Both the position numbers and the translations under genes were made by a program. The notes under the pieces were generated by a model. That model was given only the letters and a program-made list of their open reading frames with translations. It was not told the origin of the DNA and ran no database searches. Positions 1-64,000 of a DNA stretch of 64,000 nt are shown here, piece after piece (the stretch's first letter is position 1; the number at the start of each line of letters is the position of its first letter). The DNA is from an uncultured Verrucomicrobiae bacterium (lineage in GTDB: Bacteria > Chlamydiota > Chlamydiia > Chlamydiales > Rhabdochlamydiaceae): assembly GCA_963718565.1 (NCBI GenBank), contig OY970364.1, positions 1,024,001 to 1,088,000 on the forward strand, written 5' to 3'.

Positions 1-19
1 TCGCGCTTTTGACATCTGT

Positions 20-152
20 CGCCTTGGCGGCGGCTGCCTTCGGCCCCGGTTCGCTCTTCGCTCACCTGCTTTGCACTGCGAAGGTTCCCCGGACCTTCTC
101 GTGTCTTCGCAGCCACCAACCGAACCCGCTGTGCGGGTTCTGGCAACAGGTG
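20..152. other. GC-rich multi-hairpin non-coding element (REP/tRNA-linked-repeat-like)
   Basis: Stems GAACCCGC-tgt-GCGGGTTC, TGCGAAG/CTTCGCA, GAAGGT/ACCTTC, GGTTCG/CGAACC and CACCTG/CAGGTG; much higher GC than the flanks. Confidence 0.4.
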
Positions 153-246
153 CCAAAATCATCGATTTTCTGCTGGCGAGGAGTTTTGCAATTCCCTCTG
201 CATATAACTCTATTTCTAAAATACGCTTTTTCAGCATAGTGAAGTT

Positions 247-480
247 TTAAATGTAGTGAGAAGCGTATTGATCTAATAAAGCCCTAATCATCGTCTGATA
301 ATTCGTATGCAACTTCTCAGCTTCACTCTTAAAAAAATCAACACTTGATTTAGTTAAAGATATAGTGATCTTTGTTGTCTCTTCTTTCAAGACCAAGTCC
401 TTAGGCTTGGGCAAAAAATCATCAACTATTTTAATTTTCCCAATGCGTTCATCTGTATACTTAGTTTTGCGCTTCTTCAT
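247..480 (-). CDS. BrnA/CopG-like (RHH) antitoxin
   Basis: Start moved to ATG at 480 (MKKRKTKYTD). DDFLPKP...KITISL..SSVDFFK..A......YQTMIRALLD; overlaps the upstream BrnT gene. Confidence 0.85.
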   Translation of the reverse strand: MKKRKTKYTDERIGKIKIVDDFLPKPKDLVLKEETTKITISLTKSSVDFFKSEAEKLHTNYQTMIRALLDQYASHYI

Positions 481-742
481 AAATTTTTCTCCCTTTTCTC
501 CAAAACCCTGCGCCAAAAATACGGATTTTCTGATTTCTATAGGTAAAACGAACAGTCATAATGGCCTTATCTACCCGACCAAAGCAATAGTAACGCGTTT
601 CAGCTCTTGAATGCTCAACATCTTCAGCAATAATTCGCTTTGGATCTAAAAACGCACGTTGGGCCTCGAAAAACGAAACCCCATGTTTTACTATGTTTGC
701 CTCATTCTTGCCGTGATTCCATTCGAATGTCCATTTATCCAT
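461..742 (-). CDS. brnT: BrnT family ribonuclease toxin
   Basis: FEWNHGKNEANIVKHGVSFFEA..AF.DP, HSRAETRY, VRFTYRNQKIRIFGAG. Confidence 0.9.
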   Translation of the reverse strand: MDKWTFEWNHGKNEANIVKHGVSFFEAQRAFLDPKRIIAEDVEHSRAETRYYCFGRVDKAIMTVRFTYRNQKIRIFGAGFWRKGRKIYEEAQN

Positions 743-782
743 ACTTAAATATTACAAAAAATCAATATTTATTGCCATATTT

Positions 783-965
783 TTATACATACCTAAATAT
801 TACCATCTTTCCTTCTGTACAAATACCCAAAGGCTGTAACCAAGACAATTGGCCCTGCGTCCATAAACTCACATCCTCCCAATCTTCATATCCGCATAGT
901 ATAGAGAGAATGGTCGTGCTAATGATATCCGATAAGGGATAAAGTTGATTTCTTGTGCCCTGCAA
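783..965 (-). pseudogene. ISAs1-family transposase N-terminal remnant
   Basis: QLYPLSDIISTTILSILCGYEDWEDV resembles the ISAs1 DDE-associated N-terminal domain; only 60 codons remain. Confidence 0.7.
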
Positions 966-984
966 AAGGCATTGGTGGCATTAA

Positions 985-3579
985 TTAAATACAGTTCGTA
1001 GTAGCTCGAATGAAAAAGTCCTCAAAGGGAAAATGGGCGATGAGCTCCGTTTCAGTCCTGGGAAAGGATTTGAAAAAAAGAGGGCTGGCTACAAAAAGAA
1101 ATTTTTTTCTCGCCCGGCTGATCGAAACGTTGAATCTACGGTAGTCTTTCAAAAAGGCGTTGTGGAGGCTCTCTCGGTCGGACACCGTAGCAGAGAAAAG
1201 AACGAGATCGAATTCTTGACCTTGCATGCGTTCTACCGTATCGATTTTGGGATGTCTGATAGAGAAAGGAAGCGTTTCTTTCAAGGCATTGAGGATTGTG
1301 TTGTTCTGGAGCCGATGAGGAGAAATAATGCCGATCTCATCGATGGAAAAGGAGTAGTCTAAGGTAAGGCGTTTGACTGCCTGCGCGATCCAGAGGGCTT
1401 CCTCTTTTGAAGACTGAAGATTTCCTTCATGCTCTACAGGCACAACAACTAATGGCTTGAGCGGGTCGAGATACGCGTCGATGGAGTCGGAAAACAGGGG
1501 ATAACGCGGCAGTTCAAGCCTTTGGTCTGCTGCTGCGCTCTGAAGCTCTTGGTCATACCAATGCCGGCTGACAAATTGGCAAATCGGGCCATTCATGCGG
1601 TAGGTTTCATTCAATCGAAGGCGATGTTGAGGGCCGAAGCGGGCAATAAACTCCGCTAAAATAGAACGAGCAGGAATGTCTACCTTCACAATAGGGGAAA
1701 GTTGTTGGGTGTCTCCATAGAATAGGGCATTTCCTTTGCTAAATACGAGACTTAAAAGTGCGTAGGAAGGAAGCACTTGCGAGGATTCGTCAAAAATAAC
1801 CCAGTCAAAAGCTCGCGGGAATTGCTTGCCCTCGAAAAGTTGATAGATGCCAAATCCTGTGGCGCCGAGTATAAAGCTGCTGTTTTGCATAAGCGGTTTA
1901 GCGTCCTGCAAAGGCTCTACTCCTGATTTTGCCTCGGCAAAACGCCCATATTTCCAGATGGGGATTTTTTCTTTTTGGTCGAGGGTGCGCGCAACTTTAA
2001 GCAAAATTTGATCGATGGCTTGGTGGGTGAGCGCTGTCACCAGAATTTTGATCGGGCGATGGATGGATTTTGCATGAGCAATAAGAGCGATCAATGTCCA
2101 GACGAGAATGTGAGTCTTGCCGGAGCCTGGAGGCCCTTCAATGAGGCCAATGTTTTTTAAAAATGGGAGCAGAAGGGCCTGTTTTTGCATCGAATTTAGA
2201 CCCGCTCTCTCGGCGTGAATGGAGTACCACTGCCCTACCCACTCTGCAGCAATTGTTGGGGAGTTTTTTCCATGGCCGTGGAGCATGTGGATGAGCTCAG
2301 GTCTAAATTTAGGGTCTTTTAATCGATGTAAAACGGTTTCGATTTTGGGCACATTCCAGTCTGTCGCACATTCATCTAGAGCGTATAATCGGTTTTTACT
2401 GAGGGGCATTTTGTCAGATAAGGACTGGACGGAAAGGGTCCCTTCTTCGGGAGAGTAGGAAGTGAGGATGACAGAAAAGCCGTCTTGAATCTGCATGCTA
2501 TTTGCAATCGATAGTTTGAGAAAGTCGCCGACTCGAAATTTAGCGATAGGGTTTTTTGGATCGATTGAAAAGAGGTAGCGAACCCCTCGTTCTTCTGAAA
2601 CGATGCCTAAAAAAGCTAAAGGGCCGATGGCGCAAAACTGTTCCACACGCTTGGGCAAGGGGTTTTTCTGAAAGGCTAACGTAGCAAGGGTGCGCTCTTC
2701 CCATTCCTGACGTTGCATGAAGAGGTAACTATTAATAAGACCAGTCGGAGGCGGCGCTAAGGAGCGGATGCATTTTACATGAGAGGCGCACCAGCTCCAA
2801 ATCTGTTTGTATAAGTCAGGGGGGACGCACACATCGTCGTGGTATAGACTGACCGGCGGAGATGGGTCAACCATAAGACCTAAACACCTAGCCACCTGGG
2901 TTGCGGTGAGACGCCCATCAACGGGCCAGACAAAATGTTTTTGGAGAAAAGACTGGATCGATGGCCAATCATCGACATTTGGGGGAAAGTCGATGGACTC
3001 GGATTCGAGACAGACAATCGCGGGCCCGTGAGAGGAAGCCTGGTTTTTCAACAAAGTCTCTTGGTAGCAGTAAGAAAAGTAACGGCAAGAGGTGCAACTG
3101 AAGTTTAAAGTGTATTGGTCGGGAGGTTTCATCGAGTCAGCTCTCCACCCAGCGATGAGATGGGGCATCCAGCTTCTAAAATGGGCTAGCGCGAAGGGGG
3201 TGCGTTTTAGCTCGGCCCCACTGCGGTGGACAATGCCTGCGCAGCTGGAAATTGTCACTGGAGCCCCTTGTAAAAGGCGCTCGAGCAAATAGACGTAGAA
3301 GGCAAGTCGCCATTTTTGGGCGTAGGAGAATCCTTCCTGGTCTTTGATGTCCCACACCTCAAGGCGCACACGGGATTCTTCGCACTTAAGATAGATGAGG
3401 TCAGGACTTCCTTTCATCAGAAAGGGGTGATCGATTATGAGTTTTACTCGTGCTAAAAATAGAGAAGTTTGGCTGGCAATCACCTCGTCAATCGCCTGTT
3501 TCAACGTAAAGTCGGCAGTTTCGAAACGTACATTTTTCAAAAACTCGAAATCATTACAAAAAAAATTAAAAAAGAGCAT
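985..3579 (-). CDS. PD-(D/E)XK (RecB/TM0106-like) nuclease fused to a DNA2/NAM7 (UPF1-like SF1) helicase, 5'-truncated
   Basis: GSPDLI...VWDIK and CTSCRYFSYC; EGPPGSGKT, FDESSQ, GDTQQL, YRMN, DTVERMQGQEFD, RRFNVSISRAR. The first ~16 codons (3530-3579) come from the inverted duplication, so the native start is lost. Confidence 0.85.
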   Translation of the reverse strand: MLFFNFFCNDFEFLKNVRFETADFTLKQAIDEVIASQTSLFLARVKLIIDHPFLMKGSPDLIYLKCEESRVRLEVWDIKDQEGFSYAQKWRLAFYVYLLERLLQGAPVTISSCAGIVHRSGAELKRTPFALAHFRSWMPHLIAGWRADSMKPPDQYTLNFSCTSCRYFSYCYQETLLKNQASSHGPAIVCLESESIDFPPNVDDWPSIQSFLQKHFVWPVDGRLTATQVARCLGLMVDPSPPVSLYHDDVCVPPDLYKQIWSWCASHVKCIRSLAPPPTGLINSYLFMQRQEWEERTLATLAFQKNPLPKRVEQFCAIGPLAFLGIVSEERGVRYLFSIDPKNPIAKFRVGDFLKLSIANSMQIQDGFSVILTSYSPEEGTLSVQSLSDKMPLSKNRLYALDECATDWNVPKIETVLHRLKDPKFRPELIHMLHGHGKNSPTIAAEWVGQWYSIHAERAGLNSMQKQALLLPFLKNIGLIEGPPGSGKTHILVWTLIALIAHAKSIHRPIKILVTALTHQAIDQILLKVARTLDQKEKIPIWKYGRFAEAKSGVEPLQDAKPLMQNSSFILGATGFGIYQLFEGKQFPRAFDWVIFDESSQVLPSYALLSLVFSKGNALFYGDTQQLSPIVKVDIPARSILAEFIARFGPQHRLRLNETYRMNGPICQFVSRHWYDQELQSAAADQRLELPRYPLFSDSIDAYLDPLKPLVVVPVEHEGNLQSSKEEALWIAQAVKRLTLDYSFSIDEIGIISPHRLQNNTILNALKETLPFSIRHPKIDTVERMQGQEFDLVLFSATVSDRESLHNAFLKDYRRFNVSISRARKKFLFVASPLFFKSFPRTETELIAHFPFEDFFIRATTNCI

Positions 3580-4099
3580 CCTGCATTGCTACAAAAGTTT
3601 AACAAGGCTGAAATGAATCTGTTACACGGCTTGGGGCGCTTTTTAGGATCAAGCAACAATTTTTCTGTAAAATCTGAAATCTTCTTCACTTAGGTCAATT
3701 TCTTACTATAAAAACGGCCTCTCGCGTCAGAGACGCTTCGGCTTTTTACTTTGCTTTTGAGGAAAAATTTTTCGAATCTGACACTTTTTTATGCCAGATA
3801 ATTCACCCCTAAACAAAAAGTGTTCCATCGGTGTTAGCGTTGTTTTCCTCAATATTTTATTCTAACGTCAAATACCTCTTTCCGCTTATCCATTCATCGT
3901 GTATCTCAGATACCACGGCAGTGACCAATCTTTCACAAGACGCTTCATTGGGAAATAATCTTGCTACTCTTGTTCGCCGCTTAATCTCTCCATTAAGCCT
4001 TTCAACAATATTAACAGTCCTTATCTGTTTCCAGTGCCTTCTTGGCCGATGATAAAATGTCATTGCCTCAATTGCATTGATTTCAAACCAATTGCAAAA
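3530..4099. repeat. Left arm of a 570-bp inverted duplication (reverse complement of 4643-5212)
   Basis: Direct comparison; one mismatch noticed (GGGCGC vs GGGCAC); produces duplicated ORF translations. Confidence 0.95.
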
Positions 4100-4885
4100 G
4101 AGCTGTGCGGCTTTGATTTGAGTTCAACCCAAGTTTCTCGGGTTGCAATGATTCTCGATGAGGAGCTTGAAAAATTCCGCAGGAGAAATTTAGGTCACAT
4201 CGTTTATCTTTATCTCGATGCCGATTATCAAAAGGTGAGACACGATGGACACGTCAGAGACATTGCAGTACTAAAAGCTGTTGGAGTGAACAAAGATGGA
4301 TTTCGAGAAGTGCTTGGCATTTCATGCAGTTTATCTGAGGCCGAAGTGCATTGGAGGACATTCCTGGAAGACTTACTCTCTCGAGGATTAAGAGGAGTAG
4401 AAATGGTGATTAGCGATGATCACTCTGGGCTAAAAGCTGCACTAAGGGCAGTGCTTCCATCGGTTCCTTGGCAGCGCTGTCTTTTTCATCTTGCTCAAAA
4501 CGCTCAAAGCTATGTCCCAAACACGGCAATGCGAGGAGAAATTGCACAAGCGGTACGAGATGTTTATCAAGCCTTGAATCAACAAGAGGCTGAAAAACGA
4601 GTTAAGGAAACAGTGCAAAGATATGAAAAAAGAGCGCCCAAATTTTGCAATTGGTTTGAAATCAATGCAATTGAGGCAATGACATTTTATCATCGGCCAA
4701 GAAGGCACTGGAAACAGATAAGGACTGTTAATATTGTTGAAAGGCTTAATGGAGAGATTAAGCGGCGAACAAGAGTAGCAAGATTATTTCCCAATGAAGC
4801 GTCTTGTGAAAGATTGGTCACTGCCGTGGTATCTGAGATACACGATGAATGGATAAGCGGAAAGAGGTATTTGACGTTAGAATAA
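4034..4885 (+). pseudogene. IS256-family (Mutator-type) transposase, 5'-truncated
   Basis: ELCG..LSSTQVS, YLYLDA, ISDDHSGL, WQRCLFH, RTVNIVERLNGEIKRRT, FPNEASC; first ~22 codons come from the inverted arm. Confidence 0.9.
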
Positions 4886-5096
4886 AATATTGAGGAAAAC
4901 AACGCTAACACCGATGGAACACTTTTTGTTTAGGGGTGAATTATCTGGCATAAAAAAGTGTCAGATTCGAAAAATTTTTCCTCAAAAGCAAAGTAAAAAG
5001 CCGAAGCGTCTCTGACGCGAGAGGCCGTTTTTATAGTAAGAAATTGACCTAAGTGAAGAAGATTTCAGATTTTACAGAAAAATTGTTGCTTGATCC
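4100..5096 (+). mobile_element. IS256-family element, left part missing
   Basis: Transposase fragment plus IS256-type terminal sequence TTTACAGAAAAATTGTTGCTTGATC at 5071-5095. Confidence 0.8.
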
Positions 5097-5212
5097 TAAA
5101 AAGTGCCCCAAGCCGTGTAACAGATTCATTTCAGCCTTGTTAAACTTTTGTAGCAATGCAGGATGCTCTTTTTTAATTTTTTTTGTAATGATTTCGAGTT
5201 TTTGAAAAATGT
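4643..5212. repeat. Right arm of the 570-bp inverted duplication
   Basis: Covers the 3' part of the IS256 transposase, the IS end and ~115 bp of the flanking gene. Confidence 0.95.
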
Positions 5213-6134
5213 TGTTTTCCTTAACTGCTTTAATAAATTGATTAATTGTGCTCTTTCCTTTAGCAAATAAATCAGTCTGATTAGTTATTTCTTTTTCCCA
5301 GCCATCTATACTTTTATCGAAAATGGATTGATTTTTGATAAAATCTTCTATCTCTTCGAAAAGAAATTCCTGATCATCAGCTGAAAATTTATCTAAAAAA
5401 TTACGTATCACGTCTTCTATTAACACTTTATCTAAAGTTTTAATATCCACCTTTTCCATATATATCCATAAACCTTCTGCTAAAACAACATCACTCAATT
5501 TGGCCCGATTAAGAAGATAACTAGGATAGGCCTTTTTCACACCTTCTGGCAATGATGCAAACGGATTCACTCTTCTTTCAATGTCTTTCAGTAGAGGTTT
5601 TACAATCGAGTTTAATTCGCTATCACTTGTCCATACTACTGACGCTTTTAAGGTATCCTCTTTCCAATTTGTGACAATGATATGGTTTTTCTTAAGTATT
5701 TTTTTGATTTCTGTCCGATGTTTCAGAATATAGAGAATTTTGTCATAACGAATGTGCTGATTTGCTGAGAGATATTTAAATCTAGGATTTGAGGTACACT
5801 CATTTGCAAGTTGATCATTTGTTAGTTGACCATTTGTTATATATTGCTCAGAAATTTCGGCATGGATGATTAATTTTGCAATTGTTAAAGTTTCATCTAT
5901 CCGAGCAACTCTTTTAAGCGTAGATTTAATTGCACTTTTCATCGAATCTTTGTATGAAGCTTTTTGAAGTTGTAAATTTTCGTTAAATATCAGATCAGCT
6001 TTGTCATCAAGCGTCTTCTTACTTAAAAATGAGCTGCGCATGTCTTCGGACATCTTGTCTATAGTGTCCATAACAGCCCTGGTTAAAGAATCTCCTTTAT
6101 ACCACCATTCTAATAAACTATTGATGATTATCAT
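5049..6134 (-). CDS. AT-rich hypothetical helical protein; 3' end interrupted by IS256
   Basis: 361-aa ORF with GAGG RBS; last ~15 codons lie inside the IS256 terminal sequence. Confidence 0.7.
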   Translation of the reverse strand: MIIINSLLEWWYKGDSLTRAVMDTIDKMSEDMRSSFLSKKTLDDKADLIFNENLQLQKASYKDSMKSAIKSTLKRVARIDETLTIAKLIIHAEISEQYITNGQLTNDQLANECTSNPRFKYLSANQHIRYDKILYILKHRTEIKKILKKNHIIVTNWKEDTLKASVVWTSDSELNSIVKPLLKDIERRVNPFASLPEGVKKAYPSYLLNRAKLSDVVLAEGLWIYMEKVDIKTLDKVLIEDVIRNFLDKFSADDQEFLFEEIEDFIKNQSIFDKSIDGWEKEITNQTDLFAKGKSTINQFIKAVKENNIFQKLEIITKKIKKEHPALLQKFNKAEMNLLHGLGHFLGSSNNFSVKSEIFFT

Positions 6135-6377
6135 AATGACCTCATTGCTTAATTGCGTTTTTATTATTAATCTAACTATAATAATTTAATTTTTATAATT
6201 ATCATTATACTATATTTTTATAAAAAAAACATAAATATTAATTCAGAATAACATTTTTTAGTCATAGGAGGCTAATTCATTGAAAAGTAATGATATAAGG
6301 ACAAAAATTTGCGGAAAAAATATGACGACATATAACTCCATGAATATCATAGACTTAGGTTTGATTTCTTTAAACTC

Positions 6378-6434
6378 CTGGAGTTTTGACTGATTTCGCG
6401 AGCGTCAGCGAGTGAAATTGGTTCCAAACTCCAG
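6378..6434. repeat. Imperfect palindrome (REP/MITE-like)
   Basis: CTGGAGTTT...ATTTCGC-GAGCGTCAGCGA-GTGAAAT...AAACTCCAG; TAAACTCC occurs on both sides. Confidence 0.55.
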
Positions 6435-6459
6435 TAAACTCCAGAAAAATGCTACTTAA

Positions 6460-8176
6460 CCCAAGTTCGCCCGAGAGAGCTGACCTAAGTCCCTCATAAT
6501 CAACAACATTAAAATCAACCTTTGCTTTCGTAAGTCCCTTATTTTTAGTGCTTTGCTGTTTTTGCGAATTTGTAGTGACTGAAAATCTGTAAAATAATTA
6601 TTTCATGTTTAAATAAATTCGATCCATCGGTAAGATCTGAGGGCATGTATATAAGGAAAGCCCTCAAGACAGACCGTAAGAGCGGAAAAACCTACTCTGC
6701 TTTTCACTTGGTTGAATCCGTGAGGACTGATAGAGGCCCGCGCCAACGCGCGCTTCTATACATGGGAGCCGAAATCAACCTCCCAGAAGAACAGCATGCA
6801 CTTCTCGCTCAATGCATTGAAGATATTCTTACAAGTGCGCAATCGTTATTCGCTTATCCAGAAGAGATTCAAAAGCTAGCCCAATCTTACACCTCGCAGA
6901 TTGTGCGTCGTTTGTCCGACCCAGGAGACAACGCGGAACAACTAAAACAAGATCTACTACCTGAATTTGTCAATATCGACGTTCATTCAATTGAACAGAC
7001 TGAACCACGGTCTGTTGGTGCGGAACATCTCTTACTTCAGATGGGAAATCAACTCAAACTGCCGGAACAGCTGCAAAAACTAGGCCTTTCAAAAACAGAT
7101 GCCGCAATTGCCTTGGGATCGATCGTTGCCAGGGCTGTACACCCAAGCAGCGAAAGGGAAGCTTATCGGTGGCTATGCACTAGCAGTGGTCTTGGCGAAT
7201 TACTTGATTTCGACTTTACAAAAACTACTTTGCACAAGCTCTATAAAATCAGCGATACGTTGCTGTCTCATAAAGACGGGTTGGAAACAGCTTTAGAAAC
7301 CATCGAACAGCAATTTCATGGATACAAAAGTACAATAGCTCTCTACGATTTAACCAATACCTATACAGAAGGGCGGGCTGAGGCAAATCCAAAAGCTGCC
7401 TATGGTCTTTCGAAAGAAAAACGAAATGATTGCCCTCTCATTACTATAGGGCTAGTCATGAATGAGCACGGATTTCTCATCAAAACCTCATTACTTGCAG
7501 GAAATGCTTCAGAGCCCCAAACCCTACAAACAATGATCGCGAGCCTAAGTATTCACTCGTCTCTAATCAAGCCAACTATTGTATTGGATGCAGGGATTGC
7601 TACCGAAGAGAATCTGACCTGGTTACGCAAGAATGGATATACGTATGTTGTCTCAGCAAGACAAGATCCTCCCGTTGTTGAATTTGAAGGACAATTAGTC
7701 TCAGTAGGTGATCAGCATGACCTAGTAAAAGCTGCCTTGATCAGTCAGGATGGTAATGAGGAAAATTGGCTCTATTGCGAATCTGAAGCAAAAGCAGCGG
7801 TCGCCTCAGGGATGAAGAAAAAATTTAGAAAACGATTTGAAGATGATCTACAAAAACTTGCGAATGATCTTTCCAAACCTAAAGGGCGCAAGAAGCATAA
7901 CAAAGTGCTTGAACGGGTAGGTCGGCTCAAGGAAAAGCAAAAGAGTTATGGCAATTGTATAATGTTCTCAGAAGCGTTGAGGATGCGTTTCGATTTATGA
8001 AATCCTCATTAGGATTGCGTCCAGTCTATCACCAGAAGGAACATCGAGTGGACGGGCATTTATGGATCACCATACTTGCCTACCATCTAATCCAACACTG
8101 CAGGCACCAATTAATTCGAAAAGGGATAAACTATTTGTGGCAGACAATACGTAATATCATGATTACTCGAGTCCGA
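6460..8176 (+). mobile_element. IS1634-family element, degraded copy (154-bp internal deletion, right end lost)
   Basis: Begins TTAA|CCCAAGTTCGC; nearly identical to 32992-35058; identity stops at 8176. Confidence 0.92.
6645..8176 (+). pseudogene. IS1634-family transposase, frameshifted and truncated
   Basis: ORFs 6645-8000 and 7955-8221 match the intact 608-aa copy on either side of the deletion. Confidence 0.92.
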
Positions 8177-8503
8177 ATCTACTTTGATAGGCGCATGAAA
8201 GCTTGGCACCTTACAAGCTAAAGTACCCCAAGCATGTTTATTTCCGGTATTTCTCACTTGAAGAAACAAATACTTCTTTTTTCCTACTAAATCTTTTTTT
8301 TCTAGCTGTGTAGGTTGCTGCGGTGGATCGCATAATGCTGCACACGCTTGTTCTTGAGTGACGATATAAGCTTTTATCTCGATTTCTTTTGCATAAGCTT
8401 TATCAGAGAATAGAGAACGCTCGATAAAATTCATATCAGCCTTTGCAAATTGAGGTACTAATAATATCAAAAGAACAACTATTGACTTTATAAAGGAGTT
8501 CAT
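8111..8503 (-). pseudogene. Secreted hypothetical protein, 3'-truncated where fused to IS1634
   Basis: Signal peptide MNSFIKSIVVLLILLVPQFAKA; GAGG RBS; residues after ...PIKVD read through IS sequence. Confidence 0.7.
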
Positions 8504-8570
8504 CGTACCTCACATTTATCTTGTATTTTTTCATTCTTCTAACTCATCAATCTGAATTTCATGATTAGAC

Positions 8571-8819
8571 TTATTTCGCATAGAGTGTTTTCCATTCGAC
8601 AAGAGCTTGGGGTTGATTTGGCCCATCTCCAAGAATTGCACTTCCTACGGGAATAACCCATACGTCGAATTCTTTCATATTGGGACGTAACCCGATTACA
8701 GAAACCTCAACACTTCTATATCCAACAGTGCATTTCAACGTTCCAAAAGCTTGCTTACCCCCAGTATTTTTTGCTAAAATGACGATAAGGCTTTTTCTAT
8801 GTTGATTAACCTGCTTCAA
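8571..8819 (-). pseudogene. Paralog of 8111-8503 lacking its N-terminus
   Basis: LAKNTGGKQAFGTLKC vs VRNTGNKHAWGTLAC; no signal peptide. Confidence 0.6.
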
Positions 8820-8832
8820 TTCACAAAATGAT

Positions 8833-9204
8833 TCATTCTTCTACTTCACTCCCCCACTCATCCTCTTCATCATCGTCTACCTCCCGCAGTTCAAAGGACC
8901 TGAAATAATCAGCAAGCCAAGAGTTTTGATACCTAAGCTCATCGTCCCTTTCTATTGCTTTTCGCATTGCGTCTTCATTGATGCCAACGATCAGATCTTT
9001 TTCCTCAATGCGAATGCCTCCGGGAAGAAAAACAGGCAGTTTCTCATTGGGATCCCAAGCATCGATGTAATAATACAATGGCACTGAGAGTTCAATGCGC
9101 CCAAGTGAGGGGGAATCTGTGGACTGATCAGGAGGCTCTTGAGTTTCGGCACACAAGAGCTGAAAAAATTCTGAAAGAAACAGCATGGAAGAAATACATT
9201 TCAT
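8833..9204 (-). CDS. Hypothetical protein, probably secreted, with acidic C-terminus
   Basis: Likely start MKCISSMLFL (9204) with hydrophobic N-terminus; EVDDDEEDEW tail. Confidence 0.55.
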   Translation of the reverse strand: MKCISSMLFLSEFFQLLCAETQEPPDQSTDSPSLGRIELSVPLYYYIDAWDPNEKLPVFLPGGIRIEEKDLIVGINEDAMRKAIERDDELRYQNSWLADYFRSFELREVDDDEEDEWGSEVEE

Positions 9205-9485
9205 CGCGCTTCTCGATCTTTTTTCCATGATACTCAAACCAACTCATGCCCCTCGCAGTTCGTTCACTACTTTCTGGTGTAAGTGATGCCAGTGTTGTGC
9301 TCGAAAGGCAATTTTATTAAATCACACGGTTAACCCGCAACAGCCTTTACTAAGTGTAGAAGGAATTTGGGGTCCGTCTAAACAGCGGAGCCCTCTTTTT
9401 TTTTGCCCTGAAAAATTCTCGAACTCTTTTCTCAACTTTTCTCTGCACTGCAGTTTTTCCACATGATTTTTTTGTCTCTAAAAGA

Positions 9486-12400
9486 CTAAAAAAACTTGCC
9501 GATTTTGCCAAGGAGTTCGTTTGAGGTATAACCACTGCCAAATTCGCCAGTATATTCTGCGCTAAAAAACCAGCCCTGTTTTTCCCTAAAGAAAATCTCA
9601 AGACCTGGAGAAAATTGATGCTGGTCTTTTTTAAATGTGGTGACTGTGAATCCAGGCGCTTCTCCAACGATGGCGATATCAGGTAACTTGCCGATATGGA
9701 ATGCCTTTTTGTTCACATAGCTCGCTGACTGGCGAAAAATCAAAATTCCCCAGCTGCCTTGCCAAGTTTCGTAGGCATTTAAACCCATCTCGCTGCGCAA
9801 CATCGAGGAGTTATGGCTGCGAAACTTCATGTTCAAAGGAGCTGCGCCCCGCTCAGAAAACCCTTGCTGCATGATGTAGACCCAGTCCAAACGCGCGAAA
9901 GGTTCAATGACCCCCCAGTTGAAATTGACATCGTAGCCAAAGCCGAGATGAGGAGCGACCTGCCAGCCATGAGATACTCCCTTGGCTCGTTCATTAAACC
10001 CAGGAAAAGTGATATGCCGTTTACTTTCATAGTGGTCATAAGCTGCTAAAAAACCGAGATCGATGTAGAAATCATCGACATAGCCACTGCCGTATACCAT
10101 AGCGCTATAAATATCGATTAAACCAGAGCCTGCATCGTGGTCATCTTTGACGTGACTTCTGGCGTATCCGACGGCTGCTCCCAGTTGTCCATTTTTAGCT
10201 CCTAGATAATCCATTCCAAAGAGAGCGCCTCCAGTCCAAAAATCAAAGCCGGGATTTTGACTTTGCGCATCTTGATGCGCCCACTCCCCAAGGCCGCCAA
10301 GCCAAAGATCATAGTGGTCCTGTTCTTTTGCGAGGTTAGCAGCGTGTCCGGCGGCAGGAGCTGGACTTTGCGCAGTTTGCAAAGACCATTCTCCAACTCC
10401 TTCTATCCACATCTCGCAAGCAGCATCGCCATCTCCTTCTGCAAAACTCTCAGAGGAGCAAACGAACAACTCCTGTAATTCCTGTCTTTTTTGTTGTTGA
10501 AAGAGATCCGCTGCGAGAAGAGGAGATTCATTCTGCCGATCGAGTTTTTTCTGTGAAAAGATCGTCGCAATCGCTTCTGGATGTCTTTTTTGCATGCTGT
10601 GCAAAATACGCTGACTTGAAAGCCTAGAAGAAAAAGGCCCCATCAAAGCAAACGTTGTATTTGCTGTCACATAAGTTAAAAAGGAGTTTCGTGAAGGAGA
10701 AATGCTGTTCAAAGCAGACTTCAGTTGATCTGACGATAAATCAAAGAGCTGCATCAAGACCGTTTGCAGCGCTGGTTGATCTCTTAAAAAATTGAGATAA
10801 TCAGCCACAGCAGCAGCATTTCCTGAAATTCCAGGATAAGTGAGGATGAGCTGTTTTAACAGGAATTGTACAGAAGTATCCGTATAGCTTAGGGCATAAG
10901 TGAAGCCAATAGGAAGGTCGATAGCAATATTGCTAAACGTTCCGGTGATGGAGCTCGCATTTAAAAAAGGAAAATCGACAGAAATAGGATAGGTTCCGGG
11001 ATCCAAAATGACGTTTAGCGTTCCATTTAACGACGCTGAACCTGTGACTTGATATACGGAAGAAGCTAAGGGGCTCAACTCGAGATTTGTGATACTCCCA
11101 CTAGATAGATTTAAATCGCCATTAATCGCTATTGTACCGATCGAATTCCCTGCATACATGGAGCCACCGCTATCTACTGTTACAGATCCACCGATTGTGC
11201 CTATACCTCCTAAGGTCGCTCCACTACTCACAAGCACCGAACCCATGACCAGCCCGTTGACAGAGAGCCTTCCGCTGCTGATGGTTGTCAACCCCGTGTA
11301 CGTATTCGTTCCACCTAAGATCAATGTCCCCGTTCCACTTTTAATGAGCTGGCCAGCTCCGCTGATTCCCCCTTCAAAAGTAGACGATGCATCCCCACTA
11401 AGAATTAACGTACTCGCACTATTTGTGAGTACAGCGGATCCCGAAGTCCCGACAAGCGAGCTGATGGTTAAGCTATACCCCGTCAGACCCAACGTAGCTC
11501 CTGCTGCCGCCAGATCTACTTGCGTACTTGAAGGAAGAGCATTGGAACTGCCCATTTTTAAAGTGCCGCCATTCACCGTCGTGCTTCCCGAATAACTGTT
11601 TGTAACCGATGGCGCCAGAACTAAAGTCCCCATTCCACTCTTTGTCACTCCTCCTGCACCCTCCATATTGCCTAGAAGAGTAAGGGTGGAAGAGGAAGCG
11701 GGAACATCGAACATTCCCGATTCTGTTAAAGTGATCTCCTGCGTAAGGGAAAGCGTATTTGTCGCTTGGAGTATCCCCCCATTAAAGATCAAAGGGTTTG
11801 AGGATGCGCCTAGGTTATCCGCTATGGAAATGCTGACAACTCCCCCACTGAAAGAGGTCCCTCCCGAGTAAAAATTAGATCCAGAAAGAGTAAAAGTGCC
11901 TCCTCCCTGTTTAATCAATGCACCCGCGCCTGAAATCGCGCCGGCAAAATTCGTATTGGTATTGTCGCCTCCAGTGGTCAGCGTGCCTGCTCCCAATGTC
12001 ACTGTCGCCGCCGATGCGCCGCTAAGAGAAGCTATTGTTTGATTGAAGCCATTCAGATTGAGGATAGACGTTCCCGAAAGAGCAATCGTGCTTTGGCTAG
12101 AAAAAGCATCATTTACCGCTGCCTGCAGAGTCCCACTGGAGACCGTAGTACTCCCCGAATACGCATTTGCACTCGATGCGGCAGCAAAGATCAGTGTTCC
12201 CCCTCCCAGCTTTGTGATCCCCCCAGAGCCTGTGATCTCACTTTGAAGTGTCAAATTATTGCCATTCGTATCAATAGAAGAATTAGGATTGGATGTGCTT
12301 AAATCCCGTGTAGAAGAAAGAGCAATAGATCCCCCTGCTTGTAAAGTTCCTCCTGCAAGGGTTACAGGACCAGATATACTGCCCAGCACAGCATCAGCGC

Positions 12401-13907
12401 TTGCACTCAGTATCCCATTTGTGATCGTCGTCCCCCCTTGATAAGTATTGCTCGTAGAAGTGAGCGCGATCACACTTGCGCCTTGAGACAAGTTGATGTT
12501 AATCCCTGCATCTTGGTTGCTGCCTGTAGCGGCGGTATCCGATTGAATGGCAAAAGAGATTGTGGAGTTATTAGCACCTGCAAATTCAAGGGAAGCTTCC
12601 CTAAATAAAAACAGATTATTTGCCAGTGCGCTACCGCTTTGAGCAGTCGTCGATCCCCCCGTCCCTCCAGAGCCGCCAGTTACCGTATTGCTAGATACAC
12701 TGACTCCATCATCTATCACAAGCATCGCCCCGTCGCCGACAAAAATCCCACCGCCAATTCCTGCTCCGCCACCACCGCCACCTGCAATGCTTGGACTCGT
12801 CGATCCATTAGCACCCCTTCCTCCATACGATCCTCCACTTCCTCCCATCGCTGGGTTGAAAGCACCTCCGCCGCCTCCTCCGCCACCAAAGCCGCCTCCC
12901 CCTCCGCCACCATTATCCGAACCACCCGAACCGCCACCGCCTCCTCCGCCCAAACCAGCGCCACCGCCGCCGACGGCATCGGACGTACTGCCGGCAAGTC
13001 CCCCTACACCTCCGCTACCATAACCTCCGCCGCCGCCAGCAGGATTCGTAGGGATAGGGAGGTTTCCATTTCCTCCTCCATTTCCACCGCCGCCACCACC
13101 TCCGATGCCGGCACCTCCGCCCCCTCCACAGTACCCTCCGCTCGCGCCATTCCCTCCCGTTGCAGATTGTCCGCTGCCATTACCTCCGCCGGATCCTCCT
13201 GTTCCAGATGTCCCCGCGTTCCCGCCAGCTCCACCTCCATATCCGATGTTTCCTTCACTGATGCCACCTCCTGTGGCTCCGCTGCCTGCATGGTCACCGC
13301 CCGCTGCACCGGAACTATTTTGCCCATTTTTATTCCCAATCGTCCAACTCGCGCCGCCACCGCCGCCTCCTTGCAATGTCGTGGGTGATGAAGATCCATT
13401 GCCGCCGCTACCACCCTCTGCCAGACAAGAGGTGATAGAAGTATTGCCAAGCGTGAGCGTTTGTCCAAGATCTACATAAATACCCCCACCCGCCCCGAGC
13501 CCTCCTCCCCCAGCGCCAGAATCTTTTGCCCCATTTCCTCCATTGCCCCCTTTTGCCAGTCCCTCTGTCAGCACGAGATTTTGCAGATTTAACGAAGCCT
13601 GAAAAGTCGCAAAAAGGCGATAGCTATTGCTAGCGCCACTGATCATCTGTCCTGCATTTGTGGAAGTGATCATCACATTTTTTTGAATCACTGGCAGATC
13701 GGAAGCGAGTAAAATCGTCGCCGCGCCCGGAATGGTTATCGTAATCGTATTGCTAGAATCCGTTGAGCTATTCAAAGACGTGATGGCCGTGCGCAAGCTG
13801 CCCGCGCCACTATCCGCATTTGTTATGACGGAAAAAGAAGCAGCGGACAGAGTTTGAACGATGAAAAGACAAAACAGCGCCCCTACTACTTTTATCTGAT
13901 ACTGCAT
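9486..13907 (-). CDS. Glycine-rich autotransporter (type Va) with passenger-associated beta-strand repeats
   Basis: Signal peptide; NADSGAGSLR; poly-Gly region; repeated (L)xKxGxGTLxLxGxNxYxGxTxxxxGxL; C-terminal barrel ending in F. Confidence 0.93.
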   Translation of the reverse strand: MQYQIKVVGALFCLFIVQTLSAASFSVITNADSGAGSLRTAITSLNSSTDSSNTITITIPGAATILLASDLPVIQKNVMITSTNAGQMISGASNSYRLFATFQASLNLQNLVLTEGLAKGGNGGNGAKDSGAGGGGLGAGGGIYVDLGQTLTLGNTSITSCLAEGGSGGNGSSSPTTLQGGGGGGASWTIGNKNGQNSSGAAGGDHAGSGATGGGISEGNIGYGGGAGGNAGTSGTGGSGGGNGSGQSATGGNGASGGYCGGGGGAGIGGGGGGGNGGGNGNLPIPTNPAGGGGGYGSGGVGGLAGSTSDAVGGGGAGLGGGGGGGSGGSDNGGGGGGGFGGGGGGGGAFNPAMGGSGGSYGGRGANGSTSPSIAGGGGGGAGIGGGIFVGDGAMLVIDDGVSVSSNTVTGGSGGTGGSTTAQSGSALANNLFLFREASLEFAGANNSTISFAIQSDTAATGSNQDAGININLSQGASVIALTSTSNTYQGGTTITNGILSASADAVLGSISGPVTLAGGTLQAGGSIALSSTRDLSTSNPNSSIDTNGNNLTLQSEITGSGGITKLGGGTLIFAAASSANAYSGSTTVSSGTLQAAVNDAFSSQSTIALSGTSILNLNGFNQTIASLSGASAATVTLGAGTLTTGGDNTNTNFAGAISGAGALIKQGGGTFTLSGSNFYSGGTSFSGGVVSISIADNLGASSNPLIFNGGILQATNTLSLTQEITLTESGMFDVPASSSTLTLLGNMEGAGGVTKSGMGTLVLAPSVTNSYSGSTTVNGGTLKMGSSNALPSSTQVDLAAAGATLGLTGYSLTISSLVGTSGSAVLTNSASTLILSGDASSTFEGGISGAGQLIKSGTGTLILGGTNTYTGLTTISSGRLSVNGLVMGSVLVSSGATLGGIGTIGGSVTVDSGGSMYAGNSIGTIAINGDLNLSSGSITNLELSPLASSVYQVTGSASLNGTLNVILDPGTYPISVDFPFLNASSITGTFSNIAIDLPIGFTYALSYTDTSVQFLLKQLILTYPGISGNAAAVADYLNFLRDQPALQTVLMQLFDLSSDQLKSALNSISPSRNSFLTYVTANTTFALMGPFSSRLSSQRILHSMQKRHPEAIATIFSQKKLDRQNESPLLAADLFQQQKRQELQELFVCSSESFAEGDGDAACEMWIEGVGEWSLQTAQSPAPAAGHAANLAKEQDHYDLWLGGLGEWAHQDAQSQNPGFDFWTGGALFGMDYLGAKNGQLGAAVGYARSHVKDDHDAGSGLIDIYSAMVYGSGYVDDFYIDLGFLAAYDHYESKRHITFPGFNERAKGVSHGWQVAPHLGFGYDVNFNWGVIEPFARLDWVYIMQQGFSERGAAPLNMKFRSHNSSMLRSEMGLNAYETWQGSWGILIFRQSASYVNKKAFHIGKLPDIAIVGEAPGFTVTTFKKDQHQFSPGLEIFFREKQGWFFSAEYTGEFGSGYTSNELLGKIGKFF

Positions 13908-13928
13908 ATGACTCTATTTCTAAAACAA

Positions 13929-13946
13929 TCCATAACATGTAACAGG
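13929..13946 (+). repeat. 18-bp direct repeat copy 1, TCCATAACATGTAACAGG
   Basis: Identical to 15268-15285; weaker similarity continues ~35 bp. Confidence 0.8.
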
Positions 13947-14063
13947 ATTAAACTTAACGGATTTTAGTGGACTCTATTCAATCATTTTTCTCATGATCTA
14001 CATCTATGCGACTCTGGTGGTTTTTACTTTCCAGATAATTCTCGACTTCTTGTCCTGATTGGC

Positions 14064-14501
14064 ATGAAAATGGAGTTTATATACCCAAACAACTTGAAAA
14101 ATTGGTTTTTGACTGCGTCGGCAGCCATTGCCTTTGAGCCCGCGTCCATCGCACAACTTATTCAAGTTGTGCTGCTTCCGCGCCGGCTTCGCCTGCCTCA
14201 AATGCAGGGCGCCTTCTTGCCAAATTCCCAGTTTTTCAAGTTGTTTGGGTATAGCAAGAATTTTGTAATTGCCTGTAGGCACAAAAACGAAGCTGATTAT
14301 GAAAGTGCTATTGGATGGGCATCGCAAACAGCTCTGCGCGATGTGATTGGAAAGACGATGTTTTCCGACATGCTTGAGAGACGCAGTAAAATTAGCGGAG
14401 ATCTTGCTGGGATGACAGCATTGACTATGGGCTTGGAGCAAAAGCCACCCGGCAATGCAAAAAAAGATGAGATAGAAAATAAGAACCGCAGGGAACCGTG
14501 A
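14064..14501 (+). pseudogene. Decayed ORF containing an SPFH/stomatin-like fragment
   Basis: DYESAIGWASQTALRDVIGKT..SDML.RRSKI resembles the band-7 core; the rest of the domain is missing. Confidence 0.5.
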
Positions 14502-14712
14502 ATTTACTAAATCATTTCGCAACGGTATGCTCCTCATCATCCTAAAAAGCTTACTTCGTGGTGTCGTCTGAAACAGCTCAGCCATCCCCTTTTGATTCAG
14601 CCAAACAGTCTCCTCTTGAAGATGGACTTCAATACGCTGGCAACCGTCTTATTATAAAACCTACCATACAAAACTGTGTGAAAAAGATCAAACTGCGGAT
14701 AAGGAATCTCCC

Positions 14713-14937
14713 ATGAGCCGTTCTAGAAAAAAGAACCCCATTATTTCTATAGCTTGTTGCGGTAAAGGCACTGGAATGCGATCCGCTAAACGAAAGGCAA
14801 ACCGAAGGCTCCGAAGACATTTGAATCAAACCCTCGACACTGAATATGCTAAAAAATTCAAACAATTTGAAGAAAGGTGGTCTTGGCCTGACGATGGCAA
14901 GCAATGGTGGGAGGATCAGAAGGCTTATAGAAAATGA
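14713..14937 (+). CDS. Small basic hypothetical protein
   Basis: AAGGA RBS; MSRSRKKNP...KRKANRRLRR...WSWPDDGKQWW. Confidence 0.7.
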   Translation: MSRSRKKNPIISIACCGKGTGMRSAKRKANRRLRRHLNQTLDTEYAKKFKQFEERWSWPDDGKQWWEDQKAYRK

Positions 14938-15059
14938 CCTTGGTTTATCTAGAACCCTGTTCCTTTTCTCCGGCAATGAGTCAAGGGCAACCCAAAATGG
15001 CGCACCCTAGTCTCTTGCTCTCGGCTTACTTGCGATTGAAAAATGAGATACGGCACCGC

Positions 15060-15272
15060 TTAGACATTTTTTAATACTCTGAAATCGACAGGTGAAGTCA
15101 AAATCAAATATTTACCCGGCTTTTCAGGCTTTCCCTTGATAGATATCGCTTGATCATCCCTGTGTGCATCACAAGCAAGCCGATAGTCTTCTTGGGATAA
15201 TACCGCGCGAATCTGGCAAGGCCTGCCTTTTTCAGTCTCCCACTCGATAACAATTGTTCCGTAGAGTTCCAT
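15060..15272 (-). pseudogene. Probable C-terminal fragment of a hypothetical protein cut at the element A boundary
   Basis: ATG lies within the 18-bp repeat; LSQEDYRLACDAH....ISIKG reads like a C-terminal domain. Confidence 0.5.
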
Positions 15273-15285
15273 AACATGTAACAGG
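15268..15285 (+). repeat. 18-bp direct repeat copy 2; candidate left end of element A
   Basis: Identical to 13929-13946; ~70 bp outside the arm-like repeats. Confidence 0.8.
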
Positions 15286-15345
15286 GCAAAGCTTAAGGAA
15301 TTAGAGAATTTTCTTCAATGTAGAAATCCGTGAAGTCCCGTGTGG

Positions 15346-15382
15346 TTTTGTGGGCCAATGCAGCAATAATGCAGCATTTAGG
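15346..15382 (+). repeat. Arm-type integrase site candidate (left)
   Basis: TTTTGTGG gcc AATGCAGCAAT AATGCAGCATT TAGG, matching 35731-35764. Confidence 0.65.
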
Positions 15383-15429
15383 CGATCGATTGCTATTTTT
15401 AGAGCCCAGGGGTTATCCAGTGTCATTTT

Positions 15430-16206
15430 CTAAAACCGATACCCGAATATGAGACGAGTTCCATAAATGTTTTGAACTTCCGCAAAGGTAAGCTTGAGGA
15501 AATAGGGTTCAAGCTGAATATCCCACCTCTTCTTAGAACCAACTCGCCAAATCAGAGGGATTCCAATTTCCCCTCCCCATAAACCATTATGAGTGACCCG
15601 TTTCAATCTCAAGAATCTCCATTTTTCCTCTCTATACATGGAGCCGAATATCTTAAAATTTACGCCAAGGTTAAAGCTCTTTGAAAGTTCATATTGAGAG
15701 CGAACCCCTCCGCCTAAATAGGAGATGCTTTCATCAAAATGGTGATGATCACTACCACTGCCAAAACTATTTTCTCCGATGCATAAAAAGGGCGTTGTTA
15801 ACCATCGAGGTGTAGAAATAGTATATCCAAACCGCATTTCAAGATTGCCAAAACCGGTTCTTCCATCACTCTGAGGAAAGCCCCCTCCCTTAAACGATTC
15901 ATGAAACCCGTGATTCGCGCCGGCAACCAGAATGTCTATTCCAAAATAAAAAGCATCAGGTTTTAAGTACTCATATCCGATTTTCAAACCTAAAAAAAAT
16001 TTAGCACCATGAACCCTTACACCATTAAAATGGCTATTCAGATCTAGACAAAAAACTTCCGGACCAAAGTAAATGAAATTTGGATTTTTTCGAAAGGTTG
16101 ACACCATATCCGTCTTAGTCTCTTCGCCAAGCTTGGTCTCTACGCAATATAGACTAAGGCTAGTGGCGATCGTTAAAACATTAAACGATAATAATATTTT
16201 ATTCAT
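15430..16206 (-). CDS. Outer-membrane beta-barrel protein
   Basis: Signal peptide; amphipathic strands (LGLKIGYEY, LEMRFGYT, WDIQLEPYF); C-terminal GYRF. Confidence 0.8.
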   Translation of the reverse strand: MNKILLSFNVLTIATSLSLYCVETKLGEETKTDMVSTFRKNPNFIYFGPEVFCLDLNSHFNGVRVHGAKFFLGLKIGYEYLKPDAFYFGIDILVAGANHGFHESFKGGGFPQSDGRTGFGNLEMRFGYTISTPRWLTTPFLCIGENSFGSGSDHHHFDESISYLGGGVRSQYELSKSFNLGVNFKIFGSMYREEKWRFLRLKRVTHNGLWGGEIGIPLIWRVGSKKRWDIQLEPYFLKLTFAEVQNIYGTRLIFGYRF

Positions 16207-16295
16207 ATAACCGATTTAATTGTTAATACTATTTGTTGTTCATTTGATTGTGATAGTATCTGAACTCATCGTAACTCTGGGGTGTAATCTTTCTT

Positions 16296-17714
16296 TCAGA
16301 AATTCACAACATTACCAGTAAAAAATCCAGTATGATCCAGTCCCCCATTATCTAGAGGCAGCTGCCCTCGTTTTTTCTTCCGTTTCCTAAAAGGATTAAA
16401 GAGCTGACGCCTTTGCGAATAAATTGTCTCGCCAATATTCATTGCGGCCCACGCTTTCACTTGTTTTTTGTTACAGGTTCCTAGTGCTGCTTGAACAGTT
16501 TCTAAGTCTAACTTTCCCAGACAGGCGGCCAATGACAGCACAAAAGGGGTAAATCCGTCCTTTGAGTCTTCATCCATCAATTGCTTTAACTTACCAAAAC
16601 TAGACTCAATAATTTCTGTGCTACCTAAAGCCACTTGATCGAGGTCTTTTGTCTGATCAATCACGAAATCAAGGATACTGCCTGCAAACTGATCAGCACG
16701 GACCCCTACTTGCAGGTTCTGTAGCTCTTTTTCCAACTCCTCTGCAGTTTTGTTGTGGAGGTGTTCTGTTCGAATTTTTTGTCTTACGATTCTCCCAATG
16801 AGCAACATCTCGGATATTTCCTTGATCATAGGCTCACTGGATCTGACCCATCCAAATTGCTCAAGCAATTCCCTCAAGTCCGCCTCGCTCTTTTCGACCT
16901 CACAATTCTTCTGTTCTATTTTTTTCTGATGTTCATTTTCCATTTTTTTGAGGTGATCTAGAATTTTATTTGCCCAGCCGGTTAGTTCGTCAAGATTCAT
17001 ATATCTAGCTTTACTCCTCTGACTCGGAGGGCATAGTGCTGCCCATTTCGTCCATTGGAGTTTCTGCTTCATCTGAGAGGCTTTCGACGCAAATTCTGTC
17101 CATTCAAGTTCCGCAGCTTCCACCCCCAACAAGTTGGCTATTTTGTGAGCAATATCATTCATTACGGGAATTTTTCTGCCTTCGGCTTCTTGGACGCTCT
17201 GCGTATACAATCTGGTTGCAGATACAATATCCGATCCTTGATCATGACAAAATTGTCTGTATTGACCTACTGTCTCTTCACTTTTCTTGAGAATCTCATA
17301 GATGATTGGGCCACTTGTTTTTTCCAAAACCTCCAGGTGCAGAACGTGTACGTCTTCAAATGTCAATGCCTTAGCTTTCAAAAAAGTCGTAGCCCGTACG
17401 CCCAGAATCAAAAGACATTTTTTTGAGCCAATCTGAATAGATAAATCGATCATCCCAATCCAATCATTTGATTTCTGAATTGAGGTCAGCTTGTAATAAC
17501 CCACCTGCAAGATCCAATCGCGAATCGCAGTATGAGAGGGCATTTTGCATTGTAGCCAAAAATAACAGCGAATGAACGCCTCTCTGGCTCCGCGAAGGCT
17601 TAGTCCTCCTGAAAGAATCAATAGGAGCGATATCAGGATAACAGTTGCCGAATAGCGCCGACGAGGGATTTTTTTGTCTTGTTCCCCCGGGAGGCTTGTT
17701 GCTGCATCTGCCAT
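16296..17714 (-). CDS. Putative DDE transposase (OrfB)
   Basis: WIGMIDLSIQIG, CHDQGSD, DIAHKIAN (C/DxxH), STEIIESSFGKLK; inside the TIRs. Confidence 0.75.
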   Translation of the reverse strand: MADAATSLPGEQDKKIPRRRYSATVILISLLLILSGGLSLRGAREAFIRCYFWLQCKMPSHTAIRDWILQVGYYKLTSIQKSNDWIGMIDLSIQIGSKKCLLILGVRATTFLKAKALTFEDVHVLHLEVLEKTSGPIIYEILKKSEETVGQYRQFCHDQGSDIVSATRLYTQSVQEAEGRKIPVMNDIAHKIANLLGVEAAELEWTEFASKASQMKQKLQWTKWAALCPPSQRSKARYMNLDELTGWANKILDHLKKMENEHQKKIEQKNCEVEKSEADLRELLEQFGWVRSSEPMIKEISEMLLIGRIVRQKIRTEHLHNKTAEELEKELQNLQVGVRADQFAGSILDFVIDQTKDLDQVALGSTEIIESSFGKLKQLMDEDSKDGFTPFVLSLAACLGKLDLETVQAALGTCNKKQVKAWAAMNIGETIYSQRRQLFNPFRKRKKKRGQLPLDNGGLDHTGFFTGNVVNF

Positions 17715-18010
17715 TTTTTTTTAAGTTCTTCGAACTCTTTAGCATGGGTAACAGCCTCTTGTTCGCGTAATTTTCTTTCTGCCTCGATCAAAGCCTCTTT
17801 TTCTGCGATTTCATTTTTTAAGGCTTTATTTTCTTGAGTTTTTTCTTCACACTTCTTTTTCCACTGGGCTCTACTGTGCTCAAGATCTAATGCTTTACCC
17901 TCTAGTGCCTTAATTTTTTCTGCTTTCTCGCGATTTCTCGCTTTGAATTCATCGCGACTCTCGCAAAGACGATGGCTTCGCTTACGCCAATCTCGTGATG
18001 GAACATTCAT
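17633..18010 (-). CDS. IS OrfA, coiled-coil; likely fused to OrfB by a -1 shift at an A9 run
   Basis: CTT AAA AAA AAA TGG at 17711-17725; OrfB is in the -1 frame. Confidence 0.7.
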   Translation of the reverse strand: MNVPSRDWRKRSHRLCESRDEFKARNREKAEKIKALEGKALDLEHSRAQWKKKCEEKTQENKALKNEIAEKEALIEAERKLREQEAVTHAKEFEELKKKWQMQQQASRGNKTKKSLVGAIRQLLS

Positions 18011-18300
18011 AGAGCTGCTCTCCTAAAATTAAGACGAGCCATTTTGCATGATTGTTTTAACAGAGTCAAAAAAATTTCCTTAGAAGAGAATTTTCAATAT
18101 CCCCCTACAAAGTATTGCATCAATAAAGCCCGATACATCGAGAGCGGCTCTTCCTGAGCCGATCTCGATGTATCGGAACAGCGCCGTAGGACGCTGGGAA
18201 TATAACTGGGATGAGTCAGAGGGTTTAATATCAGAGGGGGGATGTTACCGTTTCTTGCCGGAATTGTTGCTCAGAGAAAATTTCAAATATGGATCAAAGT

Positions 18301-19056
18301 TTACACCCCATCGTAACTCATGCCATTGTATTGGCTACTTTTTTTCCATTTGTTATAAGCCTCTTTGATATCATTGGCTCCTTTGATTATTTTTAAAACA
18401 GTGTCAATCCAATCTTTTACTTCCAAACACCATTTTGTGAATTTTTTCCAAAATGATTTATGCTTACAAAATTCGATTGAATAATCATCTTGAGCGCTGC
18501 TGAATAATAAATCGCCACCTAATGGTAGCGGGTCAGCGAATTGAAATGCGGGCAACAGTTCCTCAGCCATATCTTCGACCAGGGAAAATAAAAGCTCTCT
18601 TATTTCGGATGAAGGAGCAAGAATGGCTAAATTTTGCAAAAATTGTAGAGCAACTTTAGATTCTTCATATGTCGTCTGACTGCATTCATCTTTTTCAGAA
18701 GGAAGATCATCCCCATCATCGTATTCATTGAAATTTAGAAATAATGAGCCTATGGCTTGTTTGCATTGATCATGAAATCCCAAGCAGTCATACGCGATCA
18801 CTTGACCGAAGGTGATTAGAAATCCAATAGGGCAAGAGGAGCTGTCGGATTTGTCCAGAAGTGAATTAGCTCTTTGAAACTGCTCTAGGGCTTTCCATGG
18901 TTCATGTGATAGTAGATGAACGTTCCCATAGCTAAAGTACAATAAGGCTTCATTTTGCCATTCTTGTAGCGGATAATGAAATTCATTAGAAGTTTCCTCC
19001 GAAAAGATCGGTAATCCAGTGATGAAGAGCAGTGCTGAGATCATCCATTTGATCAT
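18301..19056 (-). CDS. Secreted TPR-like hypothetical protein; native C-terminus displaced to 16229-16277 by the IS
   Basis: Signal peptide, GGAGG RBS, YFSYGNVHL...ALEQFQRA; removing the IS restores ...MSYDEFRYYHNQMNNK*. Confidence 0.8.
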   Translation of the reverse strand: MIKWMISALLFITGLPIFSEETSNEFHYPLQEWQNEALLYFSYGNVHLLSHEPWKALEQFQRANSLLDKSDSSSCPIGFLITFGQVIAYDCLGFHDQCKQAIGSLFLNFNEYDDGDDLPSEKDECSQTTYEESKVALQFLQNLAILAPSSEIRELLFSLVEDMAEELLPAFQFADPLPLGGDLLFSSAQDDYSIEFCKHKSFWKKFTKWCLEVKDWIDTVLKIIKGANDIKEAYNKWKKSSQYNGMSYDGV

Positions 19057-19229
19057 ATTCGGCCTCCGTAAAGAATAAAAAATTTAAAGCCACATTAGAA
19101 TCTGAAGTGGATAAATGGTCAAGGAAAAGTTTTTTATCGTCTCGATACTTTCTAGTGAGCTTTGGAGCGTGAACGGTAATTTTCAGGAAAGATTCTTTTA
19201 CAGTAGAGAGAAGTTCATTGGCCAGATTA

Positions 19230-19631
19230 CTAATCTGGTTTATACAAACAGTCACGATCACGAGCCTTAGCAGTAAGCTGTTTGGCTGTGGCTTTTATTC
19301 TGCTTTCAGAAGAAAGTTTGGAAAAATTAATGAGGGAATGAGACTTATCCTGAACAGGAGCTTCAATTGGGTCGCTTTCGATTGACAACGAGTCCAGTAT
19401 CGATACTTCTTCAACAGTTACCCCCCATACTCCTATTGACTGTAAGTTTTTTCCTTTTGTATGGAGATCAAAAGCCTCACGAGCTGAGGTCATAGAGCTA
19501 CGATTTACAGAAAGTTTCTTGTCATCCTTTTCTGTTGGTAAAAAGGCTTGGCTAGTCACACGAGATTCCCTAATGAAATTAGGATGCACCTGTCTCAAAA
19601 GAAGCTCATCTTGATCTTCAAAGGGGGCCAT
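19230..19631 (-). CDS. Hypothetical protein, possible ADP-ribosyltransferase-like fold
   Basis: LLLRQVHP...VTSQAF...KLSV...HSLI; 19 bp downstream of its partner gene. Confidence 0.7.
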   Translation of the reverse strand: MAPFEDQDELLLRQVHPNFIRESRVTSQAFLPTEKDDKKLSVNRSSMTSAREAFDLHTKGKNLQSIGVWGVTVEEVSILDSLSIESDPIEAPVQDKSHSLINFSKLSSESRIKATAKQLTAKARDRDCLYKPD

Positions 19632-19650
19632 AAAAGAGCTCTCATTATTT

Positions 19651-20793
19651 CTATTCGTGAATTTTACGCAATAAGTTATTCAAGAATTGCTTTGCTTTTT
19701 CAATGGATTCTTGATCTTGTAAAAACAACCTATCTTCCTGAACCGCTTGTGAATTAACGTGGGCCGCGTGTAAAACTACTGCTTTTTGAGCTGGCAGAAA
19801 TGAAAATGAGGTGTCCCAGTAACCAAGAGACCACTCACACTCGATTACGCCATGATCAGCGGGATAAATAAAAGGTGCCGGAATATCGCCAGCTTTTAAA
19901 AGATTTTCGAGCCATTCTCGCACAACAACAACATCTGATTGCCTAAACGTTTCTCCACTGCCATCTAGCCAGCCTTTTTTTAAATCCCCCAGGGTGTCAA
20001 ATTGTGCCTTGGGATTTGGAAAGAATTCGGGGATGCCCTCTTGATAAACAATAAGATGTTGCAGTTTTTTGATTTCAGCTACAGAACCATCCGGTTGATA
20101 CCTAGCTAATCCCACTAGTGTCACTGCGATGTCTTGTTTTTTGTACTTGGGAGCGATATCTCTCAGCAGCATATCAAATGAGGGGTCAAGAGGTCCTTCG
20201 ATAGCTTGACCATCTTCAAGCACAACAAATAATTTTCTTTTTTCAGCCTCAAATCCAGATATAGAGCCGGTGAGATAGCAAACATCAAGATAAGGTCTTT
20301 TATTGATAGACAGAATTTTCGATCGAATTTCTTTAGAGTAGATAGATGAAGTATTTTTTCTAGGTATCCGTAATTCTATAGAATCGCCCTGGTCCAGACT
20401 TTTGCCCAAGTCCTCAAAAAGAGAGATAACTTTCTTAGGAAATTTTTCAAACGGTTTCTGAGTGCTAACTGAAGAAATGAACTCATTTAGTAAATCACGA
20501 GCTTGATCAAACTCATCTTCTTCCTTATGTTCACTTTCAAATTCACGGGACAAAACAGATACAACGCTTCCAGGTTCAATGTCAGTTAGACTTAATTTGA
20601 AACGTTCTTGAAAGGCTTTTGGAAGACGCGTCTTACCTTTATGAGTGGAAAAATACAGTTCCTTTGCTATTGCACGAATAATGGCCTCGTAAGCCATGAA
20701 ATCAGGAAATGCCTGAATAGGCAGATGATGATTAGTAAAACGATCTCCTTTGAACACGGGTTCAATGAATGGAATCGAAAAATCTTTTTTCAT
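19651..20793 (-). CDS. Multidomain hypothetical protein
   Basis: F.GDRF..H.LP N-terminus, beta-rich middle, C-terminal L..GWLDG.G...PFIYP..HG.I..EW. Confidence 0.75.
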   Translation of the reverse strand: MKKDFSIPFIEPVFKGDRFTNHHLPIQAFPDFMAYEAIIRAIAKELYFSTHKGKTRLPKAFQERFKLSLTDIEPGSVVSVLSREFESEHKEEDEFDQARDLLNEFISSVSTQKPFEKFPKKVISLFEDLGKSLDQGDSIELRIPRKNTSSIYSKEIRSKILSINKRPYLDVCYLTGSISGFEAEKRKLFVVLEDGQAIEGPLDPSFDMLLRDIAPKYKKQDIAVTLVGLARYQPDGSVAEIKKLQHLIVYQEGIPEFFPNPKAQFDTLGDLKKGWLDGSGETFRQSDVVVVREWLENLLKAGDIPAPFIYPADHGVIECEWSLGYWDTSFSFLPAQKAVVLHAAHVNSQAVQEDRLFLQDQESIEKAKQFLNNLLRKIHE

Positions 20794-21099
20794 GCTCTAA
20801 CGTGCCTAATATTTAGACTCCTCAGCCCTACGCGAACTGATCAGTCATGTTGCAAAAAGGGTATCAACAAAGCTAAAAAATTGCATCCAATAAAAACCAC
20901 CGAGTGTACCTCAAATCTCTAATCTTCGTGAATCGTGAAATTCTCCTTACGACCTTCTTCTGCGGATGGGCTAGAAGGAGGAAGCAATCTGTTGTAACTT
21001 ACTATAAGAGATTTACTCGAATAGCCCACCGGTTTTCATACGATCCAAACCATCTAAATCGATAGCTATTGCGCTGCCTCTGCACCGCACGGTTCAAAT

Positions 21100-24000
21100 C
21101 TATAGTTTTGCGTTACTCATGCGAGCCTTTAATCCTTCATAAAGTTGTGCAGGTCCCAGTAAAACATCTTTTAGGCCTTGACGCACCTTTGGCGAATCCA
21201 AAGCCTGTCTGCTCATAGTAGAATGTGCACTAAGAGCATCCATGATCGCCATTTCAATTCCCCTAGCCAAATCGGATGAATTAGCAAACTGCTCTTTGGA
21301 ATTACTTGCTGCCTGCTGCATCAAGGTTGTTGATTCCATCAGTTTTCCCTTGATCACGTTATTGACATACACCAGCTTATCCTCATCTGTCAGTTCCCCA
21401 TCAAATAAGTCATTCACCTGTTCGATAATTTCGATAAGGAATGCTTTTTCCTTTGTTTGTACAGAACCTGAGCCGGATTCTGTAATCGGTTGTAATTTAG
21501 TAGGCTCACTATCTCCTAGTGGCAAATCGCTCTTACCCTGATTTTTTAGATTGTGATGAGTGAGGACGATTTTTGAGAGGTCGATCCCTTCGCGCTCACG
21601 TCCAAACTCTAGCAGAGGAAGTAGTCGTTTGTAAAAAATGAACCGCTTTTCAATAGCAGTGTTTCCATAATCAAAAATTTGAGAAAGAAATGTGTACATA
21701 TGCTGAAATGATCCAATATCGCGTTTGAAAAGTTCCAATGCATTCAGTTCATTTTGGGCCTTTTCTTCACCTACCAAATCCTCTGCTGCCTTGGCTAACT
21801 TGAGTTCCTCTTGAGCCTTTTTGTAATTCCTCAAGAGTCGATATGCAACAGGTTCCAATGCTTTAAAGAGTTCGCTCTGTTTAGCAAGAGGATTTAATGC
21901 CACCTCAATTACGCGATCGACATCAGAATCATCATAGTATCCCGCCTGATCCAACTTAGCGCGCAAATTGAACACTAAATTCGGATCCGTGACGTCTTCC
22001 AGTTCCGCTGTAGTGTGATATGTTTTGAATGCATCCAGGACCTCTATCACATTGTTCACAAAATCCAATACATAGGTCGTTTCCTTACCGGAATGGGCCC
22101 GATTTAGACGAGAAAGCGTTTGAACCGCCTGGATTCCTCCCAATTTCTTATCCACGTACATACCGCATAACAAGCTTTGATCGAAACCCGTTTGGAATTT
22201 ATTGGCAACCAGCAGGATTTGATATTCGTCAGTGGCGAAGGCTTCGCTTATCTCTCGTCCACGCAAATTAGGATTTAATGCCTTATTGTTTTCTGTAAAG
22301 GGGTCGGGACCGGATTCTATATCGATGACTTCCCCAGAAAATGCCACTAGAGTACCGATTTTATACCCCTCGCCGCGGATATATCGATCTATGGCCAACT
22401 TCCAACGTACCGCCTCAACGCGACTTCCTACAACCACCATAGCCTTGGCTTGACCATTTAGCAAAGGTGCGACATTTTCGCGGTAGTGTTCTACAACGAT
22501 TTGGACTTTTTGAGAGATGTTATAGGGATGCAGCCGTACCCAGCGCATGATGTCTTTTTTTGCAGTACTCCGTTCAATTTCCTTTTCATCATATTCCTGA
22601 CCATCATTTGCCAATTTGAATGCCAATTTATAAGGCATATAGTTTTTCAGTACATCAAGTATAAATCGCTCTTCAATCGCTTGGCGCATGGTATAGACAT
22701 GAAAGAGCATGGGTAGATTATCGGGTCCAGCTGGACAATCAGGGCGAGGGCGACGGCCGAATAATTCGATGGTTTTCGCCTTAGGCGTAGCCGTAAAGGC
22801 TATATAGGTAATGCCCACCTCTTTAGCACGAGCTGCCATTTGGGCTGTTAATAAATCTTCAGTGCTGACTCCGCCTCCGTCTTGCAATTCTTGAAGTTCC
22901 TCTGATGACAGTACTGCTTTCAATTTGGCGGCAGCTTCCCCCGTTTGTGACGAGTGGGCTTCATCAGCGATCACTGCAAAGCTTTTACCCTGAGTCGCAA
23001 GCTTCTGCACAGTCTTGAGGGCATGAGGGAATGTTTGAATTGTACACACTACGATTTTCTTATCGCCAGATAAGGCCTGAGCCAGTTCTTCGCTCTTGCT
23101 CGCACCTTCTCCCTTAATAGTTGCAACAACCCCGGTAGTGCGCTCGAATTCAAATATTGCTTCCTGTAACTGAGTATCAATCACGTTACGATCTGACACC
23201 ACAAGAATCGAGTCAAAAAGCTTTTTGTTCTGTGAATCATGCAAGTCGGCAAGAAAATGTGCTGACCATGCGATAGAATTGGTTTTTCCTGATCCAGCGG
23301 AGTGTTGGATGAGATATTTACCGCCTGGTCCTTCTTGTAATACAGCAGCGACAAGTTTGCGAGTGGCATCCAGTTGATGAAAGCGGGGAAAGACAACACT
23401 TTCGATCTGTTTCTTGCCATTCTTGTGGGTCACGAGATAACGGCCCAGTATTTCGAGCCAGCTATCTCTAGACAAGACATTTTCCCACAGGTAAGCAGTG
23501 CAGTGGCCATGCTCATTCAGGGGGTTTCCAGCCGCACCATCAGGACACCCTTGATTAAAAGGCAGAAATCGAGTCACTGCGCCTTCCAACTTTGTAGTCA
23601 TGCGTACTTCTCTATTGCTCACAGCAAAATGGACTAGCGCCCCATTCGGGAATGATAGTAGCGGTTCCGCGGCATGTCCTTGAGGTTTTGGAAGGCGATC
23701 GAAACGATACTGATCTACCGCGTCCTCGACGCTCTGCGTAAAATCAGTTTTAAGCTCAATAGTGGCTACTGGAAGTCCATTCAGGAAGAGTACTAGATCG
23801 ATACAGCTTTCGTTATGCAGCGAATAACGCACCTGTCGTATCACGCGCAGACGATTTGCATTGTATTTGGCCAGAATGTCAGAATTTAAGGTGTGTGCTG
23901 GTTTAAATTGTGCCAGGTTCAATGGCTGACGTGCCCCGTGTATTTCAAAGCCATGTCGCAATATCTCCAGCGTGCCACGTGTATCCAGTTGAGCACGTAG

Positions 24001-24219
24001 CCGTGTGACCAATATCTCGCCGGCTTGTGGGCCGTGGCTTTTAACGAGAGTTTCCCATGCATTAGGCTGAGTAGACTGGACCCATCCGATCACGTCATAG
24101 GGATACAGAGCTCTAGCCCGGTCGTATCGGAAGGCATCGTCCTCAGCATAGAGCCAGCCGTGAGCGGCCAGATGGTCACAAATTTCTTTCTCAAAGCTTA
24201 TTTCATTATGTAGGCTCAT
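21100..24219 (-). CDS. hsdR: Type I restriction endonuclease subunit R
   Basis: DLVLFLNGLPVATIELK, QHSAGSGKT, DEAHSS, FTATPK, KFQTGFD, QTLSRLNR. Confidence 0.95.
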   Translation of the reverse strand: MSLHNEISFEKEICDHLAAHGWLYAEDDAFRYDRARALYPYDVIGWVQSTQPNAWETLVKSHGPQAGEILVTRLRAQLDTRGTLEILRHGFEIHGARQPLNLAQFKPAHTLNSDILAKYNANRLRVIRQVRYSLHNESCIDLVLFLNGLPVATIELKTDFTQSVEDAVDQYRFDRLPKPQGHAAEPLLSFPNGALVHFAVSNREVRMTTKLEGAVTRFLPFNQGCPDGAAGNPLNEHGHCTAYLWENVLSRDSWLEILGRYLVTHKNGKKQIESVVFPRFHQLDATRKLVAAVLQEGPGGKYLIQHSAGSGKTNSIAWSAHFLADLHDSQNKKLFDSILVVSDRNVIDTQLQEAIFEFERTTGVVATIKGEGASKSEELAQALSGDKKIVVCTIQTFPHALKTVQKLATQGKSFAVIADEAHSSQTGEAAAKLKAVLSSEELQELQDGGGVSTEDLLTAQMAARAKEVGITYIAFTATPKAKTIELFGRRPRPDCPAGPDNLPMLFHVYTMRQAIEERFILDVLKNYMPYKLAFKLANDGQEYDEKEIERSTAKKDIMRWVRLHPYNISQKVQIVVEHYRENVAPLLNGQAKAMVVVGSRVEAVRWKLAIDRYIRGEGYKIGTLVAFSGEVIDIESGPDPFTENNKALNPNLRGREISEAFATDEYQILLVANKFQTGFDQSLLCGMYVDKKLGGIQAVQTLSRLNRAHSGKETTYVLDFVNNVIEVLDAFKTYHTTAELEDVTDPNLVFNLRAKLDQAGYYDDSDVDRVIEVALNPLAKQSELFKALEPVAYRLLRNYKKAQEELKLAKAAEDLVGEEKAQNELNALELFKRDIGSFQHMYTFLSQIFDYGNTAIEKRFIFYKRLLPLLEFGREREGIDLSKIVLTHHNLKNQGKSDLPLGDSEPTKLQPITESGSGSVQTKEKAFLIEIIEQVNDLFDGELTDEDKLVYVNNVIKGKLMESTTLMQQAASNSKEQFANSSDLARGIEMAIMDALSAHSTMSRQALDSPKVRQGLKDVLLGPAQLYEGLKARMSNAKL

Positions 24220-26600
24220 GGAGTCTCCTGCTGGACGAGTTGGCGCACATCGATTTTACCAGTCACTGCAGCGGAGATGAGGGCCTTACGCTGTTCTTGG
24301 AAGAGGGTGAGAACCGTATTAAATTCAGTTATGAGAGCATCGGTTTTGGCAAGAAATGCAGCAATCGCTGCTTGTTCGGAAAGAGGAGGGGAAGGGATGA
24401 GAATATTCTTCATTTCAGAGAAATGAGTACTCCAGAGATCAGCTGCAATTCCTTTGCCATTCCTGTAAAATTCATCTTGAAAGGGGGGGCTTCTTAATAA
24501 ATAGTGCGTAAAATATTTCGTTATATCAATAGGTTGAAGAACAATGTTAATAAGAGACACTGACCCGTCTTGCGAGGCTATGCCTGAAGATCCTTTGCGA
24601 TCTGAACGACTATTAATTACAAAATCTCCAGAACAAACTTTTTTTCGATTATCACCATCATCAGTTTTTACTGCTGTATCCAATTGCGGCACCACACCAT
24701 TTTTAGTTACTGACAATGGCATATATTCAGTATCACTGACCTTTTCGCGACGTTCATGAAAAAAAGTTCCCAGGCGATCCACATTCCAATGTTCCGGCAC
24801 ATTTTCTAACCATCCCACCCCGCTGTCTTTATATTGTTCATACTCCTTAAAACTCGTGGGTGTTTCTATATTTTTAAGCATCTCTAAAATTCGATGGGTC
24901 GCATTTTTCAGCTCAGCATCAATCACCTCAAGCTTTCTAAATGGTTTAAATACATAAAAGTGACGATTAAACGGGATTTCGTATCCTATCTTAGTTTTTC
25001 CATGATTAATCCAGGCTTTTGGGCTACGGGGCAAAATTTCTTTCCTAAAATATTCTTCTATGTTTTCAACTAGAGGGACGTTTTCCGTAGCTCTCAGCTC
25101 AATATTTGGAAGTTGGTTACCTTTCTGTTTCCCTTTAGTACCTATTACTACATTTCCTCTCTCATCATGCATCGGCTGTTCAACTGTGATTGCCCTATAT
25201 CCAAACTCTTCGTTTTTGAAGATTTTGCTTGATAAAACCCCGGCTTTTTCAGTCTCTACAAAATCACCAAATAATCGTGTTATTTCGACAACCTGCTCAT
25301 CATTTAGTTCTTTACGTTTTTCACCAACGCATTTGTGCATTTTTTGCCAAAAATTGCTGGCATCAATCAGTTGAACTTTGCCTTTTCTTTCTTGGGTTTT
25401 GCGGTTGGAGAGAATCCAGATATAAGTGGGGAGGCCTGTGTTATAGAACATGTCCGTGGGTAATGCGATTATTGCTTCTAATAAATCATTCTCGAGCACA
25501 TACCTACGTATTTCACTTTCGCCTGAGCCGGCATCTCCAGTATGAAGAGAAGAGCTGTTTAGAACGATGCCGATTTTGCTGCCGCCATCTTTCGCTGGTC
25601 GCATTTTGGAAATGAGGTGGAGAAGAAAAAGAAGAGAACCATCGCTGACTCTCGGCAAACCAGGACCAAATCGTCCGCTGAAGCCTTGGGTTTCGTGTTC
25701 TTTGCGAACTTCCTTTTCGACTTTTTTCCATTCTACGCCAAAAGGAGGATTAGAGAGCATATAGTCAAATACCTTATGAGGGTGACCATCCTTGGAAAGG
25801 GTGTTATCGTAGATAATATTAGCGATTTCCTGTCCCTTGATGAGCATGTCAGCTTTGCAAATTGCGTACGATTCGGGATTGAGTTCTTGGCCGTATACGG
25901 TAAGTTGAGCTTGTGGATTGTGTCCTGCGAGATGTTCGCTGGCTACCGATAACATACCACCTGTACCAGCTGTAGGGTCATAAAGAGTCCGTACTACGCC
26001 TGATTTAGACAAAATTTCATCATCTTCGATGAATAACAAGTTGACCATGAGCTTGATAACTTCGCGCGGGGTAAAATGTTCTCCGGCAGTCTCGTTAGAG
26101 ATTTCCGCATAGTTGCGAAGTAGTTCTTCAAAGATCAGTCCCATCTGGGTATTGTCCACTGATTCCGGATGTAGATCTATTTTTGCAAATTTTTCAGCCA
26201 CTTGATACAAGAGGGCGTATTTATTAAGGCGTTCGATTTGAGTAAAGAAGTCAAAGTGCTCGAAGATATCGCGCACTGAAGATGAGAAGCCTTGAATGTA
26301 AGCGAACAAATTTTCTTTGATATGATCTGTGTCTCCCATAAGTTTTTTCATATCCAAGGGCGAGGTATTATAAAAACTCTGCCCAGACTTGCGCAGCAAG
26401 AACAACTCGGGGTTCACCTCAGCTTTTTGTTTATTAGAGAGCTCCGTCAGCACAGCTTCCTTGGTAGGGTTGAGTACACAATCCATCCGGCGCAGTACCG
26501 TAAAGGGTAGGATGACCTTCCCGTAATCGGATTGTTTGTATTCGCCACGTAATAAATCAGCTATAGACAAAATGAAAGAAGAAAGTGATTGATGATTCAT
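24216..26600 (-). CDS. hsdM: Type I m6A methyltransferase HsdM fused to a single-TRD half HsdS
   Basis: GEHFTP, DPTAGTGG, NPPF, KIGYEIPFNRHFY; then in frame YKDSGVGWLENVPEHW-TRD-PPLSEQAAIAAFL...ALISAAVTGKIDV. Confidence 0.9.
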   Translation of the reverse strand: MNHQSLSSFILSIADLLRGEYKQSDYGKVILPFTVLRRMDCVLNPTKEAVLTELSNKQKAEVNPELFLLRKSGQSFYNTSPLDMKKLMGDTDHIKENLFAYIQGFSSSVRDIFEHFDFFTQIERLNKYALLYQVAEKFAKIDLHPESVDNTQMGLIFEELLRNYAEISNETAGEHFTPREVIKLMVNLLFIEDDEILSKSGVVRTLYDPTAGTGGMLSVASEHLAGHNPQAQLTVYGQELNPESYAICKADMLIKGQEIANIIYDNTLSKDGHPHKVFDYMLSNPPFGVEWKKVEKEVRKEHETQGFSGRFGPGLPRVSDGSLLFLLHLISKMRPAKDGGSKIGIVLNSSSLHTGDAGSGESEIRRYVLENDLLEAIIALPTDMFYNTGLPTYIWILSNRKTQERKGKVQLIDASNFWQKMHKCVGEKRKELNDEQVVEITRLFGDFVETEKAGVLSSKIFKNEEFGYRAITVEQPMHDERGNVVIGTKGKQKGNQLPNIELRATENVPLVENIEEYFRKEILPRSPKAWINHGKTKIGYEIPFNRHFYVFKPFRKLEVIDAELKNATHRILEMLKNIETPTSFKEYEQYKDSGVGWLENVPEHWNVDRLGTFFHERREKVSDTEYMPLSVTKNGVVPQLDTAVKTDDGDNRKKVCSGDFVINSRSDRKGSSGIASQDGSVSLINIVLQPIDITKYFTHYLLRSPPFQDEFYRNGKGIAADLWSTHFSEMKNILIPSPPLSEQAAIAAFLAKTDALITEFNTVLTLFQEQRKALISAAVTGKIDVRQLVQQETP

Positions 26601-26816
26601 GTGCTAAAGCCTCACTCTTGATAAACTAATTTTTTCTTGAAAACAGACACTCTTTTATTTATGTAGTTCATTTCAAATTTTTGGATCAAGAAATGGATTT
26701 GTTGCGCAAATAGATTTCTGTCTGTTTATTTTGCTATTGCTTGATGTATAATACAATGACTTCGTAGATTAAATGTACATTAAATCATTATTTGACTATA
26801 TTGTTGATTTTTTATT

Positions 26817-27572
26817 ATGACTTATAATTCCGATCGTTCTAGAAATTTATTTTCTTCAAACGAGGCAAAGCCGTTCAAACTGAGTCGTTCGAAAATTCAG
26901 GACTTTCTCAACTGTCCACGCTGTTTTTATCTCGATCGGAAATGTGGCACAGGCCGCCCACCCTCCTATCCATTCACTCTCAATAACGCCGTCGATACCC
27001 TTCTAAAAAAAGAATTCGATAAATATAGAGCAGCCTGTGAGCCCCACCCTCTGATGATTGAGCATGGGGTCAATGCTATTCCCTTTACCCATCCTGACCT
27101 GGAAGCTTGGAGGCAAAATTTCAAAGGTGTGCAGTACACACATGAGCCAACAAAATTTACCGTTACCGGCGCCGTAGATGACCTGTGGATCAATTCGGTC
27201 GGAGAGCTGGTCATTGTGGATTACAAAGCGACTTCAACGACCAAAGAGATAACGCTCGATGAGGAGTACCGTAAAGCCTACAAGAAACAGATGGAGATCT
27301 ATCAATGGCTGCTGAGGCGAAAAGGGTTCCATGTGTCAAACACCGGTTATTTCGTTTATTGCAATGGAGATAGCTCCAAAGAATTATTTGGAAAGAAGCT
27401 TGAATTTTCGATCTTTGTTATTCCCTATACTGGGGATGATTCCTGGGTAGAACCGACTCTGTTTGAGATTCGCACATGTCTCGAATCGGATGAGTTCCCG
27501 CAAGTCACGGCGTCTTGCGATTTTTGCAATTATCGGGCAGCAGTTCGAAAGCATCTCAAAGACATAGAATAA
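26817..27572 (+). CDS. PD-(D/E)XK nuclease (PDDEXK_1/RecB-like, Cys cluster)
   Basis: LSRSKI..F..CPRCFY, GAVDD, IVDYK, QMEIY, CDFC. Confidence 0.88.
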   Translation: MTYNSDRSRNLFSSNEAKPFKLSRSKIQDFLNCPRCFYLDRKCGTGRPPSYPFTLNNAVDTLLKKEFDKYRAACEPHPLMIEHGVNAIPFTHPDLEAWRQNFKGVQYTHEPTKFTVTGAVDDLWINSVGELVIVDYKATSTTKEITLDEEYRKAYKKQMEIYQWLLRRKGFHVSNTGYFVYCNGDSSKELFGKKLEFSIFVIPYTGDDSWVEPTLFEIRTCLESDEFPQVTASCDFCNYRAAVRKHLKDIE

Positions 27573-27588
27573 AGTAGGGAACATTTGT

Positions 27589-27837
27589 TTAATTATCGAA
27601 CGATTGCAAAAGGTTTTTGCTGTGACGGATTAAAGTCATAGCCTCCCGGTGCAAGGCTCGGGCTTCTTGTGTGTTCCCACCATGTCGTAGGGCTGCCCGG
27701 CGAGCGCTCTCTTTTCCCTTTTTGGTTTTCGGCCCTCTTGAAGTTCCCCCGTGCATATGACAGGTATGCCTTCCGCGGACAGCCCATTTGAGGCACCCTT
27801 GCTTCGATCTTTTACTTTTTGCTGTACACCGAGCCAC
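27589..27837 (-). CDS. HGGxSTG-domain protein
   Basis: RCTAKSKRS..GC...CHMHGGTSRGPKTKKGK...ALRHG. Confidence 0.88.
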   Translation of the reverse strand: MARCTAKSKRSKQGCLKWAVRGRHTCHMHGGTSRGPKTKKGKESARRAALRHGGNTQEARALHREAMTLIRHSKNLLQSFDN

Positions 27838-27852
27838 AATGATCCAAGGGGT

Positions 27853-28476
27853 TCAATTCTCGAATTTTTTCTGTACCCCCTCTCCTACCATCGGTGGAGA
27901 GAGACTTTGGGCTACTATTGCCTGCCCTTCATTGTAAAAGTGAACAACCTGAACTGTCTGCTGTCCGCCAGAGCGGTATTTTAGAACAGCCTGCATGGTT
28001 TGATTGGCCGTATTTAAAAGCTTGTTAGCCAAGTTAAAGAGCCTTTCCTGATGGTAGAATCCTTGGTCAGGTAGATTGGCCAACCTTAGGCACTTCATTC
28101 CTGAATCCTGAAGTGCGAGAAACTGACCAAATAGCATTGCTTCAGCTTCATCTTTGGGCCGTAAGGATGGCAGAAAAATTGATATTTCATTCAATCTGGT
28201 GTCATGTCTTTCCGCTGTCATTCCATATGCAATTTTTCTTAAGATTCCTTCTCCTATTGCCAAGTCAGTGGCCCCAGTTGTTCTTTTTAATGCCCTTGTT
28301 ATGCTCTGGGTATCCAGCTTGCTTCCATCCGATAGTTCAAGATGATCAAACTCATTTTTTCCTGTCTCAGGATTAAATTTATATTTCCATTTGAGAAAAG
28401 GTTGGTCACTTCCAGGGCTAATTACTCCTGGTGCCACCTCCTGTGAACTTCTGTTTACTTCATCGGGTTTGTTCAT
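27853..28476 (-). CDS. Hypothetical protein of the type found upstream of HGGxSTG genes
   Basis: PKDEAEAML..Q...KYRSGGQQTVQVVH....GQAIV; AAGGAG RBS. Confidence 0.8.
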   Translation of the reverse strand: MNKPDEVNRSSQEVAPGVISPGSDQPFLKWKYKFNPETGKNEFDHLELSDGSKLDTQSITRALKRTTGATDLAIGEGILRKIAYGMTAERHDTRLNEISIFLPSLRPKDEAEAMLFGQFLALQDSGMKCLRLANLPDQGFYHQERLFNLANKLLNTANQTMQAVLKYRSGGQQTVQVVHFYNEGQAIVAQSLSPPMVGEGVQKKFEN

Positions 28477-28503
28477 AATTTTGCTCCTTTAGTATGAGAA
28501 TCC

Positions 28504-28615
28504 AGTGGATCACGAGGTTCTCGTGGATCTGTTTGCATTCCCTTTCTGATTTTTCTTGTGAGCAATTCTTTTGCGACTCAAAAGAAAATGATCCACCAGA
28601 TCCTCGAGATCCTCG
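28504..28615. promoter_or_regulatory. Putative replication origin of element A: 3+3 inverted 9-bp iterons
   Basis: AGTGGATCA-CGAGGTTCT-CGTGGATCT, 58-bp spacer, TGATCCACC-AGATCCTCG-AGATCCTCG; abuts the primase stop. Confidence 0.65.
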
Positions 28616-28616
28616 A

Positions 28617-31082
28617 TTAATCGGTTTTGGTGACTTTCCATAGTGTGGTGCCTTGTCGTTCACCAGCCACTTCAAGGCGATAGCCTTGTTCGATCCGGTT
28701 TTTAAAATTTTTAAGTTTATTGCCAAGCCACCTCTCGTTCAGTTCCCCTTTATTGGTGCCTGCGAGACTTAGAAGAGCTTCGTAGAGAGTGGCGCTTACG
28801 TCGCTGCTTTCATGAGCTTTTGCCACGAGTTCTTTGACTTTGACGGGGGTTGAGCCGAAGATTGCAAACCAGGCAGAAAAGAGAGCTCCTAAAGCTGTCC
28901 TGATGGGGTCTGTGGATTCGATTTCTTTACGCGAGAGGCATGGGTCGGGCAATCCTAGCCATACAATTGCAGATCTGATCCAGTCGCTCCACTCCTCGAA
29001 TCGGCCAAACTGCTTGATATTTTGCATGGGCCGCCCGGCAATGTGGAAGGCTCTAAGGATAGTGAGTCCGGCGTTGACCAAACGCGGGCGGTTTTCGGGA
29101 ATATACTTGTGGAGATTGATCGAGAAGGATCGCTCTTCAGGGCGTTCAATGCGGGGATCAAGCTGGCAGAGCAATGTTCGAGTGCTTAGATCGCCAATGA
29201 AGGTCAAGTTATTGCCTGTCGCTAAAAAGCAGCTGTCGGTAGGGACTGTAGCCGTGCTCGAACCGCCAAGCACTCTATCCTTGAATTCTTTTTGCGTGAG
29301 GACAGAGCACAAAGATGGACTGCCGAAGGGGCGTTCGACATTGTCGTAGCAGATCATGAGGTCACCTTCCATAAGTACGGAAAGAAGACGTTTGCGCTCT
29401 TCGATCTCATTTTCGGCCATTGATAAAACGCTATTGGGCTTTCCTGTAGCGATCAGTGCTATGGCATCCGCAAGAAGGCTTTTCCCTGAACCCATCTTGG
29501 GAGCCGTAATTCCGATCATTGGAGCCGTTGCAATCGATTTGCGGACCAAGGTAGTCAAAATGCCGGCAATTGCAACCGATTTACTTTCGAGATTTGCAAA
29601 AAGAAATCCCTCAAGCACTATTGTTAATTTTTCAAGCGCACATTGAGCATCTTCAAATGTGGGTTTTACTAAAATCGGCTCCCAGTATGTGTCGTAACCT
29701 AAAAATAGCAATCCGGTCATTGGATCGTAACCTGGACGGTCGATGATTGATCCATCTGGTCGAAGCGTGGGAGCGTGAATGAGACCGCGGAGAACCGGCA
29801 ACTTCCATTGTCCACGCGCAATCAGAGTTTTCGCGATCTTTTCGGGGCAGTCGATGTCTTTTTTCTTTCCTTTGCTGTTCATGGTTGTCCAAAGGGCTTT
29901 TTGCGTGAGCAGTTCGGTGAGATAAGTAAAATTGACGTCCGTAATTATATAGGCATTCTCAGATCTTGAAATCGATGAATCTGAGGGCTTTGTGGCAGCG
30001 GGCACCGCACGGACGAGCCTTCCCCCTCTTTGAAAAATACCTGTATCGGGTTTTAGAAGAATCCCCTCTGCCTCATCTGTGGCGATGTGTAAATTTCCAG
30101 GGCAGACGACAATCTCCGTGCGATCAGATGATGAGGTCGCCTGCATTTGATACGATTCTGCGACGAAAGCCAATGCAGCTGCAATCGTTCTTTTGCGATA
30201 GTCAGGCCTATTGCCCCATTTGCTTCGTTGTCCAAGAGCTGAGCCCGAAAAAAGGCGTTCAAGCTGATCTTCGTCCCTTGTGTAAAAGACTAAAAGGTTC
30301 ATCAAGGCTTGATCGGCCGCGGATTCGTCACCTCCATATTCGGCAGTGCTTCCATTGTTATAGAGCAACTTGAACTTACTGCCATTTTTAGCCGAGGAAG
30401 CTATTTTGAGAATGAGCTCGTCTTCCATGATGGCTGAAGATGGTTCTTCTCGATGAGGAATTTGTTGAGGGGACAATGTTGGAAAATATTGATCGCAAAT
30501 CTCCGTGATTTCGGCTGTAGCTTCTCGAAGCGGCCGAATTTCTCCATAAGGATCGTTTGTGATGCAGGCAAAACGGCCGTGGTCATAGATTTCAAGGAAC
30601 TCTGAACGGCAGGCCTTTGAGATTTTATGGCCCTTTGCATAAATGTGTAATCCTGTGCGTGACTGACTGTATTCGACATAGGAATTCACTTTTTCTACAA
30701 TTTCAAGGGCGGGCAGCGACATTATGCCCGTATCCTTGTCTATGATGTGATCGAGATCAATGAATACAAGTCCAGTTTCAGGGGTGACAGCGAATCCAAG
30801 TAGACGAGGCTTATATTTAGCCCCAGGGTCATCTGCCAGGCGCCTCAATGCCTCTTTTGCCTCTTTGAAAGTTCCCCAAGTGCCAGAATCGTTAATTTTG
30901 GCAGGAAGGCCTGTATGAGGATCGATGGGAAGCTTTTTGATTTTACCATCGTTTTGAGGAATGAGGGAAAAACACACCCAAATTCTGTCATTTTCAAGAT
31001 AAGCTAAAGGCTCCGGAAGGTACGGATCCATACTATGAACCGGCCGACGCTCAGGCTCATTATTGATCATTTCAATCGCCAT
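28617..31082 (-). CDS. Primase-polymerase (NrS-1-like) fused to a P-loop helicase
   Basis: KKLPIDP.TG, TWGTF, FIDLDH, EYSQSRTGLHI, EIYD.GRF, DESAADQAL; APKMGSGKS, YDNV, ATGNN. Confidence 0.85.
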   Translation of the reverse strand: MAIEMINNEPERRPVHSMDPYLPEPLAYLENDRIWVCFSLIPQNDGKIKKLPIDPHTGLPAKINDSGTWGTFKEAKEALRRLADDPGAKYKPRLLGFAVTPETGLVFIDLDHIIDKDTGIMSLPALEIVEKVNSYVEYSQSRTGLHIYAKGHKISKACRSEFLEIYDHGRFACITNDPYGEIRPLREATAEITEICDQYFPTLSPQQIPHREEPSSAIMEDELILKIASSAKNGSKFKLLYNNGSTAEYGGDESAADQALMNLLVFYTRDEDQLERLFSGSALGQRSKWGNRPDYRKRTIAAALAFVAESYQMQATSSSDRTEIVVCPGNLHIATDEAEGILLKPDTGIFQRGGRLVRAVPAATKPSDSSISRSENAYIITDVNFTYLTELLTQKALWTTMNSKGKKKDIDCPEKIAKTLIARGQWKLPVLRGLIHAPTLRPDGSIIDRPGYDPMTGLLFLGYDTYWEPILVKPTFEDAQCALEKLTIVLEGFLFANLESKSVAIAGILTTLVRKSIATAPMIGITAPKMGSGKSLLADAIALIATGKPNSVLSMAENEIEERKRLLSVLMEGDLMICYDNVERPFGSPSLCSVLTQKEFKDRVLGGSSTATVPTDSCFLATGNNLTFIGDLSTRTLLCQLDPRIERPEERSFSINLHKYIPENRPRLVNAGLTILRAFHIAGRPMQNIKQFGRFEEWSDWIRSAIVWLGLPDPCLSRKEIESTDPIRTALGALFSAWFAIFGSTPVKVKELVAKAHESSDVSATLYEALLSLAGTNKGELNERWLGNKLKNFKNRIEQGYRLEVAGERQGTTLWKVTKTD

Positions 31083-31088
31083 AATATC

Positions 31089-31298
31089 CTAAGCTTTAGA
31101 ATGGTCGTCTATGTAAGACAGGAAGGCCTGCTCGTCTAAAAGAATCTTTCTTCCCAATTTTTTAACAACACGACCGTTGAAATTGTCCTTATTGGTAAAA
31201 ATGAGGTGGCGAATTCCCCCTTCAGGAATGGCCCTATATTTGTCGAGCCATTGCTTGAGGGTAAGGAAGCTTTTTTGATGGTTGAGAGTTGTAGACAT
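31089..31298 (-). CDS. Small HTH DNA-binding protein (AlpA/excisionase-like)
   Basis: FLTLKQW...GGIRHLIF...VKKLGRKILLDE..F; AGGAG RBS. Confidence 0.75.
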   Translation of the reverse strand: MSTTLNHQKSFLTLKQWLDKYRAIPEGGIRHLIFTNKDNFNGRVVKKLGRKILLDEQAFLSYIDDHSKA

Positions 31299-31390
31299 GC
31301 TTGCTCCTAGTAATTATGACTTTTCGTCATTTACTTTCTTTATATGTGGAGCAATATAATTGATTGTACTAGATGCGCTTATCGGACAAG

Positions 31391-32461
31391 CTAACGCAAT
31401 TGATTCGGGGTGATATTCCGAAGATTAGCCTTCTTGCATGCCTTAGCAAAGCTCCTTCGGACCATGCGCGGATCGATTGGGCCACCGGATTTGTTTTTAA
31501 AGAGAAAAACGTCTGTATTGCGAGCAAGCTCAGAAAGTTCAGCATACATCGATCCGAGAACATAATAGCAGACCATCTTCGAGCCCGGAAAAGCACGTGA
31601 TCTCACGCAGACAGAATTGCCTCCCGCGTTGTCGGGAAGACACTCCCTTATGTGCTTTAACGAATCCGAGCCTATGTCGGATACTTGGATAAGCAAAACA
31701 GATTCTAAATGAACAATCGGAGCATCTGGATGGTTGCATATTTCATGATTGAACCACCATAAAATCCGGGCTATGAGTTCGTGGGTGGAATTGATCTCTT
31801 TTAAAGCCGGGAAAAAAGTTTTAGCTTCTTCTTCTGTAAGGCAATTTTTCCTCTTGGCGCGATAAAATTTATTTCCCTTTCTTGTCTTTTTCATGCGAAA
31901 ATCTTGTGGGTTTTTCAAGAATGCATGAAATGACCTGAGCATGTTGTACATCTTGTCATTGTAATTGTAATACTTGCTGCTGTGAGGCCCGAGGGATGAA
32001 AACTTGAGTGCCGATTCCTCTACTGTGTTTGCTCTTTGCAAGTAATCGTCTAGGGAAACAAGCGGATCAATAATGCCCTCTTGAATTAAGTCGCCGAATA
32101 ACCTCCTGTACTGAGCCGTGGTTGTCCCCGAGGTTCGCAGAGCGATGAAATATTCAATGGCATTTTGAATAGGGCTATTTCCATGGATTTTGATAGTGTC
32201 TGGCGCTTTTGCACCAGTATCAACGATCCAGGACAAAGGGAAATTATTGAATTCACAGATTTCCTTAATTTCTGAAAGCCGGGTCTCAGTTGGATCGATG
32301 ATTCTTGGAATTGGATAGTCGATGGGAAACTCGACCTCTTCGACGATGTATTCCCCTGGTTTAGCTTGTGGATGATATTGCGGAATGAGCGCAACGCGTT
32401 CTCCTTTCCAATAACCTAAAAAGAACCCGCCTCTGCAAATTTTTCTTCTAACCATTTTCAT
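31391..32461 (-). CDS. Tyrosine-recombinase-fold protein lacking catalytic residues
   Basis: LTEEEAKTF, ESVLLIQVSDI, FLFKNKSGGPI, ends ITPNQLR*; ATGA overlap with the integrase stop. Confidence 0.7.
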   Translation of the reverse strand: MKMVRRKICRGGFFLGYWKGERVALIPQYHPQAKPGEYIVEEVEFPIDYPIPRIIDPTETRLSEIKEICEFNNFPLSWIVDTGAKAPDTIKIHGNSPIQNAIEYFIALRTSGTTTAQYRRLFGDLIQEGIIDPLVSLDDYLQRANTVEESALKFSSLGPHSSKYYNYNDKMYNMLRSFHAFLKNPQDFRMKKTRKGNKFYRAKRKNCLTEEEAKTFFPALKEINSTHELIARILWWFNHEICNHPDAPIVHLESVLLIQVSDIGSDSLKHIRECLPDNAGGNSVCVRSRAFPGSKMVCYYVLGSMYAELSELARNTDVFLFKNKSGGPIDPRMVRRSFAKACKKANLRNITPNQLR

Positions 32462-32991
32462 CCAAAAATCTCCTCGTTCATGCGTTCTACAACTTTAGAA
32501 ATGTGCTTCTGCGTTAGATGGGAATATCGCCTCGAAACTTCCAAATGTTTGTGGCCTAGTAAAATTCCGATCTCGATGAGGCTAGAACCGGACATTGCCA
32601 TGTAGGAAGCAGCTGAATGCCTGAGATCGTGAAACCGGAAATCTTTGATCCCGGCCTGTTTTAGGGCAGAAATCCAGGCCTTCCGCAGATCCATTGGTTT
32701 GCCAGGGACTTTCCCCGGGAATAGCAGGTTATGGTGTAATTGGCGCTCTTGCAGGTGTTGCCACAAAAGATCTAACGCAAGGCTAGCGAGAGGGATCGTC
32801 CGACAGGTTTTGTTTTTCGTTTTTTCTAGAATAATCTGCTTTCGCTGAAGGTCAATTTGCTGCCAGGTTAGATTCATGATCTCGCTTTGACGCATTCCGG
32901 TGCTGATCGCCAGTACAACCACGATGTAGAGAAAGGGGCTATAGCTGGCCTTGCAAGCATTGAGCAGCCTTTCGCGCTCGTCATCGCTTAA

Positions 32992-35058
32992 CCCAAGTTC
33001 GCGGCTTTCCCAGAGGAGCTATGCAAATTCGTCACTACATCTTGAATTAAACGAGTGTTTTATGACCTCTGAGAATTGAAGACGATAATCCCAGCGCCCT
33101 GTAAATCTCTATTTGCTCGCCTTCTGCCTTTGTAGTGCTGCGGTGGTAGAGCACCCTGCCTTCTGTTGTCTTGGCCCGCACAGTTACTCGGACTCGAGTA
33201 ATCATGATATTACGTATTGTCTGCCACAAATAGTTTATCCCTTTTCGAATTAATTGGTGCCTGCAGTGTTGGATTAGATGGTAGGCAAGTATGGTGATCC
33301 ATAAATGCCCGTCCACTCGATGTTCCTTCTGGTGATAGACTGGACGCAATCCTAATGAGGATTTCATAAATCGAAACGCATCCTCAACGCTTCTGAGAAC
33401 ATTATACAATTGCCATAACTCTTTTGCTTCCAAATCGGTTCGATTTGTTCTCAGAAAATAGGAGCCAGTGAGCTTTTCTTGCATTTTTTCTTCGATCACC
33501 TTCCATTCCACAGCAATTGTGGTGAGCCCATCTTCTGAAGGAATTGCATTGACTTCATAGCATCCTGAAATTCTCTTATGCTTTTCCTTGAGCCGACCTA
33601 CCCGTTCAAGCACTTTGTTATGCTTCTTGCGCCCTTTAGGTTTGGAAAGACCATTCGCAAGTTTTTGTAGATCATCTTCAAATCGTTTTCTAAATTTTTT
33701 CTTCATCCCTGAGGCGACCGCTGCTTTTGCTTCAGATTCGCAATAGAGCCAATTTTCCTCATTACCATCCTGACTGATCAAGGCAGCTTTTACTAGGTCA
33801 TGCTGATCACCTACTGAGACTAATTGTCCTTCAAATTCAACAACGGGAGGATCTTGTCTTGCTGAGACAACATACGTATATCTATTCTTGCGTAACCAGG
33901 TCAGATTCTCTTCGGTAGCAATCCCTGCATCCAATACAATAGTTGGCTTGATTAGAGACGAGTGAATACTTAGGCTCGCGATCATTGTTTGTAGGGTTTG
34001 GGGCTCTGAAGCATTTCCTGCAAGTAATGAGGTTTTGATGAGAAATCCGTGCTCATTCATGACTAGCCCTATAGTAATGAGAGGGCAATCATTTCGTTTT
34101 TCTTTCGAAAGACCATAGGCAGCTTTTGGATTTGCCTCAGCCCGCCCTTCTGTATAGGTATTGGTTAAATCGTAGAGAGCTATTGTACTTTTGTATCCAT
34201 GAAATTGCTGTTCGATGGTTTCTAAAGCTGTTTCCAACCCGTCTTTATGAGACAGCAACGTATCGCTGATTTTATAGAGCTTGTGCAAAGTAGTTTTTGT
34301 AAAGTCGAAATCAAGCAATTCGCCAAGACCACTGCTAGTGCATAGCCACCGATAAGCTTCCCTTTCGCTGCTTGGGTGTACAGCCCTGGCAACGATCGAT
34401 CCCAAGGCAATTGCGGCATCTGTTTTTGAAAGGCCTAGTTTTTGCAGCTGTTCCGGCAGTTTGAGTTGATTTCCCATCTGAAGTAAGAGATGTTCCGCAC
34501 CAACAGACCGTGGTTCAGTCTGTTCAATTGAATGAACGTCGATATTGACAAATTCAGGTAGTAGATCTTGTTTTAGTTGTTCCGCGTTGTCTCCTGGGTC
34601 GGACAAACGACGCACAATCTGCGAGGTGTAAGATTGGGCTAGCTTTTGAATCTCTTCTGGATAAGCGAATAACGATTGCGCACTTGTAAGAATATCTTCA
34701 ATGCATTGAGCGAGAAGTGCATGCTGTTCTTCTGGGAGGTTGATTTCGGCTCCCATGTATAGAAGCGCGCGTTGGCGCGGGCCTCTATCAGTCCTCACGG
34801 ATTCAACCAAGTGAAAAGCAGAGTAGGTTTTTCCGCTCTTACGGTCTGTCTTGAGGGTTTTTCTTATATACATGCCCTCAGATCTTACCGATGGATCGAA
34901 TTTATTTAAACATGAAATAATTATTTTACAGATTTTCAGTCACTACAAATTCGCAAAAACAGCAAAGCACTAAAAATAAGGGACTTACGAAAGCAAAGGT
35001 TGATTTTAATGTTGTTGATTATGAGGGACTTAGGTCAGCTCTCTCGGGCGAACTTGGG
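32992..35058 (-). mobile_element. Complete IS1634-family element (2067 bp)
   Basis: TIRs CCCAAGTTCGC; TTAA duplicated at 32988-32991 and 35059-35062. Confidence 0.93.
33047..34873 (-). CDS. IS1634-family transposase
   Basis: LYDLTNTY.EG, SKEKRNDCP, VLDAGI, VEDAFRFMKS.LGLRPVYHQ. Confidence 0.92.
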   Translation of the reverse strand: MYIRKTLKTDRKSGKTYSAFHLVESVRTDRGPRQRALLYMGAEINLPEEQHALLAQCIEDILTSAQSLFAYPEEIQKLAQSYTSQIVRRLSDPGDNAEQLKQDLLPEFVNIDVHSIEQTEPRSVGAEHLLLQMGNQLKLPEQLQKLGLSKTDAAIALGSIVARAVHPSSEREAYRWLCTSSGLGELLDFDFTKTTLHKLYKISDTLLSHKDGLETALETIEQQFHGYKSTIALYDLTNTYTEGRAEANPKAAYGLSKEKRNDCPLITIGLVMNEHGFLIKTSLLAGNASEPQTLQTMIASLSIHSSLIKPTIVLDAGIATEENLTWLRKNRYTYVVSARQDPPVVEFEGQLVSVGDQHDLVKAALISQDGNEENWLYCESEAKAAVASGMKKKFRKRFEDDLQKLANGLSKPKGRKKHNKVLERVGRLKEKHKRISGCYEVNAIPSEDGLTTIAVEWKVIEEKMQEKLTGSYFLRTNRTDLEAKELWQLYNVLRSVEDAFRFMKSSLGLRPVYHQKEHRVDGHLWITILAYHLIQHCRHQLIRKGINYLWQTIRNIMITRVRVTVRAKTTEGRVLYHRSTTKAEGEQIEIYRALGLSSSILRGHKTLV

Positions 35059-35730
35059 TTAAAAACCGGACCCTGCCTGCGGGTTCCCTTGGCTTTGTAA
35101 TTTTGCTGACAGAAGAAGACTCCAACCAGCCAAACTCCTTGATTCCTGTCGAAAAAACACTGCCGATAGCGCAAAGATACCTCACCGCTGTAGCAGGGCT
35201 TCTTGGCCTACCCCGCTTGGTCATTCCCTGTAAGAGCTCGTCCCTGCCGCTGGCAATCATCGCAGGCGTGATGTCGCAAAGCAGATTGCTTCCTAATTTT
35301 CTCTTCCACCACTGCAGCTGAGCTTTTTTATAATCAGGAGGATTGAACAGCTCGATGTAGCGCTCGATCATATCCCCGAGCGTGTGTTTTTTTGCCTCGG
35401 AGGTTTTAAAGTGGCGTCCTTCTCGAATGGCCGCTTCTGTGTGCTGCGCCCATTTCTTTGCATCCGTGACACGAGCAAAGGTAGCAGTTTGCGTGGGATG
35501 TCCTTTGAGTCTGATAATCACTTGAAACCGCGTATTGCCATCTTGGTCCAGTCTTTTGTTTATCGTGGCCACGATTCTCCAACGTTTAATATATTAAATT
35601 TGGATTCAACACAAGACCTTTGGTCTTATGATTACACGGTACGAAACAACAGAACGTAAGGCTTCATTATTCGCTTATCGGACAATTTAATAAGCCGAGC
35701 TGATGAAAGCTTTATCTGTCGATAATACTT

Positions 35731-35764
35731 TTTTGTGGAGTGCAGCATTAGTGCAGCATTCAGG
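35731..35764 (+). repeat. Arm-type integrase site candidate (right)
   Basis: TTTTGTGG AGTGCAGCATT AGTGCAGCATT CAGG upstream of int. Confidence 0.65.
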
Positions 35765-36005
35765 ACTGAATGCAGAAAAAAAGCAGCTAAGTTTTACACT
35801 TAACTGCTTGCAAGACAATGACTCCAGTTACTGGTTACGTTACGAACTTTTGACTGGATCGGCTTCTCTCAAAGCTTTAGAAGCCATCTCTTTATAAATG
35901 AACATCCCCAAAACCGATGCAGACGCCTTTGAAGTTTTAGCGGAAAGATTTCTCATAAAAAAGTATAATCATTGCCGTTACCTCTCTAGGAAAAAAGATT
36001 CTAAA

Positions 36006-37223
36006 ATGGCGCGAAAAAAGAAATCGACAAAGAAAAATAGTCCGCCCCCTCTTACAGCTGATAATCTTTTCAAAGCTGCCAGCAAAGGGTTAAACGCAGA
36101 TTTTACGAGAATTCGCGAAACAATGCCTCACCACGGCACTGCGGGGACAGAGACAGAAAACGTACTAAATAAATTTCTGAACGGTCATTTACCTAGACGG
36201 TTTGCAGCTGCAACAGGCCTGGCTATTGATACAGAAGATAATATCTCTCAACAATTCGATACCCTTATTTATGATGCAGAAAACAACCCCGTATATAGAG
36301 CTGGAGAAAATTTCGTAGCACAAATACTACCCTCTGACAGCATAGCAGCCGCGATCGAAACTAAATCTAACCTAAACAAAGGGGAACTCAAAGATGCTGC
36401 CGAAAAAATCGCCAGCATAAAAAAGCTAAAAAGAAGTCCTATCTCAAATCAGGATCAACAGGTAAATTTGTCTAATTTTATCTCGATAACCTGCTTGGGT
36501 GTTGTCTTTGCCTACACATCAACCACATCTCTCAAGACCTTGGCAAAAAATCTTAAGGAAATCAATCAAACAATCCCAAAAAGCCAAAGAATCGATCTCG
36601 TAGTAGTTTTAGACAAAGGAGTCATCGCATATGTTCCAAAAGTTCCCGGAGAAAACCACTCCCGGGGCTTAGTAATGATGCCCGAAGCCACAAACAATTT
36701 TAAAATTCCCGCTTGGTACATTCATCTTTGCATATTTGAAGAACCTGAACACGCTCTTCACTACTTTTTTATCCATTTGATGTCTTCTATTGCATTTTTT
36801 AGAAGAAGAATACCGTTACCATTTGACAGCCTATTGAAAGGAGCTTCGAATCGAATTCAATCCATTCAAGCCTATTGGTACAATTGCGCCCGGGATCTCG
36901 TAGAAATCCCGCCTGAGTATACACAGAAAAAGAATCCTCCCTTGCTTACTTTTAATGTATTCCTTAGAGGGGCTAGGAATGTAATAGGGCAATTTCATCA
37001 ACACAATTGGTCTGACGGCTACATATACCAAGTGATTCCTCCAACTCCAGCAGCACTCGATGTGCTCAGCTTCATTATCGGACCTAGCGGCCAGAAAAAT
37101 AATTCTTTAGTGCCTAATTCGGATGGACTGATCAGTCATACAACCCTATTAAAAGGACCGCCTCCAAGCTTAGATGACATCAAAAAATATTTATCTCAAA
37201 GTCCCTTTGAGATTAGAGAATAA
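36006..37223 (+). CDS. DUF6602/NucC-like putative nuclease with C-terminal extension
   Basis: HHGTAGTETE..L..FL..HLPRRF, IDTEDNISQQFDTLIYD, AIETKS; probable start MARKKK at 36006. Confidence 0.75.
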   Translation: MARKKKSTKKNSPPPLTADNLFKAASKGLNADFTRIRETMPHHGTAGTETENVLNKFLNGHLPRRFAAATGLAIDTEDNISQQFDTLIYDAENNPVYRAGENFVAQILPSDSIAAAIETKSNLNKGELKDAAEKIASIKKLKRSPISNQDQQVNLSNFISITCLGVVFAYTSTTSLKTLAKNLKEINQTIPKSQRIDLVVVLDKGVIAYVPKVPGENHSRGLVMMPEATNNFKIPAWYIHLCIFEEPEHALHYFFIHLMSSIAFFRRRIPLPFDSLLKGASNRIQSIQAYWYNCARDLVEIPPEYTQKKNPPLLTFNVFLRGARNVIGQFHQHNWSDGYIYQVIPPTPAALDVLSFIIGPSGQKNNSLVPNSDGLISHTTLLKGPPPSLDDIKKYLSQSPFEIRE

Positions 37224-38163
37224 CCTTGCTCTCCCTAAATCCAGCATGTTTTAGTGCGCCTATTTCGTCTTCGTGCGACAGGATATGCACACAAAACCTG
37301 TAAAAAGTGTCGTATAAAGAACCAGACCCTCTAAATACAACCGCTACCGCTGGTCCGATCCATTTGATCTCGTCGGCCTGAACGCCCGCTAAATCAAAGC
37401 CAGATACGGTTTCTGAAGGAATCTCTCCGACCCCTCTCCATACCGCACTGCCACTTGTTCCGCCCCATGATTTAGGTAAAATCGGCCCATCGACGCCCTC
37501 GCGATTGATTTCGCAATAAAATTCATCCACCCGTTTGACAAAATCACCATTGCAACTCCTGGCCGTTGCCTCAAAAAAGTCGGGTTTATCGGGTCCCAGA
37601 AAATGAAATCCGGCCTGTTCAAAATACAGGGTGTTTCCCTGTTTTGAAACCTTTTCACTGGGAGTTGCCTCAAAACCCCAAATCCAATTATTAACAGCAC
37701 CTTTTTTCTTTAGGCTGAGCCTCTGTGAAAAATGATTTGCTGCGGATTTGTCAAGGTCCCAGATTTGATAGCCTAAATCGAGAACGGCGGCGTCTGAGTC
37801 CAATTCAATAAATGAAATATCAAGACCTCTGATTCCCAAGTCAACTGGATAATGCGGCAAGGAAATAATAGATTTTAGTCTAAGCCCTTGTATCTTTTCT
37901 GATTTGTACCCAGGAACATAGACCCAATCTCGTTTTCTTAAATCGAACATCATTGCAACGTGATGGTTGGTAAGAATCCCTGGGCGATTCCCGATCCGGA
38001 CGAACGTACCGCTAGCGATGAATTCGGCGATACCTTTGTGCTCTTCTCCTAGATCCAATAGCCTAGTGCAATAGGGCTTTGCAAGCGCTTCGAAATTATC
38101 CAATAGTTTTGGATGATTTATTCTGACCATTCCCAACGTCATCGGCTTACGTTCTTTTTCCAT
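37213..38163 (-). CDS. Trypsin-like serine protease, no signal peptide
   Basis: ASGTFV, ILTNHHV (His), LDISFI (Asp), WGGTSGSAVW (Ser). Confidence 0.7.
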   Translation of the reverse strand: MEKERKPMTLGMVRINHPKLLDNFEALAKPYCTRLLDLGEEHKGIAEFIASGTFVRIGNRPGILTNHHVAMMFDLRKRDWVYVPGYKSEKIQGLRLKSIISLPHYPVDLGIRGLDISFIELDSDAAVLDLGYQIWDLDKSAANHFSQRLSLKKKGAVNNWIWGFEATPSEKVSKQGNTLYFEQAGFHFLGPDKPDFFEATARSCNGDFVKRVDEFYCEINREGVDGPILPKSWGGTSGSAVWRGVGEIPSETVSGFDLAGVQADEIKWIGPAVAVVFRGSGSLYDTFYRFCVHILSHEDEIGALKHAGFRESKVIL

Positions 38164-38175
38164 AAGGGAGAGAGA

Positions 38176-39657
38176 TTACTCTTTTTTTTGTTTTAGCCAT
38201 AGAAAAAGGCATTCCGTCGCCCGCACATCGTCCTCATTGTAATTGATGATGTCTTCTAAGATCTCCCGATTTCCCGTTTCAAGCCATTCCTCATACCAGA
38301 AAACGCTCTGGCCGCCTCCCGCTTTCTGATGGCGCCACTTGAAATTCAGAAAGCTTGATTTAGCGATGTCTTTGATCGAGTAAAAGTAGAGAGGGAAGAT
38401 GATCGCTTTCTCGACGACCTTTTGTAGATCCACTAGCTTGGCTTGAAACTGCTCTAGAGAAGATGAGCCGCCGTACTCTTCTGCAAGCGACTTTAAATGG
38501 GCTTTTTCGTAGTTCGCGTAATGATAAATGACATATTCCTCCGGCAAGCACGCCACCCACTCTAAAAAGGCTTTCCACATGGTTTCTTCTTCTTCAGGCT
38601 GTTTTGCCAAAAAGTAGACAAAGTAGTTCCCATCCTCACAGAAGCGAACGTTTTCTGCCTTTGCATAGAGATGCTGCGCGTCTCCCGTGACCCATACACC
38701 GAACAGGTAATCGATATCGAGCAGTGGATCGCCTTCAATATCAAAATACAGTTTTAGGGACGATTCTGGCAGGGCATCTAACTGGCCAATTGGAATCACC
38801 TGCTTATTGATAAGAGACTTGGTTTGTAACTGAGCTTTTTGAAGCGTTTCACGTGATGCGTAGGGGATTTTGGGAAGCGCAGCCAGATTGGCGCTGATCA
38901 TATCCTGTAATGTCCGAATCCCCTCCTTTCTAAGAGCCCCCAAGCTCCTCGAATCAAGCCTATAAATCAGTGCGATATCCTGCTTTCCCTCAGCTTCCCC
39001 CAAGGCCACTTTAAACCAAGGGCTGTCTTTGGATTTGCTTGTGATCGTAAGAGCAGGTTTGCTTCCATGCATAACCTCGATAATCTGTTCGATGAGAGTG
39101 CGGGTTTTGGCGATATCCTCTTCGTCCAAGACCAATGAAAGCCTGGCGTGATGTCGATTAATCATCCCCACTTTGTTAGGAAGGTATCCTTGGAACTTTT
39201 CGAGGATGATCGCATAAAGTGAGAGCTGATTCTTATAAGTAGGTTTTATTTTCGATGACCATTTGATCTCAATAGGAGCATAGTGCCAATTTCCAAATAC
39301 AGACTTCCCTTCTCGTTTTTCAAGGAGATCGGGACGTCCTCTATAAACCACTCCTTCATGCTCAAACTGCACACACCCCTGGTAGATCAACTCGGCCCCC
39401 TTTCTCATCAACTCCAGGGTCGCCTGAATAGCTTCTTCAGTTTGAATGGCTTCTACCTTTGATACTTTCAGTCCCGAGATGTACTCATCCTCATGCAGAA
39501 CCCCACTTTCCATGAGTTTGAGAGTAAACTCTGATATTTTCTCTTTTTTCGACTGGTCTCCATATTGGTCATACCAAATCCATAGAGGTTGCGTGGCATA
39601 TTTAAAGAAATGACTAGGGGTGAAAATAAGGGGCTTAGGGGCGCTTTTGCTTGCCAT
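38176..39657 (-). CDS. TM0106-family RecB-like nuclease with C-terminal RNase H-like domain
   Basis: GRPDLL, PIEIK, QLSLY; YFDIEGDP, IYHYANYE, YSIKDIA, YNEDDVRAT; start overlaps the hsdR end. Confidence 0.88.
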   Translation of the reverse strand: MASKSAPKPLIFTPSHFFKYATQPLWIWYDQYGDQSKKEKISEFTLKLMESGVLHEDEYISGLKVSKVEAIQTEEAIQATLELMRKGAELIYQGCVQFEHEGVVYRGRPDLLEKREGKSVFGNWHYAPIEIKWSSKIKPTYKNQLSLYAIILEKFQGYLPNKVGMINRHHARLSLVLDEEDIAKTRTLIEQIIEVMHGSKPALTITSKSKDSPWFKVALGEAEGKQDIALIYRLDSRSLGALRKEGIRTLQDMISANLAALPKIPYASRETLQKAQLQTKSLINKQVIPIGQLDALPESSLKLYFDIEGDPLLDIDYLFGVWVTGDAQHLYAKAENVRFCEDGNYFVYFLAKQPEEEETMWKAFLEWVACLPEEYVIYHYANYEKAHLKSLAEEYGGSSSLEQFQAKLVDLQKVVEKAIIFPLYFYSIKDIAKSSFLNFKWRHQKAGGGQSVFWYEEWLETGNREILEDIINYNEDDVRATECLFLWLKQKKE

Positions 39658-42604
39658 GCCGTTTCCCCTTGTCTTCATAGGTCACATCAAAATTGACGTC
39701 AGATAGCCATTTCTTGAAGAAGGGATTGTCGCTGAACTGCTTAAAGAGTTCTGTCTGATCTGAGAGAAGATTGACCATAACGCGCTGAAGAGCCTTATCG
39801 TGCTCTATTCGCGCATTCTGTTTGTCTGAGTTTTTCATCGCATTTTGATAGGCAGGATCTGCTCCCACCTTTTCTGGAATTTCTTCCGTAATGATACGCC
39901 GTACTTTATCCTCGTCTTTCCATTCAATGCTGCCAAAAAGATCGTTGAACGTCTTGATGATATTACTTAAGTGATCGAGTTCCGGCTCAGGTTTCCTGCC
40001 TTTCGCACTTGTTGGCACAGCACCCAGTTCCGCGTCTTGATCTGGAAGAGATATTTTCAATATTGATTTCACCTCAACGCGGTAGCTATCGATATCGATC
40101 GCCTCTAATATTCCTCTTGATAAATCCTCTTCTTTTGGCGCAGGAAGCTTTGGAATCAAGAAATTCAGAAAAATCGCCAGCTTTTCCCAATTTGGATTTG
40201 AGTAGGGCAGTATGGAAGATAGGAAGCCATAGGTTCGGGTAAATGCCTTCGCTTTGCTTTTGAAGTCAACTTGTCCATCCTCATCTAGTTCTTCTTGATA
40301 AAGAGCGACACAGCCGTCAAGAATAGGATCTAATCGATCTCTACTTGCTCCATTGAGATATTTCGCTACGAAATCTTCAATTTGAAGCCAACTGTAGACC
40401 TGAGCCTGATCCAAATCCGTTTGAAGATCATGGAGTTTATTAGGATCGGTCTCTTCGCTAAGGATCGTCGTACGGTAATAGTCAGAAAATGCTTTTGTAA
40501 TGGTATCAGCGTCGTTGCAGAAATCGAGAACAAAAGTGTCGTATTTCTGAGGATGCGCCCTATTAAGACGCGAAAGAGTTTGAACAGCTTTGATCCCCGA
40601 AAGAGGTTTATCCACGTACATAGTATGGAGCAAAGGCTCGTCATAGCCAGTTTGAAACTTATCCGCAACGATCAGAAAGCGATACGGATCTTCTTGGACT
40701 TTATCTGGGATGCTATTGCTTGGAAACCCGTTCAGTGAAGCCTCAGTAACCTTCTGCCCCGCATATTCATGTTCTCCCGAAAATGCAACGATTCCTTGAT
40801 AAGGGCTTTTGATCTCGCGCAAATACTCCCTAAAAGCGTGGAAATACTCGATAGCTCTCTGGATGCTGCTCGTCACTACCATCGCCCTAGCGTGACCACC
40901 AATCTTACGATGACCAATGACCTGTTCATTGAAGTGGTCAATCATAATCTCGGCTTTTTGCCGGATGGCATGCTTATCCGATTCAACAAACTTACGCAGC
41001 TTCTTTTGGGCCCTTTTCGTATCGAAAAGAGGATCTCCTTCCAGAGTTTTTGCAAGTCGGTAGTAACTTTTTACTGGGGTGTAATGTTTGAGGACATCGA
41101 GAATAAATCCCTCTTCAATCGCCTGTTTCATCGTATAAGAGTGGAAGGGACGGTGTTTGATCACACCTCCTTCTGGATAAGGCTCCCCAAAAATCTCTAG
41201 GGTCTTATTTTTAGGAGTTGCAGTGAAAGCAAAATAGCTCGCATTCGAGAGCATCTTTTTGCCTTCCAGGATCTTATTGATCTTGTCTTCTACCGTCTCG
41301 TCCTCATCATCCCCTTCTTCTTGCTGAGCCAGGGTCATATTCATTTTGGCAGCCGTTCTTCCACCTTGGCTCGAATGCGCTTCGTCAATGATGATGGCAA
41401 ATCGACTTTTGCGGTGTTCATCGGCTATGGCATCTAATACGAAAGGAAACTTCTGCACGGTCGTAATAATGACCTTTTTCCCACCCTGAAGAAACTGTTT
41501 GAGATCGCTGGAATGTTCGGCATGCCCGACAATCGCTGATACCTGAGCAAATTGCTTGATCGTATCTCGAATTTGTTTATCTAAGACTTTTCTATCAGTC
41601 ACGACCACAATACTATCGAAAATGGATTGCCCATGTTTTTCAACCCCTACAAGCTGATGAGCCAGCCAAGCAATCGAATTACTCTTGCCGCTTCCTGCTG
41701 AATGTTGAATCAGATAACGTTTACCAATTCCAATGTTAGAGGTTTGAGCCAGCACTTTTCTTACTACATCCAGTTGATGGTATCTCGGGAATATCTGCTT
41801 CTCTTTCTTCCTTCCTTTACCATCCTTTTCCTCAACTACTTGAGCGTAGTTTTCAAGGATATTAGTGAGGCTTGCTTTTGTGAGGATTTCCTTCCAAAGG
41901 TAATCGGTAGCAATTCCATTGGGATTTGGCGGATTGCCTGCACCTGCGTTATATCCTCTATTGAAAGGAAGAAACCAAGAGGCTTTCCCTTTTAGATGGG
42001 TGCACATTCTCACTTCATGATCATCGACTGCAAAGTGGACCACACAACGACCAAAAGCAAAAAGCAGCTCTCTAGGATCTCGATCCCTTTTGTATTGTTG
42101 AACAGCGTCTTCTACCGTTTGTTTAGTGAGTTTATTTTTCAACTCGAAGGTAGCAATCGGCAATCCATTGATGAAAATCGCAAGATCCAGAGCCAAATTT
42201 GACTCATCTCGGCTATATCGAAGTTGTCTTGTTACGCTGAAGATATTTGCATCGAATAGCTCACGAGCTTTCGCATTACCTAAAGAGGGGGAGCCGTAGA
42301 AAAGATCGATAGAAAGTGGACCGTGCCTAATACCCTTTCGGAGGACAGAAACAACTCCATTTTTCGCTATTTCCCCCTGAAGTCGGTGGAGAAATTGAGT
42401 ACGAGTTGGGCCATCCTCTTCAAGTCCGCATCCCTCAAAAGCCTTTGGCTGGGTAGCTTTCAAGAAAGCTGCCAATTTGGCAATATCAATGGCATGACCT
42501 CGGTCATAATCTTCTCGAGATCCTAGCTCGTAGCCGTTCTCGCTTACCAGCCAATCAACAATGAGATCCTCAAGCCCGCGTTCGCTTGTATCAGTCGTCT
42601 TCAT
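39635..42604 (-). CDS. hsdR: Type I restriction endonuclease subunit R
   Basis: DLAIFINGLPIATFELK, QHSAGSGKS, DEAHSS, KFQTGYDEP, QTLSRLNR. Confidence 0.95.
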   Translation of the reverse strand: MKTTDTSERGLEDLIVDWLVSENGYELGSREDYDRGHAIDIAKLAAFLKATQPKAFEGCGLEEDGPTRTQFLHRLQGEIAKNGVVSVLRKGIRHGPLSIDLFYGSPSLGNAKARELFDANIFSVTRQLRYSRDESNLALDLAIFINGLPIATFELKNKLTKQTVEDAVQQYKRDRDPRELLFAFGRCVVHFAVDDHEVRMCTHLKGKASWFLPFNRGYNAGAGNPPNPNGIATDYLWKEILTKASLTNILENYAQVVEEKDGKGRKKEKQIFPRYHQLDVVRKVLAQTSNIGIGKRYLIQHSAGSGKSNSIAWLAHQLVGVEKHGQSIFDSIVVVTDRKVLDKQIRDTIKQFAQVSAIVGHAEHSSDLKQFLQGGKKVIITTVQKFPFVLDAIADEHRKSRFAIIIDEAHSSQGGRTAAKMNMTLAQQEEGDDEDETVEDKINKILEGKKMLSNASYFAFTATPKNKTLEIFGEPYPEGGVIKHRPFHSYTMKQAIEEGFILDVLKHYTPVKSYYRLAKTLEGDPLFDTKRAQKKLRKFVESDKHAIRQKAEIMIDHFNEQVIGHRKIGGHARAMVVTSSIQRAIEYFHAFREYLREIKSPYQGIVAFSGEHEYAGQKVTEASLNGFPSNSIPDKVQEDPYRFLIVADKFQTGYDEPLLHTMYVDKPLSGIKAVQTLSRLNRAHPQKYDTFVLDFCNDADTITKAFSDYYRTTILSEETDPNKLHDLQTDLDQAQVYSWLQIEDFVAKYLNGASRDRLDPILDGCVALYQEELDEDGQVDFKSKAKAFTRTYGFLSSILPYSNPNWEKLAIFLNFLIPKLPAPKEEDLSRGILEAIDIDSYRVEVKSILKISLPDQDAELGAVPTSAKGRKPEPELDHLSNIIKTFNDLFGSIEWKDEDKVRRIITEEIPEKVGADPAYQNAMKNSDKQNARIEHDKALQRVMVNLLSDQTELFKQFSDNPFFKKWLSDVNFDVTYEDKGKRHGKQKRP

Positions 42605-43919
42605 CAGCGACTCCCACCAATTCGAGAGATTCTTCTATTTCTTCAGGTTCTATGAGACCATCAATCGTATCCTGGAATGAAGATTCATCAATTTTGACAT
42701 CACGAACATCTATTTTTCCTGTGACTGCATCGGAAATCAGGCGATTTCTGTATTCTTGGATTAGATCAATTTCACGTTGACATTTCAAAATGGCGTCTTC
42801 ATAAAGCGCCATTTTTTCTTCAATAAAATGAACAATTTTCAATTGTTCTTCTAAAGGCGGCAATGCGAGAGGGTGCTTACCAAGATCTTCTTGTGTCATG
42901 CTAGGCAATGCAGTGTGCGTAGAGTAGTATTTAAATTGGAAACCCGTAGAGCAATAATACAAAAACTTGGCCGATATATCCTTAGAAACTTCTGAATAAA
43001 ACATCGTATCGATTGTCCAAAATGGCCCGTTCATATAAATCGGTTTGTCAATTGTTCCTTTTCTTCCAAACAATATAGACTCCCCGTTATACAAAAACTT
43101 GGAGGCAGAAGAAAATTGTCCTCCTGAACCTATAACTGGAAAACCTTGATTGGCTTCAACTTGTTTGTGATCCTGTCCATTTTTAATTTTTGCCACATTT
43201 TTCAATCTTCTTATTTCCCAATGCTCAGGAATATCGCCTAACCAATTGACTCCACTCGGCTTCAGTCGTACATTTGGATCAATACCACGGTTAACGGCTT
43301 CTCTAATGATAACTTGCTTTTGCTCTTTTAAAAGAAGGATTTTCTTCTTTTTATTTCTGATAAAATTTTGAGATAAAGAATCAATATACTTTAAAAAAAT
43401 CGCTATTTTTCTTTGTTCTTCGTAAGGAGGACAAAGCACTGGCATCCCTAGAAATTTATCAGGGTACAATCTAAGGCGAGACGAGCGTATACCTGTAGAA
43501 CGACGGACGTACTCTGCACGATATGTTTCTATTCGGAGCAAACGATCTAAAAAATATGAATTATAAATGTCTAAGTTTTTAGGACGGTATACACCATAAG
43601 ACGGACTTACAACCCCATGTTCATTTGAAACCCCTAAAGCTGCCATCCAAGCCCACATCGTATTTATAACCACATCTCCAGATCGACAAAGCTTATGCCC
43701 CTCATTGGACTCGGCTTGAAACATAGAGACATTTAATAATTTACGACGAGTAACCCCTCTAATATGAGATACTGAGAGCATTTCCTCAGAACCGGTTACT
43801 GAGCGGTCGTCTATTTCAGAGAAAAAATATTTGGCTCTCCTTTCGATCCAATGATGAGGAATGCTGCCCACAGTTGCAAGACGAGAGCTTTTGTACTCAG
43901 GATATCGCTTTAACAGCAT
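42591..43919 (-). CDS. hsdS: Type I specificity subunit with two TRDs
   Basis: IPHHW-TRD1-PPYEEQ; SGVNWLGDIPEHW-TRD2-PPLEEQ; LISDAVTGKIDV. Confidence 0.95.
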   Translation of the reverse strand: MLLKRYPEYKSSRLATVGSIPHHWIERRAKYFFSEIDDRSVTGSEEMLSVSHIRGVTRRKLLNVSMFQAESNEGHKLCRSGDVVINTMWAWMAALGVSNEHGVVSPSYGVYRPKNLDIYNSYFLDRLLRIETYRAEYVRRSTGIRSSRLRLYPDKFLGMPVLCPPYEEQRKIAIFLKYIDSLSQNFIRNKKKKILLLKEQKQVIIREAVNRGIDPNVRLKPSGVNWLGDIPEHWEIRRLKNVAKIKNGQDHKQVEANQGFPVIGSGGQFSSASKFLYNGESILFGRKGTIDKPIYMNGPFWTIDTMFYSEVSKDISAKFLYYCSTGFQFKYYSTHTALPSMTQEDLGKHPLALPPLEEQLKIVHFIEEKMALYEDAILKCQREIDLIQEYRNRLISDAVTGKIDVRDVKIDESSFQDTIDGLIEPEEIEESLELVGVADEDD

Positions 43920-46048
43920 AATCCCGCCCCATTAATAATTTGTTCTAACAACCCTTTATTGGTTTTCCCCAGCTCATCGATATCAGTCAAAATTTCTTCT
44001 AATGCTCTCTGAAGAACTGGTTTATAAAAATAACGATTAAAAGAAATTTCGTATCCAATTTGAGTTTTGCTGACATCAATCCATACATCTGGGGCATAGG
44101 GAATTACTTCACGCTGCATGAAAGCTGCAATGCCGCCATCTTCAATCAGAGAGACTTGCTCTGTATCGCGCAAAGCTGAATCAGTTTCGTACTCAACAAC
44201 ACACGCTTTGCCGTTAATCATGGTTTCAAACAACCCTTCAAGAGGATTGGGCTTGGTTTTATTACCATGATTTTTTCTGACTACTGGGACGGCGGAATCA
44301 TCTTGAATAGTCAATTCTGCCTCAATCAGCTTGATGCGTTTAGCTGTTAGCTTTACGCCTCTACTCTCAGAGAATTCTTTCAAAGCCTTCATAAAAATAT
44401 TGAAGTCGTTCAAGGGAAGGGAAGCGTATTCGCTACGAGAACCAAGGATAAAATCAGCAAATTCAACTTCACCTTCTTTTTGACAAGCGTTCTCGAATAT
44501 ACGAAGCCTCTCTTTAGAAAGATCGACCCTGAGCCTTAAAGGTCGTTCAACTGTTACCTTCCAATAGCCAAAAGCTTCGTTCGGAAAAATTTTGGATTCT
44601 TCTGTTTCTTCGAAATTGATAAGAAGATCGCAAATTTTACGTCGATGCTCTTCATTGAATTCACAATTTTTCTTCCCAAGATTCTTGCGAAGAGGAATGT
44701 ACCAACGGGTAGCGTCAATTAGTTGTATTTTACCCTGTTTATGAGCAGGTTTACGGTTGGTCAAGACCCAGATGTAAGTAGCAATACCAGTGTTATAAAA
44801 TATGTTTTCGGGAAGAGCGATAATCGCTTCAAGCCAATCGTTTTCAATGATCCAACGGCGAATGTTACTTTCCCCTTGTCCAGCATCCCCAGTGAAGAGC
44901 GAAGAGCCATTATGAACCTCTGCAATACGGCTACCAAGAGGGGTATTATGCTTCATTTTAGCCAGCTTGTTGACTAAGAACAGCAATTGGCCATCACTAG
45001 AGCGAGTCAGCATCGAAAATTCGGGATCATTGGCATGTTGAATCACGAAACGAGAATCTCGCAAAGAGCCTTTACCTCCCATGCGCTCTAAATCGGATTT
45101 CCAGCTCTTACCATAAGGCGGATTCGAAAGCATGAAATCAAATTCTTGGGAAGGAAAGCCATCTGCTGAAAGAGTTGATCCATAACGGATATTCATAGCT
45201 TCTTCTCCCTCGCCTTTGAGTAGAAGATCAGCTTTGCAAATAGCATATGTCTCTGGTTGAGATTCTTGCCCATAAAGGTGAATGGAGACATCTTTTCCAT
45301 GAGATTTAGCAAGGTCGTGCAAACGCTCTTCCGCCAGAGTAAGCATACCTCCAGTACCGCAAGCACCATCGTAAACGAGATATGTACCCGACTGAATTTG
45401 ATCTGCTATCGGCAGGAAAATCAGGTCCGCCATGAGAGTAACAACATCTCGAGGAGTGAAGTGCTCTCCCGCTTCTTCATTGTTTTCTTCGTTGAAACGA
45501 CGAATAAGTTCCTCAAAGATCGTTCCCATTGCATGATTATCCAAAGCCGAGAGCTTAATATTGCCATTTACATCGAGTGTCGGTTTTGAGCTGAGGTTGA
45601 TCGATGGATCGAGAAATTTTTCGAGTAACTGACCAAGGATATCTGCCTCAATAAGCGTCGTCATTTGGTTGCGAAATTTAAACTTATCGAGAATCTCTTG
45701 CACGTTTTTCGAAAACCTATCGAGATAAGCTTCAAAATCGGATTTAAGCTGTTGCAGCTTAGAACGAGATCTAAGGTCACGTAGTGTGAATGGGGAGGTG
45801 TTGTAGAAAGCTTGGCCTGCTGCTTGGCACAAAGCTGCATCTTGGTTCGCAATTCCTGCTGCGTCTAAATTCTGCTTCATTTTTAAGACGGCTTCTTTGG
45901 TTGGCTCTAAGAGGGCATCAAGCCTGCGGATCACCGTCATAGGGAGAATTACATCTCGATATTTACCTCGAACGTAGACATCTCTTAGAACATCATCTGC
46001 AATGCTCCAAATAAAATTAGCGATTGAATGAAGATTCGTATTCGTCAT
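43910..46048 (-). CDS. hsdM: Type I m6A methyltransferase
   Basis: AGEHFTPRDV, DGACGTGG, SNPPYG, IFYNTGI. Confidence 0.95.
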   Translation of the reverse strand: MTNTNLHSIANFIWSIADDVLRDVYVRGKYRDVILPMTVIRRLDALLEPTKEAVLKMKQNLDAAGIANQDAALCQAAGQAFYNTSPFTLRDLRSRSKLQQLKSDFEAYLDRFSKNVQEILDKFKFRNQMTTLIEADILGQLLEKFLDPSINLSSKPTLDVNGNIKLSALDNHAMGTIFEELIRRFNEENNEEAGEHFTPRDVVTLMADLIFLPIADQIQSGTYLVYDGACGTGGMLTLAEERLHDLAKSHGKDVSIHLYGQESQPETYAICKADLLLKGEGEEAMNIRYGSTLSADGFPSQEFDFMLSNPPYGKSWKSDLERMGGKGSLRDSRFVIQHANDPEFSMLTRSSDGQLLFLVNKLAKMKHNTPLGSRIAEVHNGSSLFTGDAGQGESNIRRWIIENDWLEAIIALPENIFYNTGIATYIWVLTNRKPAHKQGKIQLIDATRWYIPLRKNLGKKNCEFNEEHRRKICDLLINFEETEESKIFPNEAFGYWKVTVERPLRLRVDLSKERLRIFENACQKEGEVEFADFILGSRSEYASLPLNDFNIFMKALKEFSESRGVKLTAKRIKLIEAELTIQDDSAVPVVRKNHGNKTKPNPLEGLFETMINGKACVVEYETDSALRDTEQVSLIEDGGIAAFMQREVIPYAPDVWIDVSKTQIGYEISFNRYFYKPVLQRALEEILTDIDELGKTNKGLLEQIINGAGLCC

Positions 46049-46049
46049 A

Positions 46050-47390
46050 CTACTTTCCCTCTTGATGGTTGTCTCTCGTATGGAGCCAAAACCCTTCTAT
46101 TTTTTCCAGACTTTTAATATATGCAACCAACTCGTCTATAGGAATTTTCGGATATTTTTCGATAAGAGCGACGTGGTTTTTTGGAGAAGCAGAGTATTGA
46201 TCAATTTTTCTGAAAAAAATCTGTTCTAAGAATCCCTTTAAATGCGTTCTCTCAAAGAATTTAGCAATGTTTTGTAATTTTGAATCCTCAACAGACACCT
46301 TCTGGCCTGGTTCAGTTTGAAGTAACAGTTGCATTAATCGTTGATTCGATGAGTCATTCTTGAATTTATGTACTATAAAGCATTCTGCTTCTGCATCCTT
46401 AAACCAAACCACTTCAAGCTGAAGCTCATTATCATCTAATTTTAGCTGAAGCGAGTAAGGCGTAATTTCTTTTGGAGCAATACTTTCATTAACATCAATT
46501 TCTTGATGAAGGAGTATTTTGTTCAGGATAGGCTTCAAATATTGGATAAAACGATCTCTTTGAAAAAAGCGAATATGTTGTGGAATTTTACCATTTTTAA
46601 TCTGGTGCATTTCTACCCAATAAGCATGATTACTCATCAGAGAGTTACTCTTTGCACAAGCCTCAATATCCTGAGATTCGAGAATCTTGTTCTCAAAATA
46701 AGATGAGGGGATCTTCCAACACCATTCAGCAAGCAGGAAATGTTCCCACATAGCCCATTCATGATCGAGGTTATCCCATAGAAAGGCTTTGTTAAGGGCG
46801 AGCAGCTGAGTACGGACTGGAGCAAAACTAAAACTCAGAAAACTGGGCACTTGGACGTAGGTCACTTCTTGCGTTTTTGGATTGACTTTAGAACCATTCG
46901 TATAGACGATTTCACCAAAGTCTTTCATCAAATCTACACGTCCTACTTCAAGGATACTTCCGCATAGCCCACAAAGACGATCATAAGCAACCTCGTAATA
47001 TGGCGGAGTAAAGTATCGATGACCATCTCTTCCTTCCAATACGTTTTCTACCGATGATAACCCCTGATTTATTGCAGGATTTTCAATCATGTTTTCAGAA
47101 TCTAAAAGAGCACGCACCTTGGCAAATACGTCATGCATTTCTTTAATCGCAGCCATCTCGGTCCTCTCATATTTCTTCTTGAAATCAGACTTATCTTTGA
47201 CCCACTGAAGATAAAACGGCCCAAACGCCTTAGCTTTTGTAAGAAGAGGCACGATACTTTCTGTGAGAATTTTGAAGAACGATCGTAAGTTATACTCAGC
47301 AAAAAGCTCGTCAGCAAAATGACCTAATGTCTTAAAGCTTCCTGCCCGAAACAGATCGATATATCTTCTATGAGTTTCAACTGTCTTCAT
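46050..47390 (-). CDS. Hypothetical protein, first gene of the R-M operon
   Basis: 446-aa ORF ending 1 bp before the hsdM start; no motif recognised. Confidence 0.75.
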   Translation of the reverse strand: MKTVETHRRYIDLFRAGSFKTLGHFADELFAEYNLRSFFKILTESIVPLLTKAKAFGPFYLQWVKDKSDFKKKYERTEMAAIKEMHDVFAKVRALLDSENMIENPAINQGLSSVENVLEGRDGHRYFTPPYYEVAYDRLCGLCGSILEVGRVDLMKDFGEIVYTNGSKVNPKTQEVTYVQVPSFLSFSFAPVRTQLLALNKAFLWDNLDHEWAMWEHFLLAEWCWKIPSSYFENKILESQDIEACAKSNSLMSNHAYWVEMHQIKNGKIPQHIRFFQRDRFIQYLKPILNKILLHQEIDVNESIAPKEITPYSLQLKLDDNELQLEVVWFKDAEAECFIVHKFKNDSSNQRLMQLLLQTEPGQKVSVEDSKLQNIAKFFERTHLKGFLEQIFFRKIDQYSASPKNHVALIEKYPKIPIDELVAYIKSLEKIEGFWLHTRDNHQEGK

Positions 47391-47597
47391 CTCAAAATAT
47401 TACCTTACAAAACCTTACAAAAGGATAACAGATCAAGATAAGTTTTTCTAGTGAAACTCAATACCCATGCTTTTGGGTTCAAAAAATTCCCATACAGTTC
47501 CCACGAACTTCCCATTCCCCATCGAGAATATTAAGGAAAAATTCCCATTTGCTCCCCTCAAAGAATAGTGGAACAAAATATTAAGTATCATCCGATT

Positions 47598-47768
47598 ATG
47601 AAAAGCAGAGATCCCCAATTTCCTCGTATGAAGTCTGAGGTAAAGGAATTTTCCAACCTCGCGGGATTCTTTGCGCTTTTGTACCAAATTGACCGCAGAA
47701 ACAAACAAGCAAGTAGCTCGAAAAATGAAGATCAAAAAAGTAGAAATCGTCCCAGTCAAGCCCTCTAA
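47598..47768 (+). CDS. Small hypothetical protein
   Basis: NLAGFFALLYQIDRR; overlaps the SpoVG-like start; start codon uncertain. Confidence 0.45.
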   Translation: MKSRDPQFPRMKSEVKEFSNLAGFFALLYQIDRRNKQASSSKNEDQKSRNRPSQAL

Positions 47769-47988
47769 TGGGTTGATAGGGTTTGCTCATTTGTTCATTG
47801 AAGATGGGCTTTATCTCGGTTCTATCGGAATTCTCACGAAAAGAGATGGAGGGGGTTATCGATTGACGTACCCAACTCGACGAGTAGGAGAAACCAATAT
47901 TACGATCTTTCATCCAACCACTAGCGAATGCAGCAAGAATTTTGAAAAAGCGGTCTTTTTGGAGGTAGAACGAGTGTTTGGAACATAA
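47725..47988 (+). CDS. SpoVG-family nucleic-acid-binding protein
   Basis: MKIKKVEIVPVK..NGLIGFA....D.LYLGSIGI......YRLTYPT. Confidence 0.75.
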   Translation: MKIKKVEIVPVKPSNGLIGFAHLFIEDGLYLGSIGILTKRDGGGYRLTYPTRRVGETNITIFHPTTSECSKNFEKAVFLEVERVFGT

Positions 47989-49987
47989 ACTTTATAACCC
48001 CTCAAAGAGGTAGCAAAAATGTATATCACTGAATGTCTAAACAGAATAGAAACAAAAACAGGCTTTCGACCTAAGAAAGAAGGGAGCAGCTATAAAGCGT
48101 GCTGCCCAGCCCACGATGATCAAAACCCAAGTCTTTCCATAAAGGAAGTAGATGGAAAACTTCTCCTGCATTGTTTTGCAGGATGTTCTCCTGAGAAGAT
48201 TTGTTCAACAATTGATTGCAATATCAGCGATCTATTTCTCAATGGGCCGGAAAAATCCTCTGTCACTAAATACCCGTACAAAGATGAACAAAGTAATGTC
48301 CTTTTTACAAAAGTGAGATATGAACCTGGATTGAGAGGGCAAAGCAAAAGTTTTTATTGGGAAAGAGTTGATGCGAATGGAAATATCATTCAAAACTTAA
48401 AAGGATGTCGAAAAATTCTCTACCGTCTGCCAGAACTTTTGGAAGGCATAGCAGGAAATCAGACCATTTTCCTTGTCGAAGGAGAAAAGGATGCAGATAG
48501 ATTAGCACAATGCGGTCTCGTTGCCACCACCACACAAGGTTCTCTTGTTTGGTCCAAAGAATTCACAGAAATCCTTCGCGAGGCAGACGTTGCTATTTTA
48601 TATGATATGGATAAAACGGGAGTTGAACGTAGAGATTTGCTCTGTAAAGAACTAAATGGACAGGTAAAGCGCTTACGTGTGATCGATCTACCCGATCTCG
48701 AATACCAACCATCTCATGGCCAAGACATTAGCGACTGGCTCAATCAGGGCCATACTATTTCGGAGATGCTAGAGCTTCTCGAAAAAACATCAAATTATTC
48801 CCCCAGAGAGAAAAAGAAAATTCGGATTGTGTCGTTGAATGAATTTTTAGAACTGGTATTTCCTCCTCGAGAAAACCTTCTATCCCCATTTCTCCCAGAA
48901 CAAGGTATGTGCATGATCTATGCAAAGCGTGGAGTGGGCAAGACACATATTGCCCTCGGCATTGCTTTTGCCGTGGCTACAGGTGGTCTCTTTCTAAAAT
49001 GGTCGGCGTTAAGGCCTCGTAAAATCTTGTATGTCGACGGAGAAATGCCCGCAAGTGTAATGCAAGAAAGATTGAAAAGATTATCATCGATGTCCAATAC
49101 CCAATTGCCAGATCCTGATTTTTTTCGATTAATCACTCCCGATTTACAAGAGGATTCCTTGCCTGACTTATCTACAAAAGAAGGTCAATCTTTGATAGAA
49201 GAATCGCTCGGAGATAGTGTATTATTGGTTCTCGATAATATATCATCTCTTTTTCGGAGCATTGAAGAAAATGACGCCGATAGCTGGCAGGAGGTCCAAG
49301 ACTGGCTACTCAGACTGCGACGCAAAGGCAAATCCGTGCTTCTCGTGCATCATGCTGGTAAAAATGGATCGCAGAGGGGAAGTAGCAAAAAAGAAGACAT
49401 CCTCGATGCTGTCATGGTGTTGAAGCACACTTCAGGTCAGAAACAAAGCCAAGGAGCGAGCTTTGATATCCTTTTTGAAAAAACAAGGCATTTTCACGGG
49501 GTTGACGCAGAACCATTCCATGCAGAAATAAAAGAATTAGAAGAAGGGGTATGGATTTGGGAAATCAACGAGCCAACAATAGATTGCGCTGCCGACAAAA
49601 AGTTGGACAGAAAATCGAGGGGAATAAGTAACTCTCTGTGTTAAGTCTTTCTCTATAAGCCATTCTGCAGCTCATATTCGCTGCATATTATTCTAAGGTT
49701 ATATTTCCTACAATCTCTTTTTTTCTTTTCTTCTTTTTTCTCCAGTGAGAACTTTCCTGTTTTCGGGGGTGCGGGGGCGAAGCCCCGACCCTCCTCTTAT
49801 TCTGAAAAACAGACCTTATAATGCCCAAACTGAGGTGGATGGGGTAGGGGCCCCATCCGCCGAAGGCGGGAGCAGGGGGGACGGTAGTCCCCCGACAAGC
49901 CTTTCCCAAATAAGCCGGACAGGCTTCTTGAAAAGCCCTCGGAATGCTTGGCATATACGTACACAAACGTTCTTGGATTTTCAACTT

Positions 49988-50875
49988 TCATTTTTTTGCT
50001 TTTTTGACTTCGAATCCTTTGTACTCTCCTTTTGAATATTTGGGTTTGATTCCATGATAAATTTCATTGGGTGTCGCATACAATAAGGCCTGATGCGGTC
50101 TACTGCAATTGAAATGCTCGATATACTCATCAACCCCAGCACGCAGTGCTCTTACTGTTTCATAACGATGTAAATATATTTTTTCGTATTTCAGAGACCA
50201 CCAACCTCTCTCTTGATAGACGTTGTCAATGCACCTGCCCTTGCCGTCCATGCTGATCTTGATACCCCGTTGCCGCAATAATTCTAGAAACGCGGTGCTT
50301 GTAAATTGAGACCCTTGATCCGTGTTAAAATATTCTGGACACGTTTTCTGTAAGGCTATTTCTAGTGCTGCAAGACAAAAATCCACAGTTATAGTGTTCG
50401 AGAGCTCCTGAGCAAGCACGTATCTGCTAAACCAATCGGTCACTGTAATCAGATAGACAAAACCGTTAGCCAATGGGAGAAATGTTATATCGGCACTGAA
50501 AACCTGGTTAGGAGTTCCAATCCACAAACCATTTAATAAATAGGGATAGTGCGGGTGTGATGCGGAGGGTTTGCTGAGGTTTTTTCTGGGAAGAACAGAT
50601 AAAAACCCCATTTTTCTCCATAACCTCTCAATCCTTTTTTCATTCACGTTAAATCCCTCACGCCTTAAATCGGCATGTATTTTTCTATAACCATATTCGG
50701 GTTGCGCATAATGCAATTCTTCTATTTTCTGCATAAGAGCAAGGGTTTCCTCTGACTCTACTATAGGAGCATAGTAATAACTAGATCGAGGGAGGCCCAA
50801 CGCTTCACATTGAGCCTCGACAGATAACATGGGATGTTCAGGTTCAATCAACCTGCGTTTCTCAAGAGTTGTCAA
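49988..50875 (-). CDS. IS3 transposase OrfB (rve)
   Basis: YGYRKI, FSADIT, DWFSR, NTDQGSQFT, DNVYQER. Confidence 0.92.
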   Translation of the reverse strand: MTTLEKRRLIEPEHPMLSVEAQCEALGLPRSSYYYAPIVESEETLALMQKIEELHYAQPEYGYRKIHADLRREGFNVNEKRIERLWRKMGFLSVLPRKNLSKPSASHPHYPYLLNGLWIGTPNQVFSADITFLPLANGFVYLITVTDWFSRYVLAQELSNTITVDFCLAALEIALQKTCPEYFNTDQGSQFTSTAFLELLRQRGIKISMDGKGRCIDNVYQERGWWSLKYEKIYLHRYETVRALRAGVDEYIEHFNCSRPHQALLYATPNEIYHGIKPKYSKGEYKGFEVKKAKK

Positions 50876-51149
50876 CCCCGGTTTTTTTTTTCAAAAATTC
50901 GAGCTGAGACTGAAGCCTGCCTATTTGGGCATAAAGCGCCTCAATGTCTATATCTGGGGCCGATTTTTTTTTACGCCTATCTTCAAACAGCCGCGAGATG
51001 CCTTGAACTGCTTGACTTTTCCATTTGGTGATTTGTGCTGGATGTATTTTGAATTGTTGGGCCAAGTCTGATAGTGTCTTGTCTTCCTTTAATGCCTCAA
51101 GCGCTACCCTGCCTTTAAAACTGGCTTGGTGCGAGATTCGTTTAGCCAT
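50862..51149 (-). CDS. IS3 transposase OrfA (HTH); -1 frameshift at an A10 run (50882-50891)
   Basis: FKGRVALEAL...IHPAQITKWK...LYAQIGRL..LEFLKKK. Confidence 0.92.
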   Translation of the reverse strand: MAKRISHQASFKGRVALEALKEDKTLSDLAQQFKIHPAQITKWKSQAVQGISRLFEDRRKKKSAPDIDIEALYAQIGRLQSQLEFLKKKTGVDNS

Positions 51150-51381
51150 AATGTTTTTCTCCTTTTTGTTTTTTTAGAGAAAAACTTTACACTCGATTTA
51201 ATTTCTTATTCCAGTGTCCAGTTTTTGGGGGGCAGCGCAGATGGTGAAATTCTTGATGTTGCGAAAGGAGTAACTGAAGGTCTTTCCATAAAAGAGATCT
51301 CTGATAAATTCCGCCTTACGAAATCTCAAGTTGAGACGAGAAAACAAAAAGCTGAAAGCCTTGGGCTTATATAAAAACAGT

Positions 51382-51430
51382 CCCCTTCCGATTTTCCGAT
51401 TCCTATAGAAAAAGAAGAAATCGGAAGGGG
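51382..51430. promoter_or_regulatory. Putative origin (or terminator) after the element B primase
   Basis: CCCCTTCCGATT TTCCGATT ... AATCGGAAGGGG. Confidence 0.5.
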
Positions 51431-51447
51431 CTTATTCAGGAGGAATC

Positions 51448-51927
51448 ATGGCAACCGAAAAACAAATCAACGCCAATCAGCGTAATAGCTTAAAATCAAC
51501 TGGACCAACATCAGGGTCCGGCAAAGCAATAGTGGCGCAAAACGCTATAAAGCATGGGATTCTTTCAGCTAAAATCGCTATGGATGAACAAGAGCAAAAA
51601 GACTTTTGCGTCTTCACATCCCAAATGCAAGCATATTTTACGCCGACAAATAGCTTGGAAGAGCTACTTATTGACCGGATTATTTCAAACACATGTCGAC
51701 TTCGAAGAGTCATTCACATTGAGACCCTAATGCTCAAAAGTTGTATCCGAAACGACTGGGAGAACAAAAACTATCAAGGCATTTTTGAAAGCGAATCAGG
51801 ACTAGCAATGACTACCCTTTCTCGCTATGAAAGATCACTAGAACATAGTATCTATCGAAGTCTGAAAGAGCTCCGAGAAATGAGAACACAGACCGAGATC
51901 AATGTTGATGCATTCATAGCAGTGTAA
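51448..51927 (+). CDS. Hypothetical protein with STGPxS..GK...NAxKHG motif
   Basis: MATEKQINANQRNSLKSTGPTS..GK....QNAIKHG; LSRYERSLE; AGGAGG RBS. Confidence 0.85.
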   Translation: MATEKQINANQRNSLKSTGPTSGSGKAIVAQNAIKHGILSAKIAMDEQEQKDFCVFTSQMQAYFTPTNSLEELLIDRIISNTCRLRRVIHIETLMLKSCIRNDWENKNYQGIFESESGLAMTTLSRYERSLEHSIYRSLKELREMRTQTEINVDAFIAV

Positions 51928-52014
51928 AAAAATGGCTTTGTTTCGTAAAAAATGGCCTTTTTCTTGTACTGTTTTGTAATCTTTGGCAATCTTATAAGGT
52001 TTTTAGAGGATAGT

Positions 52015-52209
52015 ATGAAGAAAATCGATGAGTACATGCACATTACAGAGGCGGCTAAATTTCTCGGTGTAACTGCCAATACTCTGAGGAACTGGGAAAA
52101 AGAACAAAAAGTCAAAGTCTATCGCAATCCTCAAAATCGGTATCGGCTCTATAAAAAAGAGGATTTAGCAATTCTATTGGATAAAATCCATGAATCCTTA
52201 AGTAAATAA
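52015..52209 (+). CDS. MerR-like HTH / excisionase
   Basis: ITEAAKFLGVTANTLRNWE...RNPQNRYRLY; GAGGA RBS; TAATG overlap with the integrase. Confidence 0.85.
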   Translation: MKKIDEYMHITEAAKFLGVTANTLRNWEKEQKVKVYRNPQNRYRLYKKEDLAILLDKIHESLSK

Positions 52210-53708
52210 TGATGAAAGCAATTCTATTCGCAAGAGTTTCAAGTAGAGATCAAGAAGAGGGGCAATCTATTCCCTCTCAAGTAAGAAGGCTCAGTGAATA
52301 TGCTCTTAAGAAAAATTTACAAGTCGTAGAAATTTTTCAGATCACCGAATCTTCTACCAAAGAGACTCGTAAGCAATTTGATAAGATTCTAGCCTGTATC
52401 AAACAGTCAAAGCAGCCGATCGCCTTAATCACCGACACTGTGGACCGCCTACAGAGGAGCTTTCGAGAAACCCCCATTCTAAATGAAATGAGACTTGCAG
52501 GAAAGCTTGAATTGCATTTTCTAAGAGAGGGTTTGATTGTCAATCTAAATGCCAATAGCTCACAGCTAATGCAATGGGATATTGGAGTCTTATTTGCATC
52601 GAGTTATGTTCGTCAACTAAGCGATAACGTTAAAAGGAGCAAAGAACAGAGCGTCCGAAACGGGGAATGGATCACAAGAGCACCATTTGGCTATAAAAAC
52701 GTCACACTCTCAACAGGCAAAAAGATCATTGAAGTTGACGCTGAAGAAGCTCCTTTTGTGGTTAAGATGTTTGAACTTTATGCAACTGGCCTCTATTCCT
52801 TTCAAACCATCTCGAACAAAATGACCGAATTGGGATTGAAAAATTCATTGGGAGATCCAATCGGGCCAAGCAGGGTCGAGTTAACCCTGAAAAACCCGTT
52901 TTATTTTGGTTTGATGAAAGTCAAAGGAGAGCTTTATCCTCACAAATACCCTCCTTTGATTTCAGAGTCCCTATTCGATCAAGTACAAGATGTAATGGCA
53001 GGACACAATAAAACCCCATTCAAGTATGCAGGCAACCCAATCCTATTTCGGGGATTAATTTCATGCGAGAACTGTGGTTGCACAGTTACAGGCGATATCA
53101 AAAAGAAAAAATACATCTATTACAGCTGCAACAACTCAAAAAAAATATGCCAAAAAACTTGGGTACGAGAGGAAAAGCTGCTAGAACCTCTTGTGGAATA
53201 TCTCGACCGAATTCAACTGCCAGATGCTTTAATTGAAGATATCATAAGCTACCTAAAGCAAGCCTACTCTCATGAACAGGAGTTCTTCAAGCATTCTCAA
53301 GAAATCCTTCGCAAGGAACTTGATACAATTCAGACAAGATTATCAAAATTAGTTGATATGCATTTGGATGGAGCCCTTGATTCTGATACATACAACGCAA
53401 AGCTGGAAGAATATAAAAAAAGACAGCGTGAGATTACTTCTGAAATGAAGGCTCATGTTAATGCAGATGAAACCTGTCTGATTACGGCGAAAACGGTGCT
53501 GGATCTAGCCAAACGGGCGAAGGAACTGTTCATGAGTTCGAAATTAGAGGAAAAACAGCAATTGTTAAATTTCGTCTTTTCGAACTTGAAATTAGATGGG
53601 AAAAGGCTGGCTGTAACACTGAGAGAACCGTTTTCAACGATCCTGGCAGTGTCACATCAACCAGTAGATCTCCGGATGCAAGATTCGAACTTGCGACCAA
53701 TGGATTAA
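52209..53708 (+). CDS. Large serine recombinase (integrase)
   Basis: ARVSS..Q, DRLQRS, APFGY, NPFY.G, CENCG...YYSC Zn ribbon, coiled coil. Confidence 0.95.
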   Translation: MMKAILFARVSSRDQEEGQSIPSQVRRLSEYALKKNLQVVEIFQITESSTKETRKQFDKILACIKQSKQPIALITDTVDRLQRSFRETPILNEMRLAGKLELHFLREGLIVNLNANSSQLMQWDIGVLFASSYVRQLSDNVKRSKEQSVRNGEWITRAPFGYKNVTLSTGKKIIEVDAEEAPFVVKMFELYATGLYSFQTISNKMTELGLKNSLGDPIGPSRVELTLKNPFYFGLMKVKGELYPHKYPPLISESLFDQVQDVMAGHNKTPFKYAGNPILFRGLISCENCGCTVTGDIKKKKYIYYSCNNSKKICQKTWVREEKLLEPLVEYLDRIQLPDALIEDIISYLKQAYSHEQEFFKHSQEILRKELDTIQTRLSKLVDMHLDGALDSDTYNAKLEEYKKRQREITSEMKAHVNADETCLITAKTVLDLAKRAKELFMSSKLEEKQQLLNFVFSNLKLDGKRLAVTLREPFSTILAVSHQPVDLRMQDSNLRPMD

Positions 53709-53741
53709 CAGTCCACTGCTCTACCGCTGAGCTAATCCGGA
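53670..53741 (-). tRNA. tRNA-Asn(GTT)
   Basis: TCCGGAT TAGCTCAGCGGTAGAGC A GTGGA-CTGTTAA-TCCAT TGGTC GCAAG-TTCGAAT-CTTGC ATCCGGA G; CCA not encoded. Confidence 0.97.
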
Positions 53742-53913
53742 ATAGAAGCAACAATCTTAGTGCAAGCGATGATTTTCTAGCAATTCTGTATTATCGCCAA
53801 ATCATTTAAGATGAAATGCGACATCGACGCCCTTCTCTCAAGAAGAGCAGCTCATCAGTGAAAATAAATTTTCACTTTTTAAATTTTCCTGGAGATAGCT
53901 ATGCTTCCTAATT

Positions 53914-56094
53914 ATGGAAGAAATTTACGGATTCATCGACAGTATCGTCTTTACGGAAAGTGAAAGGGGCTTCACAGTAGCCCGCCTGAAAGAGCCGAAA
54001 AAAAAAGAACTGACCTGTATCGTTGGGGTCATGCCATCTGTGCAGGCGGGAGAGACAATCCGCTGCAAAGGGGGATGGAAAATCCATCCCGAATATGGCC
54101 AGCAGTTTGAAGTAAAATCTTTTACCATCCAACTCCCTTCCGATCTACTGGGAATGCAGAAATACCTCGAATCAGGGATGATTAAAGGGATTGGCCCAGT
54201 CTATGCGGAGAGGATTGTCAAATGCTTTGGTTTGGACACTCTTGAGATCATTGACAAAGATCCTGATCGGTTGTTAGAAGTGCCCGGCATTGGGGGCAAA
54301 CGCGTGGAAAAGATCAAGGCATGCTGGCAGGACCAACAATCGATCCGTGAAGTAATGATCTTCTTGCGCGGCCATGGTGTCAGCCCTTCCTATGCCCAAA
54401 AGATTTTTAAAAATTACGGCGAAAAAAGCATTGAGAAAGTGCGCACCAATCCATTTCAGCTTGCCAAAGAGATCCATGGAATGGGTTTTAAAACAGCCGA
54501 CTCTATCGCTCAAGGCCTTGGCATTCCAACCGATTCACCTGCCAGAATCGATGCAGGGATCGAACATACGTTATGGGAGCTTTCCAATGATGGCCATGTT
54601 TGTTTTCCACTACAAAAGCTTATTCCCGAAGTCGAAGAGATCCTCCAAGTCCCGAAAGATCTGATTGAAAAAAGAATTCAAGCTCTTGTTGACAAACAAG
54701 ATCTCGTCAAACAAAACGATGTGATCTGGGTTAGACCCCTTTTCCTCACCGAAATCGGTATTGCTAGAGAACTCGCGCGTTTGACCCAATCCTTTTGTCG
54801 CATTCGTCCCGTCGACGTCACAAAAGCCCTCGAATGGGTGCAACAGCGGTTGAAAATCGAACTTGCACCCGAACAAAAGGCAGCTGTTGCGCATGGGGTC
54901 AAAGAGAAGGTGCTTATCGTCACTGGGGGTCCGGGAACGGGGAAAAGTACGATTACCCAAGCAATACTGGCCATTTCGGAAAAAATTACCACCCGGATTC
55001 TTCTAGCAGCCCCAACAGGAAGAGCTGCTAAACGGATGACGGAGATCACAAGAAAAAAAGCCTTCACTATCCATAGTTTGCTAGAGGTCGACTTTGCTAC
55101 AGGTAAGTTTAAGCGCAATAAAGACAATCCCCTCCCTTGCGATTTGTTTATCGTCGATGAAGCGAGTATGATCGATACTCAGCTGATGAACCATCTTTTA
55201 AAGGCCATTCCCGCTGAGGCGCGTGTGATTTTTATTGGGGATGTTGACCAATTGCCAAGTGTAGGGCCTGGCAACGTACTCAAAGATATGATCCAATCGG
55301 AAAGAGTCACTGTGATTCAACTCAAAAAAATCTTTCGGCAAGCTGCAGGCTCTCTCATTGTCACTAATGCACATCGCATCAATCAGGGCGAATTTCCCGA
55401 TATTTCTTTTCATCCACACGGAGATTTTCAATTTATTGAAGCAGAAAATCCTGAAGACATTGTGAAGATTATCCTCGATCTCGTTGCTCATCGGTTGCCA
55501 AAGTCGCATCGTTTTCATCGTTTTGATGACATTCAAGTCTTATCTCCGATGAAACGCGGCCCGATTGGAAGCGAGAGCCTCAACATGGTGTTGCAACAAC
55601 AGCTGAATCCCTCTCCCACTCCCCTTTCCCGTTTTGGACGCTGTTTTCACATTGGCGATAAGGTCATGCAGATCCGCAATAATTACGAGAAAGAGGTCTA
55701 TAATGGGGATGTTGGAAAGATTATTGAGATCGACCTGACCGATCAAACTTTGAAAGTGGGCTTCGACGGCAAAGTTGTTCCCTATGATTTCATCGAGATC
55801 GATGAATTGATTTTAGCTTATGCCGTTTCAATCCATAAGTACCAAGGAAGTGAATGTCCTTGTGTGATCATCCCTGTGCACACTTCCCATTTCAAAATGC
55901 TTTTCCGAAACTTGCTCTATACCGGGCTGACACGCGGGAAAAAACGGGTCGTTTTCGTAGGAACGAAAAAAGCACTGGCAATTGCGATCCGCAATGAAGA
56001 AGTTCTAAGACGTCATACAGGGCTGAAGGAGACACTTTGTCAGTTTTTACCACCGAAAACTCAGCAGATCTCTGCACCGGGCTTGGCCTTGTAG
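53914..56094 (+). CDS. recD2: ATP-dependent RecD-like DNA helicase
   Basis: HhH repeats, GGPGTGKST, APTGRAA, DEASM, IHKYQGSE. Confidence 0.95.
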   Translation: MEEIYGFIDSIVFTESERGFTVARLKEPKKKELTCIVGVMPSVQAGETIRCKGGWKIHPEYGQQFEVKSFTIQLPSDLLGMQKYLESGMIKGIGPVYAERIVKCFGLDTLEIIDKDPDRLLEVPGIGGKRVEKIKACWQDQQSIREVMIFLRGHGVSPSYAQKIFKNYGEKSIEKVRTNPFQLAKEIHGMGFKTADSIAQGLGIPTDSPARIDAGIEHTLWELSNDGHVCFPLQKLIPEVEEILQVPKDLIEKRIQALVDKQDLVKQNDVIWVRPLFLTEIGIARELARLTQSFCRIRPVDVTKALEWVQQRLKIELAPEQKAAVAHGVKEKVLIVTGGPGTGKSTITQAILAISEKITTRILLAAPTGRAAKRMTEITRKKAFTIHSLLEVDFATGKFKRNKDNPLPCDLFIVDEASMIDTQLMNHLLKAIPAEARVIFIGDVDQLPSVGPGNVLKDMIQSERVTVIQLKKIFRQAAGSLIVTNAHRINQGEFPDISFHPHGDFQFIEAENPEDIVKIILDLVAHRLPKSHRFHRFDDIQVLSPMKRGPIGSESLNMVLQQQLNPSPTPLSRFGRCFHIGDKVMQIRNNYEKEVYNGDVGKIIEIDLTDQTLKVGFDGKVVPYDFIEIDELILAYAVSIHKYQGSECPCVIIPVHTSHFKMLFRNLLYTGLTRGKKRVVFVGTKKALAIAIRNEEVLRRHTGLKETLCQFLPPKTQQISAPGLAL

Positions 56095-58097
56095 AAGTGA
56101 GGCAATTCTAGGCCTTCGGGAGTATCGGCGGCAAGGACCATGCCTTGGCTTTCGACTCCCATGAGAACGGCGGGCTTGAGATTGGCGACAACGGTAATTT
56201 GTTTGCCGACAAGCAGCGTAATATCCTCCATTTTTTCACCAATACCGGCGACAATGGTGCGCTGCTCGGCGCCTAAGTCGACGGTGAGTTTAAGGAGCTT
56301 TCTGCTTTTTGGAATGCGTTCAACATGGAGGATTTTTGCGACGCGCAAATCAAGTTTGCGCACGTCATCAATCGAGACTTTCTCCTTGTAAGCAGCGGGA
56401 ACAGCTTTGGCTTTTGCTGCCATTTCATTCAATGTTTCCATCTCTTTTTGAATCACGTCATCCTCGACTTTAGTGAAAAGGATTTTGGGTTCAGGAATTG
56501 CCTGTTCAGCGAGCAGCATGGATGTTGTCGTTTCCTCCCATCTTTGTCTTTCAAGCGCTGTTTTAAATCCAAGCATTTTCCAAACTTTTTCAGCAGTTTC
56601 AGGGAGGATTGGAAAAGAGATCAAAGCCAGCACTTTCAAACATTCTAGACAGCAGGCAATAGTATTAGCCATATCTTGATGGGTCACAGCGCTACGGGCA
56701 GCAATCCAGGGCTTTTTAGCGTCAAAATAGATATTTCCGAGTTGCGCAAGCTCCATGATGATCTGCGACGCGCGGCGCAGGCGGAATTGTGCATAGGCCT
56801 CGTCGGCTTCTTTTGCGAGCTCATGCATTTTGTTTAAAAACTGTCTATCCTGCTCATGCAGATGTTTGGTCTCAGGAACTTTTCTTTCGCAATTGGCATA
56901 TGCAAAAACAAGCGCGCGATTGACCAAATTGCCATATTTGCCCAGAAGTTCATTATTGCAACGCGCCTGGAAGTCTTTCCAAGTAAATTCGGAATCCTGG
57001 TTTTCGGGAGCATTAGAGGCAATCACATATCGAATTTGGTCTGCGGTAAATTGTTTGAAGAATGACTCAAGGTCGATATACCAACCTTCCGATTTGCTAA
57101 ACTGCCTCCCCTCAAGATTATAAAATTCGTTGGCAGGAAGTTCATCGACGAGTTTGTAAGGGATATTCTGTCCCATGATCATCGCAGGAAAAAATAGAGC
57201 ATGGAAGGGGATATTGTCTTTGCCGATGAACTGTACGAGCTTTGTATTAGGATCTAGCCAGTAATCTTTCCATGCATCGGGTTTGTTTTTTAACTGTGCC
57301 CATTCTTGAGTAGCAGAAATATAACCAATAGGAGCATCAAACCAGACGTAAAGAACTTTTCCTTCTGTGCCAGGCAGCGGTAGTGGAACTCCCCACTCCA
57401 TATCGCGAGTGATCGCACGCGGTCTGAGTTCGTTGATATACGTCCTGGAAAAATTAACAACGTTGGGCTTCCAAGATTTTTCAGAGATCCAATCATTGAG
57501 CTTATCTTTGAAAAGATCAAAACGCATAAACCAATGCTTCGTCGACTTTCGCACGAGGGAAGAGCCCGTGAGTTTCGAGCGCGGGTTAATAAGATCGGTA
57601 GCCTCATAACTAGCGCCGCATTTTTGGCATTCATCGCCGCGCGCATCGGGAAACCCGCATTTAGGACAGGTCCCGGTCACATAGCGATCAGCGAGGAACT
57701 TTTTGTCATTTTCTGAATAGAGCTGTTCCGTGACCTTTTCCTCGATATAGCCATTATTTAATAAATCCATAAAAAATTGCTGAGTCGTCTTTACATGTCC
57801 GGGCCAAGTTGTGCGAGAGTAATGATCGAACGAAAAATTAAGCTGCGAAAAGAAGTTTTTTAGAACTTCATGATAATAATCAACGTGCTCCTTCGGAGTC
57901 TTGCCTGCCATTTCGGCGCTTAAAGTGATGGCAATCCCATGCTCATCGGAACCGCAAATATAGAGCACGTCACTGCCTTTTAGGCGTTCATAACGTGCGT
58001 AACAATCTCCAGGAAGATAAGCACCGGCGATATGGCCAAAATGAAGGGGGCCATTGGCATAAGGCAATGCGGATGTGATCAGGACCTTGGGTCGCAT
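56061..58097 (-). CDS. metG: Methionine--tRNA ligase
   Basis: PYANGPLHFGH, YVWFDA, GKDN, FSKS, C-terminal tRNA-binding domain. Confidence 0.97.
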   Translation of the reverse strand: MRPKVLITSALPYANGPLHFGHIAGAYLPGDCYARYERLKGSDVLYICGSDEHGIAITLSAEMAGKTPKEHVDYYHEVLKNFFSQLNFSFDHYSRTTWPGHVKTTQQFFMDLLNNGYIEEKVTEQLYSENDKKFLADRYVTGTCPKCGFPDARGDECQKCGASYEATDLINPRSKLTGSSLVRKSTKHWFMRFDLFKDKLNDWISEKSWKPNVVNFSRTYINELRPRAITRDMEWGVPLPLPGTEGKVLYVWFDAPIGYISATQEWAQLKNKPDAWKDYWLDPNTKLVQFIGKDNIPFHALFFPAMIMGQNIPYKLVDELPANEFYNLEGRQFSKSEGWYIDLESFFKQFTADQIRYVIASNAPENQDSEFTWKDFQARCNNELLGKYGNLVNRALVFAYANCERKVPETKHLHEQDRQFLNKMHELAKEADEAYAQFRLRRASQIIMELAQLGNIYFDAKKPWIAARSAVTHQDMANTIACCLECLKVLALISFPILPETAEKVWKMLGFKTALERQRWEETTTSMLLAEQAIPEPKILFTKVEDDVIQKEMETLNEMAAKAKAVPAAYKEKVSIDDVRKLDLRVAKILHVERIPKSRKLLKLTVDLGAEQRTIVAGIGEKMEDITLLVGKQITVVANLKPAVLMGVESQGMVLAADTPEGLELPHFYKAKPGAEIC

Positions 58098-58102
58098 GGA
58101 AT

Positions 58103-58342
58103 TTATACTTTTTCAGCCGTTTCTTCTTCCTCTTCCTCCATTTTCTGGAGATCCTTGAGGTATTGTTCGCTTGGATTGCGTTTAATTTCGTTAAGCAATT
58201 TGCTCATCGTGACTTCATGTCCAGATTTGATATAAAAGCGCGCTAAACGAATTGCCTGGTTGGCGAGCTCGAAATTGCTCTTGAACAATCCACGCAAACT
58301 TTGATTGGTAAGCTGGTCTCTTGTTACTGTATATTCTTTCAT
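58103..58342 (-). CDS. rpoZ: RNA polymerase omega subunit (chlamydial CT031-like)
   Basis: LTNQSL..LFKSNFELAN.AI; lies between gmk and metG. Confidence 0.7.
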   Translation of the reverse strand: MKEYTVTRDQLTNQSLRGLFKSNFELANQAIRLARFYIKSGHEVTMSKLLNEIKRNPSEQYLKDLQKMEEEEEETAEKV

Positions 58343-58343
58343 A

Positions 58344-58949
58344 TTATTGATCCTTTCTTTGTACGCGGTGCTCTTCGGCGATGACAATACTGCGCAAAAC
58401 GATATATGCCTGGTTTAAATGATCATTGACAATGTGGTAATCATAATTTGTCATCATTTCCATTTCAGCTTGTGCCCAAGAAAGCCTTTTTTCAATCGCT
58501 TCCCTATTTTCCGTTTTGCGTTTGATGAGCCGTCCTTTAAGCTCTTCAAGGGAAGGAGGGCTTAGGAAAATATACACCGCAGGAAATTTTCTTTTCTTTA
58601 GCTGCATTGCTCCCTGGGTATCGATAATCAGGAAGACATGTTTACCCATTTCCTGCTGTTCCAAGACATAGATCTGCGAAGTCCCATAATAATACCCAAA
58701 AACTTCGGCATATTCAAGAAAATCTCCTTGGTCGATTTTTCTCTCAAATTCTTTTTTAGAAAGAAAATAATAATCTTTACCATCGATCTCTCCTGGGCGG
58801 GGTGGACGAGTTGTGCAAGAGATACTCTCATAAATACAAGGAAATTCTTGAGACAGCATCCGCACCAGGGTCGTTTTGCCCGTCCCAGCCGGTGCGCTCA
58901 GTATAAACACAAAACCTTTTGAAATATTTCCTAGAAGTTTTTGAGTCAT
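58344..58949 (-). CDS. gmk: Guanylate kinase
   Basis: SAPAGTGKTT, TTRPPRPGE.DG.DYYF, YYGT. Confidence 0.97.
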   Translation of the reverse strand: MTQKLLGNISKGFVFILSAPAGTGKTTLVRMLSQEFPCIYESISCTTRPPRPGEIDGKDYYFLSKKEFERKIDQGDFLEYAEVFGYYYGTSQIYVLEQQEMGKHVFLIIDTQGAMQLKKRKFPAVYIFLSPPSLEELKGRLIKRKTENREAIEKRLSWAQAEMEMMTNYDYHIVNDHLNQAYIVLRSIVIAEEHRVQRKDQ

Positions 58950-58950
58950 C

Positions 58951-59838
58951 TTATTCGATGTTTTGCACTTGTTCGCGGATCTTATCCAGTTCGCTTTTAA
59001 TCTTTACAACATACAATGCAATTTCACTATCTGCTGATTTTGAGCCCAAGGTATTCACTTCTCGGTGCATTTCCTGAGTTAAAAAATCCAGCGTTCTACC
59101 CACAGCCTTCCCATGAGAGGAAAGATATTGGCGGAAATGCTCAATATGCGTACGAAGCCTAACGAGTTCTTCTGTAACATCCATCTTTTGGGCAAAAATG
59201 ACCACTTCGCTAGCAATCCTTTCTTCAGCTTCCCCATGCAAATGTCCGATCTCTTTCAATCGATCCATCAGTTTGTTGCGATAATGAATCAAAGGAATTT
59301 CTTTTTTGAGCTCGACAGCAGTGACGCTCTCTTCGATGATCTTAAGCCTTTTTTCAATATCCAGGGCGAGAATCCCCCCTTCAGTCTCTTTCATCTGCAT
59401 CAATTCTTGCAAAGCCAGGTCGATGCCCTCTTTTAAGGAAGCTTTAAGCGCTTCTTCCTCTTCTTTAGATTCAGAAGAAGAATTCATTTGCAATTGAGAG
59501 ACCAAAAACTGCAAATCGACCATCTTTTGGGGATCGTAGCCAAGTTCGCGCGCTAAATTTTCCCATCCTTCCTTTAGAGCCTTGAGCTGAAGAGAATAAT
59601 TAGAGAAAAGTTTACTATTTATACCTTCGCTTTGCAACATCAGGCGCAATGTGATTTGACCGCGCTCAAGAAAGTGGCTTAAGCATTTGCGGATTTCGAT
59701 ATCAAAACGCAGTAGCTCTTTAGGCAGATAAAGTGACATGTCGAGCATTTTGCGATTGACGGAATGGATTTCAATGACAATGCGCCCAAGTAGGGACCCC
59801 ATGCTGGCGCGACTGTAAGCGGTCATGCTTTTTATCAT
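58951..59838 (-). CDS. yicC: YicC/YloC family endoribonuclease
   Basis: MIKSMTAY, SVNR, DVTEELVRL..H, GRTLDFL.QEM.RE.NT.GSK, IREQVQNIE. Confidence 0.95.
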   Translation of the reverse strand: MIKSMTAYSRASMGSLLGRIVIEIHSVNRKMLDMSLYLPKELLRFDIEIRKCLSHFLERGQITLRLMLQSEGINSKLFSNYSLQLKALKEGWENLARELGYDPQKMVDLQFLVSQLQMNSSSESKEEEEALKASLKEGIDLALQELMQMKETEGGILALDIEKRLKIIEESVTAVELKKEIPLIHYRNKLMDRLKEIGHLHGEAEERIASEVVIFAQKMDVTEELVRLRTHIEHFRQYLSSHGKAVGRTLDFLTQEMHREVNTLGSKSADSEIALYVVKIKSELDKIREQVQNIE

Positions 59839-59920
59839 TCATAATCCTCGATAGAATTGTAAAACTTATAGACAATGTAGTTCTCTATGTCAAGACTTTG
59901 CCAAAACCTGTTTTCGAGTG

Positions 59921-60023
59921 AGTTGCGAGATTGACAAAACGGGGTGATTTTCTGGGGGAGATTAAGCTGGTTAGCTAAATAATTTCCCCCAGAAAATCAC
60001 CCCGTTTTGTTAGTTTTGCAATT
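59921..60023. repeat. Long intergenic palindrome (~43-bp arms)
   Basis: ACAAAACGGGGTGATTTTCTGGGGGA / TCCCCCAGAAAATCACCCCGTTTTGT is perfect; extensions pair with G-T mismatches. Confidence 0.85.
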
Positions 60024-60027
60024 CCCT

Positions 60028-60675
60028 CTACTTATAAAGCGATTTTAACGGATCGAAGCTCATGCGATGGATGGGACATGGACCATAATGATGAATGGCG
60101 CGCAAATGTTCTTCAGTAGCATAGCCTTTATGAGAAGAAAAACCATATTGCGGCCACTGTTGATCAAAAGCGCGCATTAATTGATCTCGGGTTTCTTTAG
60201 CAATGATAGAAGCTGCCGCAATCGATTGGGAGAGACTATCTCCCTGAATAATAGCCTGTCCAGGAGTGCTCGTCGAGGGCATCTTATTGCCATCGATGAG
60301 AAGGAAGTCAGGTTTTTGATTGAGCCGTGAGATAGCGATAAGCATCGCCTGAAAAGTCGCTTGGAGAATATTGATCTGATCAATGATCACGGCATCGATG
60401 ATGCCAACTCCATAATCGACATCGGAAAGAGCAAGAATCTTCTGAAAAATTTGAAATCGCACTGAGGGAAGCAACTTTTTACTATCGTTGATCCCTTCAA
60501 TGAGCGTCCCCTCTGGCAGAATACAGGCCGCAGCGACAACCGGCCCCGCGAGAGGGCCCCTTCCTGCCTCATCAACGCCAGCGATGAGCTTGAATCCATG
60601 TCGTTGAACATTGCGTTCCCAAACCATCATCGATTCTAACCGCTTGCATTCTTGCGGAGAGAGCGCCTTCTGCAT
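60028..60675 (-). CDS. rnhB: Ribonuclease HII
   Basis: GVDEAGRGPLAGPV, DSKK, IDG, SIAAASIIAK, HKGY. Confidence 0.97.
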   Translation of the reverse strand: MQKALSPQECKRLESMMVWERNVQRHGFKLIAGVDEAGRGPLAGPVVAAACILPEGTLIEGINDSKKLLPSVRFQIFQKILALSDVDYGVGIIDAVIIDQINILQATFQAMLIAISRLNQKPDFLLIDGNKMPSTSTPGQAIIQGDSLSQSIAAASIIAKETRDQLMRAFDQQWPQYGFSSHKGYATEEHLRAIHHYGPCPIHRMSFDPLKSLYK

Positions 60676-60690
60676 AAAATTTATCGCGGG

Positions 60691-61098
60691 TTATGTCGCT
60701 GGTTGATTTTCTACAGTTCCGTTGTTTCCAGCAACTGCTTTGGCAATGCCAATATGCTCTTGAACTTTAGAAGCTTTTCCAGAGGTTCCTCTGAGATAAT
60801 AGAGTTTACTCTTGCGGACTTTACCTGTTCTGATGACTTCGATTTTTGCAATTTTTGGACTATGAAGCAAATAGACTCTTTCAATACCTGCGCCATAAGA
60901 AAAACGATAAAGAGCGATTGTTTCAGAAAGACCGCCGCCGCGGCGGGCAATGACTGTGCCTGTAAAAATTTGGATGCGCTCTTTGTCTCCTTCTATGATG
61001 CGCTGGTGGATGCTAATCGTATCCCCAACATGGAACTCAGGAATATGATTTTTAAGCTGCTGTGCTTCAATTTCCTGAATCACTTGACACTGTTTCAT
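60691..61098 (-). CDS. rplS: 50S ribosomal protein L19
   Basis: PEF.VGDT, EG.KERIQ.F.G, GKVRKSKLYYLR. Confidence 0.97.
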   Translation of the reverse strand: MKQCQVIQEIEAQQLKNHIPEFHVGDTISIHQRIIEGDKERIQIFTGTVIARRGGGLSETIALYRFSYGAGIERVYLLHSPKIAKIEVIRTGKVRKSKLYYLRGTSGKASKVQEHIGIAKAVAGNNGTVENQPAT

Positions 61099-61135
61099 GT
61101 TTCTATCCTTATGTTTAACCTGAATAATGGTTTTT

Positions 61136-61810
61136 TTAATGATTTGTAATCAGTTCGGGCCGCACACGCTGCGTTTTCTCGAATCCTTTTTGCATGCGCC
61201 ACTCTTCGATATCCGCATGATGGCCACTTTTTAACACTTCTGGAACTTCCAATCCTTCAAACATTTCTGGTCGCGTATAGGAAGGTCCTTCTAATATTCC
61301 TTTCTGGAACGATTCCTGTTGGCTGGCCTCTTCATGGCCTAATACTCCAGGGATGAATCGCACTGTTGCATCCATCAAAACTATCGACGCCAGGCATCCA
61401 TTGGTTAAGACGTAATCACCAATGCTGATCTCTTCATCGATCTCTTGTTCGATGACTCTTTCGTCCAGCCCTTCATAATGCCCACACACAAGGACCAGAT
61501 GAGGGAGTACCGCCAATCTTGAGGCCATCTTGGCATCGAGTAACTTTCCTTGCGGAGAGAGGTAAATCACATGGGAATTATCCTTTTTCACACTACGAAT
61601 CGCTTGTGTCATAGGTCCAGGCATCAGGACCATCCCAGGTCCGCCACCATAGGGCCTGTCATCGACTTTGCGATGTTTCCCCTCTCCAAAATCACGAATA
61701 TTTATTAAACGAATATCGATTAACCCTTTGTCTATTGCCCTATTAATCATGCTTACTTTGAAAGGACCTTCAAAATATTCAGGGAAAAGGGAAAGGATGT
61801 CGATGTTCAT
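61136..61810 (-). CDS. trmD: tRNA (guanine37-N1)-methyltransferase
   Basis: VDDRPYGGGPGM, CGHYEG.DER, SIGDYVL, YTRP. Confidence 0.97.
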   Translation of the reverse strand: MNIDILSLFPEYFEGPFKVSMINRAIDKGLIDIRLINIRDFGEGKHRKVDDRPYGGGPGMVLMPGPMTQAIRSVKKDNSHVIYLSPQGKLLDAKMASRLAVLPHLVLVCGHYEGLDERVIEQEIDEEISIGDYVLTNGCLASIVLMDATVRFIPGVLGHEEASQQESFQKGILEGPSYTRPEMFEGLEVPEVLKSGHHADIEEWRMQKGFEKTQRVRPELITNH

Positions 61811-61817
61811 CTAAAAA

Positions 61818-62156
61818 TTATCCCGTCGCTTTTTTCGCTGTTTTTTTTGCTTTTCTGCGCTTCATCGTTTTTTTCACGCGGCGCGCATGTTCTTTTGCTC
61901 GGATCTCTTTCATTAATTCAGGCGCGACTCGAGCAAGCAGAGTTTGTGCATTCGGAGTGATTTCCGCTCCTTGTCCGACCCAATACTGAATGCGCTCGAC
62001 ATCCACTTGAGCATCTTTGGTCGTGCTAAAAGGATTGTACCAGCCGATCATTTCAATGTACTTGCCGTCGCGCGGATTGCGAATATCAGTCACGACAAGA
62101 CGGTATGTTTGTCGGTTTGTGCGCCCTTGCTGTCGCATACGAATTTTTAACGCCAT
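61818..62156 (-). CDS. rpsP: 30S ribosomal protein S16
   Basis: MALKIRM...G, YRLVV.D.R.PRDG.YIE..G.YNP. Confidence 0.97.
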   Translation of the reverse strand: MALKIRMRQQGRTNRQTYRLVVTDIRNPRDGKYIEMIGWYNPFSTTKDAQVDVERIQYWVGQGAEITPNAQTLLARVAPELMKEIRAKEHARRVKKTMKRRKAKKTAKKATG

Positions 62157-62186
62157 AAATGCAATTTCTCCATTTTCCAATAAATT

Positions 62187-63557
62187 TTAAAAATCCCACG
62201 GCATTTTGTCACCTGCAAAAGGCATTTTGCCGCCGAATAAATCCTTGTTACCCTTTTTCATTTGATTCTTTAAGCTGGGCATCTCTTTGCAAAATTGCTT
62301 GAGCTTTTTAAACCCTTTAACCATTTTGTTGACATCATCGATCGTGGTTCCGCTGCCTGCAGCAATACGACGACGGCGACCAGGGATGAGTTCTACCTTC
62401 TCCGTTCTTTCCTTCATGGTCATCGAAGTGATCATGGCTTCGATCTTATTGAATTCCTTCTCATCAAAATCCATTTCGCCGATCCCAGACATCCCAGGCA
62501 GCATTTTCAACAAGCTTTTGAACGATCCCATCCGCTTGACCATAGCCATTTGCTTTAGGTAATCGTCATAGGTAAAGGCAGCCTTTAGAATCTTTTTCTC
62601 AAGAGCTTTACTTTCTTCCTCATCCATGTTCTCTTGCGCTTTGCGGACAAGGTTGATCACATCGCCCATGCCTAAGATCCGATCAGCCATGGAATGGGGA
62701 TTAAAGGGCTGCAAATCGCCTATTTTTTCGCCGATCCCCTCAAATTTTAGAGGCTTATTTGTCACTTCACGGATCGAGATGGCAGCACCGGCTCTTGCGC
62801 TTCCATCAAGCATCGTCAAAATCGTACCGGAAATTTGGACGCGCTTATCAAATTCAACTGCTGTTTTTACGGCATCCTGTCCTGTAGCAGCGCTAGCGAC
62901 AAAAAGGATTTCATGAGGTTGGACAATCGCTTTGATCTCTTCGAGTTGTTTCATCAGTTCTTCGTCAATGGCAAGGCGTCCTGCTGTATCGACAATCAAT
63001 GTATCAAAGCCTTCTGTTTTCGCTTTTTGCATCGCTTCTTTTGCCACGCAGACTGGATTCTTCTCTCCTTCAACAGAAAAGACAGGAACATCGATTTGAG
63101 AGGCTAATTTCTTGAGCTGTTCAACAGCCGCTGGGCGTTGTAAATCGCAGGCGGCAAGAAGAGTGCGTTTGCTGGGATATTTTTTCTGCAAATAAGCGGC
63201 GAGTTTTGCACAGTGCGTCGTTTTTCCCGATCCTTGTAGCCCGCAGAGAAGAATCACACTGGGCTTGCCTTTGAACTCTAATGGTGACTCCTCTAAGCCC
63301 ATCAACGCGACGAGCTCTTCGTGAATAAGTTTAGTGAATTGCTGTCCAGGAGAAACAGATTTGATGATGGCATCACCAATAGCTTTTTCTTTAACGCGTT
63401 TGACGAAGTTGCTAGCAACAGAATAGTTCACATCAGCATCTAGCAGAGCAAGACGCACTTGCCGGACAGCGTCGGAAATGTTGTCCTCAGTGAGGGTCTT
63501 TTTCCCCGCCAGGTTGGAAAACATCTGTTGGAATTTTTCTGAGAGCGAACCAAACAT
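62187..63557 (-). CDS. ffh: Signal recognition particle protein
   Basis: ALLDADV, GLQGSGKTT, DTAGR, RILGMGD, Met-rich M domain. Confidence 0.97.
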   Translation of the reverse strand: MFGSLSEKFQQMFSNLAGKKTLTEDNISDAVRQVRLALLDADVNYSVASNFVKRVKEKAIGDAIIKSVSPGQQFTKLIHEELVALMGLEESPLEFKGKPSVILLCGLQGSGKTTHCAKLAAYLQKKYPSKRTLLAACDLQRPAAVEQLKKLASQIDVPVFSVEGEKNPVCVAKEAMQKAKTEGFDTLIVDTAGRLAIDEELMKQLEEIKAIVQPHEILFVASAATGQDAVKTAVEFDKRVQISGTILTMLDGSARAGAAISIREVTNKPLKFEGIGEKIGDLQPFNPHSMADRILGMGDVINLVRKAQENMDEEESKALEKKILKAAFTYDDYLKQMAMVKRMGSFKSLLKMLPGMSGIGEMDFDEKEFNKIEAMITSMTMKERTEKVELIPGRRRRIAAGSGTTIDDVNKMVKGFKKLKQFCKEMPSLKNQMKKGNKDLFGGKMPFAGDKMPWDF

Positions 63558-63644
63558 AGAACCAATATTTTACTTGTCGCGAGAACACATCAATAAAATG
63601 TTACTCTTATTTAAAGAATACGGCTTTATAGCATAGAGGGAGAC

Positions 63645-64000
63645 TTATTCAAATTCAAGGAAAAAGAAGCGATCGTGCCCAGCCCAATCCTTTTCCACGC
63701 GTCTATTTTTCCAGCCCTTTCCTGAGAATATGTTTAGAACGGACCCTCCCTGCCCTGCGCCAATTTCAAGAAAAATTTTCGCTTTGGGGTTTAAATGGAA
63801 AGGAAGTTCATTTTCCAGCCTTCGATAAAAAGACAAGCCATCCTCTCCGCCGAGCAAAGCTTCCCTGGGTTCATAATCTTTGACTGAAGGGTCTAATGTT
63901 AAAAAATCTTTAGCGGAAATATAAGGCGGATTACAAAAAATGATGTCAGCTTTGCACCCATCAAACGGGGCTAATAAATCGCCTTGCAAAAATTCCACTT
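63645..64000 (-). CDS. prmC: Release factor glutamine methyltransferase (3' part)
   Basis: NPPYI, EPREAL.GG.DGL, EIG..Q, D.AG.DR; cut by the window edge. Confidence 0.93.
   Translation of the reverse strand, partial: VEFLQGDLLAPFDGCKADIIFCNPPYISAKDFLTLDPSVKDYEPREALLGGEDGLSFYRRLENELPFHLNPKAKIFLEIGAGQGGSVLNIFSGKGWKNRRVEKDWAGHDRFFFLEFE

Follow-up and report, generated by a model that had tools for sequence, protein, structure and literature searches.

The 64,000-nt window analysed here, part of a 2.28-Mb genome (G000) assembled as a single contig, contains two separate integrative elements stacked at a tRNA-Asn gene: element A (15.36–35.8 kb) and element B (35,826–53,669). We consider it likely that the region is an accretion island built from two non-autonomous integrative elements that follow the cycle proposed below. 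An earlier note, made from the window alone, had described two independent tandem elements with the same functional layout but non-homologous parts, each with restriction-modification (R-M) and nuclease cargo, and our analysis bears this out; its placement of the host among the chlamydiae likewise agrees with the nearest relatives. The region is not syntenic core: 16 of 301 genomes across the order encode the prim-pol of A, neither of two same-genus genomes does, and the DNA upstream of tRNA-Asn is different in each of 18 relatives compared. At least two further such elements are carried by G000, at tmRNA and tRNA-Met.

Element B and its insertion site

The features of element B are as follows.

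35822..35825: CTCC core at attL, the former tRNA-Asn 3' end (L011 is colinear straight into the tRNA)
35826..53669: element B, 17,844 bp (16.2 kb without IS3), delimited by colinearity with L011
35898..37223 (+): DUF6602/NucC-like PD-DExK nuclease, 441 aa (PF20247, E 5.5e-25; PADLOC NucC-type effector, E 4e-33)
37213..38163 (-): 316-aa ORF without family match (Pfam, PADLOC, PHROGs, NCBIfam)
38176..39678 (-): TM0106-family RecB-like nuclease, Cas4-like plus RNase H-like (TIGR03491, E 1.8e-86; PF13482)
39635..46048 (-): type I R-M, HsdR 39635–42604, HsdS 42591–43919, HsdM 43910–46048 (Pfam, PADLOC)
46050..47390 (-): 446-aa ORF abutting hsdM on its upstream side and kept in B-type elements
47485..47549 (+): 10-nt motif present three times between the divergent genes, a weak operator or origin candidate
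47671..47988 (+): SpoVG-like 105-aa protein upstream of the primase (PF04026, E 2.8e-6; 27.8 bits, below the 29.6 cut-off)
48019..49584 (+): Zn-ribbon/TOPRIM/AAA_25 primase-helicase, 3' end cut (Pfam, PHROGs; aligns to residues 2–528 of a 571-aa paralogue)
49585..51239: IS3-family IS (orfA, orfB), 1,655 bp, in the primase gene, with a 3-bp GAT target duplication
51279..51371 (+): displaced primase C-terminal tail (61% to residues 541–571 of the paralogue)
51448..51927 (+): 159-aa all-helical protein with N-terminal STGPxTxxGK...NAxKHG motif (model pLDDT 86)
51952..52209 (+): MerR/HTH_17 excisionase-type protein, candidate directionality factor (PF00376, PF13411, PF12728; TIGR01764 below cut-off)
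52209..53708 (+): large serine recombinase, its ORF crossing attR into the tRNA (Resolvase, Recombinase, Zn_ribbon_recom in Pfam; phrog_95)
53669..53742 (-): tRNA-Asn(GTT), the integration target (ARAGORN)

Judged by its alignment with relatives, B was inserted precisely at the final four bases of tRNA-Asn (CTCC), with a large serine recombinase as the agent. The empty site that the earlier note had proposed to look for exists in L011, where an A-type element is joined directly to the tRNA, without B and without the IS. Window positions 29737–32987 correspond to L011 1–3245, 35063–35825 to 3250–4012 and 53670–53791 to 4009–4131; the 4-nt overlap of the alignment blocks is the CTCC core, and the ends of B are unmatched in L011. 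With the A–tRNA junction common to both at 92% DNA identity, this comparison shows A to be the older element and B a later arrival, placed exactly between the tRNA and A. The octamer to the left of the core at attR (AACCAGTA) is the reverse complement of the one to its right at attL (TACTGGTT), a symmetry usual in serine-integrase attP sites. A homologous attL occurs in L112, and contigs from two public sequencing runs begin matching at 35821; reads from an excised circle (the attP junctions suggested as a check) or from an empty site were not seen in the public runs, in which the largest share of B's sampled words was 0.09.

The recombinase is closest in NCBIfam to CcrB (E 4.9e-28, far under the family cut-off), its best IMG/VR homologue reaches just 29%, and both its gene and the adjacent HTH gene are intact. 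The primase is not, as IS3 cuts it at about residue 528 of 571. This IS has three more complete copies in G000 at 100% and two partial ones at 99.8–99.9%, and its orfB protein has six full-length copies at 100%. The iteron-like block reported after the primase (about 49645–49990) is the interior of this IS; in intact relatives the gap from primase to next gene is just 53–80 bp. The 10-nt motif has three copies in 65 bp versus 0.035 per kb genome-wide; L110 has it once in the equivalent position, and L111–L113 lack it. Homologues of the SpoVG-like protein are found in L111, L112, L113 and L071. The 159-aa protein, whose family numbers 14,804 cluster representatives (E<=1e-3), has a model without a match in the PDB.

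Element A, damaged by insertion sequences

Element A comprises the following features.

15359..15382 (+): left terminal tandem 11-bp repeat (24-nt motif), arm-type or att-like
15430..16206 (-): 258-aa ORF, cargo or older DNA within A's repeats, without match in Pfam, PADLOC, PHROGs or NCBIfam
16277..18310: IS-like element, 2,034 bp (472-aa and 125-aa ORFs), with an 8-bp target duplication
18301..19056 (-): 251-aa ORF without family match, its 3' end adjoining the 2,034-bp IS
19230..20793 (-): PDC-M32B (133 aa) and PDC-M32A (380 aa), candidate defence pair (PADLOC, E 1e-39 and 1.4e-72)
21100..24219 (-): HsdR (HSDR_N, SWI2_SNF2, ResIII, T1R_D3 in Pfam; REase_I in PADLOC)
24216..26600 (-): fusion of HsdM and single-TRD HsdS, 794 aa (HsdM_N, N6_Mtase, Methylase_S at 603–759 in Pfam)
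26817..27572 (+): Cas4-like PD-(D/E)XK nuclease (PF12705)
27589..27837 (-): 82-aa HGGxSTG-domain protein (NF041373 in NCBIfam, 35.5 bits versus cut-off 29)
27853..28476 (-): 207-aa backbone protein paired with the HGGxSTG protein
28496..28616: candidate replication origin, immediately past the primase stop
28617..31082 (-): 821-aa prim-pol with helicase (PF22763; PHROGs)
31089..31298 (-): 69-aa conserved ORF in the AlpA/Xis position
31391..32461 (-): 356-aa integrase-associated ORF, always after the A-type integrase
32461..32991 (-): tyrosine integrase C-terminal fragment (84% to residues 192–368 of the L026 integrase; PF00589)
32988..35062: IS4-like IS, 2,075 bp, with a 608-aa DDE transposase, splitting the integrase
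35036..35647 (-): tyrosine integrase N-terminal fragment (73% to residues 1–200 of the L026 integrase, other frame)
35741..35764 (+): right terminal tandem 11-bp repeat, second genomic copy of the 24-nt motif

The terminal 24-nt motif occurs at exactly these two sites in the 2.28-Mb genome, in the same orientation, and in 0 of 100 shuffles; the right copy also lies beside tRNA-Asn in L011 and L026. We looked for a left crossover site of A and found none, nor is there a partial copy of tRNA-Asn anywhere in the genome. Element D of G000, at tRNA-Met, has the same terminal-repeat design plus a 51-nt partial tRNA repeat.

Measured against the intact integrase of the relative L026, the integrase of A is of the tyrosine type, as claimed, but lies in two pieces. 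A is probably immobile, because the 2,075-bp IS splits this gene. The IS has at least 14 full copies in G000 (99.7–100% identity) and is missing at this point in L011; the 2,034-bp IS-like element has five (99.9–100%). Since the copies are so nearly identical, the IS insertions would be recent and later than the arrival of the elements. G000 as a whole is rich in IS and heavily rearranged. The 356-aa ORF has homologues in L026 and L011, a fragment in L005 and a faint integrase-like C-terminus (E 0.016). The small HTH assigned to both elements stands for B only: the 69-aa ORF of A (97% identical in L011, 83% in L026, about 33% in three others) matches nothing in Pfam or NCBIfam even at E<=1, and it has a weak model (pLDDT 61) and no profile match to the HTH of B.

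In contrast to B, the iterons proposed for A hold up. Two inverted clusters of three 9-bp units (28496–28534 and 28589–28616) flank an AT-rich spacer, and the same layout follows the primase in L093 and L094 with different repeat sequences. The primases differ as stated, that of A matching phrog_1829 and phrog_13901 on its N-terminal half and phrog_29234 on its C-terminal half. The HGGxSTG protein and its 207-aa partner recur as a pair in element C of G000 (48% and 66% identity), and a 28% homologue of the partner lies downstream of the primase in L093. The motif said to be shared by A and B is real: in hhalign, the profile of B's 159-aa family aligns with the 82-aa HGGxSTG protein over 27 columns (probability 88.6%, E 2.6e-6).

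Both elements carry type I R-M. The HsdM–HsdS fusion of A matches MTase_I (E 1e-257) and also Specificity_I in PADLOC, and the Cas4-like nuclease of A has a 71% paralogue adjoining HsdM in element D. PDC-M32 is only a candidate defence system.

The B-type family in the order

Among 300 genomes of the order, 63 carry a B-type integrase. All seven close integrase homologues in other families adjoin tRNA-Asn, as do 8 of 12 integrase C-terminal remnants, whereas four of six members of a sister clade (50–53% identity) adjoin tmRNA. The gene order primase, 446-aa ORF, HsdM, HsdS, HsdR is kept in all three long B-type loci (L110–L112), in which HsdR and HsdM are 74–77% identical to those of B and HsdS 31–34%; the 446-aa ORF has 22–38% homologues at the same place and neither a family nor an atlas match. 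Fragments of a TM0106-family homologue adjoin HsdR in L112. By this gene order, type I R-M belongs to the conserved backbone of the B family.

Across families, the integrase (76–79% identity) and HsdM/HsdR (74–77%) are far more alike than RecD2 in the same genomes (54–60%), an argument for horizontal transfer that uses identity relative to one housekeeping protein rather than trees. Judged by this measure, members of the B family have moved between chlamydial families along a route not encoded in the element. B is probably in effect a mobile R-M/nuclease island, predicted to restrict incoming DNA and also to stabilise itself. The pressure from dsDNA phage deduced in the earlier note does not follow, because R-M that travels with the backbone is as compatible with a selfish or stabilising function as with defence.

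Proposed cycle, alternatives and known systems

Each element has a site-specific recombinase of its own, a few DNA-binding or accessory genes, a primase-helicase, an adjacent origin (in A), and type I R-M with nucleases. The recombinase would release the element as a circle, on which the primase-helicase would act at the element's origin in episomal replication. The circle would then pass to a second chlamydia sharing the host cell, along a non-encoded route, possibly DNA uptake, a helper particle or a vesicle, and be inserted by the recombinase at the tRNA-Asn 3' end, displacing the older element inwards. G000 has a homologue of ComEC, which is common to most bacteria and hence a slight hint of uptake at most.

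Pfam searches with the 49 non-overlapping ORFs of at least 80 aa in the whole window gave no family for capsid, tail, terminase, relaxase or T4SS, in agreement with the earlier note, and neither did PHROGs searches with 27 unexplained window ORFs. The genome, a single contig from whose assembly a plasmid could be absent, has no match to large terminase (PF03354, PF03237), HK97-type capsid (PF05065), coupling protein (PF02534) or relaxase (PF03432). Because such genes are missing from elements and genome alike, the satellite status of A and B is unproven; the helper dependence proposed earlier came from layout, with no hijack or packaging gene found and both elements hit by an IS in a key gene (A integrase, B primase).

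PICI and P4-like gene sets consist of an integrase, a small regulator, a primase, an iteron origin by the replication gene and defence cargo. We think it unlikely that A and B are true satellites of the minimal PICMI type, whose chlamydial helper phage, possibly virulent, would trigger excision and replication and package the element while the cargo shields the host from competing phages. They share that layout at 16–20 kb (satellites span 10–20 kb and are not autonomous, and for PICMI three core genes without a capsid-remodelling gene suffice), and no means of transfer is encoded in them; at 42% identity, A's helicase family (phrog_29234) is also represented on a real phage fragment with dUTPase, thymidylate synthase and endolysin. 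Against this, no terS, capsid, portal, sid/psu/delta or other interference gene was found in A, B or the nine related loci, which are small islands without phage structural or conjugation genes. An AlpA-type regulator is unconfirmed in A, and B's integrase has no close relative in IMG/VR. To our knowledge, no described satellite has a serine recombinase and backbone R-M as B does, no tailed phage of chlamydiae has been isolated, and no helper phage for such elements is known. Some chlamydial plasmids do carry terminase and tail genes, according to PMC7846284.

That source also places T4SS in Parachlamydiaceae and Simkaniaceae, and A and B could be integrative mobilisable elements or integrated small plasmids that hitch-hike on the F-like T4SS of some chlamydial plasmids or islands. 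The Zn-ribbon/TOPRIM/RepA-like primase-helicase of B is 28–33% identical to proteins of small Streptomyces and Salinibacter plasmids (of 107 plasmid records with a match, 77 have the type non-mobilisable), and ssrA islands with the same recombinase family are interpreted as integrative mobilisable elements in PMC3146451. With no relaxase or coupling protein in elements or genome, and no recognisable oriT, we regard this reading as quite improbable. It is equally doubtful that the elements are decayed remnants kept for useful or addictive R-M/nuclease genes, the family pattern being old vertical inheritance with loss: IS damage, the IS-rich genome and the many genomes retaining just a 60–200-aa integrase tail at tRNA-Asn fit this, but the near-identical IS copies, the excess of integrase and Hsd over RecD2 identity and the lack of B in L011 despite the common junction do not.

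For the cycle proposed here, the closest analogues by description appear to be tycheposons and the Dehalococcoides ssrA islands. Tycheposons of Prochlorococcus are cargo elements integrating at tRNA/tmRNA 3' ends; as described (10.1101/2020.12.28.424599), they resemble A and B in using a tyrosine or, in a minority, a large serine recombinase, in many carrying primases, helicases or polymerases, in new arrivals beside the tRNA pushing older ones into the island, in frequent fragmented integrases and decayed remnants, and in hosts without conjugation and prophages. On the same account they differ in host phylum and lifestyle (obligate intracellular here), whereas B leaves just a 4-nt core and no partial tRNA copy, has R-M as backbone rather than variable cargo, and, like A, has no known vesicle or capsid enrichment. 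The ssrA islands (PMC3146451) insert at tmRNA by the large serine recombinase DsiB of the CcrB family (the best NCBIfam match of B's integrase, whose sister clade adjoins tmRNA), stand several in tandem downstream of the target, keep a conserved integration module beside the junction and lack transfer genes; they differ from B in their 20-bp direct repeat and in an additional, small serine recombinase, and are described as unable to self-replicate, while B has a primase-helicase, one recombinase, a tRNA-Asn target and R-M instead of dehalogenases. SCCmec, covered in part in PMC3146451, targets the protein-coding rlmH with two recombinases jointly and has resistance-gene cargo and no such primase-helicase backbone, but like B it is a cargo cassette inserted by large serine recombinases at the 3' terminus of an essential gene present in one copy, and it too forms tandem and composite arrays.

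Two integrative elements stacked at tRNA-Asn

The source genome consists of a single 2.28-Mb contig, and from position 53,914 of the window rightwards it carries the core genes recD2, metG, gmk, yicC, rnhB, rplS, trmD, rpsP and ffh (Pfam assignments). The nearest relatives of RecD2, which is encoded directly to the right of the island, reach up to 93% identity and are labelled Rhabdochlamydia, Rhabdochlamydiaceae or Chlamydiae, along with several long-read MAGs labelled 'Verrucomicrobiae'. The host is therefore an environmental chlamydia near Rhabdochlamydiaceae; the earlier note had taken it to be apparently chlamydial. To the left of the core genes we scanned, as across the whole window, all 49 non-overlapping ORFs of at least 80 aa against Pfam and compared those left unexplained also with PADLOC, PHROGs and NCBIfam, the PADLOC HMMs being applied without the PADLOC system rules. 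The following arrangement emerged:

Gene content of the two elements and their target
about 15.36-35.8 kb, element A, minus strand, in order from the tRNA side: tyrosine integrase, 356-aa ORF, 69-aa ORF, 821-aa prim-pol plus helicase, 207-aa ORF, 82-aa HGGxSTG protein
element A, beyond the 82-aa protein: Cas4-like nuclease (plus strand), HsdM-HsdS fusion, HsdR, PDC-M32A/B, two ORFs without family match
35826-53669, element B, left end, plus strand: DUF6602/NucC-like nuclease
element B, minus strand: 446-aa ORF, HsdM, HsdS, HsdR, TM0106-family RecB-like nuclease, 316-aa ORF
element B, plus strand: SpoVG-like protein (below the Pfam cut-off), Zn-ribbon/TOPRIM/AAA_25 primase-helicase, 159-aa protein, MerR/HTH_17 protein, large serine recombinase
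53669-53742, minus strand: tRNA-Asn(GTT), the only tRNA of the window, 3' end towards the elements

The reading of this region as two tandem elements of parallel architecture is right: each has an integrase, a primase-helicase and a type I restriction-modification (R-M) system, and B sits precisely between A and tRNA-Asn. The observation is real and beyond chance. The parts differ in the way previously described, with a tyrosine integrase and prim-pol in A and a large serine recombinase and Zn-ribbon/TOPRIM/AAA_25 primase in B (Pfam/PHROGs).

The insertion of B is resolved by a related chlamydial locus (L011) in which the A-type integrase is uninterrupted and adjoins tRNA-Asn without a gap of the size of B. 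Window positions 29737-32987 correspond to positions 1-3245 of this locus (86% identity) and 35063-35825 to 3250-4012 (92%), colinear across an insertion sequence (IS), and 53670-53791 correspond to 4009-4131 (91%), colinear across B, while the ends of B have no match in L011. The flanking alignments overlap by the four bases CTCC; these are found at 35822-35825 and at 53670-53673, which places B at 35826-53669 (17,844 bp). B is a precise insertion, and its empty site is present in L011. For A, the two available genomes of the same genus have only about 75% DNA identity and no synteny upstream of tRNA-Asn, so that they offer no clean empty site. At B's junctions, the 8 nt left of the core on the right side are the reverse complement of 8 nt right of the core on the left side, and judged by its sequence this combination of a short core with inverted arms is the design of a serine-integrase site. 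A locus from another chlamydial family (L112) shares the core and has a left junction homologous to that of B, and contigs from two public sequencing runs start matching exactly at 35821. The public runs each contained at most 0.09 of B's sampled words, with no RNA run listed among them, and their small-share contigs gave no join spanning B.

The recombinase of B has the domains PF00239, PF07508 and PF13408 and an N-terminus reading ...ARVSSRDQ..., with the RVSS serine motif. Since its ORF (52209-53708) crosses the right junction, the last 12 codons are tRNA DNA, and the ORF has 499 codons in the integrated state against a predicted 523 in the excised state (a comparison of lengths only). The predicted attP lies inside the 3' end of the recombinase gene itself, so that integration alters the C-terminal tail of the enzyme; the 499- and 523-aa forms could act as a switch between the integrated and excised states. 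With its well-defined target in tRNA-Asn, this serine integrase could also serve as a genetic tool for chlamydiae.

A type I R-M system had been claimed for both elements, and all Hsd subunits were indeed matched in each (Pfam, PADLOC). By sequence, HsdR, HsdM and HsdS are three separate genes in B, and A encodes HsdR and an HsdM-HsdS fusion with one target-recognition domain. In this fusion (24216-26600) HsdM is joined to a single HsdS target-recognition domain, with no separate hsdS in A. For a type I system this arrangement is unusual, and the recognition site it implies would be symmetric. PDC-M32A/B of A is a candidate defence pair. The 446-aa ORF of B had no match in Pfam, PHROGs or NCBIfam and no atlas match above 0.76.

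The copies of both elements in the window are damaged, that of A decisively. The integrase of A is interrupted by an IS4-like element of 2,075 bp (32988-35062), of which the genome has at least 14 full copies (99.7-100% identity). The two integrase pieces lie in different frames and, when aligned with the intact integrase of a relative (L026; 368 aa), cover its residues 1-200 and 192-368. In B, an IS3 element of 1,655 bp (49585-51239) with a GAT target duplication cuts the primase at about residue 528 of 571, leaving its tail at 51279-51371. The cargo of A contains a further element of 2,034 bp (16277-18310; five full copies at 99.9-100%, 8-bp target duplication), whose 472-aa and 125-aa ORFs had no match in Pfam, PHROGs, PADLOC or NCBIfam; this repeat may represent an undescribed IS family.

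The IS3 element bears on the suggestion that an iteron-like block follows both primases, which holds for A only. Directly past A's primase stop (28496-28616) there are two inverted clusters of three 9-bp units with an AT-rich spacer between them, and two A-type relatives (L093, L094) have a matching layout at the equivalent place but with unrelated repeat sequences, the look expected of an initiator-specific origin, for which this block and its counterparts are candidates; in element C of the source genome (L115) only weak repeats were seen. The GC-rich block after B's primase was rejected as a set of iterons, as it lies inside the IS3 and the gap between the primase and the next gene is 53-80 bp in intact relatives. 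Short repeats, an AT-rich stretch, a place beside the initiator and a position kept in relatives, i.e. the features of an iteron-type origin, thus coincide only in A.

The ends of A are marked by a tandem 11-bp motif (15359-15382 and 35741-35764) that occurs nowhere else in the genome and is directly oriented at both ends, and the integrase adjoins the former tRNA end. The left boundary assumed earlier (15268) lies 91 bp left of the left terminal repeat. At A's left crossover, exact and 3-mismatch searches found no match to the tRNA 3' end, blastn-short against the genome and against the left 27 kb found no partial tRNA-Asn copy, and the score of a local alignment was equalled or exceeded by 273 of 300 shuffles; the L026 element gave no repeat either. 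Just left of A's terminal repeat there is also a 35-nt direct repeat (13929-13963 and 15268-15302; 83% identity, 18-nt exact seed, only two genome copies). We considered this repeat as an att site and dropped it, as no tie to att function could be made.

Two smaller components had been assigned to both elements. A small HTH protein is present in B (MerR/HTH_17), but the 69-aa ORF of A matched no HTH family, its model was too poor for a structure search (pLDDT 61), and its hhalign probability against B's HTH was 0.6%. The shared motif was borne out: the 82-aa protein of A passes the NCBIfam HGGxSTG model and can also be aligned, along the STGPxTxxGK...NAxKHG stretch, with a profile built from 80 relatives of B's 159-aa protein (hhalign 88.6%, E 2.6e-6). 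The 159-aa family is very large and unnamed: at E<=1e-3 it comprises 14,804 cluster representatives, of which 2,561 remain at E<=1e-10. The protein fell only into unnamed atlas clusters, and ten cluster look-ups returned nothing except 'hypothetical protein'. It is modelled as an all-helical coiled coil (pLDDT 86) without a counterpart in the PDB (best E 0.8).

Relatives among chlamydial genomes

Of the genomes of the order, 300 were scored and one was left unscored; B-type integrases were matched at E<=1e-20 in 63 of the 300. The close homologues (76-79% identity, full or near-full length; n=7) come from seven other families, and all seven adjoin tRNA-Asn. In a more distant clade (50-53% identity) four of the six integrases examined adjoin tmRNA and two lie on short loci with no tRNA; the loci of this sister clade at the tmRNA 3' end are L104, L106, L107 and L109. 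Among 12 C-terminal remnants of the integrase, eight adjoin tRNA-Asn and four do not. Tails of 60-140 aa beside tRNA-Asn are seen in eight genomes of other chlamydial families (L117-L123, L126), and they look like scars of lost elements.

All three long loci of the close clade (L110-L112) keep the order primase, 446-aa ORF, HsdM, HsdS, HsdR, with 74-77% identity for HsdM and HsdR but only 31-34% for HsdS; the 159-aa protein and the SpoVG-like protein are each present in two of the three. The RecD2 proteins of five carrier genomes are only 54-60% identical to that of the window, compared with about 74-79% for the integrase, HsdM and HsdR. We read this contrast, one of identities against a single housekeeping protein and not of trees, as transfer between families. 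The cargo at the left end varies from copy to copy; in L110 and L112 it includes addiction-module genes. A locus of the tmRNA clade (L113) carries methyltransferases, a MerR/TipAS regulator, an AbiEii-type ATPase and SbcCD-like genes; its backbone matches B's primase, 159-aa and SpoVG-like genes, and its cargo differs.

The prim-pol of A was matched in 16 of 301 genomes of the order and in neither of the two genomes of the same genus. In five A-type loci (L026, L093, L094, L092, L071) the genes follow one order, from the integrase through an integrase-associated ORF and a small ORF to the primase/helicase. The helicase is joined to a prim-pol or to a TOPRIM domain or accompanied by a separate primase, and no structural phage or conjugation genes were found in these loci. 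Their cargo varies (SNF2/DUF4379 helicase, Tad2-like protein, YafQ toxin, ankyrin/RING proteins). It includes a Tad2-like (anti-Thoeris) gene at L026:3834-4196 and, at L071:8270-13152, three proteins with ankyrin repeats, one of which also has a RING finger, which suggests that such islands can move counter-defence and host-directed genes too. Both types of element are thus patchily distributed, and close homologues of B's integrase recur at one target site in unrelated hosts.

The source genome itself holds at least four integrative elements that target tDNA, three of them with type I R-M. Two lie outside the window:

Further elements of the source genome
element C (L115, contig positions 943000-961000): tmRNA, about 7.4 kb, minimal backbone with almost no cargo; tyrosine integrase, associated ORF, helicase, 207-aa-like ORF, HGGxSTG-like ORF
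element D (L116, contig positions 166000-185000): tRNA-Met, third type I R-M system of the genome; AAA_25 primase, relative of the 159-aa protein, T5orf172, Cas4-like nuclease (71% identical to that of A); the locus also has a YhcG nuclease

The ends of D follow the same design as those of A, with a different 11-bp tandem near both ends and, in addition, a 51-nt partial copy of tRNA-Met. A further integrase lies beyond this partial copy, so that the tRNA-Met site is a tandem array as well.

Mobility and comparison with known elements

The absence of capsid, tail, relaxase and T4SS genes noted before was confirmed, as none of the 49 ORFs scanned matched a capsid, tail, portal, terminase, relaxase or T4SS family. 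In the whole source genome we found no match to TerL (PF03354, PF03237), HK97-type capsid (PF05065), coupling protein (PF02534) or relaxase (PF03432), in searches whose controls were positive in 2 to 5 of 14 known genomes; a Phage_F search also gave no match but is uninformative, its control having been silent. Since no transfer or packaging genes were found, the elements are non-autonomous. The genome has a ComEC homologue.

Of the satellite core of integrase, AlpA-type regulator and primase/replicase, integrase and primase are present in both elements and HTH_17/MerR in B, the 69-aa ORF of A having no HTH match. Pfam and PHROG searches of A, B and the related loci gave no match to terS, ppi, sid/psu/delta or capsid genes; PICMI do without a packaging or capsid-hijack gene. 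According to the accessible text on PICMI, three core genes may be enough for a satellite. The helicase of A has family members at 42% identity in a real phage fragment, and B's primase has only distant relatives (<=33% identity) in phage and plasmid collections. The satellite label for A and B is unproven, as is the pressure from dsDNA phages that had been deduced from it. We consider it rather unlikely that the B-type and A-type elements are minimal satellites of so-far unseen dsDNA phages of environmental chlamydiae, or riders of another particle such as vesicles, in which case the STGPxTxxGK/HGGxSTG family, always beside the primase, would be the helper interface. If true, either route would account for the passage of near-identical modules, which bring no transfer genes, from one family of obligate intracellular bacteria to another.

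Among the closest known systems are the tycheposons (10.1101/2020.12.28.424599), which the accessible part of their description presents as elements at tRNA 3' ends that combine replication genes and cargo with a recombinase of the tyrosine or large serine type and stack with the newest next to the tRNA. Also close, from what the available part of the report states, are the Dehalococcoides ssrA islands (PMC3146451), with a CcrB-family serine recombinase and tandem insertion at tmRNA without transfer genes. What sets the B family apart from both is its host and the joint presence of a serine recombinase, a primase-helicase and a conserved type I R-M system. The usual picture of chlamydiae is one of few mobile elements, namely plasmids, F-like T4SS islands, IS and, rarely, CRISPR, and integrative elements of the present kind are not mentioned in the accessible parts of these accounts (PMC8242063, PMC7846284, PMC9723776); our full-text literature searches returned no paper describing them. 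The occurrence of the B family with its R-M system at about 75-79% protein identity between chlamydial families (54-60% for RecD2) points to an active, so far undescribed route of gene flow, and with it of defence genes, among obligate intracellular bacteria.

Other repeats and genes of the window

Left of A there is an SF1 helicase of 864 aa (985-3579) that matched MkoA, MkoC and DpdJ in PADLOC and shows faint Cas4-like similarity at its N-terminus, possibly a further defence gene within older island DNA. A 577-nt inverted duplication (3523-4099 and 4643-5219; 99% identity) surrounds a truncated ORF of a Mutator-family transposase, and a 1,473-aa autotransporter with PATR repeats (9486-13907) lies between the transposases and A within the variable region. 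Two dispersed repeats were also seen, a unit of about 226 bp at 1-199 with more than 80 genome copies and a MITE-like, hairpin-bearing unit of 175 bp at 14080-14254 with about 20.

Follow-up and report, generated by a model that had tools for sequence, protein, structure and literature searches.

The window (the whole 64,000-nucleotide stretch of DNA analysed here) contains a type I R-M locus at positions 21100..26600 of the (-) strand that consists of two genes, both with intact reading frames in the ORF list. The first gene (24216..26600, (-)) is a fusion of hsdM and half an hsdS, recognized from the ORF list, Pfam and PADLOC. Its single open frame encodes 794 amino acids arranged as an HsdM_N domain, an N6_Mtase domain with motif I and NPPF, and one HsdS TRD lying between both HsdS conserved ends. 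The second gene, hsdR (21100..24219, (-)), encodes 1039 amino acids with Pfam matches to HSDR_N, SWI2_SNF2, ResIII and T1R_D3-like. The stop of the fusion gene and the start of hsdR share four bases, ATGA, common to both ORFs (24216..24219, (-)), and the 1833 codons of the two genes are free of stops and frameshifts.

PADLOC matched the 794 amino acid protein both to MTase_I (E = 1e-257) and, over residues 583-752, to Specificity_I (E = 2.3e-57). No separate hsdS was found by Pfam and PADLOC among the neighbouring genes, and the fusion locus holds no M gene besides the 794 amino acid ORF. These results bear out a first-pass annotation of the DNA, which had described a two-gene system lacking a separate hsdS, in which a complete HsdM runs on into a single-TRD HsdS and hsdR follows via an ATGA overlap. 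The genes adjoining the locus are PDC-M32A/B and a PD-(D/E)XK gene (Pfam, PADLOC). Further hsdS genes of the genome each lie within a different type I locus (window 42591..43919; C1:173851-174879), as does a weak hsdS match at C1:898129-898458.

Compared with a classical type I system, the locus has two genes rather than three, with M and S sharing one frame, and a single Methylase_S stretch rather than the two TRDs and two conserved helices of a classical HsdS. Its HsdM and HsdR components are those of a classical system. The HsdM N-terminal domain (residues 6-138; 26187..26585, (-); PF12161, E = 7.6e-24) is 92-98% identical to that of an unfused relative, P0002. The gamma-class N6-adenine methyltransferase domain that follows (residues 152-452; 25245..26147, (-); PF02384, N6_Mtase, E = 4.4e-60) carries DPTAGTG (motif I) at residue 208, NPPF at 284 and an altered motif, NSSSLHTG, at 348. 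The HsdR protein combines a PD-(D/E)XK nuclease with an SF2 motor, as judged from Pfam and from the motifs D..ELK at residue 141, GSGKT at 309, DEAH at 419, TATP at 476 and QTLSRLNR at 700. Neither the M part nor HsdR lacks any of the catalytic motifs checked.

The last domain of the M part, the HsdM C-terminal (HsdS-docking) domain (residues 453-583; 24852..25244, (-)), is an outlier in sequence. Residues 421-583 share 57-64% identity with P0002 and at most about 66% with anything found; P0002 matches the family consensus at 68-85% identity over the same M residues.

The half-HsdS begins with an N-terminal conserved region (residues 584-606; 24783..24851, (-)) that aligns to the start of free-standing HsdS proteins. 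A single TRD follows (about residues 607-735; 24396..24782, (-)), within a Methylase_S (PF01420) stretch at residues 603-759 that scores 27.9 bits against a cut-off of 22. Residues 584-794 align to one half only of two-TRD HsdS proteins; across 117 of these, the median identity to the N-terminal half (TRD1 and the central helix) is 62%. The TRD retains its conserved core: of 100 columns that at least 90% of sequences conserve, eight carry a real substitution, a count inside the range of its relatives. Alignments to two-TRD HsdS proteins reveal that the final segment, a conserved helix plus C-terminal tail (residues 736-794; 24219..24395, (-)), is a hybrid whose beginning resembles the central conserved region and whose ending resembles the distal one. 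This helix lacks four residues between L750 and A751 relative to the consensus of the 117 relatives, and the short coiled-coil spacer remarked on in the first-pass annotation is thus real. That annotation was also right to see both HsdS conserved ends, whose aligned counterparts in two-TRD HsdS proteins are the N-terminal and the distal conserved region. One TRD, one dimerisation helix and both conserved ends are the components of a half-HsdS enzyme.

In relatives, hsdM and a two-TRD hsdS are distinct genes; L092, a locus in a Parachlamydiaceae MAG, for instance, has the canonical M580-S434-R arrangement. M homologues end at about residues 580-583 of the fusion and S homologues begin directly after. 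The fusion joint, codons T582-S583 (ACG AGT; 24852..24857, (-)), occupies the site where the relatives' hsdM stop overlaps the hsdS start. Among their M/S junctions that could be located, 24 of 26 are 4 nt ATGA/GTGA overlaps from which the S protein begins MSF..., and ACGAGT corresponds to a junction of this type minus two bases. From these alignments we infer that the fusion derived from a canonical hsdM-hsdS-hsdR operon through two small events. Loss of two bases inside the ATGA overlap would have brought hsdS into frame with hsdM. TRD2 would have been deleted when the central and distal conserved repeats of hsdS recombined, leaving one TRD and one hybrid helix, four residues short. We favor this route for TRD2 loss because the helix resembles the central conserved region at its beginning and the distal one at its end.

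The entire fusion hangs on the two bases at 24852-24857, and an assembly or sequencing error there could give distinct hsdM and hsdS genes the appearance of a fusion. A mis-assembled junction had been named in the first-pass annotation as grounds for rejecting its reading. In four read runs, the sole contig bridging the joint with at least 31 letters on each side comes from run X1, which is possibly the window's own source sample and for that reason offers weak support. However, this contig (24550-24985) spans the joint with zero differences and zero gaps, and no insertions or deletions relative to the window are listed for any of the four runs. The joint is not in a homopolymer, and an error at this site would leave the missing TRD2 and the hybrid helix unexplained. 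Moreover, an unfused hsdS would also be without a start codon, since ACG replaces the ATG/GTG of the relatives. We consider an artefact of this kind very unlikely.

The first-pass annotation proposed that the protein works as a homodimer. A structural model of two copies of residues 421-794 scored 0.75, compared with 0.00 for the best of three controls, a score that may reflect likeness to solved HsdS structures. Among proteins of solved structure, 20 of 30 one-chain pairs and 1 of 23 single chains reached the 0.75 mark; the model was built on a custom alignment, and these counts hold only roughly for it. Runs agree in at least 57% of contacts with a partner pLDDT of at least 73. Helix, tail and N-terminal conserved region together form the modelled interface. 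Antiparallel self-pairing of the helices brings residues 746/750 of one copy close to 774-778 of its partner, whose C-terminal tail also touches the N-terminal conserved region (584-606) of the first copy.

A laboratory precedent has the same design. In M½Sfus of S. aureus CC398-1, as described by Bower et al. (2018; PMC6158711), a full hsdM continues in frame into the first TRD and an entire helix, and hsdR is separate; hsdM, TRD and the whole conserved helix are likewise in one frame in the window, beside a separate hsdR. Together with HsdR, M½Sfus is reported to have carried out both restriction and modification in vivo (efficiency of plating 0.10, then 1.02), with the palindrome ACCN5GGT as its methylation target, and to have eluted at the size of a dimer (PMC6158711). 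The dimer model and this precedent support the proposal of a homodimer with a symmetric bipartite target.

We propose that two copies of the 794 amino acid protein pair via an antiparallel coiled coil of their C-terminal helices, with each tail closing onto the N-terminal conserved region of the partner copy. The product would be a symmetric (M~half-S)2 methyltransferase, the counterpart of M2S1. The predicted target is an interrupted palindrome composed of one half-site and its complement, in which one adenine would be methylated per strand. Two HsdR subunits, translationally coupled via the ATGA overlap, would bind the (M~half-S)2 core, and the resulting complex would translocate and cut unmethylated DNA. 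The locus is an intact two-gene type I R-M system, and we lean towards viewing it as active, as a symmetric homodimer.

Restriction need not accompany modification in such cores. Unfused M plus half-S is reported to modify but not to restrict in vivo in the laboratory (PMC6158711), and half-S cores can therefore lose their coupling to HsdR. By the same token, the fused dimer might only methylate its palindrome, as an epigenetic mark or for protection, with HsdR unassembled or unexpressed. The first 127 HsdR residues indeed fall within a divergent stretch of the locus (see below). However, HsdR is intact, with all of its motifs and ATGA translational coupling, and the fused laboratory form did restrict according to the same report (PMC6158711). 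Moreover, the HsdR N-terminus, the M C-terminus and S share the divergent stretch, which fits co-adapted parts moving together. A locus that only methylates is thus distinctly improbable.

Sliding identities place this divergent recombination patch at about 23840..25580 (-), where it takes in the 3′ part of hsdM, the half-hsdS and the first ~127 hsdR codons. Its flanks are 92-100% identical to a relative that has an unfused hsdM. Derived states common to P0002 account for 40 of 49 in M residues 1-300 versus 6 of 34 in residues 421-583. Judged from these comparisons, the locus is a mosaic, and the patch that holds the fused cassette is imported. The first-pass annotation mentioned neither this mosaic nor the laboratory precedent. 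Residues 128-936 of HsdR, its core, show one difference from an unfused relative (P0389, leaving aside its ragged end). The arrival of the cassette, or the fusion itself, may therefore be very recent, in which case the open frames say little about selection.

A recent origin would also accommodate a second reading of the locus, as a remnant that was inactivated by the joint deletion, TRD2 loss and motif changes. These events would have killed the methyltransferase or its assembly, and the silent or non-functional system would retain open frames only because they are recent. The departure of NSSSLHTG from the usual motif, flagged in the first-pass annotation as possible decay, is genuine. G349S, P351S and F353H of the fusion HsdM alter columns that are 99-100% conserved among 116 relatives, and G356D changes the final glycine of the same motif, which is kept in six of six aligned relatives. 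Of the 348 M-part columns that at least 97% of sequences conserve, the fusion departs at 26, the highest number among 120 sequences compared. The altered near-invariant motif thus means that the M part may be decaying, and the outlying M C-terminal domain also speaks against activity.

Fused forms are also rare. None was found in 80 related metagenome loci, in 40 relatives, in 399 genomes of the phylum or among the 150 best representatives retrieved with the half-S part. A search for the same fusion among homologues revealed that two of the 119 best protein matches are fused, each with a linker unlike that of the window and each independent of it: P0003, an 842 amino acid natural fusion on three contigs, and P0006, one of 804 amino acids on two contigs. 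As independent natural fusions, these two speak in favor of an active system. Among the 25 plasmid matches listed, only one crosses the joint in one piece, and its locus is clearly decayed, being broken into short frames. Another piece reading through the joint, the 440 amino acid P0165, is without a Pfam match. Such rarity, which favors a remnant, is as expected if fusions are usually short-lived.

Nevertheless, several observations argue against inactivation. The uninterrupted 1833 codons are one, and the TRD and HsdR are conserved to an ordinary degree. Divergence is limited to the sharp-bordered patch rather than spread across the genes, and the motif changes fall inside this patch, not in a uniformly decaying gene. 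Of the five solved HsdM proteins aligned, EcoR124I HsdM has Y at the position of F353 and 3khk has S. Partial decay would be unstable, since it would be lethal to combine a dead methylase with a restriction complex that is live and still binds DNA. Finally, the same design is reported to function as a laboratory construct (PMC6158711). A variant contig from run X2 over the M N-terminus (depth <5) has nine listed differences, seven of which are at third codon positions, a weak hint of purifying selection. We regard a recently inactivated remnant as a serious possibility, although a minor one.

A more far-reaching view, which we advance only tentatively and think rather doubtful, is that the fusion represents a standing natural lineage. 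It would be the intermediate of the Dryden-group model between classical type I enzymes and the single-chain types (IIG, IIB, ISP), with the M-S docking constraint relaxed by tethering. Relaxed docking would account for an outlying M C-terminal domain next to an ordinary catalytic N-terminal part and HsdR.

The locus is a natural copy of a design whose function has so far been demonstrated only for an engineered version. Half-S homodimers and M-S fusions had both been described before, and their combination had been built in the laboratory, where it served to argue for stepwise simplification of type I enzymes toward single-chain restriction enzymes. That an intact copy exists in nature, with both founding lesions legible, indicates that this simplification step does occur in genomes, and the locus offers a compact two-gene system. 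If active, it would derive palindromic type I specificity from one TRD and provide a case for how covalent tethering changes M-S interface constraints; if inactive, it would illustrate how type I loci die. In either event it is not a new kind of system.

Its closest counterpart, M½Sfus, shares the dimer on a palindromic bipartite site that is expected here by analogy. The window fusion differs in being natural, in its distant HsdM/HsdR lineage, in an activity that is predicted only, in a helix that is a central/distal hybrid minus four residues and in a joint without a start methionine. Truncated EcoR124I (HsdS(delta50)) and EcoDXXI HsdS and the natural NgoAV, as reviewed by Loenen et al. (2014; PMC3874165), also have one TRD and one helix, such that two copies replace a two-TRD HsdS. 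These half-S homodimers recognize interrupted palindromes, as predicted for the window. However, their half-S, all of family IC, is a separate polypeptide produced by truncation or frameshift, whereas that of the window is covalently joined to HsdM and appears to have lost TRD2 cleanly via repeat recombination.

Read-through from hsdM into hsdS at an overlapping junction has precedents in the engineered EcoKI fusion (Roberts et al., 2012; PMC3510504) and in the natural M2.Dac11109IV and M2.PcaI (Morgan et al., 2016; PMC5100572). As described, the EcoKI and Dac11109IV fusions include S complete with both TRDs and depend on a second, unfused M subunit, whereas the window has one TRD per M. M2.PcaI carries an extra single TRD with a separate complete S retained (PMC5100572); the window locus has no other S or M gene.

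Two single-chain groups were considered and rejected. M.DrdI, M.XmnI and M.XcmI, which are thought to pair on interrupted palindromes, also place a methyltransferase before a C-terminal TRD and coiled-coil motif in one chain (PMC3874165). Their partner is described as a type II endonuclease; the methyltransferase of the window is a full HsdM with HsdM_N, and its coupled partner is the motor-nuclease HsdR with SF2 motor motifs, which rules out a homodimeric type II gamma-methyltransferase of this kind. The Type ISP enzymes LlaGI and LlaBIII likewise combine one TRD per methyltransferase with an ATP-dependent motor nuclease, but are reported to be single polypeptides that comprise nuclease, motor, methyltransferase and TRD and act as monomers on asymmetric sites (PMC3874165). 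In contrast, the window encodes HsdR in its own 1039 amino acid frame, which rules out Type ISP, and its fusion protein possesses a dimerisation helix.

The fusion gene occupies positions 24216..26600 of the minus strand as a 794-aa frame and is followed by hsdR, a 1039-aa frame at 21100..24219 on the same strand, with the four bases ATGA common to the end of the one and the start of the other. In the fusion protein, Pfam matches HsdM_N (residues 6-138), N6_Mtase (152-452) and a single stretch of Methylase_S (603-759); in HsdR it matches HSDR_N, SWI2_SNF2, ResIII and type I R domain 3. PADLOC concurs, with MTase_I at E 1e-257 and Specificity_I at residues 583-752 (E 2.3e-57). The M part carries DPTAGTG at residue 208 and NPPF at residue 284, and HsdR carries the nuclease motif D..ELK at 141, GSGKT at 309, DEAH at 419, TATP at 476 and QTLSRLNR at 700. 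No separate hsdS is present in the fusion locus, and the other hsdS genes of the 2.28-Mb genome each lie within a different type I locus. These features confirm the first-pass annotation, which had described a two-gene type I locus with HsdM fused to a single-TRD HsdS, an ATGA overlap with hsdR and no hsdS of its own. Scans for promoters and terminators returned sites no commoner than in shuffled sequence (10 versus 12.3 and 5 versus 5.3, respectively).

Among the 119 best relatives of the whole protein there are two long fusions, P0003 (842 aa) and P0006 (804 aa); the remaining 117 are free-standing HsdM proteins, 577-605 aa in length, which match the query from residue 1 to ~580. When residues 584-794 were used by themselves in an exhaustive search, the matches were separate HsdS proteins; the best 150 of these are 248-641 aa long and mostly contain two TRDs, and the query aligns with either half of them. 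Relative to full-length HsdS, the half-S part opens with the N-terminal conserved region, continues with one TRD, and closes with a hybrid helix whose beginning resembles the central conserved region and whose end, with the usual HsdS C-terminal tail, resembles the distal one. This helix is without four residues, between L750 and A751, that are present in 117 relatives, which bears out the earlier impression of a shortened coiled-coil spacer. The simplest reading is that a two-TRD hsdS lost TRD2 when its two conserved repeats recombined with each other.

The joint between the two parts points to a second event. In 24 of the 26 related loci with a placeable junction, hsdM ends and hsdS begins within a shared four-base ATGA or GTGA, and the S proteins at those 24 junctions start with MSF or a similar sequence. 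A canonical M580-S434-R locus with the usual overlaps is found in a Parachlamydiaceae MAG. At the same stop/start position the window reads ACG AGT TTT, encoding T-S-F. Comparison, rather than an observed event, thus suggests that two bases may have been lost from a ACATGAGTTT junction, a change that would remove stop and start together and join the frames. P0003 and P0006 have a longer linker unrelated to that of the window, and many unfused M proteins are closer to that of the window than their M parts are; HsdM has therefore been fused to HsdS more than once.

The possibility of a mis-assembled junction, raised in the first-pass annotation, was weighed against four sequencing runs from two studies (X1-X4), which list no insertions or deletions. 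An X1 contig (24550-24985) bridges the joint with no difference or gap, and X1 is the only one of the four runs to do so with 31 letters on both sides, the uncovered parts being uninformative. X1 may itself be the source sample, which makes this support weak. Nor would an error at the joint account for the missing TRD2 or the absent start codon, and we regard it as very improbable that the fusion is an artefact.

The fused form is rare. No fused frame occurs in 80 related metagenome loci, and among the best 120 matches to a joint-region query the joint is spanned only by the query itself and by P0165. The latter reads through the joint, but it is a broken 440-aa piece without a Pfam match, cut in both genes, and was rejected as a further fusion. 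The fused form was likewise not found in 40 relatives, 18 of them congeneric, or in 399 further genomes sampled from the phylum, where the best match reads through a TGA at the junction and is thus unfused. Two other lookalikes were set aside. An 802-aa open frame in G035, with an ORF of 794 aa, encodes an HsdM that carries a long tail but no S domain. A match on an Acinetobacter indicus plasmid (H16; CP046596.1, positions 3500-9600) is in one piece across the joint, but the frames of this related type I locus are fragmented, none exceeding 333 aa, and it represents a read-through junction in a decayed locus. An ESM Atlas look-up gave leads only (0.88-0.91), including one cluster that carries both Methylase_S and N6_Mtase.

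Comparison with the closest relatives reveals that divergence is confined to one segment. P0002 (582 aa, unfused) is the closest HsdM and P0389 the closest HsdR; they are probably encoded on one contig, since both have the same source and a longest contig of 64,434 bases. Residues 1-300 of the M part are 92-98% identical to P0002 and residues 421-583 are 57-64% identical, a region where P0002 itself is 68-85% identical to the family consensus. Where P0002 departs from that consensus, the window shares its state at 40 of 49 positions in residues 1-300 and at 6 of 34 in residues 421-583. HsdR differs from P0389 at 34 positions, of which 27 fall in residues 5-127, one at residue 265 and six at the ragged end of P0389. 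The hsdR gene is itself a mosaic, with 27 differences up to residue 127 and one across residues 128-936, which places a recombination border inside hsdR and not at the gene boundary. The divergent patch (~23840-25580) runs from the 3′ portion of hsdM through the half-hsdS into hsdR, where it takes in the first ~127 codons. Its setting within a nearly identical background is the hallmark of recombinational exchange of a specificity cassette. As to a donor, plasmids, genome representatives, the 80 metagenome loci and the 119 best proteins hold nothing above ~66% identity to the patch.

Uniform relaxed selection on hsdM was first suggested by 26 conserved-column departures and a relative-rate count of 50 versus 16. 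It was rejected as the main cause because the divergence is regional, with affinity to P0002 lost only in residues 421-583, and it is also opposed by the sharp HsdR border at residue ~127. Both observations argue for recombination and not for decay in place.

The fused system, not found in the 18 congeneric genomes, may reside on a mobile or rearranged segment. A divergent PD-(D/E)XK gene, Cas4-like, lies upstream of the fusion gene (26817-27572, plus strand). The two genes directly 3′ of hsdR (19230-20793, minus strand) lack Pfam matches and are assigned by PADLOC to a candidate defence pair, as PDC-M32A (380 aa, E 1.4e-72) and PDC-M32B (133 aa, E 1e-39), which puts the fused locus within a cluster of defence genes. 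The segment just upstream of it, 28617-34873, contains a protein of 821 aa with an NrS-1 polymerase helix-bundle domain, a frame of 356 aa that Pfam does not match and a DDE transposase of 608 aa. A 472-aa frame at 16296-17714 also has no Pfam match, and a DUF6602 protein at 35898-37223 (plus strand) matches NucC-type effector nucleases in PADLOC (E 4e-33). A second type I HsdM in the window (43910-46048, minus strand; 712 aa) has NPPY instead of NPPF at motif IV, the usual NGSSLFTG motif and a C-terminal part of ~230 residues. Morgan et al. (2016; PMC5100572) associate NPPY subunits with m4C where a system has two methylases; this second system shows a single hsdM.

A homodimer with a palindromic target had been proposed for the fused enzyme. 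When two copies of residues 421-794 were modelled as a dimer, the score was 0.75, compared with 0.00 for the best of three controls; the dimer mark is reached by 20 of 30 solved homo-pairs and 1 of 23 solved single chains, counts that are approximate because our own alignment was used. Contact agreement across the dimer runs was at least 57% and pLDDT at least 73. The modelled interface consists of antiparallel C-terminal helices (residues 746/750 against 774-778), and each C-terminal tail rests on the N-terminal conserved region of the other copy, which closes the ring as in an entire HsdS. Since solved HsdS structures exist, the result shows likeness to them and is not proof. No TRD among solved structures is close enough for a half-site guess, the best HsdS match (E 2.5e-6) covering the helix only. 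In sequence, the TRD shares 62-77% identity with TRD1 of many HsdS proteins.

Several features favor activity of the fused system. Both frames are open across 1833 codons, every motif checked is present, the conserved TRD core is kept and the HsdR core is nearly identical to that of P0389. The dimer model counts on the same side, as do the restriction and modification achieved in vivo by an engineered construct of the same design (M½Sfus) and the established half-S homodimers. We consider a methylase-only role improbable. A variant contig in X2 over the M N-terminus, at a depth below 5, has seven of nine listed differences at third codon positions, which is only a hint of activity. Against activity, and in favor of a recent dead remnant, the M part has the most conserved-column departures of 120 sequences compared, and its NSSSLHTG (residue 348 onward) carries G349S, P351S and F353H in a motif that is 99-100% conserved in 116 relatives. 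The departure noted in the first pass is thus real. EcoR124I HsdM has Y and 3khk has S at the F353 position, so this change need not be fatal. Conversely, rarity and a possibly very recent arrival of the cassette make the open frames weak evidence of selection. On balance we lean slightly towards an active system, and a dead remnant seems a good deal less probable.

The locus is a real, well-preserved natural variant whose two-step origin is legible inside the recombination patch, and every element of it has precedent. Half-S homodimers are established for EcoR124I, EcoDXXI and the natural NgoAV, and type II systems include single-chain methyltransferase-TRD homodimers (PMC3874165). M-S fusions have been engineered in EcoKI (PMC3510504) and occur naturally in M2.Dac11109IV and, with an extra single TRD, in M2.PcaI (PMC5100572). 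In the literature searched, no natural locus made up of M~half-S and HsdR alone is described; REBASE and article supplements may list cases. In contrast to classical type I systems, the locus lacks two defining features, the two TRDs and the three separate genes, yet it should work like them. With HsdR encoded by its own gene, it does not belong to type ISP, and type II gamma-methyltransferase systems are excluded because the partner is a motor nuclease. The exact combination is that of M½Sfus, an HsdM~half-HsdS of the same design engineered from a staphylococcal system, which showed both restriction and modification in vivo, methylated the palindromic site ACCN5GGT and eluted at the size of a dimer (Bower 2018; PMC6158711). 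M½Sfus is, however, a laboratory construct, and the locus is of moderate interest as the natural counterpart of this engineered evolutionary intermediate.
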